64,000 nucleotides of DNA from the NCBI GenBank assembly GCA_032718475.1, contig JAUCBJ010000055.1, positions 67,051 to 131,050 of the forward strand. Direction: 5' to 3'. The position numbers were made by a program, and so were the translations under genes. Below the pieces are notes generated by a model. That model was not told the DNA's origin, ran no database searches, and saw nothing but the letters and a program-made list of their open reading frames with translations. The DNA comes from Nemertoderma westbladi (taxonomy: Eukaryota; Animalia; Xenacoelomorpha). Numbering within the stretch: the first letter of the stretch is position 1; every line of letters starts with the position of its first letter. Positions 1 through 64,000 of the stretch are shown here, one piece after another.

Positions 1-1837
1 CATTTAGTGCACAGGGAGTAGCGGGGGCGAGAAACCCCAACAGGGGCCTGGTAGGCCACGTAGTTAGTAGGCAGGGAGTAGCGGGGTTGAGTCAACCCAA
101 TGGCGGCCTACCAGGCCACGCAGTAGTAGAGAGAGCGGAGGGGGTGAATAGACCCAGCCGCAGTAGGGTTAGTGCGTCAACTAGAGAGGGGTGTAGAAGT
201 GGAGTAAGAGATAGTGAAGTTAGATGTGGCGAGTGGGGGGGGGGGGGCTATGGGCGCCCCACCATGGAAGATTAGTGGCGAGAGAGGGGGTGCAGAGAAT
301 GCCCCACAAGGGGGCATAGAAGTGAAGTAAGAGATAGTGAAGTTAGAAGTAGCGGGTGGGGGGGGGGGGGCTTCGGGCGCCCCACCATGGAAGATTAGTG
401 GCGAGAGAGGGGGGGTAGAGAATGTCCAACAAGAGGGACGCAGAAGTGTAGTAAGAGATAGTGAAGTTAGAAGTGGCGGGTGGGGGGGGGGGGCTACGGG
501 CGCCCCACCATGAGAGATTAGTAGCGAGAGAGGGGGGGCAGAGAATGTCCCACAGGCTTCGGCGGATAATGCAAGGGGGCAAGTTAGGTGAACCGCGGCA
601 CCCGACGATGGAGAATAGTAGGGGGATGATGAGTATCCCCAGGAGGGTCCAGCCGGACCGAGTAGAGTCAGACCAAGATTCCATCCAGAGTGACGGAGAC
701 ATCAGGGAGCATGTTACCAGGCACCGTAGACACAGAGGACAAAGATAAGAAACCGGAGGTGGTAGATGAGCCAGATGGGGAAGTAGAAGTAAGAGAGTGG
801 GCGGAGGAGAATGGATATCCCAGCAAGTATCGGTATGGAGATGGAGAGGAGCGGACAGCGAGATGTCCGGAGGACAACACTCCGGAGGAGTGCCCGGAGG
901 AGTGTCGGAAGGAGTGTCCAGAGGAGTGTCCGGAAGAGACGCCGGTCCGGATGAGATTCATACCGACAAGGGGGAGCTTGAGTAGGAAGCCAGGATGGAC
1001 AGGGATAGGACTATTATTGTACCTTCTGTTTTGCCTGTTCTTTCACTTTCTTTTCATTCTGCCGCCGGGAGACAACAAAGTGGGAGGTGGCATTTTGATG
1101 CCAAGTGGCAACAAAGTTAAGAAGGCAGTGGAGAGACCCGATTTCAGGGTGGCAGAAGAGAGAGAACCAATTCCTGGTGAGTTGGAATTGGCGAGGAGAG
1201 TGCGGCGAATCCTACAGGACCTACAAGGGGAGCAGTGGGAGAGTGCCTGTTGGAAGAATCGCCCTAGTTAGGTTAAGTTTAGTCGTCCAATATTTTGGAC
1301 TGAGGGGGGTGAGAATGAGGGCGAGATGCCCTTCCCACAAAAAATAATTATTTAATTAAAAATAAATAATAATAAATAATTAAATAATAAGTAAGTAGAA
1401 GGTAGAAAGTAGAAAGTAATAGTTAGTAGAAGATGGTAAGAAGTAGTAGTCAGAAAGTTAGTCAGAAAGTTAGGTAGAAAGTTAGGTTAGAAGGCGGCGG
1501 GGTATAGGGAGTGTGGTATATAGACATACCACGGGAGTAGAGAGGTTGTGGGCACCGGAAGCGCCACGTAGACGGAAGTAGTAGTAGAGAGGTTGTGGGC
1601 ACCGGAAGCGCCACATAGGTGGAAGTAGTAGTAGAGTGGTTGTGGGCACCGCAAGCGCCATGTAGACGGAAGTAGTAGTAGTGTGGTTGTGGGCACTGCA
1701 AGCACCACGTAGATAGAGGTGGTAACAGAGTTAGAGGTAGTAGTAGAGTTAAGAGTTAGTAGAGGTAGAGAGTTAGAGTTAGTAGAGAGTTAGAGAGTCC
1801 TAGTTAGAGGTAGTAGCAGAATTAGAGCTAGTAGAGT
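1..1837 (+). mobile_element. BEL/Pao non-autonomous element C, internal part (degenerate gag/protease-end relic, no RT/RH/IN); 5' LTR lies left of the window
   Basis: Similar to B/A gag repeats (gggcctggtaggccacg), to B's 'EECPEE' segment, and to the post-pol motif gtccaa...ttggactgaggggggt. Continues at 43287 after element A (TSD AGAGT). Confidence 0.75.
1520..1720 (+). repeat. Tandem repeat, ~52-bp unit, in element C downstream region
   Basis: ggttgtgggcaccggaagcgccacgtagacggaagtagtagtag repeated about 4 times. Confidence 0.8.
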
Positions 1838-2422
1838 TGTTAGCGTATTCAATTCCGCTAGCCAAGCCCACACAAAGTTAGCTTTTAAGCAATATTGGGA
1901 GCATGAGGTTGGTTACCAATCAACCTCGTGTCACCCCAATAAGCGGGGACAACAGGCCCCAAAGGGAACACACACACAACGGGGGTCAGAGGTTACACCT
2001 CCAGGAGAGAGAGAGACAACAGCAGCAGGGAAAAACACTCCCAGGGAGATGGGAGGGTGAGAAGTGAGTTATTAGCCAATGGGGGGAAGGCATCGGCTGA
2101 GTAACGCAATATGGCCAACCGTTGCAGTATATTACCAGCTACCATGTCATTCACTTCAGTTATCTCATTCAGTTAGTCGGTTCAGTTAGGGCAGAGCAGT
2201 GACTTCTAATACTGTCCGCTGCCGCCATCATTCACTTATATTTTATATCCTATTAATTCAATACTGCAATAACTGTGTCTGTGCTTATCCTATTATATTT
2301 ATACTGCTACAGCGTCAACAATATCAGAACTCTTAATCCGACAATAAACCCTTTTCACTCACACGGCGGGGACGCGTAAATAAAAGAACCGGGATAAATC
2401 GGGATCTTCAGATCCCGTCACA
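1838..2422 (+). repeat. 5' LTR of element A
   Basis: TGTTAGCG...CCCGTCACA, about 97-98% identical by eye to 42712-43281. TATA-like box ~2128, TCAGTT initiator ~2156, AATAAA 2343-2348. Confidence 0.95.
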
Positions 2423-2469
2423 GTATTAGAAACCAACAGCCCAAACTGTAGCTGCCAGCCACCGACCAA
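2423..2469 (+). promoter_or_regulatory. PBS position of A: non-tRNA, complementary to own LTR
   Basis: GTATTAGAA (2423-2431) is the reverse complement of TTCTAATAC (2204-2212). Further pairing, one mismatch each: 2439-2448/2183-2192 and 2461-2469/2173-2181. No TGG. Confidence 0.7.
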
Positions 2470-2479
2470 AAGACTAAAG

Positions 2480-4861
2480 ATGAGTCGAGGAAGAGAAACG
2501 ACACCGCCGCGGAACCCGGACGATGATGAAGACCTAACGATCCACTAACGGTACAGACCCACGACGCCGGACCCATTGACAACGGGCGATCCGGTAATCC
2601 AAGATGAGGGGGGCCGTCTACAACGAGAGGACGAGTTGGGAGAGGAGAAAGACGAGTCAACACAGAGTGGCGGTCGACGTGCCGAAGTCGCCAGCCAGCC
2701 ACAGGCCAAGTTTGACGGACGGCCCACCGGAACGGCGACGGTGGGGCTGCCGGTACGACGCCGGACCCGGAGAGATGGAGGAGATGTCGGCGACGAGGAC
2801 GTCGGGGTCAGCGACCGGCTCCGACGAGCCTACAACGCGACCCGAAAGCAACTGAAAGAAGCCAAAGGAGGGGCCAAAATAGATGAGGTGAAGTTGAAAA
2901 AACAACTAGGTGAGTCGAACAGACATTTTGATTACCTAATGCGTTTTGGGCAGGGAGAGCTACCCGACGAGAGAGCGAGAGGTGTTGCCAGCGAACTGTT
3001 TGAACTATGGAAATGTAGGGGTATGAAACCTAGTGTAGTGTACATAGGGCCATACTTAGTCGATGCCCGGGGAGTAAAATTAGTGGGTTGGAGGAGAACG
3101 CAGGAGGGCAAATCCGAGTTTAACCCCGAGGATTTGGTCTCGTCTGTCGGAGAAAGTTCCGGAAGGCGGGGGAAAATTAGTAGGACGGGAAGGCGGAGGG
3201 AGTCCTTCGTAACCGATAAGTCTGCTACATCCTCCGCAAAAGGAAGACGGGTGCAAAAAATAGATCTGGCATGCCAACTTGATCTGGCGGCGCTAGACCA
3301 GAGAGAATTAGAGAGACAGTTAGAGGAAGAGAGTGCATTAATAGAGAAGGAGAAAGAACTGGTTAGAGAGAACAAAGAGAGGGCCGAGAGGGCCACGAGA
3401 AGCTTTAGGGAGTGCGAGGAAATAGGAAAGATAAAAAGGAAGGAGCAAGAAGAGCGCGAGGCAGCGAGTGAGGCGGAACGTAAAGAGCGTGAGGCGGAAC
3501 GTAAAGAGCGCGAGGTGAGGGCGGAGAGTGAACGTAAGGAGCGCGAGGTGAGGGCAGATAATGAGCAGAGAGAACGTGAGGAGAGACGACTTAAGAGAGT
3601 TGCGAGAGAGGCAGAGTTAGCCGATCAGAGTTCACGAGAGAATAGAGAGAGAGAGAGAGCGAGATAAAACTTGTTCGGGATGGTATGCATGCCCGGCTAA
3701 GGGGGCTTATGCAGTATCAGACCAAACAGAAGCGCCGACTAGAACTGGGGCAGATGGGGCTGTCAGAGAGCGAGACTGGCTCGAGTATTTATGAGAAGCC
3801 AAGGGCTGTGGAACCATTTATTAATACCCCACTTACAGGGACTGGACGACAGACCCAAGACTGGTGTGACCGCACTGGCGGGGGGGGGGGGGGGGGTGGG
3901 GGTAATGATAATAATACAGTAGATGACGTTAATATTAATAGTACCGTAGTGGATAATTCTAACCAAACTTTCATTGCAGGAAATAATATTTTGCCCGACA
4001 GTAGTAATTTAAATCCGAGTAATTCTAATATTAATGTAGGAAATAACTCAAATAATATAATTACGCAAAATAATTCAAATAATTTAAATCTAAATCCTAA
4101 TTTACAAAATAATTCAAATAATCTTATTCCGAATGAACAAAACAATACCGTTTCTGATTTAGGTGTGCAAAATAATTTAATTGAATTGGAAGATTTAATT
4201 GATTTAACGGACGGTGTTGGTAGTGGTGCTATTAATGTGAGTGTGGCAGACGTGCATAGCCCGGCAAATGAGGGCCTGGTAGGCCGCGTAGTCAGTAGGC
4301 AGGAAGTGGCGGGGTTGAGCCAACCCGAAGGGGGCCTGGTAGGCCATGTAGCTAGTAGGCAGGAAGTGGCAGGGTTGAGTCAACCCGAGGGGGGCCTGGT
4401 AGGCCACGCAGTAGTAGATAGAGAGGCGGGGGTGAATAGACCCAGCCGCAGTAGAGACATTGTGTCGACTGGAGAAGGGTGTAGAAGTTAAGTAAGAGGT
4501 AGTGGAGTGATATGTGGTGAGTGGGGGGGGGGGGGCTGCAGGAGTCCTACAGCGAGAAGTTAGCGGCGAGAGGGGGGGGGGCAGGGAGTGCCTCACAGGC
4601 GTCGACGGATAATGCGCGGGCCGAATTAGGTAAACCGCAACACCCGGCAATGGAGAGTAATAGGGGGATTGCGAGTATCCCCAGCGGCGTGCGATCGGGC
4701 AGAGAGAGACAGGTTGACATCGCGAGAGGGCGGACGAAGCATCAAGCCCGATCAGAAGAGGGAAGAAGAACAGTGGAGTTTAACCGGGAGGTTGACGAGA
4801 GATCTCACGAGCGGGAATACTGCACTGGAGAGAGAAGAAGAGAAGAAAGTAAAAGAAGTGT
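2480..4861 (+). pseudogene. gag: Element A gag, N-terminal part (coiled-coil and N-rich regions), frameshifted
   Basis: ORFs 2576-3667 and 3685-4491 are homologous to B 17539-19733. Cut by the D insertion at 4857-4861; continues at 35388 on the minus strand. Confidence 0.8.
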
Positions 4862-6710
4862 TATTCAAAGAGACAGTAACAATACCTGCAATATCCTACT
4901 GTAGAGTTTGTGAATCAAATCATAAATCCGACCTTCTCACCAAAACAGTAAACTCCAAGTAAGCGAATATATATTGCAGTATCGGTCTCTTATAACCGGT
5001 GAGGCAGAAAACAGTCTACAAACAGACAAACTTCGATAAAACAAAATCCCGCGCAGCGAATCCTAAAATCAGGCTGACTCACTGACGGACTAAGGGGCTC
5101 GTATACTTTGCCGCGGTGTGATTTATATGGTTGGGCGAAAAGGACGCTAGCTAGGTGCAGAGATCTGGAGATGCCTAACTAGCGGGCAAAGCGCAGTACG
5201 GACAAAAGTTAATTTTATATATTTTGAGGTGTAAATAATTTCTAACTCGCGTGTGTTAATTCTGAACCATCAACATCAGTTTTGCTCCTTCATATATATA
5301 ATTACTGGGTACGGTGTGCATTTTACAAATATTCTAATTTTGTAACTTGTAGGTCCAATACTCACAAATGATAAGGCTCCTTCCCCTTTCATGTATTTCC
5401 AGGACTCAAATTCAGGCATAAGGTTAATACTACGCCCAGAATTCGGCAATTTAATTTACCAGGTCCCTAATACTAAGAAGAAATGTTAGTTTACTACAGT
5501 AGGCGTACTGTTACTAATAGCTAGCCTGGCGTCCTATCTAGAATTTTGGTTACCTAGGTGGGCTTGGTAACTTCCTATCAGGATGTCGGCGGGGACACGG
5601 TAGATGTTAGTATCCCTAATTAGCCTCAATTTATTTGCGCCTAGTCGTAAACTGCCCTACCGCCTGAACGGTACAATCCTAATTCAGGTAAAACACAGTA
5701 ACCCTCCTGGCCTACAAGTTCTAATGCAATGGACACCGTTGTACTACAAATAGTCACAGACGCACCTGCACTTAGCAAGAGTTAGGCGTACAGTTTGCTG
5801 CACCCTACCAATGTGTATGCCTTGTACCGGTGTGCCTACGTCCTATCTGCGTACTAGTATCTCTGCCTGCTCTCCCCCCGTAGGAGTATGAAGGTCTACT
5901 GCGGTTTTTTCCTGAATTAAAACAGTACAATTCCTAGATGTAATTTTTGGCGCACAGCGTGTCACTACCTCTACCTTCGATCTTTGGTCTTATACTTAGG
6001 TAGCAAGGCATCGAACGCTGTCTAACCTTTCAGGCGATGGGCGAATAACTAAGAGTGATATTGCGGGTTGTCTCCTGTCTACATTCCTTAGATGTTCTCG
6101 TTCATTGCTGTGGCCCAATGTCTAGCCAGCCATCCTGTCCCTCAGTTGAGTTCACCGTGGTGAAGCATAGTAAAACAGATAGAAAAAGGGCAGATTAGCG
6201 ATAATTCTGACTTTATTACAGAAGATATACTGAGAGATATAAAGATAGATATAACTGAGAGATAACTAATGAACAAATCGCACCCTTTTATAGCAAATTT
6301 GTGCTGCAATCAATCGAGAAAATTCTCGATTGTTCTATGAGTTCTAATAGGTTTTTAAAGATAACTATTGGTCCAGCGAATATATAACTTGCACGACATT
6401 GGTTACAATCTAATAACTACAATCTCATTGGTTAATCTTACTTCGAGCAAATGCAATTAATCTGTAGCGGTCAATTTAAATGAGTTGAACTCTGCACAAA
6501 AAATAATTCGCACCTACTAGGATTCGAACTCAATACACACTACATATAATTTCCAACGCTCTACCGACTGAGCTACTGAACCACTTGAATAATCATCGTA
6601 CAAATAGATATAGTAATACAAATGAGGACTTAATGTAATCTTTTAACAAAGTTAATTCGAATAAAATAAAATTTTGAAAATCCACGGCGTTTAGAGAATA
6701 TAATTCTATA
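4862..6710 (-). repeat. 3' LTR of element D (~1.85 kb, termini TATAG...GAATA)
   Basis: Reverse complement of 35389-37382. Preceded on its own strand by a short purine-rich tract (GGAGCGG, 6711-6717). Confidence 0.9.
6498..6582 (-). ncRNA. tRNA-derived Pol III-type unit inside D LTR (copy 1)
   Basis: A box TAGCTCAGTCGG, B box GAGTTCGAATCC, then T6. Acceptor stem does not pair, so this is not a bona fide tRNA. Confidence 0.55.
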
Positions 6711-7554
6711 CCGCTCCATGAAAACAGGATATTATCGTGCATAAAATATACGGTTTTCACCAATAATCAATCAAATTATAGAATACTTAGGGCGTACTTA
6801 CATATTTACAAATTAAATTTCAAGCAATACTTCCTTTCTACATAATGATTCGATACAAAATAATTTCAAATTCAAACTTTACATATTTAAGGCTTTACTA
6901 AGTAAGTACAATATTTTGTTTATTTATGAATAGCTACATTATAATAATTTAATAATATAAACGTAAAAATTAAATAATTAAGTACAATATAAATCTAAAT
7001 TAAATTCACCAATATAAATCTATTGCATCTCAATATTGCAAAATTCAAATAATTACAAATACAAATAAATGAAAATCATAAGAAAGGCTCGCGAGTCTTC
7101 CATCTACTATTGCATCTCAACCATTGCATAAATTCAAATAATTACAAATACTTTCGTGCCTAAATGTAGATTGCATAAGTTCGGAATAATTACAAATATG
7201 AGTCTTTCTAAGTACAAAACTTTCTAACTATAAAACTTTCTAAATACAAATATAACACTTTACAAATGAAACTATAAGAAAGGCCCACGAGTCTTCCATC
7301 TACTCTTACTTTCTATTTCACTGTAAATACAAATACTGCTTATAAGATATAAATTGCATAGTATTCGGAACAATATAAATTGCATAAGTTCGGAATAATC
7401 ACAAATATAAAATATAAATCTTGCAAAATATAATTTCCTTCTAAATATAAATCTTACTAAATATAAATTCCTTCTAAATATAAATCTTACTAAATATAAA
7501 TCACAAATTCACAAGAAAGGCTCACGAGTCTTCCGTCCACCCTTGCCCTCCCTT

Positions 7555-8754
7555 TTATCGCTTAGTAGATCGAGCCCTGCCGCGTCCTCGAAAACTGCGC
7601 ACAGGTGACTTTGCTCGCGATATGGGACTCGTGGGGCGAGTCACTGGTTTTGCTTGTACGTTGGGAGACGGTGCGACCGTTTCCTCACAAATTCGTCTAT
7701 TTGGTATCCCAAAACCTCGACCGATTCCTCGTGACCGATCAGTTGTCACTACAGTTGGTAAAACGTCTGGCAACGCGCGGAAAGCGGTCGACGCAGACCC
7801 AAGAGTAGCTTGCGCCCCCTTTTGATCAGCTGGTGTATGTCCCGATCCTCCTGTTGGTTCTCTAGGAAGCGATACCGTATCCCGAGTAATTCGAATGGTC
7901 GGCTCAACTCCCTTGCGTTCTTCTATATTAATAGACTTCTTTAATTGTTGGCTCACTTTCTGGACCCTTATGATCCTACCCTGTCCGTCCTCCCGAGGGT
8001 GACGTGCAGACGGCGCAACCGGAGTGGCTGGTATATTTGTCGCCTCTAGGATCTCCTCTTCCTCAAATACGCTCGCTCGTATACGTTTGTGGTAAAACGC
8101 GGCTCGGTATGCCCATGCGACGGTTAACCAAGCTCCCTTATTCCGCTTTTCAGTTCGGAAACAATCAAATTCACCATACGTGATACGATTCACAACTTTC
8201 TGAAAATTCCACGTATTTTTATTGTCCGGGTGAATCTGTAACAGATACTCGCGCACCACTCTAAATCCACTATCGTGAGGCAAAATGTCGACTACCTCGA
8301 TAAGTTCGTCATATTGGGGCATAGCGGAGATGTATCCTTCCGACATCATCGTTTGGGGATTTACCGCCCAAAATCCAAGATGCGCTCTCATCGGAAATCG
8401 TCTTCTTTGTGCCGATACGTGTTCGTCGGCTAAATCTTCCCACTCATCGAATAGTTTTCTCACGAGTTTTACAGATTCGTGTTCATAAGGTATGTCTCTT
8501 AGTTGGCATTCAGATGCTCGATGCCCTTTTATATTGCAATAAGTACATTGAGCCATAAATCTCCAGCAATTATAAAAGGTATGAGACCCTTGATCTCCAC
8601 ACCATCCACAGATTAGTTGAGTCGTAGTAATGTGCTTTCCACTGCACTTGGTCAAATGATGTCCAGCGACGCCACATTTACCACACATTGTATTGGCAGG
8701 GTACCACACTCGTTCATATATAAGATCTCCAATTGGTCGAGCGCTTCCTCCCAC
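7555..8754 (-). CDS. D ORF2, C-terminal part: three CCHC zinc knuckles plus a basic low-complexity tail
   Basis: CGKCGVAGHHLTKC, CGWCGDQGSHTFYNC, CTYCNIKGHRASEC. Same frame as 8809-11388, separated only by one TGA. Confidence 0.8.
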   Translation of the reverse strand: MGGSARPIGDLIYERVWYPANTMCGKCGVAGHHLTKCSGKHITTTQLICGWCGDQGSHTFYNCWRFMAQCTYCNIKGHRASECQLRDIPYEHESVKLVRKLFDEWEDLADEHVSAQRRRFPMRAHLGFWAVNPQTMMSEGYISAMPQYDELIEVVDILPHDSGFRVVREYLLQIHPDNKNTWNFQKVVNRITYGEFDCFRTEKRNKGAWLTVAWAYRAAFYHKRIRASVFEEEEILEATNIPATPVAPSARHPREDGQGRIIRVQKVSQQLKKSINIEERKGVEPTIRITRDTVSLPREPTGGSGHTPADQKGAQATLGSASTAFRALPDVLPTVVTTDRSRGIGRGFGIPNRRICEETVAPSPNVQAKPVTRPTSPISRAKSPVRSFRGRGRARSTKR

Positions 8755-8808
8755 ACTATAATCATAATCATCTGGATCTATGGGTTGGTAGGTTTCTGAA
8801 GGTTGTAT

Positions 8809-11388
8809 TCAAACTACAGCATCTGTTGCTTCAAGTTGTCGAATCTCCGTCTGAGATTTCTTCGGGAGGTTCCTTTCTATCTCAAGAAGTTCCTCTAAAG
8901 GATCGTCAGTGATCGTAGTCGTTACTTCGAAATCATCACCAAGGTGACCGATAGGCGCGCGCGTCTGCCGTGATTCATCCATAACCTCCACGATACGTTC
9001 TCCTTCATAGGGTAACAATGTAAACATAGATGGTCTTTCGATAAGAGATCCCGCACAGCGAAGATACACGTCTCGAAATATACTAAATCCTGCTCGAGTA
9101 AAGGCATTACACTGAGCGTCGGAGTTGTAGAAGGGTTCAAGAAATCGTCTAAACACGTCGGTATGAATTCTCCCTTCCATGTAGAACATATGATCTTCTC
9201 CGAGACAAAGTGGATGTCTTTTAAGAGTCCGAGACACAATGTCGGCGATTAAGCAAACATTCACTGACGACTCTATTGCTAAATAATATTGTAGGACCGC
9301 TCTTGGAGGTGACGTAATAGCCCAATACACGCATCCTCTCCATTTGAGCTGTGATTCAAACTCACTCATATCTGGAGTATCACCTTCTCCATAAGTCTCA
9401 ATATACTTGGCTCTCTTACTTTCCTTATAATCCCAATTGAATAACAGGTAGGAAATGTATCCAGTTCCGGTCTTCTGAGTATTATACTCACGAAAATATC
9501 CTTGTTCTATAGACCACAAGATAAGAGGTCGAGTGTCGACGTACGGTGTCGGTAGTCGGTCATCGCTGTCCGTCATGCCGGTGAAGTCGCTAATTAAGTC
9601 CTCTCTTACTCCTGATCCAATCTTTACAACAGTTTTATCTAAAATCATATTTCTTACCATCTTCGGTAGCATTCTAGCATCGATATTACAAGCTTGGTCC
9701 ATCTTCTTTACTATGTCAGTGATGAGATGGTGTCGCTTTGTATTTGCTGGAGGTATCGGCATTCGTTTGTCGCTCCTCTGTCTACTGAAAACGTGCAAGA
9801 CTCCGTCCGCCGCTCTAATTTGTATAGTCTTAGAAGTCAAACTCTGTTGATGACTGCCGCCCTCGTTATCGTAAAACATGTAACCGTTTTCCTGAAACGA
9901 TCTAAACGTTCTATTCCATTCGTCCAACAATTCTTCCGAAGGTTGCCAAATCTTCTCTATGTCCTTATCATCTTCGAAACGAATAACCTTACCTCGCCAA
10001 TCCGCGGCAATATCTGTATCCGACTCGAAGGTTCCAGTTCCAATCCATAAACGAATCGTTCTGGTTAAATATCCTTTCAAATTACTCGGAGCTATATCAG
10101 CACCAGCTCTATCCAGTTCCCTAAAGTCTTGAATATGAGGTGGAACGTTATACACGACCTTTTGAGTAATATGTCTACGTAAATCATATATCTTACTCAT
10201 ATCGCTAAAAACAACTGCAGGAAGAAACTCCAAGTTTGAAATAATTTCTGGATGATCCACGATGGGTATTTCGTACGTCGTATCCTGTCGGACTGGTATA
10301 CTAATAGGAAAATTGAGTGTCGTACTCAATGGTTTCGTAGTCGAAGTACTATATGGTTGCATTTCTCTTTTCCTCTCCGGGGATGCAATCTGTAGTCTCT
10401 GAATAACATTTTGAGCAAAGTTTATGCTCTCGAAAACTTCCGGTGTCATCTCCTTAGCTGGAGTTTGATCGTGTGACGTCCAATGGTAAGGTAGGCTCGC
10501 GAGTCTTCCGCCCCATTCTTCCATCTCACCTTTCTCAAAAGCCTTGTAGGCTCTGTATAGGCTAAGAGCTTCTTTCTTTTCGCGGGTTGACTGATTCGCC
10601 TCGTCCAGCATAAGTTCAAATGCATCGGGTTCAACAACCTTAGGTGGGTAAACGACAGTTTCTCCCGCCTTTGGTCCAGTCATAGCAAACGAATGATATG
10701 GATTTGATAAAGGATACCCTCCTTCCTGGTAGCGTAGTCGTTGATGGTTCGAACACCTCGCCAATATCGGTTCGGGATTTTCCTTATTCAAACGCATTGG
10801 AATCGCATTTCGTTGTTCGCGCATACAAGAACCGCATTGATAATAAAGTTTATAAACTGAAAATGCTTCCTTTGTTTCTCTATCGTCCCCTCGAGTTCGT
10901 CTGTAAAGGTGCATTCCATCGAATTCATCTCGTACCGCAGGCATAGGTTCGTGCGCCTTCAGGTATTGCATGGTATGATACAAATGACTAATTTCAGTAT
11001 CGGGGTCTTCGCTAATGTCTCCCGTATCACACAAAGCGTCGTACGGGTAAAGTTCATTGAAGGTTTTGCGCAAACTTTCGATTCTTTCATTTAATGCGTT
11101 TTGCCTCCTTTTTAATACATTTGAGTCATATTTAGTTCTCGCGAGTTTCGCAGTACTTTCTGATAATTCCTTTATACCAAATATAGTGTAGTCTTTGGCT
11201 CCAAATCTCTCGAATGGCGCTGCTGCTTCCTCTTGGATATCATATCCCCATCTCGGCTCTCCATGTATCTCCTTCTCCATAATTAGAGGTGTAGTTACAT
11301 AATCATTACTACTAGAGGGAATACAACAGAGTTTGTAGTTAGTTGTGAGGAGACGTGAGAGTTTTCGTCTGCCCTTTTGGCTCGACAA
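8809..11388 (-). CDS. D ORF2, N-terminal part: DEDD(y)-like 3'-5' exonuclease domain protein
   Basis: ExoI-like GYMFYDNEG, ExoII-like VVKIGSGVREDL, YVDTRPL and ExoIII-like QYYLAIE, in RNase D/WRN-exo order. 859-codon open frame. Confidence 0.65.
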   Translation of the reverse strand: MSSQKGRRKLSRLLTTNYKLCCIPSSSNDYVTTPLIMEKEIHGEPRWGYDIQEEAAAPFERFGAKDYTIFGIKELSESTAKLARTKYDSNVLKRRQNALNERIESLRKTFNELYPYDALCDTGDISEDPDTEISHLYHTMQYLKAHEPMPAVRDEFDGMHLYRRTRGDDRETKEAFSVYKLYYQCGSCMREQRNAIPMRLNKENPEPILARCSNHQRLRYQEGGYPLSNPYHSFAMTGPKAGETVVYPPKVVEPDAFELMLDEANQSTREKKEALSLYRAYKAFEKGEMEEWGGRLASLPYHWTSHDQTPAKEMTPEVFESINFAQNVIQRLQIASPERKREMQPYSTSTTKPLSTTLNFPISIPVRQDTTYEIPIVDHPEIISNLEFLPAVVFSDMSKIYDLRRHITQKVVYNVPPHIQDFRELDRAGADIAPSNLKGYLTRTIRLWIGTGTFESDTDIAADWRGKVIRFEDDKDIEKIWQPSEELLDEWNRTFRSFQENGYMFYDNEGGSHQQSLTSKTIQIRAADGVLHVFSRQRSDKRMPIPPANTKRHHLITDIVKKMDQACNIDARMLPKMVRNMILDKTVVKIGSGVREDLISDFTGMTDSDDRLPTPYVDTRPLILWSIEQGYFREYNTQKTGTGYISYLLFNWDYKESKRAKYIETYGEGDTPDMSEFESQLKWRGCVYWAITSPPRAVLQYYLAIESSVNVCLIADIVSRTLKRHPLCLGEDHMFYMEGRIHTDVFRRFLEPFYNSDAQCNAFTRAGFSIFRDVYLRCAGSLIERPSMFTLLPYEGERIVEVMDESRQTRAPIGHLGDDFEVTTTITDDPLEELLEIERNLPKKSQTEIRQLEATDAVV

Positions 11389-11940
11389 CGCTCTAACCTC
11401 CTACCCATAGCCTAAGATCTAGGGTTTCTTTAATGACACGCTGCTTCTTATCTAAAATTTTTTGCCGAAATAAAAACGAATTTGGGCTAAACTGGCTGTG
11501 AGTCTAAAATACTCACCTTTTGATCCCAAACTATTATCAGAAAATAAGCAGTCAAGAGTTAGTAATAAATATAGGGAAGTCTATTTTGACGTAACTTATT
11601 GAAACAAGACCGTGTAAAATTTAATTAAAATTTTTAAGAAAGGCTCGCAAGTCTTCCTCTCTTGTTTCTCTAATTTTAAGTTCCACCCGACTGTACCCTG
11701 AAATCTATTCACTGTAGAAAATTTTAAAATTTTTCAAATCCAAATGGATTGTCTAAAATTTCGAAAATGTCTCAATATTGTGAGTTCCAAGTAGAATTCC
11801 ATTTCTTATACCTACAAATCCCGCTCCTATGTGACACATAAGGGTACTACCCTCAATGTTCACATATAAAGACAATGGAATTCTACCGCTGTCCTTACTA
11901 CAGTGTACAGGTACGTGGAAATCTATTTGTAAACTCCTAA

Positions 11941-14900
11941 TTATTTACTAATATTAGGTGGAGATTTGTAGTCTCCAGACTCGTTACGAGTCTCTTCAAG
12001 AAGTACGAGACGTTGAGTCGGTCTGTCTACTGTACGACCGTCAATTGTCCGTACCGTCACAGTTCTTGTCACTCCATCCATAGATGGATGTGTGGCTAAA
12101 ATTACACCTGTTATCCAGAAGCGTCTTTTTAGATTCACTTCCGCTAACAGCACGTGATCTCCCGGCTTTAATGCGCGGGTGTTATTGTACCATGTTGTTC
12201 TGGCAGAAATAGAGGGCAAATAATGGTTTTGCCATATTTCCCAGAATTTGTTAGCTAGTATTTGTGTGATTTTCCACGCTTTTCTACCGTAGCTATCGCC
12301 TTCCATTGGAAAAGAAATAGGCGTCAAAGTAGTCGGTGCCTGCATAAGCAGGTGTGCCGGTGTCAAAGCAAACTGGGATTGTTTGTCATCGGGTACTAAT
12401 ACTATTGGTCTAGTATTTAGTATTGCCTCGATTTCAACAAACAGTGTTGTCAGTTGGTCGTCTGTCAAAATGTGGTTTACTGGAATGACCTTTGCCATTG
12501 CCGTTTTTATATATCTAATCAATCTCTCCCAGACTCCGCCTCTCCATGGACTATCTGGAGGATTAAACTTCCAAACAATCTTGTAAGGACGTAGTTCGTT
12601 TGAGATTTGATCATGATCTAATTTCTTAAAGGCTCTAGCAATTTCATTTCGAGCACCAACAAAGTTTGTACCTTGGTCTGAGTACAAGCATTTCACTAGT
12701 CCGCGTCTAGCGATAAATCGCCGCAATGCTAGTATAAACGCGTTGGTGGAAAGATCCATCACACGTTCAATATGAACTGCCCTACTGGACATACATGTGA
12801 AAATCAGTCCCCAGCGTTTTACTAGTATACGTCCACGTTTCGTATGTATGGGACCAAAGCAATCAATTCCAGTCTCTGTAAAAGGTGGTCTGAATGCTTG
12901 AAGTCGTGCTTGTGGAAGTTCACTCATTTCTTGAGTGCCTATTCTAGAATGTACCTTTTTACAAATAATACACGTACGTATCACTGAACTTAACGCTTTA
13001 CTGGGTCTAATTAATACAAATCTTGTACGTAAGTAGGAAAGACAGTGGTGTCTTCCAGCGTGTTTCAGATGTAAATGTGTGTCCAGTATCATTGCACGTT
13101 GTAATTCGTGATGCTGCGGTATTATTATTGGGTATCTAAAGTTTGTGTTAAAGTCAATGTTTTGAAGCCGAGATTTATGACAAATTAAGCCATTATAAAT
13201 TATCGGACTCCAACTCAATATTGGTGATGACTTGATTGGTTGACCTTGATTTATAGATGTGAATTCGCGTGCGAAATATCGCAGTTGGTAATGGCGAATT
13301 AATTTAATTTCACACCTGTCAATCTCAGTCAATGTAAGTCGACGTGTAAAGTCTCGTTTGCCTTTAACGTATTGTACAAAACGTACAATCCACGCTAATT
13401 TTCGGCAAGCATTTGTCCAAGAATCTGTTAAGTTTACAATACGGTCGACGTAAGTATTTGTGACGTCATCAGGTAAGTCAATGGAGAATTTGGAAGGTTT
13501 TGATTTACTAGAAGGGCCCACGGGTCCGCCGGTAGGTATTCCCTTGTTGACTGTTGATCCGTCCGGGTCTACAAGTAATTTGTCCTTCTTTGTTTTCTTA
13601 CCTTGATTGTCAGTACTTTGTAAGTCGATCGTTAATGGTGGTTTGAACTCTATGGGGTCACTGGGTTTCGGTAAACTTATTTTTCTGCCGATATTAATCC
13701 CAGGTCTCACCATAGGTTGCAAGTTTGGTATGTCTCTTGAGCGCAAAGTAACACCTGTATTTACATTTACGTAGGTACTACCCACATCTGTAATACATGA
13801 GGTTTCACTGTGCTTATGGTTACTCAAGTGTGTCAAATTTGGTAGTTTGTCAATACAAGGCCGCTCCAATAGGGAAACTGCTGCTTTACTATTTGTCAAT
13901 AGGTTACTAGTACTAGTGTCTGGTAGAACATTTTGTGACATGTCTGGTAGAATGTTTCGCGGAACATCCGCCGAAATATCTAGTGACGTGTCTGGCTAAA
14001 TGTCTGGTTGACCGTCTAGTAACGCGTCTGGTTGACCATCTGGCGATATGTCTGGTGTAGAAAGGGTCGCAAGTCTTCCGTTCTTGACCTTTGAAGTTAT
14101 ATCTTTCCATTTCGCCTTCGGTTTTTTCTTGAGTTTAGCCGCCGTCCTTTTCTTTGCTTTCCCTTTCTTTGGTTTTTTAATTTCGGCGTCTTTAGGGATA
14201 GCGTTAGACTTGTTGTCGTATAGTGGCGGCCAATGTTGTACTGATCTTTGCAAGAATTGTGGTCCGTGTTGCCAAAATTCTTTGTTTTCCGGTTTACAGA
14301 ATTCCTCGGGCATCATTCCTCGCGACGCAATATCAGCTGGATTTTGTGGTCCGGGACAATGTCGCCAATCTTCCTTTATTGAACGGTCTAGAATTTCTGC
14401 GCGACGGTTAGCTACGAATGTCTTGAATTCAAGTGTGTCGTTGTTTATGTAAAATAAAACCAACGTCACGTCAGTCCAATAAAATATCTGTAAACTTGAC
14501 TGTAGTTCCGTCTGTATAAGGTTCACGATTGTGGTTGACAGGGTTGCGGCTTGTAGCTCAGCGCGTGGTGTCGTCATATACTTAGTAGGCATGGTCTTAG
14601 CCTTAGAAGTAATGAGCGAAACATCAAACTCTTCTGAGTCTACTTGTCTGCGCAAGTACGCTGCCACACCAAAGCCGTTGTCACTGGTGTTGGAAAAACA
14701 ATGTAATTCCAAGTTGTCAGGAAACGTCGTTTGTAATGGAAAGTACACTCTGGGTATGGAATAATCCTCTAGTGAAGATAATTGTGCCTCCCAGGTTTTC
14801 CATAAGTCCACTTGTTCTGATGAGATCGGCTCGTCCCATGTCAGTCCATCCTTCCAAATACTGCGCATATAAATTCTGGCTTGCAGTATTATTGGACTGA

Positions 14901-16917
14901 TGAAACCTAATGGATCGAACAATCGACTCAATTTTGATAAGCAGGACCTCTTTGTCAGAGTGTTTTCTTGAGTGTCCAGTCTCACCTTCACTCGAAAGTT
15001 GTCCGTGTTTGGGTCCCAAAAGAGCCCCAACACCTTGGTCGTCGGTAGTGGTTCGAACTCTAGGTCAATGTCACCACCTCCACGCTCAGTCGTTCCGAAT
15101 GAGTCTACCAATTCGGCACTGTTTGAGGCGAATTTGGTGAGGTTAAAACCTCCGCCCGCTAAGCAGTCCCGTAATTGATGTGCTACTGTTATAGCACGTT
15201 CTACTGTGTCACAACTCTGTAACCCGTCGTCTACGTAAAAGTCACGTTCTACGATCTTGATTATCTCTGGGTCATATATATGTTTCTGATCCCTAGCGGC
15301 TTGCTTTAGGGCGTACATCGTACAGTTTGGGCTGTCCCTGGCACCGAAAACGCGAACTTGCATTTGGTAAGTCGCCGGTGGTAGACTTAAGTCTCCTTCC
15401 GGGTACCAGAGGAACCTCAAACTGTCTCTGTCTCGCTCTAACGCTCGCACTTGGTGAAACATAGCTTAGACGTCACAAGTAAAGGCTACTTGACGCTGAC
15501 GGAAGCGCATAATCACCCCCATAAGATAATTATTCATGTTTGGTCCATCCATTAACTCACTATTGAGGGACATTCCCTCAAATAGAGCCGCGCAGTCATT
15601 GACTACATGTACTTTGTCTGGTTTGTCGGGGTGTCTCACATAGTGATGTGGCAAGTAGTATGTCTGGTCAGTCACAATCTCTGGGTTAGTCATTCTGATA
15701 GCGTATCCCTTCGTTAAATACATCTCCATCTGAGTATTATACTGCAGATGGGCTTTCTCGTCCTTTAATAGACGTTGTCGTATTGAGTGTAAACGTCTTA
15801 AGGCTAGCGGATAGTTATTTATAAGTTTAGGACGTTGGTTACGCCATAGCATCCCTACCTCATAATGTCCGTCTTTCGTCTGGCGGATAGTATCTTCCAT
15901 GATCTTCAAAGATTGTTTCTCTTGTTCCGACATACATGGTTCGTAGCTACCAGGTTCGGCTGTATCTTGTTCTAACCACCTGATAGTCTTCTCCGTTAGT
16001 TCTTTGTCCAGTGCAGCTTGTTCCACTTGATGATATCTTAACGCGTCGTCATCGATATCGACGGGCATTGTTGAGGTTATTAGTGTAGATAGACTCGCAA
16101 GCCTTCCGGCGTTATCATCTGTTGTCGATGGAATCTCTGGCTGACTCGTCTTCTCCCCAAGTTCTAAACTCACCTGGTGGATTAGCTGCTCCTTGTGACT
16201 TATCATACTCGCTACACACGTCGTGTCATGTTTTGTCGAATGTAGTGTAGTATAGTCTACGTCGTGTGAAAAGGAATGAGTCGAAGTTGTAGTTAATAAA
16301 CTACATGTACTTTGTATATCGTCTTCCTCGTCACTTATATCCAGTGTGCGCACAGGCGCTTGAGTATACCACCCTATCGGCGTTCTTCAGGCGTATGCGT
16401 TTCCCGCTACGACTGCCGATGGTCTGGTTTCCCACACTTGATGTAGGTTGAATTGATCTGTCCCGATCAGCATTGCTACCGACCTATAGTTGACAGGACA
16501 TTCAGGTACACCAAGGTGTCTGAAGTACTTACGGTCCTCCAAGGATTGTTCTGGGACAGGACCTAGTAGGTTACTAAAGTCCTTTGTGGCCGCAAAGGTT
16601 AAATCTTTAAAGGGTAACAAAGACCTCTCCTTTTTGCTATGTTGCGATTTCGGAAGATGAGTGTCTAAGTTCAACTTAACTCGTGTTACTGGTATTGCAC
16701 GTTGTCCATGCATACTACTTACGGTGTAACTGACGTTCTTACCTTGTCTAAGATCCGTGACGACATCAGCTACCTTCTCATCCACGTAACTATGAGATGA
16801 GGCTGAATCCAGGATAGCGTAGATCCTTTTGCTCCCTTTGGTGCCAGTAATCTTGACAGGAATTATACTAAACCCCTTTAGTTGATCAGGCGTCAGAAGC
16901 GCAATCGATGGTTGTTC
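11941..16917 (-). pseudogene. pol: D pol: aspartic protease, RT, RNase H, integrase (three in-frame stops)
   Basis: AILDSAS protease; FYVDD RT; LHCFSNTS and TPRAELQAA Pao RNase H; HLHLKHAG...CIIC, GIDCFGP, YSDQGTNF, GVWERLI integrase. Stops at 16387, 15466 and 13996 are all in one frame. Confidence 0.95.
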
Positions 16918-16922
16918 GTCTC

Positions 16923-17466
16923 TGTTAGCTTATTCAATCCCGCTAACACCCCATAAAGTTATAAGCCGATAAGCAATATTGGGAGCCACGAGATTGGGTA
17001 ATTAGCCAACTCGTGCCATCCCAATAAGAATGGGAAGGAAACACACAACGAGGGTCAGGGGCCAAACCCCTAACCCAGAGAGAATAGGTGGAGTGAACGG
17101 GAACACTCCAAAGGGCGCCAACAAGGGTATCAACCAATCAGAGGGGGAAAGGCATCGATTAGGTAGAGTAACAAGGCCAACCGTGCAATATAGCCACTTG
17201 GCAGTAATCATATCAATTCAGTTATCTCAGTGCAATACCGGTGCTAGATTAGGTTACATAGTTTAGCTAGGGAAGGACCGGGACTTTAGTTACCGTATCC
17301 CGCCTTCCGTATACGACAATATTATCTCATATCTATATCTATATCTATATCTGCATACCCGAATATTATATACGACAAACAGCACAAACTCATTCACTCT
17401 TTATACACGGCGGGGACGCGTGAACTAACAACGGATAAACCGGGATCCCTCTTGGATCCCGTCACA
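16923..17466 (+). repeat. 5' LTR of B
   Basis: TGTTAGC...CCCGTCACA, direct repeat of 25749-26293. Confidence 0.97.
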
Positions 17467-17497
17467 GTAACTAAACCAGAGCTGCCGCCCTAGCTAA
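17467..17497 (+). promoter_or_regulatory. PBS position of B: non-tRNA, complementary to own LTR
   Basis: GTAACTAAA (17467-17475) pairs with TTTAGTTAC (17285-17293). CCCTAGCTAA (17488-17497) pairs with TTAGCTAGGG (17263-17272). Confidence 0.7.
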
Positions 17498-17538
17498 CTA
17501 GACTCAGCAACCACCAGCCACCAACCTGCAGAAGAGAG

Positions 17539-20500
17539 ATGAGTCGGTCAGGTGACACGACACCGACGCGGACCCCGGACGAAGAGCTAACGATCCGCGA
17601 GGCCGCGACCAGGCGGTATAGGCCCACGACACCGGAGCCATCGATAAGGGGCGACCCGGAAGTTCAAGATGAGGGGGACCGTCTGGAGTCAGAAGCTGAG
17701 TCGAGAGGAGGGGGAATCGAGTTGGAGGATAGAGAGAACGAGCTCGAGGGTGAAGGAGACGGGTCGACACGGGACAGGGGTCGACGCACCAGTGTCGCCG
17801 GCCAGCCACAGGCCGAGGGCGACGAGCGGCCCACCGAAACGGCGACGGTGGGGCCGACGGTGCGGCGCCGGACGCGGAGAAACGGAGGAGAAATCGGTAC
17901 CGATGTCGCCGGCCAGCCACAGGCCGAGGGCGACGGACGGCCCACCGGAACGGCGACGGTGGGGCCGCCGGTACGACGTCGAACCAGGAGAGACGGACGA
18001 GAGGTCGGCGACGAGGACGTCGGGGTTTCTGAGCGACTTCGACGGGCCTACAACGCGACCCGGAGACTACTAGAGGAGGCCAGAAAGGGGAAAGCGATAG
18101 ACGAGAAGGGTTGCCGAGGAACTGTATGACTCATGGCGGCATGGGGGTATACAACCTAGTGTAGTGTACATAGGGCCATATTTAATCGATGCCCGGGGTA
18201 TAAAATTAGTGGGTTGGAACAGACCTGAGGAGGGCGAATCCGAGGCGGACCCCGCGGTTTTGGTCTCGTCGGTCGGAGGGAGTTCCGGGAGGAGGGGGAA
18301 AGTTAGTAGATCGGGAAGGCGGAGGGAATCCTTCACAACCGATAAGTCTGCTACATCCTCCGCGAAAGAAAGACGGGTGAGAGAGATAGTCGCTAGGTAC
18401 CGTCTCAATCTAGCAGTGCAAGGTAATAGATAAGTAGGTAGACGGCTAGAGGAAGGGAGAGTGCTGCTAGAGAGGGAAATGGTGTCGATTGGAGAGATAA
18501 GAGAGAGGGCCGAAAGGGCCGTGAGGAGCCTTAGGGAGTATGATGAAATAGAGTTGAAGGAACAAGAGGAGCGTGTGGCGAGAGAGAAAAGCGAACGCGA
18601 GAAGCGTGAAGCGAGGGAGGAAAGTGAACGCAGAGAGCGTGAAGCGAGGGAGGAGAGTGAGCGTAGAGAGCGTGAGGCGAGGCAAAGGGAGGGGATTAGG
18701 AGAGAGATGGAATTGGCCGAGCAGAGCGAATGGGAGGCTATGGATAAAATAGCAAAAGTGGAGCGTGAGCGGAAAGAATTGGAGAAACAGCGAGACAAAC
18801 TCGTAGAGTATGAAGCCGTACACACGCGTGAGGTGGAACTGGCGCAGATGGGGGCGTCTGAGAGCGAGGCTGGCTCGAGTATTTTTGAGGAGCCGGGGGC
18901 CGTGGATACATTTATTAATGCCCCACTTGCGGGGACCGCACGACAGACCCAAGACTGGTGTGACCGTGCTGGCCGGGGGGGGGGGTAATAATGATAATGG
19001 TACAGTAGACGTGGTTAATATTAATAGTACCGTATGGGATAATTCTAATCAATCCTTTATTGCAGGAAATACTTTGCCTAGTGATAGTAATTTAAATTTA
19101 AATCAGAACAACCCTAATATTAACGTAGAAAATAATTCTAATATTAATGTAGCTAGACAAAATAATCAAAATAATCAAAATAATAACCCAAATTCGAACC
19201 TACAAAATAATTTAAGTAACGCAATTACACAAAATAATCCAAATAATTTAAATAATGATCCGAGCCCGAATTTACAAAATAATTCAGATAGTGTAGTCGC
19301 GCAAAGTAATTCAAATGATTTTATTTCGAACGAACAAATTAATTCCGTTTCCAATATGAGTGCTATTAACGTAAACACGTCGGGCGTGTATAGCCAGACA
19401 GACGGGGGCCTGGTAGGCCACGTAGTTGGTAGGCAGGGAGTGGCTGGGTTAGGTAGACCCAGTGAGGGCCTGGTAGGTCACGTAGTTGGTAGGCAGGGAG
19501 TGGCTGGGTTGAATAGACCCAGCGAGGGCCTGGTAGGCCACACAGTTGGTAGGCAGGGAGTAGCTGGGTTAGGTAGACCCAGCGAGGGCCTGGTAGGCCA
19601 CGTAGTTGGTAGGCAGGGAGTGGCTGGGTTGAATAGACCCAGCGAGGGCCTGGTAGGCCACATAGTTGGTTTGGCAGGGAGTAGAGGGCCTGGTAGGCCA
19701 CGCAATAGCAGAGGGAGAGGCGGGGGTGAATAGACCCGACCGTGGTAGGGTTGATGTGTCGACTGGAGAGGGATATAGTAGAGGGGTGAGGAGTAGCGAA
19801 GTTAGATGTGGCGAGTGGGGGGGGGGGGGGGGGCTACGAGAACCCCACAACAGCGAGTTAGCGGCGAAAGGGGGGGGCAGAGAGTGTCCCACAGCCGTCA
19901 GCGGATAATGCGCGGACCGAAATAGGTAAACCGCAACAACCGGCGACGGAAAGTAATAGGGGGATTGCGAGTATCCCCAGCGGCGTGCGACCGAGCAGAG
20001 AGAGACAGGTTGACATCGTAAGAGGGCGGACGAAGCGTCGAGCCCGATCAGAAGAGGGAAGAAGAACAGTGGGGTTTAACCGGGAGGTCGACGAGAGATC
20101 TCACGAGCGGGAATACTCCACTGAAAGGAGAAGAAGAGAAGACAGTAGTAGAGGTATCGCCGCGAACGATAGAAGAGCGAGGACGGATAGCGAGCCGTCG
20201 GTAGTTGAGATGAGAACGGAGAGTCAGTGGGGTCGGACTCCGGGAGATTGCCGTCGCCCCGGAGAGATGCGACCCGGCGAGGCGCACTACGCGCCGATGG
20301 AGGGGTACGCGATGTACCGGTACAAAGACGAGAACAGTAGAGGGGGGGGTCGAAGAGAAACTTTCCGACGGAATACACCTATCGATCGAGAATACGGTAG
20401 CCGCGGGGAGGATTATTCGAGAAGAATAAACTTCGATCCCGAGCGACACATGCAGACTGTAGGACATACTGTAGGCCTTACTGCACATACCATAGGCCAT

Positions 20501-20816
20501 ACTGAGAGAGGCAATGTAGGCGATAGGATGGCGTGGACAACGGGATTAAACCCGGAAGTCGCGGAATACATACCGGCGAGTAGGCCAGAAGCTGATAGGC
20601 CTATACCGGTACCAGCACTGCAGTATGACTACAGCATGCAGGGACATAACATATACCCAGGGGAGGGGGGAATTATTGCGGATAGGTGTATGGGCCCCAA
20701 CATATTAACATCAACCCCAGTACCAAACATACCGGTGGGGGGGGGGGGGACAGGGTGACATTCCCCCATCACAATATCAACAATATACCCCGATAGGAGC
20801 AAGAACAACGAGACCC
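17539..20816 (+). pseudogene. gag: B gag N-terminal region, frameshifted (several breaks at G-runs)
   Basis: ORFs 17539-18129, 18461-18988, 18810-19733 and 19985-20758 are collinear with A gag. 60-bp tandem repeats at ~19405-19700. Confidence 0.8.
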
Positions 20817-23453
20817 TTGGATGAGAATAGGTCGTGTGATACAGAAATATGGAGGGGGCCGCTACCCCCGATGACATACCCAAGTCAGAGAAAGTCAAGA
20901 AATAGGACGGACGAGCCGCACCAGACAGGAGAAACTATGCAGCACCCATCGAATCCATTGGAAGCGCAGGCGATGGGGATGGCCACGTTGATCGATGCGT
21001 TGAAAACGAGGATCGAGTTACCACCCGTGGAACCATTCAAATTCGATGGGAGCAGGCCGGAAGAATATCTACAGTTTCGGCGCATGTATAGTAACGAAAT
21101 ACTAACAAAGAACTTGACGCAGGCGGAGTGCCTAAAGTATCTGCAAGTATACACGGGAGGCCCAGCATACGACATCGTGAGGCAATATCAAGGAATAGAG
21201 GGCGGCTTCACGACAGCATGGAGGGCACTGGATAGGGAATACGGGCACCCGGCCAAGATCATCAGACAGACACTGAGAGGCATAACATCGGGTGGCCTAC
21301 AGGATAATCCCGTTAGCATTAAGACGTTTGCTAACAAAGTCGAAAAGGCGCTGATCGTGCTGAAGACGCTAGACGCGCCATACGAGCTCAATGCGTCCAA
21401 TAACATCACCACGATAGCGCAGGCACTACCGAGTTGGATGCGCAACAAGTGGAGGAAAATTGCTTTCTCCACTCGAGAAAAGAAGGGTGCGGAACCGGGT
21501 TTAGAAGAAATGTCAAACTTCTTAAACTACGAGGCTGAGATAATAACTGACCCAGTCTACAGCGAAGATAGCCTGGGAAAGGGACCGAAGACGGATTACC
21601 ATAGACCGAAACCAGAGCACAATACATCAAACGCATTACCGAGGCTCAGGCAATCATTGCCATATGCAGCGACGCAGGGGACTGCAAGTCCACAGCTAGC
21701 CGAAGATGAGACAACACCATGGAACGGACAGGGGAACAATAACAGCACGAATAAACATAACCCCAGTACGTCCAGTAGGCTGAATCCAAACAATAAGAAT
21801 AGTAGGGACTTTGGTACGAACGCAACTGCGATACGCAATGCGCTGTATAAAGAGGGCTACGACCCAAAGAGCAAATGCCAGCTACATGCAAATGCGCTTC
21901 ATCAAACCATGAACTGCAGGTACTGGCAGGCGCTACCTAGGCAAGATCAGATAGATTATGCGTTGAGCAATAATATCTGCTCGCGATGTGTAATGAGTGG
22001 ACATAGAGCAAGGGAGTGCAAGGAGAAGCCGATAAAATTTGGTCAGAGAAGAGGCCAAACGATGGCGACGAGCACAGTAGGAGCGAAGAAGAGAGGAACG
22101 GTGCTACTTGGAGTAGTACCCGTGCGAGTGATTGGGGAAGGCAATCGATCAGTAACAACGCTAATGCTGGTTGATAGTGGAGCTGCCTTCACATTAGTTG
22201 AGGAATGGGTGGCCGAAGAGATAGGATTGAGAACGAGGCCAAGCAGAATGGCGGTAACAACCATATCTAGCAAAGATGAGATCCTGGAGATGAGAACAGG
22301 AAGGTGCGCAATTGCAGCAGTGGCACCAGGATGCGACTATGGGGCAACCATCGACCCCATCCAAGTGATAGAGTCAATTAATATCAATGCCAGGCGGCCA
22401 ACCAACATCGAGGTCAAGCAGTATAAATTTCTGGACGACATTGACTTCTCAATCCCAGACGTGGACGTTAGGAAGGTATCCATCATAGTAGGGATGGACT
22501 GCCCAACGGCCCACGAAAGAATGCAAACGGTCTTCGGCGAAGACAAGCAGTGTGACCCGGTGGCGATATTAACACCATTCGGGTGGACACTGACAGGCCC
22601 AATTAAGAGTAATATACCATTCCATGCGTCTGAGAGTTCAGGATGCATGGTGCCAGGAACTGTCGATGAGATAGAGGAGAGGCCAGAGATGGGCAATAGT
22701 GGTAGACAGCTAGAAGTGGAAGCAACACCACGAGAGTGGGCGGAGGAGAATGGCATGGATGCAGAAGATCTAGAGACGATGGGTTGGAACAAGAGTCCCA
22801 GCAAGAATCGGTATGGAGATGGAGAGGAGCGGACGGCAAAATGTCCGGGGGACAGGCCGGAGGAGTGTCCGGAAGAGATGCCGGTCCGGTTGGGAGGCAT
22901 GCCGACAAGGGGGAGGCCGAGCAGGAGGACTAAATGGAAAGGGAGAAGACTTGAGACGATCAGACCAGGGGCAGAGAAGCCAGTGGGTGGGCGTGTGATG
23001 GACAAAGGATCCGGGAAAGTAGGAGGCGTGCTGCATACGCACGCGGGACTGACAGAGTGTGAGGGGGCATTACATGGGCAGAGACCGTGTATACCGAAGG
23101 ACGAACGGGGGTCGTCGAGGCCTTTAATGCCAGCACACATATTAAGGGGGAGGCCAGCAGAGGTGGCATCTAAGATTAAGGAGAAGAACAGGGGCGGCAT
23201 TATACCGCCGGGTGACACGTTGAAGGGTGGCACTTTGCCGCCAAGGGACGACCACGAGATCAGAAACATAAATAGCAGACAGCATTTCCAAAAACAGGAG
23301 AAAAGACCACCTATCGAATTGACAAGGAGAGCGGAGCGAAGAATTAGAGAACCTATAGGGGGGCAGTGGGAGAGTTGCCTGCTGGAGGAATCACCCCTTG
23401 GGTCGCTGAGTTGTCCAAAAGGTTGGACTGGGATGGAAGAGTTAGATCCGTAA
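20817..23453 (+). CDS. gag: B gag core (Pao-type capsid region, zinc knuckles) plus aspartic protease plus non-pol tail
   Basis: PFKFDGSRPEEYLQF; CQLHANALHQTMNC; CSRCVMSGHRAREC; MLVDSGA; AILTPFGW. No RT motif follows. Confidence 0.85.
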   Translation: MDENRSCDTEIWRGPLPPMTYPSQRKSRNRTDEPHQTGETMQHPSNPLEAQAMGMATLIDALKTRIELPPVEPFKFDGSRPEEYLQFRRMYSNEILTKNLTQAECLKYLQVYTGGPAYDIVRQYQGIEGGFTTAWRALDREYGHPAKIIRQTLRGITSGGLQDNPVSIKTFANKVEKALIVLKTLDAPYELNASNNITTIAQALPSWMRNKWRKIAFSTREKKGAEPGLEEMSNFLNYEAEIITDPVYSEDSLGKGPKTDYHRPKPEHNTSNALPRLRQSLPYAATQGTASPQLAEDETTPWNGQGNNNSTNKHNPSTSSRLNPNNKNSRDFGTNATAIRNALYKEGYDPKSKCQLHANALHQTMNCRYWQALPRQDQIDYALSNNICSRCVMSGHRARECKEKPIKFGQRRGQTMATSTVGAKKRGTVLLGVVPVRVIGEGNRSVTTLMLVDSGAAFTLVEEWVAEEIGLRTRPSRMAVTTISSKDEILEMRTGRCAIAAVAPGCDYGATIDPIQVIESININARRPTNIEVKQYKFLDDIDFSIPDVDVRKVSIIVGMDCPTAHERMQTVFGEDKQCDPVAILTPFGWTLTGPIKSNIPFHASESSGCMVPGTVDEIEERPEMGNSGRQLEVEATPREWAEENGMDAEDLETMGWNKSPSKNRYGDGEERTAKCPGDRPEECPEEMPVRLGGMPTRGRPSRRTKWKGRRLETIRPGAEKPVGGRVMDKGSGKVGGVLHTHAGLTECEGALHGQRPCIPKDERGSSRPLMPAHILRGRPAEVASKIKEKNRGGIIPPGDTLKGGTLPPRDDHEIRNINSRQHFQKQEKRPPIELTRRAERRIREPIGGQWESCLLEESPLGSLSCPKGWTGMEELDP

Positions 23454-23649
23454 AAGGTGCGGGCAGAAGTGTTACCTGTCTGCTAGAAGGAGCACCTTAA
23501 CTTGGAGTTAGAGTAGAGTTTAGTCGTCCAAGATTTGGACTGAGGGGGGTGGGATTGAGGGCGAGACGCCCTTCCCACACAAATAAAATAAAAATAAAAT
23601 AAAAATAATAAGTACACAGTAGGTACGCAGTTAGTAGGCAGAAGTTAGT

Positions 23650-24185
23650 TAAGAGGTACGTAATACCTAGTTAGTTAGTTAGATAGGAGGTACGTAGTAC
23701 CGATAGTTAGTTAGAGAGTTAGAGGGTACGTAAGTACCGATAGTTAGTTAGAGAGTTAGAGGGTACGTAAGTACCGCTAGTTAGTTAGAGAGTTAGAGGG
23801 TACGTAAGTACCGCTAGTTAGTTAGAGAGTTAGAGGGTACGTAAGTACCGTTAGTTAGTTAGAGAGTTAGAGGGTACGTAAGTACCGTTAGTTAGTTAGA
23901 GAGTTAGAGGGTACGTAGTACCGTTAGAGAAGAGTTAGAGTTAGGGTACGTAGTACCGTTAGTTAGAGAAGAGTTAGAGGGTACGTAGTACCGTTAGTTA
24001 GAGGAGAGTTAGAGGGTACGTAGTACCATTAGAGAAGAGTTAGAGTTAGGGTACGTAGTACCGTTAGTTAGAGAAGAGTTAGAGGGTACGTAGTACCGTT
24101 AGTTAGAGGAGAGTTAGAGGGTACGTAGTACCGTTAGTTAGAGAAGAGTTAGAGTTAGAGGGTACGTAGTACCGTTAGTTAGAGA
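23650..24185 (+). repeat. Tandem array (~30-36-bp unit, core GAGTTAGAGGGTACGTAGTACCGTTAGTTA) in B
   Basis: About 15 imperfect copies; homologous array in A at ~29040-29540 (-). Confidence 0.9.
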
Positions 24186-24499
24186 GAGAGAGTAAGAGGT
24201 AGAAGGGTATATAAGATATAGATATTAGTTAGCAGTTAGTAGCGTTAGTAGCGAGAGGAGGGCATATGAGTACAGCTGGGTAAATTGTGTGGCCACACGA
24301 CGCACACTGCTGTACTGCATAGGCCCACAGAGTAGGCCAGAATGTGGATTAGGGAATAGAATAATCAATAGGAAGCAGTAAGGTAGTAGGATTGAAATTA
24401 AATCAAAAATAAAATTAGAATAAGAATAGGGCTAAGAAGGGGAACAAATTATGGTAACAGTAGTAAGAATAGGCAATAACTCAGAAATTCAGAAAGAGA

Positions 24500-25040
24500 T
24501 AGGCCATCGAACTGAACTTAAACCACCTAAGCCCATCACTCATCACGTTTGCGCCTTGGCAAGGCACCACCTACAGGTGAGCGATCGGGCAGAGTTCGAG
24601 ATGGCAGGTAAACTTGTGAGAGAGAAGAGAAGCAGAGGAGAGGGAGGAGGAAGCTAGGGCGCAGAGCTACGGCTTTGAGGAATAAGCAGCCTTAGACGAA
24701 CTTCGTTGGGCTTCGTCAGGGAGTTCGGGGGAGTCTCTAGGGAAAGAACTGGGGTGGACGGTGGGATCACCGAAACAGTCGACGTCGGGATTGCAAGCAA
24801 TGAAGATGATCTTATGGGACGCCACCAGAGGGAGACAACCGGGCCACTCTGAGGGGCCACCTGCGAAACGGTATCGGGCACTAATAACACCAGCGCCCAA
24901 GGAGCCAACAACCGGAATCAGCAGGGAGGTGGCGGCGAGAGTCCGAAAGCAGAAAGCGGATCCCAGAGGAGCGGTGGTGACCAAGAAACGACCCAGGGAA
25001 GAGGACGCCAGGGGGAACTATCCTCAGAGGAACAGATAGG
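24500..25040 (+). pseudogene. Internally deleted relic of ORF2 in B
   Basis: CALARHHL matches A 28337-28666. It then jumps to A ~40620 (EEARAQSYGFEE) and to A ~41755 (DATRGRQ.GHSEGPP). Confidence 0.75.
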
Positions 25041-25710
25041 TTCCCAGGGCCGGGGGAGAGAAACTGGGACTTGGACGTGGTACGCCTGGAAGGCGCCGCG
25101 TGGGACGTACGAACTATTAAGTACAAATCTAATTAATGCAAATAATCACATAAGTGCAATTTGTATGTACGTACGTAGTGATTAGTAATCTAGAATATAT
25201 ACGCTCGAAGTAAGTACTATAGTCATACAACCTTTCTCAATTAGCTACTGGGACTGGGGGGTAAACTGACTATGGCACTATGGACGAGACACCAGACAAT
25301 TTCACACTTCTTGAGTGCGACGGCACGAGAGGGGGGGAGATTTGTCAGAAGAGATGAGGTAGTCAGAGTGGGATTGAGGGACGGAGTAATGGAGCGAAGT
25401 GCAGAGGGAGTGCGGACGCAATTCTAGTGTGTGGGGGAGGAGAATAAGAGGCTGAGTGAGGGACGAGGAGGTCCGAGTGTATGAGAGTGTTAGGATGAGA
25501 GTGAAGAAGAGATAGGGCGGAAGTGTTGGGGAAACAAAAGTTGCGTGAGAGGTGAGCGCGATCGGCCCGACATGAGACGCCAGGCACACAGGGTAGCGTT
25601 ATCATACCCATAGGGGGTGGCCTGGAAAGCCGGCTCCGAGAGAAAAGAATTCCACCCCACACCCGATACTAGATCGGGATCCAGCGGGATTGTAGCGCAC
25701 TTTTTGGTTG

Positions 25711-25748
25711 ATGCTATCTTCTTACCGGGAAGATAGCATGGGGGGGAG
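25711..25748 (+). promoter_or_regulatory. 11-bp hairpin plus polypurine tract of B
   Basis: ATGCTATCTTC-7nt-GAAGATAGCAT, then GGGGGGGAG directly before the LTR TG. Confidence 0.85.
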
Positions 25749-26293
25749 TGTTAGCTTATTCAATCCCGCTAACACCACATAAAGTTATAAGCCGATAAGC
25801 AATATTGGGAGCCACGAGATTGGGTAATTAGCCAACTCGTGCCATCCCAATAAGAATGGGAAGGAAACACACAACGAGGGTCAGGGGCCAAACCCCTAAC
25901 CCAGAGAGAATAGGTGGAGTGAACGAGAACACTCCAAAGGGCGCCAACAAGGGTATCAACCAATCAGAGGGGGGAAAGGCATCGATTAGGTAGAGTAACA
26001 AGGCCAACCGTGCAATATAGCCACTTGGCAGTAATCATATCAATTCAGTTATCTCAGTGCAATACCGGTGCTAGATTAGGTTACATAGTTTAGCTAGGGA
26101 AGGACCAGGACTTTAGTTACCGTATCCCGCCTTCCGTATACGACAATATTATCTCATATCTATATCTATATCTATATCTGCATACCCGAATATTATATAC
26201 GACAAACAGCACAAACTCATTCACTCTTTATACACGGCGGGGATGCGTGAACTAACAACGGATAAACCGGGATCCCTCTTGGATCCCGTCACA
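25749..26293 (+). repeat. 3' LTR of B
   Basis: Direct repeat of 16923-17466, followed by TSD GTCTC. Confidence 0.97.
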
Positions 26294-26298
26294 GTCTC

Positions 26299-28337
26299 CA
26301 GTATCAAAGTAAACGTCGTCGTCTTCCGACTCTTCATCCGACGATCCTGATTGTTCTGAGAAGCAATCTCTAATGTGCGTCACGAAGGTCGGTGTTATTT
26401 TCGACTCTCGACCCTTATATGCTGTGTTGCATCTTGCTGCCGCTTCCGGGTGTTCCCTGGTGAAGCGTTTGGTCGGCGTATGACTGTTTGTGTGGAGCAA
26501 ACCGTCATGGTTGCGTCCACAGGAAGGACAGGTGTCTGTATTTGGGCAGTCTTTACGGATATGTCCATGTAGCGTACACCGCCAACAAGAGTCCAATGGC
26601 CGTATTTGCAGTCGTCGTTCCTCTGAATTCAATTCGCGGAATAGTCGACATCCTCTTAGTTTATGGCTAGTATGTCGTTTACCTAGCCGTTCGCAATATT
26701 GGCAACCGCTAAAGTCTGTGCTCAGTTGCTGTCGGGTCTGTTTGGTTCCAATCGGTGCGGATACCTTATTACCGTCCGAAAATTGTTGGGTGTCGGTCGA
26801 CGTGGCGTAAGTGGCCGTCTTGGTGGATGTTGTTTGGGGTTTTTGTCGGTTCGAGGATGGTAAGGTTGTTCCTTCCGCCACAATATGTTGGTCCGTGTAG
26901 TTCGAACGCGTCTCGACTACTGCCTCTCTAGATATCAGTAAGTAGACGTCTTCCAACTTCAAGAATCCGCCTCTCTCTTCTCGCTGATATTCTATCTTTC
27001 GCCACTCCCGACGAAGTCGATGGTGTAATCTTCCTATTATTTTCAATAGGACTGTCGGAGTGTTCGCGTAGTCAAGTTGTCCAATCGAGCGTAGTGTAGT
27101 AATGGCGTTCTTAATCTCGTCAGCTAATTTCAGTAAGTCAACGGGTTTTGTTATAGCCCCCCCTTACAGAGTTCTTCTATCACTGACTTAGCCATGCTTA
27201 CGGTGCCTCCGTAAATCGAAGTTAAGCGATCGTACGCTAGTTCGAAGGCGTCTGGTACACCGACAAAGGTCTCCGCTAGACGTTTCGGTTCTCCCGTCAG
27301 CGTTTGTAGCAGGTAGTTGAATTTCTCCCTCGATGTAAAGGCGCACGCTGCTATTTGGGTTTCGATGTAGTCCACAAAGGTGTGCCAATGTTTCGAGTTA
27401 CCGGAAAACTTAGGTAGTTGTTGCACCAGTAATCCTTGTCTGGCTGCGAATTTCGCTATCTCCTCGGCCACGTTCAAAGTTTCGCGTCCTTCGTTGGCAA
27501 TCGAGTTGATGTTTTCTCGTCTTGGCACTTTTCCTTGATACGAGGTGTTTCTCGAGGGTTGTTTTCTTTGCTGCTTCGGGTGTCTAGAGTGTTCGAACTC
27601 GGTACCTCGCGAACTATCAGTTTGAGTTTCCTCTAAACGTTCCTCTATCTGGGCCAACTTGTCTACAACTGGGCGCATTATTTCGGCGAGTTGTTGCATA
27701 CTAATTGCGTCCGTTGGTTGTAACGCCTTCTGTGTTGGTGTATTTTGTGGAGGATTATCGATAAAGGAGTTATCTGAACGCTCACCTTTATATTCGTCGG
27801 CCGCTCCTGTTCTAAATACCTCACGTTTCGGGTAATCCGATTCACTCGAAGTACTACTGTCACCTGGATACGGTGGTCGACGTGCTCGCGTCCGTTGTGC
27901 TGTCTGAATCCTAACATTCCGTTTTGGAACATCGTCTACTGGGTTCCGTCGTTCGGTAGGCTCGCAAGTCTTCCTCGAAGTCGTAGATTGCGATGTAAAC
28001 TGATTAAACGGTCGCGTATCCACTGGTCTCCGTTGTTCGGTAGGCTCGCAAGTCTTCCTCGAAGTCGTAGATTGCGATGTAAACTGATTAAACGGTTGCG
28101 TATCCACTGGTCTCCGTTGTTCGGTAGGCTCGCAGGTCTTCCTCGAAGTCGTAGATTGCGATGTAAACTGAACCGGTGGTTGAATGACAGCATTTGAATC
28201 TAAAGGCCTTGTAGGCCTAAACGTCATTGGGTACGTGTAATGCATAACGGGTTTTGGCGTCGAAGGTGGACTCACCTGTTTAGTCGTTAGTAGTGCAGGT
28301 CCTGTCAACAAACTACTACGATCTGTAATCGGTGGGT
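26299..28337 (-). pseudogene. gag: D gag, C-terminal part (capsid-like region, three zinc knuckles); one frameshift near 27156
   Basis: LPKFSGNSKHWHTF; CQYC...H...C, CWRCTLHGHIRKDC, CPSCGRNHDGLLH (typical BEL triple knuckle). Three 84-bp repeats at ~27940-28170. Confidence 0.9.
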
Positions 28338-28700
28338 TACTTACCTTGACTTTCAGAATGGGTGATGACGTTGCTCTTGGCGGTGTAAACTTGTCCCCGC
28401 TGTTTGTGCACCTCCCTGAAATGGTCTTGTAGCGCTCGCGCTCCGTGACCTCTCTCTAATTGCTCGTAGTATCCCCTCGTCTTCTCTTCCGGATGCCTCT
28501 TGGTGAAATCCACCAGTATCTCCTTTCCTCCTAACTCCGCCTTTCTCTTCCTGATCAGTTTTCCCACCATTCCGAACTCTCTCACTCGCTCACCTGTAAG
28601 GTGGTGCCTTGCCAAGGCGCAGTACAGATGAGTGATAAGTTTAAGATGGTCTGTGCAGTTCGACAATGGCCTATTTTCTACTTAATTCTGAGTTATAGCC
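28338..28700 (-). pseudogene. A ORF2 N-terminus (inverted segment)
   Basis: ORF 28337-28666 joins in frame to 39865 onward (HSESQGK|YVVKGDEAKF) when the inversion is reversed. Confidence 0.75.
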
Positions 28701-29039
28701 TAAGTTTTCTTACTTAATTCCTAAAGTGCTAAATTGTACCCTAAATTGCAATTTTGTCCGTTACTTTAATTATGTTCCAGAATTTTCTTACTACTGTTAC
28801 CATAATTTGTTAGTTTTCTTATTTTGTTTTAATTTAATTCAATCCTACTATGCTACTACCTACTTATTAATGCCAATGGATTACTCTATTTTGTAATCCA
28901 CATTCTGGCCTACTCTATGGGCTTGTGCAGTACAACAGTATGCGTCGCGTGGCCTACACAATTTGTCCAGCTGTACTCATACGCCCCCCTCTCGCTTCTC
29001 ACTACTAACTAATATCTACATTATACATACCCTTCTACC

Positions 29040-29540
29040 ACTAACTCTTACTATCCGGTACTACGTACCCTCTTACTAACTTCTAACTAACTTCTACCAA
29101 CCGGTACTACGTACCCTCTTACTAACCTCTAACTCTATCTAACTAACTAACAGTACTACGTACCATCTAACTCTTACTCTCTCTAACTAACTAATGGTAC
29201 TACGTACCCTCTAAATCTTACTCTCTCTAACTAACTAACTAATGGTACTACGTACCCTCTAACTCTTACTCTCTCTAACTAACTAACGGTACTACGTACC
29301 CTCTAACTCTTACTCTCTCTAACTAACTAACGGTACGACGTACCCTCTAAATCTTACTTTCTCTAACTAACTAACGGTACTACGTACCCTCTAAGTCTTA
29401 CTCTCTCTAACTAACTAACGGTACTACGTACCCTCTAACTACTAACTCTCTACCTAACGGTACTACGTACCTTCTAACTACTAACTCTCTACCTAACCGT
29501 ACTACGTACCTTCTAACTACTAACTAACTAACTAACTTCC
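29040..29540 (-). repeat. Tandem array between pol and ORF2 of A
   Basis: ggtactacgtaccctctaactcttactctctctaactaactaac repeated about 12 times. Confidence 0.9.
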
Positions 29541-29681
29541 ATCTGCCTACTTACTCTTTCTTTATTTTATTTATTATTTTTATTATTTTTATGTGTGGGA
29601 AGGGCGTCTCGCCCTCAATCCCACCCCCCTCAGTCCAAAACTTGGACGACTAAACACCACTAAACTTCACTCTAATTCAAC

Positions 29682-32600
29682 TTAAGGTGCTCCCTCTAGA
29701 AGACAGCACTTCCCTACAGCCCTCCTATAGGTTTTATTGTCTTTCGCACCTATCTTGCCACCTATCCACACTTCTACCGATCGGACTCTTCCATCCTCAT
29801 CGGAGTAAGTGCCCACAACTCTCACCAACCGCCATTGGTTGTTGATGATGGTATCGTCAGTGACGATCACAAGATCACCCTTCTTTAGCTCTCTATTCGT
29901 GTTCCTCCACTTACTTCTTCTATGTAGTGTGGGCAGATATTCCTCGACCCACCTCTTCCAGTACTCTGCGCTTATCGCCTTAGCAACTTTCCAACTCTGT
30001 CGGGAGTGTATATCGTCTGGGTCTACACCCCGCATGTCGATTGTCGCTGGCCTTTCCATTAGAAAGTTACTGGGCGTCAGCACGTCTAATGACTCAGGGT
30101 CATCATTTTCTAGATATAGCGGTCTGCTATTAATGATACCCTCACACTTCGCTAGTACTGTCCTTAGTACGTCCTCCATAACCATGTGGGTGTTCATCAA
30201 CTTCGTCATCAGACGCTTGGAAATCCTATCCCACTTCACCTGTTGTCTTCTCATGGCTGCCCTGACTTCTTCCCCTTCCAGGATATCCAAGGCCTCTGCC
30301 ATCTTGTTCTCCGCCCCCACAAAGTTGGTCCCATTGTCAGAATATATTACTGTGATCGTACCACCTTTGCGGTCTCTAAACCTTTCTAGAGCATTAATGA
30401 ATGCTGATGCGGTTGCATCCTGGGCGAGTTCTATCCCTACCGCCCGCGTGTTGTTACATACGAATATAATGCTGTAGCGTTTCTCAGTGTGTCGCATCAC
30501 CTTAAACTTTATTGGCCCGAACATATCCACACCGCAATGCGTAAATGGCGGGTCATGTTGCCTTACCCTACTCGCCGGTAGTGGTGCCATCTCCTGTATG
30601 GCTCGCTCCTTCTTTGCTCATCGGCAGGTCTGGCACTGCCCCACTACCGCCTTTACCTTCTTCCTCAGCTGTTTGACCCAAAAGGTCCTCCGTATCTCCG
30701 TGAGGGTTCGGTTGGTACCCCCGTGCAATATCGACTTGTGGGAGTCCCATATAATCTGATGGACTATCGGCGATCCAGTAGGTATGATGATGGGCTTTGG
30801 CGGTATTACAATACTGTTGTTATTCAGTACCCTAGAGTTCATTACTAGGATCCCGTCATCATTAAGTTGTGGTGATAGCGTGATCAGCTCGCTGTCCCGT
30901 CGGAGATGCTGTTGTTTACTGACGCGTTCCACCTCGTCGCCGTAGTTCTTTCTCTGCTTGTAGCAGATGATTGCCTTGGCCGCTCCTTCCAGATCGATGG
31001 TTGTCCTGATTTTTACGTCCTTGCCGACTCCCTTGAGGAAATCCCCAAAGGCTCTCCAGTAAGCCACTAACTTCTTGGTCTTGTACCAACTAGAGCTGTA
31101 GCTAAAGAGTTTGTCCATTGGGTTATCGCACAGTTCTTCCGGTTTCGGTTGCACGTCCCTTATCTCCCTCACCATTTGACTATATATCTCCTCACCTTCT
31201 GAATCTACTCCCTCCTCCTCTAATGCTACTTGTTCTGCGCCCGGGTCCATTGGCGGCCAGGCCTCCTTATTGTTCAGAAACTGTGGCCCGTGTTGCCACA
31301 ATACTTCCTTTTTTAAGAAAGTGTGGCGTGCCACGCTCCTTGATAACAAGTCCGCTGGGTTCTCGACCGTTGGGCAGTAGTGCCACCTTTCTAGCTCTGT
31401 GGTCGCCCTTCTTTCGTCTACCCTATTTGCGACGAATATAGGGTATCTCGTCCTTTCGTTATGTGGCCAACCAAGCACTACCATGGAATCCGTCCAGTAG
31501 TGTGTCTCCACTATGTTGGGAATAGCGTCCATTAAGTAGACTGTGGCCCAAACTCCTAGCCTCGCAGCTGTCAATTCGAGTTTGGGAACCAACGCTGAAT
31601 CTGGTGGTGTCGACTTTGCCTTGCTGAAGGCGAGCCTGGGCTTGTGTGCCCCCTATCGTTGTACTAAATAGAGTGCCGCTCCGTATGCCTCTAATGACGC
31701 ATCGGAGAACATGTGCAGATCCAGATTCGTCATGTCCCCATCCGGGAAATACACTTGTGGCATGCTGTATGTTCCCATCTGCTCCAAACTCTCTGTCCAT
31801 TTACACCACTGTTTCCAGATCTCTTCTGGTACCTCTGCGTCCCACTCGTCCTTCAATTTGTACACTCTTTTGAGTATCTGTTTTCCTGTGACTAGTAATG
31901 GGGATGCTAGGCCTAGGAGATCGTATATCCTCGCTATATACGACACATAGCCCCTTTTCGTGTGGATGTCTGCGCCCTCCTGGCTTAATTGGTACTTCAG
32001 CTCGTCTGTCTCTTTGTTCCACACGATCCCCAGTGCCTTCTGTTGGGACTCTAAACGTTTGGTCGCCATGTCCTGCCCCTTGGCTGTCGTGGGATTATCC
32101 ATGGTCGATCCTGGCTTCTCAAGTTTTATCGCCTCGATAAATTCCTCCAAACTGGATTGGAATTTGGTTAGGTTAAAGCCGGATCCTTTAAGGATGTCGC
32201 GAACCTCGCGCCCTGTGTCCAGTAGCCCCTTAACCATCTTCCCAGACTCCATCCCGTCATCTACGTAGAAGCCGCGTTGAATCATATCCACGGCCCTAGC
32301 ACTGTATTTATCTTCCTTCCCCTCTACTGTATCTCTCACGGCTATAGTCGTCGTAAACGAAGACGACTTGGCTCCCATATTCTGTACTACCATCTTGTAC
32401 ATCGGTATAGTAGACGGTTCCTCGTCGCCGTCGTACCATAGGAAGCGTTGGCTGTCTCTATCCTCTTTGTCACACGGCCTTGGTTGAACATGCCTTCTAT
32501 GTCACAGGTGAAGGCGTGTTTCCCGTTCCTGAATCTAAGTAGGACCTTGATCCCTGAGTTGTAGATATTGGGACCCTCCAGCAGATAATAGTTTAGGCAT

Positions 32601-35388
32601 TTGCCGTTTGTTTTAGCCGATGCGTCAACTACCATCCGCAGTTTACCTTTCTTTGGGTCTAGAGCCAAAGAGCCTTAGAGCAAAAGAAAGCCTTTCTCGA
32701 CGTACTTCCTAATCGTCCTGTGGATGTACTCATTCTTCTCGGGGCTCCGTTTTAGTGTCTGCTTCAACTTACAAAGCCTCGTAAGTACCATCCCTCTATT
32801 GTCGGGTAGCAGTAGCTTCGGTAGTTTCCATACCATCCCTATGGTATACCGCCCCTCGTCGCATCTCATCGACTCCTTTACACTCTGTAGAGCCTGCTCG
32901 TCTTCTACCGAGGTTCTGACCCCGGTTTCTTTTAGTCCCTCAAAATCCTGCCTGAGCAGTCTCTTGAGTTGCTCCTCCGCTCCCTCATCCTCCATATCTT
33001 GCATAGTTCCCGCAAACATGTAGCCTGATGTCTCCGACATCCTAAAGGGTATTTTACTCTTAATTGGGCCGCTCAGCGTCCACCAGAATGGTGTTAGAAT
33101 CGCCACCGGGTCACACTGCCTGTCTTTGCCGAAGACCATTTGCATTCTCTCGTGGGCCGTTGGGCAGTCCATTCCTACTATGATGGATACCTTCCTAACT
33201 TCCACCTCTGGGATTGAGAAATTGATACTGTCCAGGAATCTGTATTGTTTGACCTCGATGTTGGTTGGTTGCCTGGCGTTGAAGTTTATCGATTCTATTA
33301 CCTGGATTGGGTCGATGGTCGCCCCATAGTCACATCCCGGTGCCACCACTGCTATCGCGCACCGTCCGGTCCTCATCTCCAGGACCTCATCTCTGCTGGA
33401 GATGGTTGTTACTGCCATTCTACTTGGCCTCGTTCTCAATCCTATCTCTTCGGCCACCCAATTCTCGATTAATGTGAAGGCAGCTCCACTATCGACCAGC
33501 ATCAGTGTGGTCACTGATCGATTGCCTTCTCCAATCACTCGCACTGGTACTACCCCGAGTAGTACCATTCCTCTCTTCTTTGCTCCCACGGTGCTCGTTG
33601 CCATTGTCTGACCCTTACTTTGACCGAACTTAAACGGCATTTCCTCGCATTGTTTAGCTCTATGTCCACTCATCACACATCGCGAGCAGATTTAATTTAT
33701 TCTCGCGTACCTGAACTTCTCTGGGTAGCGCTTGCCAGTACCTGCAGTTCATGGTCTGATGAAGTGCATTTGTATGTAGTTGGCATTTGCTCTTTGGGTA
33801 GTAGCCATCCTTATACAGTGCGTTACGTATAGCAGTTGAGTTAGTACCAAAGTCCCCACTATTCTTATTGTTTGGGTTTGGCCTACTGGGCGCGCTGGGG
33901 TTGTGTTTATTTGTGTTGTTATTTTTCCCCTGTCCGCTCCATGATGTGGTCTTACCCCTGGCTACCTGTGGACTGGCAGTCCCCTGCATCGCTGCGTATG
34001 GCAGTGACTGTCTGAGCTTTGGCAATGCGTTTGACGCGTTGTGTTCTGGTTTCGGTCTATGGTAATCAGTCTTTGGTCCTTTTCCCAGGCTATCCTCGCT
34101 ATAGACTGGGTCCGTTATTAGTTCAGCTTAATAGTTTAAGAAGCTCGACATCTCTTCTAAACCCGGTTCCGCACCCTTCCTATCTCGAGTGGAGAAAGCG
34201 ATCTTTGTCCACTTATTGCGCAGCCAAATCGGTTGTGCCTGCGCTATCGTAGTGATGTTGTTAGACACGTTGAGTTCGTATGGCGCATCCAGTGTCTTTA
34301 GTACGATTAGCGCCTTCTCAACTTTGTTAGCAAATGTCTTTATGCTAACAGGGTTATCCTGTAGGCTACCTGATGTTATGCCTCTCAGGGTTTGCCGGAT
34401 GATCTTGGCTGGGTGCCCGTATTCCCTGTCTAACGCCCGCCATGCCGTTGTGAAGCCACCCTCGATTCCCTGGTATTGCCTCACGATGTCATATGCTGGG
34501 CCTCCTATATACACTTGTAGATACTTTAGGCACTCCACCTGCGTCAAATTCTTTGTTAATATTTTATTACTATACATGCGCCGAAACTGTAGGTATTCTT
34601 CAGGCCTACTTCCATCGAATTTGAATGGTTCCACGGGTGGTAGCTCGATCCTGGTTTTTAATGCATCGATTAATGTGGCCATTCCCATTGCTTGCGCTTC
34701 CAATGGGTTCAATGGATGCTGTATAGGATGTTCTTGCACCTATTGGGGTATATTGTTGATATCGTGATAGGGGAATGTCACCCTGTCCCCCCCCCCCCCC
34801 CCCCCCCACCTGTATGTTTGGAACTGGGGTTGATGTTAATATATTGGGGCCCACGCCTCTATCCGCAATAATTCTCCCCTCCCCTGGGTATATGTTATGT
34901 CCCTGCATGCTGTAGTCATACTGCTGTGCTGGTACCGGTATAGGCCTATCAACTTCTGGCCTACCTGCCGGTATGTACTCCGCGACTTCCGGGTTTAATC
35001 CCGTCGTCCGCGCTATCCTATCGCCTACGTTATCTCTCCCAGCATGGCCTATAGTATGTGCAGTAAGGCCTACAGTATGTCCTGCAGTCTGTATGTGCCG
35101 CTCGGGATCAAAGTTTAATCTTCTCGAATAATCCTCCCCGCGGCTACCATAATCTCGATTGGCAGGTATATCCCGTCAGAAAATTTCTCTTCGACCCCCT
35201 CCACTACTCTCGTCCTTGTGCCGGTACATTACGTACCCCTCTCTCAGTGCGTATTGCGCCTTGTCAGGTCGCGTTTCTCCGGGACGACGGCAATCTCCCG
35301 AAGTTCGACCCCATTGACTTTCCGTTTCCACCTCGACTACCGACGGCTCTTTATCCGTCCTCGCTCTCCTGTCGTTCTTGACGACACT
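29682..35388 (-). pseudogene. pol: A gag-pol remainder (gag core, PR, RT, RH, IN); multiple frameshifts and deletions
   Basis: PFKFDGS gag; LVDSGA; GFYVDDG; LHMFSDAS; VPKLELTAA; HKSILHGG...CQTC; GVDMFGP; YSDNGTNF. Confidence 0.95.
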
Positions 35389-35516
35389 TATAGAATTATA
35401 TTCTCTAAACGCCGTGGATTTTCAAAATTTTATTTTATTCGAATTAACTTTGTTAAAAGATTACATTAAGTCCTCATTTGTATTACTATATCTATTTGTA
35501 CGATGATTATTCAAGT

Positions 35517-35601
35517 GGTTCAGTAGCTCAGTCGGTAGAGCGTTGGATATTATATGTAGTGTGTATTGAGTTCGAATCCTAGTAGGTGCGAATTATTTTT
35601 T
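35517..35601 (+). ncRNA. tRNA-derived Pol III-type unit inside D LTR (copy 2)
   Basis: GGTTCAGTAGCTCAGTCGGTAGAGCG...GAGTTCGAATCC...TTTTTT. Confidence 0.55.
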
Positions 35602-35666
35602 GTGCAGAGTTCAACTCATTTAAATTGACCGCTACAGATTAATTGCATTTGCTCGAAGTAAGATTA

Positions 35667-35855
35667 CTACTACTAGGATCGGCGTGCTGCATTGCAGCTG
35701 CATTTTTAAGAATGCTGTGCCGGCTTGTCAACAAAATTGCACCGCCACAACTCCCTATCACCCATGACATTTGCTAGATCATCCGCATCTTTAAGGCCAG
35801 TGTCCTTTAAGATGCGTCTCAAGAAAGTCATGGGCTGTCCACCATGCTTATATGC
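35667..35855 (-). mobile_element. 5'-truncated RTE LINE, 189 bp, with (TAG)n tail
   Basis: 11-bp TSD AAGTAAGATTA at 35656-35666 and 35856-35866. Absent from the other D LTR. Encodes an RTE-like C-terminus (TFLRRILKDTGL...MGDRELWR). Confidence 0.85.
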
Positions 35856-37382
35856 AAGTAAGATTAACCAATGAGATTGTAGTTATTAGATTGTAACCAA
35901 TGTCGTGCAAGTTATATATTCGCTGGACCAATAGTTATCTTTAAAAACCTATTAGAACTCATAGAACAATCGAGAATTTTCTCGATTGATTGCAGCACAA
36001 ATTTGCTATAAAAGGGTGCGATTTGTTCATTAGTTATCTCTCAGTTATATCTATCTTTATATCTCTCAGTATATCTTCTGTAATAAAGTCAGAATTATCG
36101 CTAATCTGCCCTTTTTCTATCTGTTTTACTATGCTTCACCACGGTGAACTCAACTGAGGGACAGGATGGCTGGCTAGACATTGGGCCACAGCAATGAACG
36201 AGAACATCTAAGGAATGTAGACAGGAGACAACCCGCAATATCACTCTTAGTTATTCGCCCATCGCCTGAAAGGTTAGACAGCGTTCGATGCCTTGCTACC
36301 TAAGTATAAGACCAAAGATCGAAGGTAGAGGTAGTGACACGCTGTGCGCCAAAAATTACTTCTAGGAATTGTACTGTTTTAATTCAGGAAAAAACCGCAG
36401 TAGACCTTCATACTCCGGTACAAGGCATACACATTGGTAGGGTGCAGCAAACTGTACGCCTAACTCTTGCTAAGTGCAGGTGCGTCTGTGACTATTTGTA
36501 GTACAACGGTGTCCATTGCATTAGAACTTGTAGGCCAGGAGGGTTACTGTGTTTTACCTGAATTAGGATTGTACCGTTCAGGCGGTAGGGCAGTTTACGA
36601 CTAGGCGCAAATAAATTGAGGCTAATTAGGGATACTAACATCTACCGTGTCCCCGCCGACATCCTGATAGGAAGTTACCAAGCCCACCTAGGTAACCAAA
36701 ATTCTAGATAGGACGCCAGGCTAGCTATTAGTAACAGTACGCCTACTGTAGTAAACTAACATTTCTTCTTAGTATTAGGGACCTGGTAAATTAAATTGCC
36801 GAATTCTGGGCGTAGTATTAACCTTATGCCTGAATTTGAGTCCTGGAAATACATGAAAGGGGAAGGAGCCTTATCATTCGTGAGTATTGGACCTACAAGT
36901 TACAAAATTAGAATATTTGTAAAATGCACACAGTACCCAGTAATTATATATATGAAGGAGCAAAACTGATCTTGATGGTTCAGAATTAACACACGCGAGT
37001 TAGAAATTATTACACCTCAAAATATATAAAATTAACTTTTGTCCGTACTGCGCTTTGCCCGCTAGTTAGGCATCTCCAGATCTCTGCACCTAGCTAGCGT
37101 CCTTTTCGCCCAACCATATAAATCACACCGCGGCAAAGTATACGAGCCCCTTAGTCCGTCAGTGAGTCAGCCTGATTTTAGGATTCGCTGCGCGGGATTT
37201 TGTTTTATCGAAGTTTGTCTGTTCGTAGACTGTTTTCTGCCTCACCGGTTATAAGAGACCGATACTGCAATATATATTCGCTTACTTGGAGTTTACTGTT
37301 TTGGTGAGAAGGTCGGATTTATGATTTGATTCACAAACTCTACAGTAGGATATTGCAGGTATTGTTACTGTCTCTTCGAATA

Positions 37383-37432
37383 ATAGGAGTATGTGTATTA
37401 TTTAACATATTTCCTAGAATAGTAGGAGTATG
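37383..37432 (+). promoter_or_regulatory. PBS position of D: non-tRNA, duplicated TAGGAGTATG complementary to own LTR
   Basis: TAGGAGTATG (37384-37393) and GTAGGAGTATG (37422-37432) pair with element-sense CATACTCCTAC (+ strand 5880-5890). TTCCTAGA (37411-37418) pairs with TCTAGGAA (36361-36368). Confidence 0.65.
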
Positions 37433-38240
37433 TTTTACTGAACTACGGTTCGGTAGGACTAAAGTTATTTAAAAAAAAAAAAATTTTGTATTTTGAAGTA
37501 AAAGTTTATATTTGATTAGCTAAGTGCTAATATTTTGAAATAAAATTTGATTTGAACCGCGTGTAAAATATTTTGGAATTGAATACCGGTGTTTAAAAAG
37601 GGTTTAAATACCATATTGTACCGGTACAAAATTCTCGTAAAAGTAAAACCTAACTCTTTTGTTTTTCAGGATTCAGAGCTCATTTCTAGACTGTAACGAG
37701 AGCAAGACCGTGTTTAGCAAGTTTGGGAGATAGATAACCCAACAACTTTGGTTGGGAAAATCGCACTTCGTCCGCAACGCTGGAAACGGAACGGTTCACG
37801 TCCGGTTTGTATCTGGGAATCTGTTTTTCTGGAGAATCATTGGAGTGGGTGAGTTCGAAAAGTTGCATAAGTAAGTTAGGCATTACCGTATTAGTTAAAA
37901 TTATTGTGGGTTCCACTGTCTCAAGTATTTATGCATTCCGTATGATTTCTTTGTTTATTGCTGAATTAGTCCGTATTATTGTATTTAATTTATATTTTGA
38001 TAACGTATATCGTTATCCGCTTTATTTGTTATAAAATTGGCCGTTAGGCTAATTTTATTATATACTTATTCCGTGACATTTATTTGCTGTAAAATTGGCC
38101 GTTTAGGCTAATTTTATCCATCTGCTATAAAATCGGCCGGTAGGCTAATTTTATATGACTGTAACTAGTACCGTTTAGATATAAATACGGTAAATTTGAT
38201 ACTTTGACACTCACATTTTACTTGACTTACAACTACCGAA

Positions 38241-39864
38241 ATGAGTGACAAGCAAGACTATACGAAGAATACACCTACCGACTATGACTCATGTGACGCG
38301 GATAAGTCAGCAGCGGAAGAACTACAGGGGAAGACTCGCGAGCCTACCGAACCTACACCGTGTGCGTCACCAGTACATCCAACGGGAGTACCGGATGCCG
38401 TAGTACGAGGCGACGGCAGGACCGAGGACTTTCTAACTGTTCCGCAACCTAGATACAGGGAAACGGACATGGTAAGTTCAGTAGGAAGCCAGGAGAGCGT
38501 GGTTAGAAGCGTCGGAGGATACATGGCGCATATTACCAGGAGTATTGGAGAAGGCCAATGCATATTAGACGAGTTGACCACTCCGATGTCTCGGTTTGAG
38601 TTCTACACCCTCCAGGTTAGAGTACAAAGTAGAGTACATAAGTCCGTAGATAACCTTATCAGTCTACAAGATCTAGCTAGACAGAGACAGGACGTGGATA
38701 CTCAACTTAGAATCCTCGAGAAACTAATGATCGCTAGAGCGAAACTGATTCAGTTTAAGTCGACGATTAGGCAGATACAACAGGAACAAGCGGACCAGTT
38801 GTTAGGTGAGTCAGTTTCGGACGAATTATTGCAACCCGAGGAAGAACAGGAACTGTATAGGCTGGATGGACAATTGAAACACCTGACGGATCATTTACGC
38901 ATGTACGGCGAAGACGTCGGCGATTTGGAAACCGTGCCGGAATATACGAGGGAAACTTCACCCGTACAAATCGAATCGGCACCGGGAATACTGGACCAAT
39001 CGTTAGTGAGTATTCGCAGCGAAATTGATGAGGTAAGTATAGTGACGTCAGAAATTTCCAGACAGCAACAACAGCACTATAGACAACAACGGGAAATTGA
39101 GGAACAAACTCAACTGTTGACGGTACAAGCGGCGGTAGAAGAAGAAAAACTACGCATTGCAAATGTCGCGAGAATCTCTCATCTGCAAGAACAAGCCGAG
39201 TTGGAAGCAGCTGAGATGGAAAGGTTGGAGCTAGAAATAGCACAGCGAACAGCTGAGTTAGCGCAACAAGCGGCAACAGCTGAGTTGGAACGACAAGCGG
39301 CAGCGGCTGCGCAACAAGCAGCAGCAGCGGAGTTAGAGCGACGAGCAGCGGAGTTGGAAGAACATAAGCGAGTTTCCGAAGCAAGAGCCGAGATGAAAAA
39401 ACGGCAAATAAAGGCTCAATCAGCTATACGACAAGCGGAGTTCGAGGCGCAACAACAACAGACGGAACAACGCGAGAAAGAAGTTAAACTTTATTTCGAA
39501 CTCGAGAAGAAGGCGAGAGAATTAGCCAACGCGAAGGAAGATCTAGATCTACAAGCCCGCGATCGATCGATGAGATCTCGAGACGGACACGATTTAGACT
39601 GGTTAGAGGTAAGACACCGCCAAATTCAGGAACGAATGAATGAAGGAAGTGTAGGGGCACCTGGGCGAGAAAGACAATTAGTTAAAGACTTATGTCAAAG
39701 ATTCCCTCAAGTAACTCCTATGTTTGCACCGATTACGACTAAGGAAACTGTTTCGATTGCTGGTAGTAGTAATATTTCTCCTATCCATGGTGCGACGGAA
39801 CACAGGTTTTCGGGACCTACGGGACACTGTCGCTGGACAACGCAATCTTCGAGCATTTCCACTA
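38241..39864 (+). CDS. gag: D gag N-terminus (coiled coil), truncated by the inversion breakpoint
   Basis: ATG ORF downstream of the D 5' LTR. Joins in frame to 28337 on the minus strand (SSIST|NPPITDRSSLLTGPA). Confidence 0.85.
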
Positions 39865-41892
39865 CGTGGTGAAAGGAGATGAGGCAAAGTTCAGAATTTC
39901 GAAGTACGCGAGAGAGCCACCAAAGAAAGATTGGAAGAGGTTCGTAGAGTCCGTCAGCAGGGAAGGATACATGATCCTAGACGACGAAGGAACCGTGGAA
40001 GACGAGGAGGGTTAGACGATGCGGTTTGCGACGATGCGGAAAGAATCATCGGTCCGGACACCCCCAATCTTCTGGACATGCAGACGGTCTTCATGGCTAT
40101 GACAGCACCAGACGGGTTGGGACTAGTCGAGAACACAGGCCATTGTGGAGCGGTGGCGATGGGCCAGCTATTGGGACTTGTGTGTCACAAAACAATGGAC
40201 TGGGGGAAGTTCAGAGAAGAGTACGGAGCAGAGTTAGCAAACTCGCTGAAGTGGGGAGCAAGGCCAGGGAAACAAGAGGTGTATCAATTCCGGAGAGGAG
40301 CAATAAAGGTATATCAGAAGCGATATATCCTGCAGGAGGACTGGATAATGATGGGTTTGCTAAATCTATTCATGACCGTCATCATTGGGAAGGAACCAAC
40401 GGCATTCCTGCTATCGGGATCACCCCTGAGCTACAGAAGCGCCTTTAAAACGGCTTTCGAGGGTCTGGTAGACCACCCGGGGCTGAAGAGCAAGTCGGTG
40501 TACTACAATAGCCGACATCTGGTAGACAGGGACGTAGATACGCCATATCAGAGATGGGAGCCGCTAGAGGTGGATAGACGAGAAGCAAAGCGATTGGAAG
40601 AAATCGCTAGACAGGAGAGGAGAGAAGCAGAGGAAAGGGAGGAGGAAGCTAGGGCACAGAGCTACGGCTTCGAGGAACAGGTGGCCTTAGACAAACTTTG
40701 CTGGACATCGTCAGGGAGTTCGGGGGAGTCTCTAGGGCGAGAACTAGGATGGACGGTGGGATCACCGAAAGAGTTGACATCGGGATCGCAGGCGATGCCC
40801 ATAACAGCGGGCGCTGAGGGCGATCACCGCTGAGGAGGCTAGGAGAGTTAGAGGGGTGGAGAGTCATGGGCGAGAGCCAAGGTGGGAAGGGACACAGTGG
40901 GTCCACCAGGATACCAGGGTTGGAGCCACTCCCAGAGAAGGACGAGGATGACGACGAATTCGGAGAGATGCCGCCCATCGCAAGGATAGGCCACTCGGAC
41001 ACGGACTGGGTTGGCAGGAGGGTGGTGACGGCCAGTGGGGCGAGGGCCTTCTGGGACAGACCCGGCAAGCGGGCCTGGGTGCATGAGGAGCCGGCGATGG
41101 ATTTCGCAGGGAGCACTATCAGGTTGGGCGAGCAACCGGGAACGGCACCACGGGTAATATTCGGGGAGACGATGCCTGGGAGGGGCGAGGAGATCAACAT
41201 AGACAGGGACGCTAACATTCAGAAATTCGCTTACCAGCGACTCCACAGACCGCGGTGATTGCTTGGGACAAAAGACGACGTGGGGCAGGAGACATTGGTG
41301 CTCGGCTGTGATTACTGTGGGAGACAGACCCACCAGGAAAGGAGCTGTCTGTACCGGTTCCAGAAAGTTGTTGTCTAGTTGTCTCTACTGCCGCGAGTCA
41401 AGCCACAGGATGGGGGCGTGTCCACAGTTGCACAACCGATGTTTGAAGTGTAACTTTCGGGGGCAGTACGGGTGCCAGTGCGACTGGATGGACGACGAAG
41501 AGAAGTTTAGAATCTTTGAGGAGTGGGCCAACGTCAGTGCCATGACACGGCAACATATGAAGGCCCAGGAGTTCCGGTGGGGCTCCTTTAACATCAATCA
41601 GGAGGTCCACACGGAGGCTTCCGTTTACCTACCAGGAAGTGGCGACGGCAGCGTCGTATGCCGGAGTGATAAATACGCAGAGGTATTTGGACAGGTGGAC
41701 GCCATAGAACAGAGAAGAGTTCAGGGATTTCTTGGCGGAGCATGTGCCGCGGGCGATGAAAGTGATCCTATGGACGCCACCAGGGGGAGACAACAGGGCC
41801 ACTCGGAGGGGCCACCCGTGAAGCAATACCGGGAGCTAATAACACCAGCGCCCAAGGAGTCGACAATCGACGAGTCCTTAGTGAAGAGGTGA
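39865..41892 (+). pseudogene. A ORF2: degenerate exonuclease-like domain plus zinc knuckles
   Basis: EGYMILDDEG (39962-39991), LLDMQTV, KFREEYG..SLKW, KRYILQED, CLYCRESSHRMGAC, CLKCNFRG and RIFEEW align with D ORF2. Confidence 0.7.
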
Positions 41893-42673
41893 CGGCGAGG
41901 GTCAGGAGCCTGAAAGCAGACAAGACCAAAGGAGCGACGGTGACCAGGAAACGACCAAGGGAGAAGGACGACAGAGGGAAAGAGTTAAGGTGGTTCCCAA
42001 AGGCAGGCGGAACGAACTAGAGTTCGATGTGACATGCCTGGAAGGCACCACGCGAGACGTGCAAACTCCTAAATACAAATTCATGTAATCTAAATAATTG
42101 AAAAGTGCAATTAGCATGTACGTACGTAGTAATCATTATTAGTTTAGCAAGTAAATACAATCGAAGTAAGTACTATAGTCATACAACCTTTTCTCGATTA
42201 GCTACTGGGACTGGGGACCAATAGACTATAATACTATCACGGAAGAGACACTGGACGACATCACACTTCTTGAGTGCGACGGCACAGGAGGGGGGTGAAG
42301 CTCGTCGGGAGTGAGTGGGTGAGATAGGGGTTGAGTTGTAGTGCGGAGAGAGTGCGGGTGCAATTCAAGTGTGGGGGGAGAGGAATAAGAGGCTGAGTGA
42401 GGGACAGGGAAGTCCGAGAGTTAGAGCGGAAGTAAGAAGGAGTAGAGGAGAGTCAGAATGAGAACAGAGTGGAGTTAGAGTGGCGAAAGTGTTGGGGAAA
42501 CAAAGGTCGTGTGAGAGGAGCGCACGATCGGCCCGGCACGGGGCGCCAGATAAACAGGGTAGCGATATCATACCCATAGGGAGCGGCCTGGAAAGCAGGC
42601 TCCGAAAAAATAATTCCACCCCACTCCCGATACTAGATCGGGATCCAGCGGAATTGTAGCGCACTAGAGGTGG

Positions 42674-42711
42674 ATGCTATCTTCTCACCGGGAAGATAGC
42701 ATGGGGGGGAG
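42674..42711 (+). promoter_or_regulatory. Hairpin plus PPT of A
   Basis: ATGCTATCTTC-tcaccgg-GAAGATAGCAT, then GGGGGGGAG before the LTR. Confidence 0.85.
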
Positions 42712-43281
42712 TGTTAGCGTATTCAATTCCGCTAGCCAAGCCCACACAAAGTTAGCTTTCAAGCAATATTGGGAGCACGAGGTTGGTTACCAATCAACCT
42801 CGTGTCACCCCAATAAGCGGGGACAACAGGCCCCAAAGGGAACACACACACAACGGGGGTCAGAGGTTACACCTCCGGGAGAGAGAGAGACAACAGCAGC
42901 AGGGGGAAACACTCCCAGGGAGATGGGAGGGTGAGAAGTGAGTTATTAGCCAATAGGGGGAAGGCATCGGCTGAGTAACGCAATATGGCCAACCGGTGCA
43001 ATATATTACCAGCTACCATGTCATTCACTTCAGTTATCTCATTCAGTTAGTCGGTTCAGTTAGGGCAGAGCGGTGACTTCTAATACCGTCCGCTGCCGCC
43101 ATCATTCATTTATATTTTATATCCTATTAATTCAATACTGCAATAACTGTGTCTGTTCTTATCCTATTATATTTATACTGCTACAGCGTCAACAATATCA
43201 GAACTCTTAATCCGACAATAAACCCTTTTCAATCACATGGCGGGGACGCGTAAATAAAAGAACCGGGATAAATTGGGAACA
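42712..43281 (+). repeat. 3' LTR of A (15-bp deletion in the terminal hairpin)
   Basis: Direct repeat of 1838-2422, ending ...GGGAACA followed by AGAGT. Confidence 0.93.
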
Positions 43282-43286
43282 AGAGT

Positions 43287-44347
43287 TAGAGTAGTAAGAG
43301 AGTTAGATAGTAGGTAGTTAGTAAGCTAGAGAGTTAGAAGATAGTAGGTAGTTAGTAAGTTAGAGAGTTAGATAGTATGATAGCACAGGGGTAGCATTAG
43401 AGATTAGGGCCTTAGGGAGTGGCAGAGAGTAGAGAGGAGATAGTGAGAGGAGCTGTTGGCAAGAGAGAAGTTAGAGTGCGATTCAGGTGTGGGGAGTTAG
43501 AGCGGAGTTCGACTGGAGAAGTTAGAGCGGAGTTAGAGTTATAGTGGAGAGCTTTTAAAATTGTGTGAGAGTCCACAATTGGCTCGACACAAGACGTCAG
43601 ACTGGGTAGCATTATCATACCCATAGGGAGCGGCATGGAAAGCCGACTCCAAGAAAATAACTCCACCCCACACCCGATAGTAGATCGAGTTCCAGCGGAA
43701 TTGAAGCGCACTTAGAGGTTGATGCTATCTTCTCACCGGGAAGATAGCATGGGGGGAAGTGTGAGCGTATTCAATTCTGCCTCACCAACCCCCATAAAGT
43801 GGGAAAGAGCGCCTTTAAGCAATATTGGGGAGTACGAGGTTGATTAACAACCAACCTCGTATCACCCACAATAAACGGGGACGACAAACCCCAGAGGGCC
43901 TCACACAATGGAGGTCAGAGGTTAAGCCTCCGGGGAGAAGGAAAGTAACAGCAGCGGGGGGGGGGAGGGGAACACCCCCGCAGAGCTGAAAGCGAGAAGT
44001 AGGGTATCAGCCAATGGGGGGACAGGAGAGGCATCAGCTAGGTAATAGGGCCAACATAGCAGTATATTACCGGTTGGTGTTTCTCATTTGTGCAGTTTAG
44101 TTAGTCAGCTACCGGTCTTAGTGTAGAAGGAGAACATTGTTTTACCGTTGCCACTGGTATGTCATTCAATAGTTATCTCATGTATTCAACTTGTTCAACC
44201 AGCTTATGCTATTATACAACGCTGTCACACATTAACTCTTATATTATTATACCTACATCATATATAACATCCTACAGTCCTATACCAGCTTGACGACACG
44301 TACGAAACAATTACTCCGGTCGGGATTGATCCGTCGATCCCGTCACA
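43287..44347 (+). mobile_element. Element C 3' region, PPT and 3' LTR (43760-44347)
   Basis: Hairpin plus PPT at 43722-43759. TGTGAGCGTATTCAATT...GATCCCGTCACA is related to the A and B LTRs. Inserted into the RTE ORF; predicted TSD GTCCT. Confidence 0.88.
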
Positions 44348-46968
44348 GTCCTGCCAGGCGGAGGCGATTTTGTTCTAGTGTCAAGCTTGGGGGAACCAAT
44401 GAGACACCTCCAATGTTATATAGTGCCTGGTTGGAGATGTGCGCATTGTACTTGACAGAATGAACCCGGCGTAGCATTCTTGTGAATGTGCCATCCAGAG
44501 ATTTGGTGTCCTCAGCAGTTAGAGCCCAGCATGGACTCCCGTAGAGGAGTACTGGAACTACTGATGCTCTAAATAATCGGACCTTAAGTTTCCGATTAAT
44601 TCTCGGTGACTTCCAAATCCTGGAAAGCCTATTCAAGGCTGCCCATGCCTTTCCCTTACGTATTCGAAGGTCCTCACCTGACTTCCGGATCCATAATCCC
44701 AGGTAACAGAAGTCGTCCACATGCTCAAGCATACCATCCTTTGAGCTTATGCTCATCCGATCAGAGACTCGCTGAGGACTTTCAAAGTTAACTGTCAGAA
44801 CTTTGGTCTTTCTGGAGTTAATAAAAAGACCAACACTAGAAGCAGCATGTTCCAATGAGCTGAGGAGCCGTTGGGCTCCCTCTAATGATTCTGAGAGTAC
44901 TCCTAAGTCATCAGCAAAGTCTAGATCAGTTAGGTACTTGGCAGGATTTCCTCGACTTCTGGAGCCAGTAGGTGGAGTTATCATCACCCCATCATCATTA
45001 TAATGATCTAAGGACATGCGTAGAACATAGTCAACCACAATCATGAACAAGAATGGTGCAAGTGTGTCTCCTTGGAGGACGCCCCATAACACTTCAAATG
45101 GTTCTGTGTCACCATCAACAGTAGACACAAATGTTGTCAAACCATCGTATACTGATCTGATTGCTGCAATAATTTCATCAGGAATCCCATATAATGAAAG
45201 TATGCTGAACATACGTGAGCGAGAGACGAAGTCAGAGGCCTTGAAGAAGTCAACAAAGATAACAGCCAGATGCCTGTCTTTCTTTTTTGATAACTCTTCA
45301 ATTATCCTTCTAAGTGCCAAAATGGGCTCCATGGTCCCACGACCTTTACGGAACCCATTCTGATTTCCACGGAGCAGTCTCTCAATGGGATCCCTGATGC
45401 GATTTAATAGAATCCTATTGTATAGCTTTGCATCAATCGAGATCAATGAGATTCCCCGAAAAGAAAGTGTTAGGTTGCCCTTCTTGGGAACTGGCACCAA
45501 CTTATTTGTTTTCATTTCTTGTGGGACTCTTGTTGTTCGGTACATGTCTACTATGATGGGATAGATGAGCTTTAAACACTCAGGTATTTTGAAGACCTCA
45601 GGGGGAACACCATCTACTACACTGGCACGATTGGTCTTAATGCTCTTTGCAGCAGCCTTCACTTCTGCAAAGGAGATATCGCCAATGGGAATATCTGGGA
45701 GTACAGACTCAGACACTTTTACTTCTATAAAGTTATCAGGCAATACCCTGTCATTATTGAGGAGCTTTTCAAAGTGGGCTTTCCAACCATTGAGGCGATC
45801 GGCTGGTGATTCAGCCTTAACCTTGGTGGTTGGTTGGCTTTTCCGCCCAGTAAGCAGATTGATCGATTTCCATGCCTGGGATGATTGCCTGCTGTCGCCA
45901 GCATCATTGATGGCATCAACCTGTTGGTTTATTAGCTCCTGTAGATTAACAGAGTACTGCCTGTTCAGGGACCTAGATGCAGCCTTAACTGCATTCTTGG
46001 CCGCTGTAGTCTGTTTGAGTCGGGACTCTTTCTGCGCCTTATGAAGGTCATTTCGGCACTTCTGAATTTTGTTGTCAGTCCAGGGGGCCCTTTTCCTGTT
46101 TCGAGGGTATACAGGAACTGTTTTTGCAGCTGCTAACTTAACTGCTTCTGTAAAGGCCGTATAGCCCTCACAGTGATCTGCCGCCTCAGAGGCAAGAGCC
46201 TCATACCTGTTGCTCAGCTGTAGTATGAAGCTGGATCTCACACTTGGCTGTTGCAACAGAGAGGACCAGTCATGCCGCGGCAAGGCAGATTTCGTTGTTC
46301 TGCTAGAACGCAGACTAAGTCTTACCTTGGCCACAATAAGGCGGTGATCACTGGAAAAGGGTCGAAGTATATATGCATTACAGTCTTGTATAGAGCTCCT
46401 ATATTTCCTACGAAACAGAATATGGTCTATCTGGGACTTGTGACCACTGGGTCCACTATGAGTCCATAGCTTTCCAGTTCGCTTCTTAAACTGGGTTCCA
46501 GCCGAAAACAATCCATTTCCAGAGATAAAATCCTGAAGATGGACAGAATTTCGGTTAACACTATTGCTATAGACCCAGGGCGATGTAGGTGATTGATGCA
46601 GACTTGCATTAAAGTCTCCCAGGAATGTTAAGAATGCATGCTGATCCACTCCATCAGTGGCTGCTTGTAGATTGTGGTAGAAATTTTCCACCTCCTCTAC
46701 AGGGGCAACACTAGTTGGAGAGTAGCACACAATCAGAACCACCTTAGGGAACTTCTTAGCCAGTCTTCCAGAACATGAGAAGTGGCAACGGATGATGCGG
46801 TTAGAGATTTGGTCTATTTTGTCCAATGCTGCATGTGCAGTTGGATTCATCAATAGACCAATTCCACCATTGCCACTATCATCTGCTGACGCGAGGGCGA
46901 GTCGCCAACCACCCCCCATGTCCTTAATCAGAACCTCATCAGTCTGTCCAGTCTGCATTCGGTGCTCT
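44348..46968 (-). mobile_element. RTE-clade LINE (APE endonuclease plus RT), truncated at both ends
   Basis: 871-codon frame with LGDFNA, SQIDHIL, SDHRL, QNGFRKGR, GVLQGDTLAP, DFADDL. Confidence 0.93.
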
Positions 46969-47061
46969 CACACCCGATAGTAGATCAGGTTCCAGCGGAA
47001 TTGAAGCGCACTCATAGGTGATGCTATCTTCTCACCGGGAAGATAGCATGGGGGGGAGTGT
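46969..47061 (+). other. Orphan BEL 3'-UTR hairpin/PPT fragment
   Basis: Near-identical to 43669-43762, ending at the TGT of the LTR start. Confidence 0.85.
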
Positions 47062-47970
47062 ACTACTACTACTACTACTAGGTCGAGCGAACTCGGACAG
47101 TGGAAATGAGATCCTTCCAGGCTTCCCGATTCTCCATAGTTGTCGCAATTTCGTTTCTCCCAAGTTCAGTATCCCTTTCAAGTTGATCTATATATGTTAT
47201 GGCAGGTCGTCCACGACTACGCTTTCCATGAGTTGGTTGCCAGAGAAGTAGATCTGGTATGACCTCGTCTTTACTTCGCCAGCAGTGCCCGCTGAATCTT
47301 AATCTGCGTTCACGGAGGGTGGTTGATACAGGTGGTATTGTACCATAAAGCTCGGCGTTTGTCATGTGTTGTCTCCAGCTGATGTTTAGGGCTGCCCTTA
47401 GTAGTCTTGTGTAGCAACCATCAATTCGTTGTTCAAGTGATTTAGTCAGTGTCCAGGTCTCACCCCCGTATAAAAATACACTTTCCACTGTGGCTCGAAA
47501 GAACTTAGTCTTCAGGTGCCTGGAGAGATCTGATTTCCAGATGGTATCCATTTTTGAAAGAGCTACCCAAGCCTTTGCTTTCCTAACTTCTATGTCCTTT
47601 TTGCTACTCTCTATCCATGATCCAAGGTACTGGAAGTCATCGACCTTCCTTAGTTGATTATTATCAATGGTTGTCAAGTTTCCATCAACATTAAAGGTCA
47701 TGAATTCGGTCTTGGTAGCATTTATATGCAATCCAACCTCCTTAGCAGCCCTCTCCACTTTATTTAGTAGAAACTGTGCATCTGCTAGCGTATTAGAGAG
47801 CAGGGCGATGTCATCCGCAAAGTCGGTGTCAGTGACTGTAGTTGCCGGATATCTACTACTTCTGCGTTCTTGAAGTGTGAATCCCAGATCTTCACCCTTT
47901 GTGGCCGTCCTCATTGCGTAATCCAGCAAAATTACAAATAGTAATGGTGCTAATGTGTCACCTTGCAGTA
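47062..47970 (-). mobile_element. Second RTE LINE family, 5'-truncated, with (TAG)n tail
   Basis: LQGDTLAP, TDFADDIAL, YGGETWTLT, RGRPAITY; stop codon runs into the TAG repeats at 47062-47080. Confidence 0.92.
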
Positions 47971-48175
47971 CAAACTATAGTAACGTCTTGAAGAAGGTTA
48001 CGATTGAGTATGTAATTATTTATTAGCCATTTAATATTGCGTAGGTATTAGTATTAGACTATGGTGCGCACGTAGCAACAAAACATACTTATGTTAATTG
48101 TACATGTACATTGTATATGACGGCCGCATATGCAACAATTTAATTTAACAGTAAATTATTTGACTTAAAACTTAA

Positions 48176-48326
48176 CCCTATTAAACCCGGGGGGGGGGGG
48201 GGGGGTCAATATGACCCTTCCCGTGGTTTTTTTATTATAATTCTGAAACAAACGCAGTTGGGAATCTGAGATTTTATGAATTTTCCTAAAAATCTATTGT
48301 CTTCCTAGTAGTGAAAACCGTTTTCA
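48176..48326 (+). mobile_element. Left-end fragment of the piggyBac-type MITE
   Basis: TTAA|CCCTATTAAACCCGG..., matches the start of 60617-62172. Confidence 0.8.
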
Positions 48327-51139
48327 ATATATATTATATATTCATATTTTATATTTTATATTTTATTTATTTATATTTGTATATTTTATATTATATATTC
48401 AATATATATATATACTCAAACTCGCACCTCGATATGTTGAAACACCCTCTTCCGATAAACGAGGTTCTCGGGACAGCATGCGGAGATGATGGATATGATA
48501 ACGGCTGATCTCACTGGTGAATCTACCGAACCCACTCTCACAGTATGTCGCCCGTATGGACGTGTGGACAAAGAGCGGACGTAGCGTGGACGATTGAACG
48601 ACGAGCGCGAATCAGCTCTTTGGTCCAACCCGCGGTCCAGACTTTAATGTAAGGGTTCCAAAGTAAAGCACGTATTCATGCGTCTGCGTCTGTAAAGCGT
48701 TTTCAGTGTCGCTTATAGTCAAACCCGACCGATACCTCTCGACACCGACATCTCCAACCCCAATTTAGTTGTGAATGCTCTGATGTTGTAAACTCACGTC
48801 GTAGAGCCTATATGCGACGGTACTGATGAATGGATTATCGCTCCTCCTAGTCGAGCTGATCAAACGAAGATTTTAATTCGGGATAATTACCTCGAAAGAC
48901 GTCCTCTCCATCCCACGTGCTATGGGACTCAGGACCACCCGGATTTCGTCTTGCTCGGTCAACATTGTGTAACGAAACCCGAGCATCCCACCTGCAGCGT
49001 TGATTTCCTATCCCTGGTTAATTCCCTCGACGACACCAAAGTCGAGCCCCTGAAGAAATATCTTGACCACACTGAAATGCTTATAACCAAGTCAAATATC
49101 TTTCGACTCGACCCAAAAGGACAACGAAATATCCCTTCTGAAATATATCAGATTGTGGGATTACTCCGCGAATTTACAGCGGATTGTGCGATCACGTTAG
49201 CCCATAAAAAGTTATTGCGCTATTCTGTTCCCACATCAATCCTGGTTAGCTAACCTCAACCGGGAACATCTACTGGTGGACCAACCGTACGAACTGTCGC
49301 ACCCCCTTCTGACTCATTGAAACTTCATCCTTCCGCTGCTGAGGGGCTACAAGTGCAAGGTTATCCACCTCCGGTACCTGGTAATGGCTCCCTACTACCG
49401 AAACGTCGCAATCGACCCCCAAAAAGAAAAATAACCTGGAAATGTTTTTTTTGGGTTACTTTTTATTATGCTATTCTACTTTATATGACTTATATTTCTA
49501 CTTTATATTATGCGTAAAATAAGTACGTGGTATCCCCAATAATTCATTTAGCTTATTTGTTCACGAGCTGAGACCTTTTATATGTATTAGATATATTCTT
49601 TAGCACTATAGTTTGCTTATTTAGAAATAATTGGTACCCAATAATTCATTTAATTTGATTTGTTCACGAGCTGAAACCTTTTATATATGTATTAGATACT
49701 CTTGGTCTTGGCACTATAGTTGGCTTATTTAGAGGTGATAGATATTCACTAATCCACTCGATTTAATTTGTTCACAAGTTGAGATGTTTTTTATATGTTG
49801 GTTACGTATGCCCTGTATAATTCTCGTTTGATATTGATAACTGCATTATTTACTTATTGGATTTCTTTCTATGTACGAATTTGAACTTCTGCCTTGATTT
49901 TAACACCTTTGTAGCTAAATGAATGGAAGCGGTGTTGCTGCAGTTATATATCCTGCCTTTAAAATTACTTATTTTACCATTTTTACTCAAAAACGGTATT
50001 TGTATTGATAAAGGACCAGTTACGGTGTCATAATAATTATTATGACACCGTAACTGGTCCTTTATCAATAAAAATAACTATTTGTCTAATAATAATTTGT
50101 TAGGAATAATTATAATTATTCCTAACAAATTATTCTCTAGTAAAGGGTCTTACGCTATCTAGTGCTATTATACCTATATTCGAACTAATCTATTCAATCT
50201 GTAAGCCTCAATGGAATACGTGATGTCTTATTGCCCCAATGGAATACGTGATGTCTTATTGGTCCAAATTATTCTATTAACTATACCTAGTATAAATATT
50301 CGTTGGTTGGCCTACTCAGGCACTTGTAATCCGTGTCCTGAAGAATAATTTCCTTCACATGCAGGCTCTTAAGCACTGGTCAGATTACTGACAATCGGTG
50401 TTTATTACATGTCTTAGTATAATGTCCTTATGTCTTGTAATATCCCTTGTTAATTATTATTATTAATTGATATTCTGTCGTTAAACTCAATTTGTTCTCG
50501 TATTGTTTAATATACCGCCAATATTACGTAATCAAGGAGGTTTTACACGCGCCATAACAGGTGGGTCTCTGCAATTAAGTATCAGTGATAATCTGGACAA
50601 TTGTATTAGATTCGTGTGTTGTCTTACCTCTGATTTACTAAATAATTAATATATGGCGATATACCAGACCATTAATATAAGAAAAGCACTTGTTATTGAT
50701 TGTATCACGATTGAGAGTTGTCATAAATTGATTGCGATATAAATATGCATATAATTATACATAAAGACAAGTCACTATACGTTTCCCCTAAAGGCAAACA
50801 CAAACACCGAACTTGAGCCCTTACAGAATTAATTTGTCAGTCATTTACTTGTTATACTTTGTTGTCACACCCTCCCGGTATAGTATCTCAGTTAAATACA
50901 ATAGATAATCAAATACCGTATCGAACCAAATAAGTTATAAAGCAAATCAATACATGAGAAGGAAAGGAAAGGGAAGTGATCGACACAGTGAGCGGTCCTT
51001 GTTGACAGGTACACTGGTGCAATCCCGTTTATTGTCCAGTGGTCAAGGAGCCCTAAATGCATAGATTCTCTGCACAGGTATTAAACAAGTCAAAATATAT
51101 GCAATTGAGATTGGAAGAACATATTGTACTAAAAGCGCT

Positions 51140-52620
51140 AACAGTGGTAAAGGAAACATCGTTGCAGACACAGTCTCACGAGCAGTATGTGCCTCTGCTG
51201 CCATTGCCCTCCCAACTATTGACTACACCAAGTTAGCTGCTGACCAAGAGTGCGAAGAGATCAATGCCTACCAAACAGCCATTACTGGAATGGCACTTGT
51301 CGATGTCCAACTGACAAACAATGTCTCCATCCTATGTGATACCTCCACCGGCAAACCGCGCCCTATTGTCCCAGCAACATGGACCCATCGTAAATTTGGT
51401 GCAATTCATGGACTCTCCCACCCGGGGCGTCGACCCATACAGCGCGCCATATCTTCCTGTTTCGTTTGGCATGGACTCAAGCGTGATGTGCGCCGCTGGG
51501 TCAAAGGTCACCCAACATGTGCATGGACCCGTGACTCAACGCCCGCATGCAGAGCGACGTTTCGGCAGTTTTCACGTCGACCTTGTTGGACCTCTTCCAG
51601 AGTCTGAGGGCAATGTCTACCTCTTCACAATAATGGACCGCTTCACATGCTGGCCTGAGGCCATACCAATCACCAATAGCGAGACTGTGACTTGTGTTTG
51701 CTCCCTCATCCGCGGCTGGATATCCCTTTTTGGTATTCCAAACGACATCACATCAGACCGTGGCCCTCAATTTACAAGCTGCCTCTGGTCCGAACTCGGG
51801 GCAACACTCGGCATCTCAACCAACAATACAACTGCCTACCACCCTGCAGCCAATGGTATGGTGGAGCAGTTGCACCGACAACTGAAATCAGCACTGAAGG
51901 CACGCCTAACAGGACACAATTGGATGGATGAACAACCCTTTGTCCTACTCGGCATTCGTACTGCCTGGTGCGAGCGCACTAATGCATCAGCAGCTGAGCT
52001 TGTCTTTGGCACAGCCATGCGTGTGCCAGGTGAGTTTGTGCCAGATACCTCGCGTGCCACAGCCCCGCCTGATGCTTCCCTCCGCCAGCTGCAGGCTGAC
52101 ATGCGTGCCATACAGCCACCTCCTGTCGTATTCCACGCTGACCCACCAGTCCACATGCCTCCGGACCTCGAAAAAGCAACACACGTGTACATCCACCACG
52201 ATGCTCACCCCGCACCCTTACGGCGACCTTATGACGGTCCATTCCGCGTCCTCCAAGCTGGTGACAAATCCTTCATTGTCGACTGCAATGGCAAAGAATA
52301 TACTGTCTCTGTGGAAAGGCTGAAAGCCGCCTACCTGCCAATGCAGCCTCCGACCCAGCCCATTCCACAACCTCACCAGCCTCCTGGTTCGCCACTGCCA
52401 GCAACTGTAACACGCTCAGGCCGTCATGTCCGCCGGCCAGCCCGTTTCCCTGACTGACGAATCGCCACCTCGTCCAGGAACTCGGCCCTGTCCTCCTCGC
52501 TGGGGGGAGGCCCTGTGGCGCCCCTAAAGGACCGAACAGTCTTCTGCGCCTCTTAGCAACTGATTATATTATATTATTTGTGTGGAAGGATTTTTTATGT
52601 TGGATTATCCTCGTCCCACA
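51140..52620 (+). mobile_element. Gypsy integrase relic, copy 1, with PPT and start of LTR
   Basis: HGLSHPG, HVDLVGP, TSDRGPQF, TAYHPAANGMVEQLHR, PYDGPF (GPY/F), TRSGR; purine tract, then TGTGGCG at ~52514. Confidence 0.9.
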
Positions 52621-52803
52621 ATGGATCCGAAGTCAGGTGACGACCTTTCGATACTCAAGGGAAAGGCATGGGCAGCGTTACATAGACTGTCCAGGATTTG
52701 GAAGTCCCATAGAATAAAACGGAACCTTAAGGTTCCATTATTTATGGCTGTAGTAGTACCAGTACTCTTATATGGGAATTCATGCTGTGCTGTAACTGCT
52801 GCA
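52621..52803 (+). pseudogene. RTE fragment (same family as 44348-46968)
   Basis: KGKAWAALHRLSRIWKS...VVPVLLYG; duplicated at ~58866-59050. Confidence 0.8.
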
Positions 52804-53463
52804 GACAGACAGACAGACAGGTTTGTAACCTATTCTTACAGTTAGTTACCTGTCGGTTCATGACTAGAAACGGTCTGTCTGTCTGTCTGTTAGTTACAGA
52901 CTACTATTGCAGTGTACTCTCATCTAATAATAATTGTTTTATTTGGAATGCATAACAGACATTCCCTACCCTGCATAATACTCAATGCAAATATAGTAAT
53001 CAAATAAATAAAAATGATTTAATGTATTAAAAGGTTCTGTGTATTACCACTTTATTGAGAATTTTACATAAATTATTAATAAGTGTTTCAATTTGCCCTT
53101 GCTCCGTGCTAGATTCCTTGTTTTGGTTTAGGACAGGGTATAGGTTTAGGTTTTGGTAGGGTTTGGTTTAGGCAGCCCAGAATAGGACACCTGATAGATA
53201 TAAATTATTTAATGTAATAAACACCTGACTCATCACCTCTCGCTTATTGCTGAATACACAACGGATATACATCAGTGGTTGTTCCTGCAGTTATACATCC
53301 TGCCTTTAAAATTACTTATTTTACTTAAAAACGATATTTTTATTGATAAAGGACCAGTTACGGTGTCATAATAATTATTCCTAACAAATTATTCTCTAGT
53401 AAAGGTTCTTACGCCATCTAGTGCTATTATACATATATTCGAACTAATCTATTCAATCCTCAA

Positions 53464-56400
53464 AATAGCGTATTTACTCTGGCCAGGCAAAGGCACACAA
53501 CCTCTGATATCGTGGGAGGGTCACTCATATATTAGTTAGTTTAGAGTTTTTTTTACAATTTACTCAAATTTTAAGACATACAATGCATTGTGTCTAACAG
53601 TGTGGGACTGTGGGGCGAGCCACGAAGTAAGTCATCGAGTTGTCTGTCGTCGTTGTTGTCCGTAACAATTTTGATCGCTAATTTCTCAGCCACTTTCAAT
53701 ACAAATGAAACAAATCAAACTAGAGAAAATGTTAGGATCGAATATGAATTATGGTGAATAATGAAATGAAAATGAATAATGAAAATTATTATTATTATAT
53801 TATTATTATTATTAGCACAATTATTATGTGGTATTATCTAATAGACTATAATACTTATTTGTGATATTTGGCAGCATATTTCTTCTTTGATGCAGTAGAG
53901 CCTACAATTTCAGTTTTCCGTTTGGCAAAATTGTTCATAAGAATGTTGGACACACGTCGGAAGTCTTTATCCTCGAGACGAATATAAGAAAAACCGTGAC
54001 TAAGTAGCTTAAAGGCTTTACCCAGCTGTGCAAGACAATACAGAGATGGGTCGGTTACAGTAAAAAATACTACGCAACAAGATATAAACTGCACTAAACT
54101 TTCTGCCGGAATACAGAGGCTTCCTCGGGAAACTAACTTTGTATAAGCTACCCACTCGAGAGGACATTCGGGGCTATCGGGCATCTCTATAGAACGACCA
54201 TCTTTAAGGGCTTTATGGAGCAGGTAACCTCCAATATAAACTACGACACTTCGAGTTGTTGGGGGAACATCTCCAGTAGTAACTGAGTCATACGCAAAGT
54301 CTATTTCAGATAAAGCTTCTTCAGTTAGTTCACAATCGCATTTCGAACAGGAATGGCATATAGGGATGTCGCATAAGGAAGAAATAGACACTCCGGCATG
54401 GAAAGCATGTTTCGCTAACATTAGCCTCATAGTATTATGAAGCATCTCGTGGGTAACGTAATAAGAAGCTGCATTTCTTTGACGGACTTCACTGAACAAT
54501 TTTTCAATATCATTGGAGGAATAGCGGCTTGGCAGAAAATATGAATACTCAGGAGAGAGGAGGAGTCGAGTTGACAAAGTTTTCAGGCCACGTGTTAATC
54601 GAAGCAATCCTTTCTTTGTATCGGAAGAAAGGCTCGATGTTTGCATGGCTGATGCAAAATCAATTACCCAGTTAAGTTCCTCTGGGTCAGTTATCCGCTC
54701 ATCAGAGAGAGTTCGCCAGAAACGGATAACAAGTCGAATCAGAGTGGCCGTGGGAGGATGTCGGGTTTCAACAGCTGCGGCTGTTTTATCATTCCACAAT
54801 TGGAGAGCCAGTGGAACACTTTGTTTTCCATAATTATCCAATTCAACGGACTTTTTTGTAAGAGCCGATTGACGCAGAAGTTTGCTTTCCTCCTCGACCT
54901 GTAGATTGATAATAACATTCCAATCTGCTATAAGCACTTCGTTCGTATCTGGATTGGTGAATTCAAATTTACACTTCGAAAAGAAGTTATTTCGAATAGA
55001 CTTAATTATATGCACGAAATCGCACAGTGCAATTCCTCCCCTGCCACTAATAATGTCCAAGAAAGACTGATTGACCCGGCAGTTGTCAGTTACAACAGCA
55101 ATAACTTCACAACCAACATCAACGATAGCTGTAGTAATATCATCATGGAATGAAAGCAGTTCATCTGATGTAAGAGATGCGGCAGGGAGGAACTTAATAG
55201 GAATACGCGGGCCACCGAACTCGAACTTCAGCAGGGCACCCAATGCAGTCTTAGCCACCTTTCCATTATTTGTGAGGCCATAAAAGTTTCCACCGCGATA
55301 CTGAATTCCAGGTTTTAAATATATTTCATCATACTGGATTACAAGTAGCCTTTGTCGTTGTTCTAATGATGAAACAATTGAACGTAGAAAATCTCTATCA
55401 GTCTGTGAAATAACAGCAGACATGATCGTACGCATTAGACGAGGCGAAGGCAAAGACATCTCAGATCGTAAAAATAAATAAGCTGAACGCGAACGGGAGA
55501 GAAGATCCAGGGCAAATACTATGTCGTGATCAGTATAACGCCGACCAACCTTCTTCTGGCGGAGTTTTCGTTCAATAATTTGCAGAGGCAGTTGGCTCTT
55601 GGAAAATTCTCCATGCATCATGTCGAGGAGGCCTGTTAATTCTGACCATTTTGTGAGGTTTCGCCCGCGACGAAATACAGTCTGATTAGTCATATAGAAG
55701 GGATCTCCTCCTATAAACGCATCCTTGACAAGAAGGGAATTATGGGATGTATCTTTCTCCACTACGAGTGTTACATTAGCAAGCGGGCCGGTAGTTTCTA
55801 CAGACAATATTCTAGCTTGTGTTGGAGAAACTTCTACTACAACATTTTGTGGAGAAACTCTCTCTTTCAGCATTGCAGAAAAGGTGCCGGTAATAGGATC
55901 CAGGTTTATAGTATCCCTTTTTAGAAACTCTTCCATGGAATCTACTTCAACACGGCGGTTCTGTGCAGATATCTTACCTGCATGGACACGCTTTGGTGGT
56001 GCTGGTGATGGTGCAGATGAGTGCGGAATATTATGAAAAATGGATGGTGGACAAGTTGCTTGTTTGGATCCACGGGGCCCGATCTTAAAGGAATCCATGG
56101 GAAAATGTTTTTCACATATTGTATGGCAAGTTTTGGGCTGCCAGCCAATTGGAAGTTTGTTGGGGAGGGACCGGATCCAAGCGTTTCTCTCCTCGGGATC
56201 GGAAGGAAATCGAAACCTGGCAAGGTGAGGATCTATAGTGCCAGTTGTTTTCCGGCATTTTCTAATAAGGTAACCGGTGCGACAGCCATATACCATGCAA
56301 GTATTTACCATTGTTAAGTTTTTACATTTCCGAGATTAGTTCGTTATAATTGAATATGATTCGTAATAACAGAATAATGATTCGTTATAATCGTTATATG

Positions 56401-57106
56401 GATTAATCTACTGTACACAATATAGCCTACGTACTTTGTACCAGTAGGCTACTTTTGTATACAGGAAAACAATAACAAAATTAAAATGTGGGGAGGAAAC
56501 TACCGAACTACAAAAGTGCCAAAATATAATTAGGCTTAGTTTAATTGAACACATAGCGCCGAATGCTGTACACAATATAGCCTATGTACATTGTACCAGT
56601 ACTGCAGTAGGCTACTTTTGTATACAGTGGGGAGGAAACTACTGAACTACAAAAGTGCAAAAATATAATTAGGCTTAGTTTAATTGAATACATAGCGCGG
56701 AATGCCGTCCAAATGACCCGCAACTGATCGGCTATACCAGTATACGCGGCGTCCCGACTGAGCTGTCCGCCATGCCCTGGTTCGTCGGCCTCGTCGACGA
56801 GTGGCGTCGCCATAGGCTGGCGCGAATTTTAGCTTGGTTGCCTTGGGCGGGCAACAGACCAGCCAGACTGCTTCCGCAGTTAGCTAATTCAGTAATTACA
56901 CCATACGCCAATTACGGTACCAGGGTACAGGACTGTGTACTGCAGTACTGGTACTGTACACTGTACACAATTACTGCATACTGCAATGTCAGACTCCTGG
57001 ACACAGAATACAGTTCAGCAATTGCAGAAATGGGCAGCAAGTAAAGTGACCCTCCCACGATTTCAGAGGTTGTGTGCCTTTGCCTGGCCAGAGTAAATAC
57101 GCTATT
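53464..57106 (-). mobile_element. P-superfamily (THAP) DNA transposon, complete
   Basis: 62-bp TIRs at 53464-53525 and 57045-57106 (1 mismatch). 8-bp TSD ATCCTCAA at 53456-53463 and 57107-57114. Confidence 0.93.
53855..56311 (-). CDS. THAP-domain P-element-like transposase, 818 aa, uninterrupted
   Basis: THAP: CMVYGC..RFP..W..CEKHF..PSIF. Catalytic region: QYDEIYLK, VVTDNCRVN, DFVHIIKSIRNN, NDIEKLFSEVR; C-terminal SRGSLCIP. Confidence 0.93.
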   Translation of the reverse strand: MVNTCMVYGCRTGYLIRKCRKTTGTIDPHLARFRFPSDPEERNAWIRSLPNKLPIGWQPKTCHTICEKHFPMDSFKIGPRGSKQATCPPSIFHNIPHSSAPSPAPPKRVHAGKISAQNRRVEVDSMEEFLKRDTINLDPITGTFSAMLKERVSPQNVVVEVSPTQARILSVETTGPLANVTLVVEKDTSHNSLLVKDAFIGGDPFYMTNQTVFRRGRNLTKWSELTGLLDMMHGEFSKSQLPLQIIERKLRQKKVGRRYTDHDIVFALDLLSRSRSAYLFLRSEMSLPSPRLMRTIMSAVISQTDRDFLRSIVSSLEQRQRLLVIQYDEIYLKPGIQYRGGNFYGLTNNGKVAKTALGALLKFEFGGPRIPIKFLPAASLTSDELLSFHDDITTAIVDVGCEVIAVVTDNCRVNQSFLDIISGRGGIALCDFVHIIKSIRNNFFSKCKFEFTNPDTNEVLIADWNVIINLQVEEESKLLRQSALTKKSVELDNYGKQSVPLALQLWNDKTAAAVETRHPPTATLIRLVIRFWRTLSDERITDPEELNWVIDFASAMQTSSLSSDTKKGLLRLTRGLKTLSTRLLLSPEYSYFLPSRYSSNDIEKLFSEVRQRNAASYYVTHEMLHNTMRLMLAKHAFHAGVSISSLCDIPICHSCSKCDCELTEEALSEIDFAYDSVTTGDVPPTTRSVVVYIGGYLLHKALKDGRSIEMPDSPECPLEWVAYTKLVSRGSLCIPAESLVQFISCCVVFFTVTDPSLYCLAQLGKAFKLLSHGFSYIRLEDKDFRRVSNILMNNFAKRKTEIVGSTASKKKYAAKYHK

Positions 57107-57559
57107 ATCCTCAACCATCTGTAGATGGTTGAGGCTCTGTAGTCTCAGAGGCTCTGTAAGCCTCAACGGAATACGTGATGTCTTATTGCCCCAATGGAAT
57201 ACGTGATGTCTTATTGGTCCAAATTATTCTATTAACTATACCTAGTATAAATATTCGTTGGTTGGCCTACTCAGGCACTTGTAATCTGTGTCCTGCAGAA
57301 TAATTTCCTTCACATGCAGGCTCTTAAGCACTGGTCAGATTACTGACAATCGGTGTTTATTACATGTCTTAGATAATGTCCTTATGTCTTGTAATCTCCC
57401 TTGTTAATTATTATTATTAATTGATATTCTGTCGTTAAACTCAATTTGCTCTCGTATCGTTTAATATACCGCCGATATTACGTAATCAAGGAGGTTTTAC
57501 ACACGCCATAACAGGTCAAAATATATGAAATTGAGATTGGAAGAACATATTTTACTAAA

Positions 57560-58865
57560 AGCGCTAACAGTGGTAAAGGAAACATCATTGCAGACACACT
57601 CTCACGAGCAGTATGTGCCTCTGCTGCCATTGCCCTCCCATCTATTGACTACACAAAGTTAGCTGCTGACCAATAGTGCGAAGAGATCAATGCCTACCGC
57701 ACAGCCATTACTGGAATGACACTTGTCGATGTCCAACTGACAAACAATGTCTCCATTCTATGCGATACCTCCACCGGCAAACCGCGCCCCATTGTCCCAG
57801 CAAAATGGACCCATTGTAAATTTGGTGCAATTCATGGACTCTCCCACCCGGGGCCTCGACCCACACAGCGCGCGATATCTGCCCGTTTCGTTTGGCATGG
57901 ACTCAAGCGTGATGTGCGCCGCTGGTGCCGTGAGTGCCACCCGAGCCAGGCGTCAAAGGTCACCCAACATGTGCATGGACCCGTGACTCAACGCCCGCAT
58001 GCAGAGCGACGTTTCGGCAGTTTTCACGTCGACCTTGTTGGACCTCTTCCAGAGTCTGAGGGCAATGTCTACCTCTTTACAATAATGGACCGCTTCACAC
58101 GCTGGCCTGAGGCCATACCAATCACTAATAGTGAGACTGTGACATGTGTTTGCTCCCTCATCCGCGGCTGGATATCCCTTTTTGGTATTCCAAACGACAT
58201 CACATCAGACCATGGCCCTCAATTTACAAGCGGCATTCGTGAGCTTGTCTTTGGCACAGCCCTGCGTGTGCCAGGTGAGTTTGTGCCAGATACCTCGCGT
58301 GCCACAGCCCCGTCTGATGCTTCCCTCCGACAGCTGCAGGCTGACATGTGTGCCATACAGCCACCTCCTGTCGTATTCCACTCTGACCCACCAGTCCACA
58401 TGCCTCCGGACCTGGAAAAAGCCACACACGCGTACATCCGCCACGATGCTCACCGTGCGCCCTTACAGCGACCTTATGACGGTCCCTTCCGCGTCCTCCA
58501 AGCTGGTGACAAATCCTTCATTGTCGACCGCAATGGCAAAGAATATACTGTCTCTGTGGAAAGGCTGAAAGCCGCCTACCTGCCAATGCAGCCTCCGACC
58601 CAGCCCATTCCACAACCTCACCAGCCTCCTGGTTCGCCACTGCCAGCAACTGTAACACGCTCAGGCCGTCAGGTCCGCCGGCCAGCCCATTTCCCTGACT
58701 GACGAATCGCCACCTCGTCCAGGAACTCGGCCCTGTCCTTCTCGCTGGGGGGAGGACCTGTGGCTCCCCAAACGGACCTAACAGTCTTCTGCGCCTCTTA
58801 GCAACTGATTATATTATATTATTTGTGTGCAAGGATTTTTTATGTTGGATTATCCTCCTCCCACA
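57560..58865 (+). mobile_element. Gypsy integrase relic, copy 2 (duplicate with a different internal deletion)
   Basis: ORF 57716-58702 keeps the HHCC-like region (CRECHPS) but lacks the catalytic E segment. Confidence 0.9.
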
Positions 58866-60616
58866 ATGGATCCGAAGTCAGGTGACGACCTTTGGATACT
58901 CAAGGGGGAGGCATGGGCAGCGTTACATAGACTGTCCAGGATTTGGAAGTCCCATAGAATAAAACGGAACCTTAAGGTTCGATTATTTATGGCTGTAGTA
59001 GTACCAGTACTCTTATATGGGAATTCATGCTGTGCTCTAACTGCTGCAGACGATACTGATGAATGGATTATCGCTCCTCCCGGTCGAGCTGATTAAATAA
59101 AGACTTTAATCCGGGAAAATTACATCGAAAGACGTCCTCTCCAATCCCTGTGCTATGGGACTCAGGACCACCCGGTTTTCGTCTTGCTCGGTCAACATTG
59201 TGTAACAAAACCCGAGCATCCCGCCTCCAGCGTGGATTTTCTATCTCTGGTTGATCCCCTCGACGATACCGAAATAGAGCCCCTGCAGAAGCATTTCAAC
59301 CATACAATAAAGTCAAATACCTTTCGACTCGACCCAAAGGGACGACAGAACATCCCTTCTAAAATATATCAGATTGTGGGATCACTCCGTAAATTTACAG
59401 CGGATTGCGCGATCACGTTATGTAAAGTTATTGCGCCATTCTGTTCCCACATCAATCCTGGTTAGCTAACCTCAACCGGGAACATCTACTGGTGGACCAA
59501 CCGTACGAACTGTCGCACCCCCTTCTGACTCATTGGAACTTCATCCTTCCGCTGCTGAGGGGCTACAAGTGCAAGGTTCTCCGCCTCCGGTACCTGGTAA
59601 TGGCTCCCTACCACCGAAACGTCGCAATCGACCCCCAAAAAGAAAAATAACCTGGAAATGTTTTTTTTTTGGTTACTTTTTATTATGCTATTCTACTTTA
59701 TATGACTTATATTCCTACTTTATATTATTCGTAAAATAAGTAAGTGGTATCCCCAATAATTCATTTAGTTTATTTGCTCACGCGCTGAGACATTTTATAT
59801 GTATTAGATAACTACAGTTTACTTATTTAGAAGTGATAGATATTCACTAATATACTCGATTCAATTTTGTTCACGAGTTGAGGCATTATTTATATGCTGG
59901 TTATGTGTGTTCTATATAATTTGAGTTTGTCATTGTTAAATTGAACTATTTACTTACTAGACCTTCTCTTATATACGATTTGAACTCCCACTTTCGTTTT
60001 GACCACCCTGATGGCTAAATGAATGGAAGCGGTGTTGCTGCACGTGTGAACTTAGCCTTTAGCCTTTTAGATTACTTATTTTACTAATTTTAAGCTCAAC
60101 ACACCATTTTTCATTGATAAAGTTGGTTACGATAAAATATTGCCTGTTTCAGTTAAGCCATGCTTTACTGGGGGTTTTAACGCCCAATCAGTGCCATTAT
60201 ACACACACATATCCTACCTCCCATTGGCTGTATCATTCTATTACTGTTAATTTAATATATATAGCTTGGTTGGTTGGATGCTGGCTCACTGTGTACATGT
60301 TGCGCTGCAGTGAAATTACACCTCACATGCAGGGCTTTAATGAGCTAGTCAGGTTTTAATGACTGGCAAATATTACATGTCCTGGTCTAATGTCTAAATC
60401 TAATTGTTAATAATTGAATTATATTTATCCGTTATTTTATTGATATTCTGCTAGTAAATTCAATGTGCTGCTATTATTTGCTTAATATATCGCCGATATT
60501 ACGGAATCAAGAAAGTTTTACACTCGCCACAACAGGCGGGTTACTATAATTAAGTATCAGTGATAATCTGTATCAGATTTATGTGTTGTCTTACCTCTGA
60601 TTTACTATATAATTAA

Positions 60617-62172
60617 CCCTATTAAACCCGGGGGGGGGGTCAATATGACCCCCTCGTGGTTTTTTTATTATAATTCTGAAACAAACGCAGTTGGGAATCT
60701 GAAATTTTATGACTTTTCCTAAAAATCTATTGTCTTCATGGTAGTGAAAACCGTTTTCAAAAATATTGGGTACTTTTCGAGTTATAGCACCATTTTTTAA
60801 CCCTACTTTTGGCACTTTTTTTGAGACGTTTTTTGAAAATTACATTTCATTAAATATGAATTGTAACATCTCTATTTTTGATTTACACCGGTTTTTTGGT
60901 GTTAGAAATTGGATGGAATTCATATAAATTGATTTAGAAATTTCAAACTTGTTTTTTTCGATGGGTGCCAAATTTTGGTGCCAGCACCAAATTTTGAAAT
61001 AAGTCAATTTTGTAAATTGATTGTTTGAAACTTGTTTTTTACGCAATTGGGGTTTTTTGAGGTTCTGGATTCGATGAAATATATACGAGTTGAACCAAGC
61101 GTATCAAACTTGTATTTTTCGGTGCTGTGTGCTAATTTTGGTGCTAGCACGAAATTTTGAAAATCCATTCAATATATAAAATTGCTTGTGACAATTTATT
61201 TCTTGCGTTTTAGAGGTTTATGGCTGTTCTGAATTCAATGGAAAATATAATTATCGAACTAGACATCTCAAACTTGTATTTTTCGGATGTGGGTGCAAAA
61301 TGTGGTGCTAGCACCAAATTTTGAAAACCATCAGATATATCAATTGATTGTGTCACCTTGTTTCTTGCGTTATACGGGTTTGTGATGGTTCTGAATTCAA
61401 TGGAATCAGTAAAAATTTCATAAGAGTTATCAAACTTGTATTTTTCGCCGGTGGGTGAAAATTGTTGTGCCAGCACCAAATTTTGGAAAATATGCAAATT
61501 GATAAGTAGATAGTATCACCTTGTTTCTTGCGTTATACGGGTTTATGAGGGTCCTGAATCAGATGAAATCAATAAAAACAGCACTGGACATCGCAAACTT
61601 GTACTTTTTGGTGATGGGTACGAAATTTGGTGCTAGCACCAAAATTTGCTAAATTGCGCCGAAAAATACAAGTAGCAAGGATCTGGCATATTAGAAATGT
61701 ATTCCATTAGAATCAGCGCCCTCGAAAACCTGAAAATGTGAATTTATAGCATCGTATAAGTGAATTAAAAATTTTGTGTTCTAACTGAAAAGTGCTGGTT
61801 ACTTGTTTTTTTCATTTTTTTCCTACGCAGAGAGGACTAAACAGCCATTTATAGTAATCATATCTTTTTTAAATATTTTCCAATGTATTTTGCACCCCAA
61901 AAAACCTGTATTGAAAAATAATTAGCCGAAAATGTAACTTTCAAATTTTGTGAAAATTGTGCACTACTTGTAATTTTGGTGCTGCAATATAACCACCCCA
62001 GTACATTTTTTCGAAAATTTCTTTTTTCGGTCGGATCCAGACAAGTGATACCTACGTACAAACAAAAAATCAGACGTTTTCGTAAATATTTGTAGATTTT
62101 AGAGGGGGGGGGGGGTCAATATGACCCCTTCCCGGTATTTGTACAACATTTTATAGCCCGGTTCTAATAGGG
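60617..62172. mobile_element. Non-autonomous piggyBac-type element (MITE)
   Basis: TTAA TSD at 60613-60616 and 62173-62176. CCCTATTA...TAATAGGG TIRs. Paralogous empty site at ~50645. Confidence 0.9.
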
Positions 62173-62244
62173 TTAATATATGGCGATATTTCAGACTATT
62201 ATTATAAGCAAAGTTCTTATCATTAATTATATCACGATTGGGAG

Positions 62245-62512
62245 AGGGATTCTGGAGTTGGAGGCTACTCTCATGGTCCACCCCGACCAACCAAGCCATT
62301 GGTGAATCTGAGGCAAGTCACTAGACTAGCCTCAGTTAACACCCTAACATTCGGGTCCCAAATGCGACAAGGTGAGCTGACTGACTTGGCAGATAAGGTT
62401 TCTGTAAGCGCAGTGGGTATGCAAGAGCACCGAATACAGACTGGACAGACTGATGAGTTTCTGATTAAGGACATAGGGGGTGGTTGGCGACTCGCCCTCA
62501 CATCTGCAGATG
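62245..62512 (+). pseudogene. RTE endonuclease N-terminal fragment
   Basis: RLASVNTLT...VGMQEHRIQTGQTDE..IKDIGGGWRLAL overlaps the start of the ORF at 46958. Confidence 0.8.
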
Positions 62513-64000
62513 TTAAGCGTTTGCGGCAAAAATGTGTCGTTTTTGTGCAATATGCGAACTACTCTAAAACTGCATTATCTCGAGGGATTGGAGAATGTAT
62601 AAAACTTACGCCCTCTAGCGTTTATTTTGGTACAGAGCTGTAGTGACGAAATCACCAGCCATTGGCAAGAATTTCTCTTTGTCCCGTATCCTCTATGTTA
62701 TTTTCCGGCTAATCAGCACAATTTTCACTTTACATATTCTTGAGGCCTTGTTTACATATGAATAAGTCGCAGTGCCACAAAATCATTCATTCTGACTTCT
62801 GCCCGAGACCATCCATGGACAGACTGCGAGAGGGTTATCTACCACAATATATTATCTCTCTTCATTCACTAAAATTATGGACTCTCTGCACTTACAGCAA
62901 ACATCTGACTGTTGATTAACTGCCGGCACCGCATAATTTTATACTGTTTTATACTATTATTCATTGTTATTTGGTAACGTATGTAATGGATGTTTATATT
63001 TGGAGAATACATACGAATAATCAATAATCCCAACTAACTTTCTTTATTATTGAGGTAAGCAGAAGGGAACATTAGTAACAATTGCTTGGCTCAAATTACA
63101 GTGGTCTGTATTAATTTTATGCTATTTCATAACCCCAACGTAAGTGAGCTACATTTATCCTTATATATGAGTAAAATTGGTAACAGTCGGCAAATTAATG
63201 TGTTTCAGTACTATTGTCAGTAAAGTGAGTGTGAGTGAATAATTCTACATTCCTAAAGAATGTAAAACCGTGATGTTCCATAACCCTCCGATGTACTTCG
63301 TATAAAGCATAACTCTGTCTGATATTTGAAGCGCAGCATCTAAAGGAACTGTTGATATTGCCCTGAAAATAAGCATAGTTTTTGGGGATTATATAGTAGA
63401 GATCAATCGAATAATCCAAAGTAGCCTACCCCATTCTCGGCCATAGAATTCAGTCTCCCACATACGGTGGGTCATACGCATAGACTGGCTTCTATTGTGG
63501 TCATATTTTGTGCTGGCTGTCAGACAACATAAGACACGTAAATTAACAGGTTAAACTGTTAAAGGACTAAGGCCCCCTGGACTGATTTAAACCCTATGTA
63601 CCTTTTCAAGTACCGAAAAGTAACACCGCACACACACGGCGTAAAACAAAGTGCTACAAACTAACTGTTAGCTAGTCAAATATTAAATACGAAAGTACTA
63701 GCTACCCTAAAAGCCTACTGAAGCAGGGGACGTTCTAAATTACTAAATTTACTAACCTTAAATTTTAAATATCTCCTACTTTCAATAGCTAACAATTCTA
63801 AGCTATACTATACACTAATTTCAGAATTTGTATAATATACTTCCTACTGTAAGGTAGGAATATTTTACACTACGATAGAAGTACTATATACTAATTTATA
63901 TAAATACTTCCTACTGTAAGGGTCCAGTAGTATACCGCTTACCAGATCCTAGTAACGATGTATCTTACTATGAGACTCTAGTAATGTATACGGGCTCGTA

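Follow-up and report, generated by a model that had tools for sequence, protein, structure and literature searches.

The window analysed here is a stretch of 64,000 nt from Nemertoderma westbladi (GCA_032718475.1, JAUCBJ010000055.1:67,051-131,050, forward strand), and it contains four BEL/Pao-type families, A, B, C and D, whose boundaries were set from 5-bp target-site duplications (TSDs) and LTR pairs. The LTRs of D lie in opposite orientation because of an inversion of about 28543-40614. The features are as follows.

1838-2422, +: 5′ LTR of A, with TG...CA ends and a 5-bp TSD common to the 3′ LTR
2127-2161, +: TATA-like and Inr-like motifs of A; presumed start near 2158, homologous to C 44092
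2176-2200, +: leader segments of A, predicted (RNAfold and duplex prediction) to form outer helices with 2439-2466
2204-2212, +: candidate primer 3′ end of A (TTCTAATAC), complement of 2423-2431
2400-2417, +: U5-terminal hairpin of A; counterparts at 17441-17461 in B and 44322-44341 in C
2423-2431, +: PBS position of A, without TGG, complementary to 2204-2212
29682-33691, -: pol of A (PR-RT-RH-IN), inside the inversion, with two in-frame stops and a frameshift
42712-43281, +: 3′ LTR of A, without 15 nt of the U5 hairpin
16923-17466, +: 5′ LTR of B, one of an LTR pair, with a 5-bp TSD
17263-17272, +: second helix of B, pairing with 17488-17497
17285-17293, +: candidate primer 3′ end of B (TTTAGTTAC), complement of 17467-17475
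17467-17475, +: PBS position of B, complementary to 17285-17293
25749-26293, +: 3′ LTR of B, the other of the pair
43760-44347, +: 3′ LTR of C, carrying the start-site lead (44092-44094) and the candidate primer end (44137-44145)
35389-37382, +: 5′ LTR of D, in which 54 nt are deleted across the primer site near 36416
4862-6710, -: 3′ LTR of D, 1849 bp, with TA...TA ends
5880-5890, -: candidate primer 3′ end of D (3′ LTR copy), 32 nt past an acceptor-like site at 5911
37384-37393, +: PBS position of D, pairing over 10 bp with the site in the 3′ LTR, after a 1-nt spacer
37422-37455, +: second copy of the D site, predicted to pair in three helices with the 32 nt that precede the primer end
11941-16386, -: pol of D (RT-RH-IN), interrupted by two in-frame stops; its identity to A pol is about 31%

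Pfam matches to Peptidase_A17, DUF1759, DUF5641 and integrase were obtained in A and D, while B is internally deleted and retains gag-pro but no RT, RH or IN. With their LTRs, PPT, these domains and a Pol order of PR-RT-RH-IN, the elements resemble Belpaoviridae (Semotivirus); the Pfam domain search gave no chromodomain match in the window elements, and their Pol is not of the Ty3/gypsy chromovirus type. The LTRs of A and B (544-585 bp, with a 5-bp TSD and PPT) fall within the 0.2-1.2 kb range of the family; C is represented by its 3′ LTR only, and D, with LTRs of 1.85 kb and TA...TA ends, lies outside that range. In quick trees A and D sit on long branches and do not group as sisters, and an extra ORF in D gave no Pfam or PDB match, only an Atlas lead of 0.84. 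The ICTV profile describes Belpaoviridae as primed by a host tRNA at an 18-nt PBS for tRNA-Arg or -Gly (PMC8742986). Such a site, complementary to a tRNA 3′ end, is absent from the elements here, none of whose defined LTR ends is followed by TGG, and we therefore file them as a BEL/Pao-type variant rather than as standard members. A gathering-score search revealed no tRNA genes in the window.

What follows the LTR instead is a complement of the LTR itself. The words that an earlier note had quoted for A, B and D lie where it placed them; none of the three 5′ LTRs is followed by TGG, and the paired site does begin 0-1 nt from the LTR edge, the spacer being 0 nt in A and B and 1 nt in D. The claim that pairing is kept while the letters differ also holds, as A and B differ at 4 of 9 pairs, all changed on both sides, and C keeps the pairing with letters of its own; in A, B and C the pairing occupies homologous LTR positions. 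When each LTR was dinucleotide-shuffled (n=5000), the observed match was reached by 37/5000 shuffles for A, 22/5000 for B and 29/5000 for the 3′ LTR of D, and the 3′-LTR flanks gave matches of 5-6 nt. One of nine cross pairs in the window reached 9 nt (B post-LTR versus C LTR), at a non-homologous place. For D, the proposed 10-bp pairing with 5880-5890 stands, but this is the 3′ LTR copy: the deletion in the 5′ LTR takes the last 3 nt of the site, so that the 10-nt match rests on the 3′ LTR, and the remaining 8-nt match is not significant (502/5000 shuffles reach it).

RNA folding places the end helix of A in the MFE structure with a probability of 0.94, while that of B has a probability of 0.30 and is absent from the MFE, lying 0.9 kcal above it. 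The duplex energy between leader and post-LTR sequence was reached by 1/500 shuffles in A and 1/500 in B; the outer helices of A have alternative registers with mean pair probabilities of 0.3-0.6. In A, B and C a U5-terminal hairpin lies 5 nt before the LTR end, with a probability of 0.96-0.98 in A and B. The candidate primer end of A is 55 nt past the Inr-like motif homologous to the C start, within the 45-65 nt that had been proposed for A and B, but that of B is slightly beyond, its first Inr-like motif (presumed start at about 17220) lying some 74 nt away; in D, where the site is duplicated, the distance from the presumed start is about 375 nt.

Element C offered a blind prediction, namely that its post-LTR sequence would be complementary to its own LTR. 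Of six LTR-end loose-end cells obtained from public runs, one contained this sequence; that cell is the majority of two contigs with an agreement of only 0.72. Over the 7 free letters such a match has a chance of 9e-5 to 8e-4, and over positions 4-7 alone one of 0.004-0.017. One contig, from run X5, begins at the Inr-like motif of C (44092) with an adapter-like end that resembles a template-switch adapter; this fits the proposed start site, and by this contig the C primer segment ends 52-54 nt past the start-site lead. No contig among those of the public runs links the C primer site to the C PBS.

Relatives were sought among 94 BEL/Pao loci in metagenomes, 32 of which have a direct repeat. Seventeen of these were dropped since the 3′ copy is cut by the contig end or the repeat stops short of the LTR end, leaving 15 loci in 14 families (L034 equals L030); L049 was kept although its contig stops exactly at the LTR end. 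None of the 14 families has TGG after the LTR. A complement of 10-15 nt to the own LTR is present in 11/14 under a strict acceptor filter, or 13/14 under one relaxed post hoc, after L049 and L108 had missed the strict version, versus 5/182 cross pairs; L038 failed. The spacer is 0-3 nt in every matching relative, allowing G-U pairs lengthens the helix in only 1/13, and the primer end reads AC in 9/13 as well as in A, B and C. The proposal of tRNA-independent priming from an LTR segment is supported by these sequences, in that the C prediction was borne out, A, B and C keep the pairing while their letters differ, and a complement of the own LTR in place of TGG recurs in 13 of 14 independent BEL/Pao families.

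In 7-9 of the 14 families the complement forms only across a predicted GT-AG junction of an intron inside the LTR. When any GT was permitted as donor, a canonical donor ranked first on its own in 6 of 9 junction cases and shared first rank in the other 3, against a background of 1-10% of GTs. In the sister elements L105 and L106 three exon-1 letters differ and the three matching PBS letters differ too. Loci lacking a defined LTR end gave a spliced match in only 8/45, with a null of 8/300 pairs. Spliced and contiguous types are interspersed on a quick tree, where 208/500 shuffles are as low. Apparent TGG sites in L036 and L052 were rejected as contig-overlap ends, one being a gag ATG. After rotation, L036 has an 11-nt contiguous match and L051 and L052 have 12-13-nt junction matches; L103 has no match and L087 no PPT. 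A splice-made primer was sought in A, B and D and not found, D having no convincing donor. Searched with the U5-hairpin pattern, viral contigs yielded 20 matches without similarity to the window, and metagenomes yielded none; protein scans of the viral contigs gave no loci.

Together these data make it likely, on sequence grounds, that these elements, which have no tRNA site, prime themselves, the bases after the 5′ LTR pairing with a segment of their own LTR that is probably the primer, in a Tf1-like manner but with a longer primer (about 52-74 nt) that splicing would complete in relatives. The steps of cleavage, priming and splicing are here inferred. Transcription would start at the Inr-like motif about 30 nt past the TATA-like box, a lead from which it would follow that the primer in A, B and C is a capped 52-74-nt RNA. 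It would be held by the 9-bp end helix and the outer helices, adjoining the U5 hairpin. By analogy with Tf1, the element's own RNase H may cut after the final ...AC and free the primer, minus strong-stop DNA would extend through U5 and R as far as the cut, and the 5′ portion lost in this way would be restored from the 3′ R copy; no Rfam family was detected in the window at gathering scores, hence no known ribozyme at the predicted cut site. As in retroviral replication generally, the plus strand would copy the primer and rewrite the PBS in every cycle, which would account for Watson-Crick matching free of gaps. Many relatives have the paired segment only after removal of a predicted LTR intron, so that in them the primer would be completed by host splicing; A, B and C would represent the form without an intron.

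An unlikely alternative is that the primer is LTR-derived yet acts in trans (supplied by the other packaged RNA, by a short capped transcript, or by a small RNA that ends at this site), with no Tf1-like cis cut. This predicts the same complementarity and covariation, and the long distance in D and weak cis fold of B would matter less; however, the outer helices and U5 hairpin are placed as for a cis fold-back, the A helix is strongly predicted in the MFE, and AATAAA is absent near the site in the R of C. Slightly less probable again is a regulatory or packaging structure, such as a splicing sensor or gag translation gate, with priming by something else. The outer helices do extend nearly to the gag ATG (at 2480 in A and at 17539 in B), but a structure of this kind would not have to stop within 0-3 nt of the LTR edge in all families and would be expected to include G-U pairs, and no site is left for any other primer. 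Host tRNAs that are cut internally could also serve as primers, the LTR match then being of secondary importance. This has a parallel in the half-tRNA priming of some copia elements (PMC6317226), and the primer ends of A, B and C all read UAC, as does the anticodon of a valine tRNA, but it is very improbable here, as many different fragments would be needed, each matching its own LTR or splice junction by chance. Chance matches in AT-rich LTRs, despite the 9-nt window cross pair and the 10-nt metagenome cross pairs, are scarcely credible, being already contradicted by the homologous positions in A, B and C, the C prediction, the shuffle statistics and the 11-13 of 14 independent families.

Self-priming by an LTR segment has a precedent in Tf1 (PMC7175516). 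Tf1 and Tf2 of Schizosaccharomyces pombe, Tj1 of S. japonicus, Tf1/sushi elements and Tcn1 (Ty3/gypsy) likewise have no tRNA site and a PBS that pairs with their own 5′ RNA, in a helix of about 11 bp with a U5 stem-loop nearby (PMC7175516, PMC4600332). The hairpin of A, B and C is a candidate counterpart of the Tf1 U5-IR. However, in the Tf1/sushi group the first ~11 nt of the transcript act as primer, whereas the segment here ends about 52-74 nt in (about 375 in D), and those elements are Ty3/gypsy, whereas these are BEL/Pao-type, with a paired segment spanning an intron in many relatives. Outside gypsy, self-priming was predicted from sequence for the TAR lineage (Houba, Osr-1) of plant Ty1/copia, a different superfamily for which the accessible text describes no splice-made primer (PMC6317226). 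Fungal GalEa, with a conserved hairpin site, and Dictyostelium Skipper are LTR elements that also have no tRNA PBS, but the papers on them found no LTR complement (PMC5445492, PMC5006619), unlike in the elements here. BEL/Pao replication is described by the ICTV as poorly understood and tRNA-primed (PMC8742986), and our literature search found neither BEL/Pao self-priming nor a link between reverse transcription and spliceosome dependence.

We give an even chance to a broader reading, in which a large BEL/Pao branch abandoned tRNA priming, the ancestral primer was a capped leader made by host splicing of an LTR intron, only spliced 5′ ends can replicate while the 3′ LTR must keep the intron for it to be passed on, and A, B and C, having lost the intron, prime themselves with a contiguous segment of tRNA size. 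The self-priming proposal itself gives exact, testable RNA ends and junctions. If it holds, PBS-based annotation filters would miss such elements, which would be freed from tRNA supply and, extrapolating from the available part of PMC7472051, may escape silencing by tRNA 3′ fragments. A whole branch of a third LTR superfamily would then prime itself with a geometry unlike that of Tf1, and reverse transcription in many of its members would depend on the spliceosome.

The complementarity between a BEL/Pao element's own LTR and the bases directly after its 5' LTR (the PBS) is real and widespread. Four BEL/Pao-type elements are nested in the window, C holding A, A holding D and D holding B, with ends set by LTR pairs together with 5-bp target-site duplications (TSDs); the 5' end of C lies upstream of the window.

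LTRs of the nested elements
1838-2422 / 42712-43281: LTRs of A (LTR pair and TSD)
16923-17466 / 25749-26293: LTRs of B (LTR pair and TSD)
35389-37382 / 4862-6710: LTRs of D (LTR pair and TSD)
43760-44347: 3' LTR of C

The pairing words that the earlier note had reported for A, B and D were all recovered at their coordinates, and TGG follows none of the three 5' LTRs. LTR shuffles equalled the match in 37/5000 (A), 22/5000 (B) and 29/5000 (D) cases, the LTR starts used being 1-2 nt short with the sites unaffected, while 3' flanks matched over 5-6 nt. Two points count against the match: D's own 5' LTR carries a 54-nt deletion through the candidate primer site that leaves 8 nt, with 502/5000 shuffles as good, and one of nine cross pairs between window families reached 9 nt. 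The PBSs of A and B differ at positions 4-7, each difference being mirrored in the LTR. Because the same three letters come directly after the paired segment in the A 3' LTR, B and C, the segments are homologous as judged by eye from the sequences; a MAFFT alignment placed C three columns off at this point.

The LTRs of A, B and C are related (72-74% across their U3 parts), that of D has no similarity to them, and D pol is ~31% identical to A pol. An inversion at ~28543-40614, later than the nesting, reversed the 5' LTR of D and the pol of A, with breakpoints within the gag of D and the internal region of A. B is without reverse transcriptase (RT), RNase H and integrase. The Pol of A (29682-33691, minus strand) forms a long isolated branch, none of the best 150 of 1.84 billion representatives exceeding 37% identity to its RT-RNase H piece. 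Its 3' LTR (43274-43281) misses 15 nt of the U5 hairpin and retains the terminal ACA and the TSD. The D LTRs have TA at both ends, not TG...CA, with a clean 5-bp TSD; the LTR of one relative, L039, likewise ends in ATA. Both D LTRs hold A/B-box motifs (35510-35590 and a copy in 4862-6710) that we take to be tRNA-like, possibly a SINE, with no ARAGORN or Rfam match, and the 5' LTR alone has an additional ~200-nt insertion near 35660-35850. Downstream of D pol, a further reading frame (7555-11400, minus strand, ~1,280 codons) had no match in Pfam or PDB; in the Atlas it led weakly (0.84) to clusters of 3'-5' exonucleases. Elsewhere lie the LINE that hosts C (44343-47974), two gypsy-like integrase remnants (51315-58702) and a THAP/P-element-like transposase frame (53855-56335). 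Summed contig depth is very high over the PPT and U3 start (42650-42826, 43594-43770), suggesting that the source organism harbours a large set of related families.

The post-LTR sequence of C had been predicted in advance. Four public runs of this organism, representing no more than three samples, supplied contigs for alignment to 44085-44362, and six loose-end cells began at the LTR end of C. Five were unrelated, as expected of flanks of 3' or solo LTRs; the sixth, in run X2 (two contigs, agreement 0.72), carries GT followed by the seven letters needed to make up the predicted GTAAAACAA. The chance of the seven letters is 9e-5 to 8e-4, and that of the four family-variable letters 0.004-0.017. 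Further on, seven letters pair by eye with 44118-44124 (one G-U), resembling the second helix of A and B. None of the aligned run contigs covered both the primer site and the PBS of C; no variants within 44137-44145 were present among the rows listed, which does not prove their absence. Among the listed pieces, seven belong to diverged families and align over ~44093-44148 alone. A single contig of run X5, beginning at 44092, 30 nt past a TATA-like box, and passing through the primer site without a joint, provides a lead to 44092 as the start site of C, with an unspliced leader. Its end resembles a template-switch adapter.

Relatives were sought with an alignment of a neighbouring subgroup; the sample is biased to one subgroup and uninformative on insect BEL or Pao clades. 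The 94 loci comprise the best 80 of 578 from metagenomes (24 of 64 parts scanned) and 14 (L101-L114) within bacterial and archaeal genome bins, which are likely animal-host contigs binned by mistake. A direct repeat was found in 32 of the 94, defining the 5' LTR end in 14 families, none of which has TGG within 0-3 nt of that end. In four families (L039, L066, L072, L091) the own-LTR complement is contiguous and 10-12 nt long. Other families show only 5-8 nt of complement directly after a pyrimidine-rich AG, which continues, mismatch-free, in the last bases of an upstream exon that is followed by a GT; these junction complements (11-15 nt) occur in seven families under a strict acceptor filter, and also in L049 and L108 when the filter was relaxed after the fact, with predicted LTR introns of 71-451 nt. 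The total is 11/14 (strict) or 13/14 (relaxed) against 5/182 cross pairs, which include pairs between relatives; L038 failed the test. With any GT permitted as donor, a canonical one was the sole best in six of nine families and tied for best in three, whereas 1-10% of GTs in the background are canonical. Between L105 and L106 the exon-1 end changes from TAA to CAC and the PBS from TTA to GTG. Among 45 loci without defined ends there were eight junction matches, five in new families (null, 8/300 pairs). From the sequence signals we infer that the LTR introns of relatives are spliced.

In every case the pairing ends 0-3 nt from the LTR edge and is gap-free Watson-Crick, with a final AC in most. 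Plus-strand synthesis in LTR elements copies the primer and thereby renews the PBS, so such pairing is the trace expected of a primer. Folded from an Inr-like start, the end helix has a probability of 0.94 in A; in B, where it lies 0.9 kcal above the MFE, the value is 0.30. In both elements the duplex between leader and post-LTR sequence outscores 499/500 shuffles, and A, B and C share a hairpin 5 nt ahead of the LTR end. D has an acceptor-like site 32 nt upstream of its candidate primer end, and this 32-nt segment pairs in three helices with the second PBS copy, 37422-55 (0/500 shuffles); a search for an intron donor gave no good candidate, and it is the first site copy, not the second, that sits at the integrated end.

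The Tf1 transcript pairs with its PBS through the first 11 bases, and RNase H cleaves it between bases 11 and 12 (PMC7175516). By analogy, such a cut in A, B and C would yield a capped primer of 52-74 nt. The R of A extends ~150 nt further, to AATAAA at 2343, and would thus suffice for strand transfer. Speculatively, read-through copying of a long primer may have given rise to the duplicated site of D. In intron-bearing relatives the intron would lie upstream of the predicted cut and so be heritable only through an unspliced 3' R; splicing within the 3' R would create an element of the contiguous kind. Both kinds are interspersed in a quick tree, with A and D placed close to the base of the group on long branches, a topology compatible with one origin or with several.

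The BEL/Pao family description used was PMC8742986; judged by the family's range given there, the host of the window elements is likely an animal. Neither BEL/Pao self-priming nor a splice-made primer was found in the literature searched, the scope of which excluded Repbase and subscription journals; the main texts of three BEL/Pao surveys (PMC3118150, PMC6238403, PMC8556966) do not contain the term 'PBS', and PMC3601003, PMC6317226, PMC5445492, PMC8220671, PMC4600332, PMC554778, PMC7472051, PMC5443660, PMC6934838 and PMC5006619 were also consulted. The predicted priming would work like that of Tf1, although the elements are not members of the Tf1 self-priming group. Judged from sequence, the window elements and their relatives would represent a new form of self-priming whose predicted primer is long and, in many relatives, spliced.
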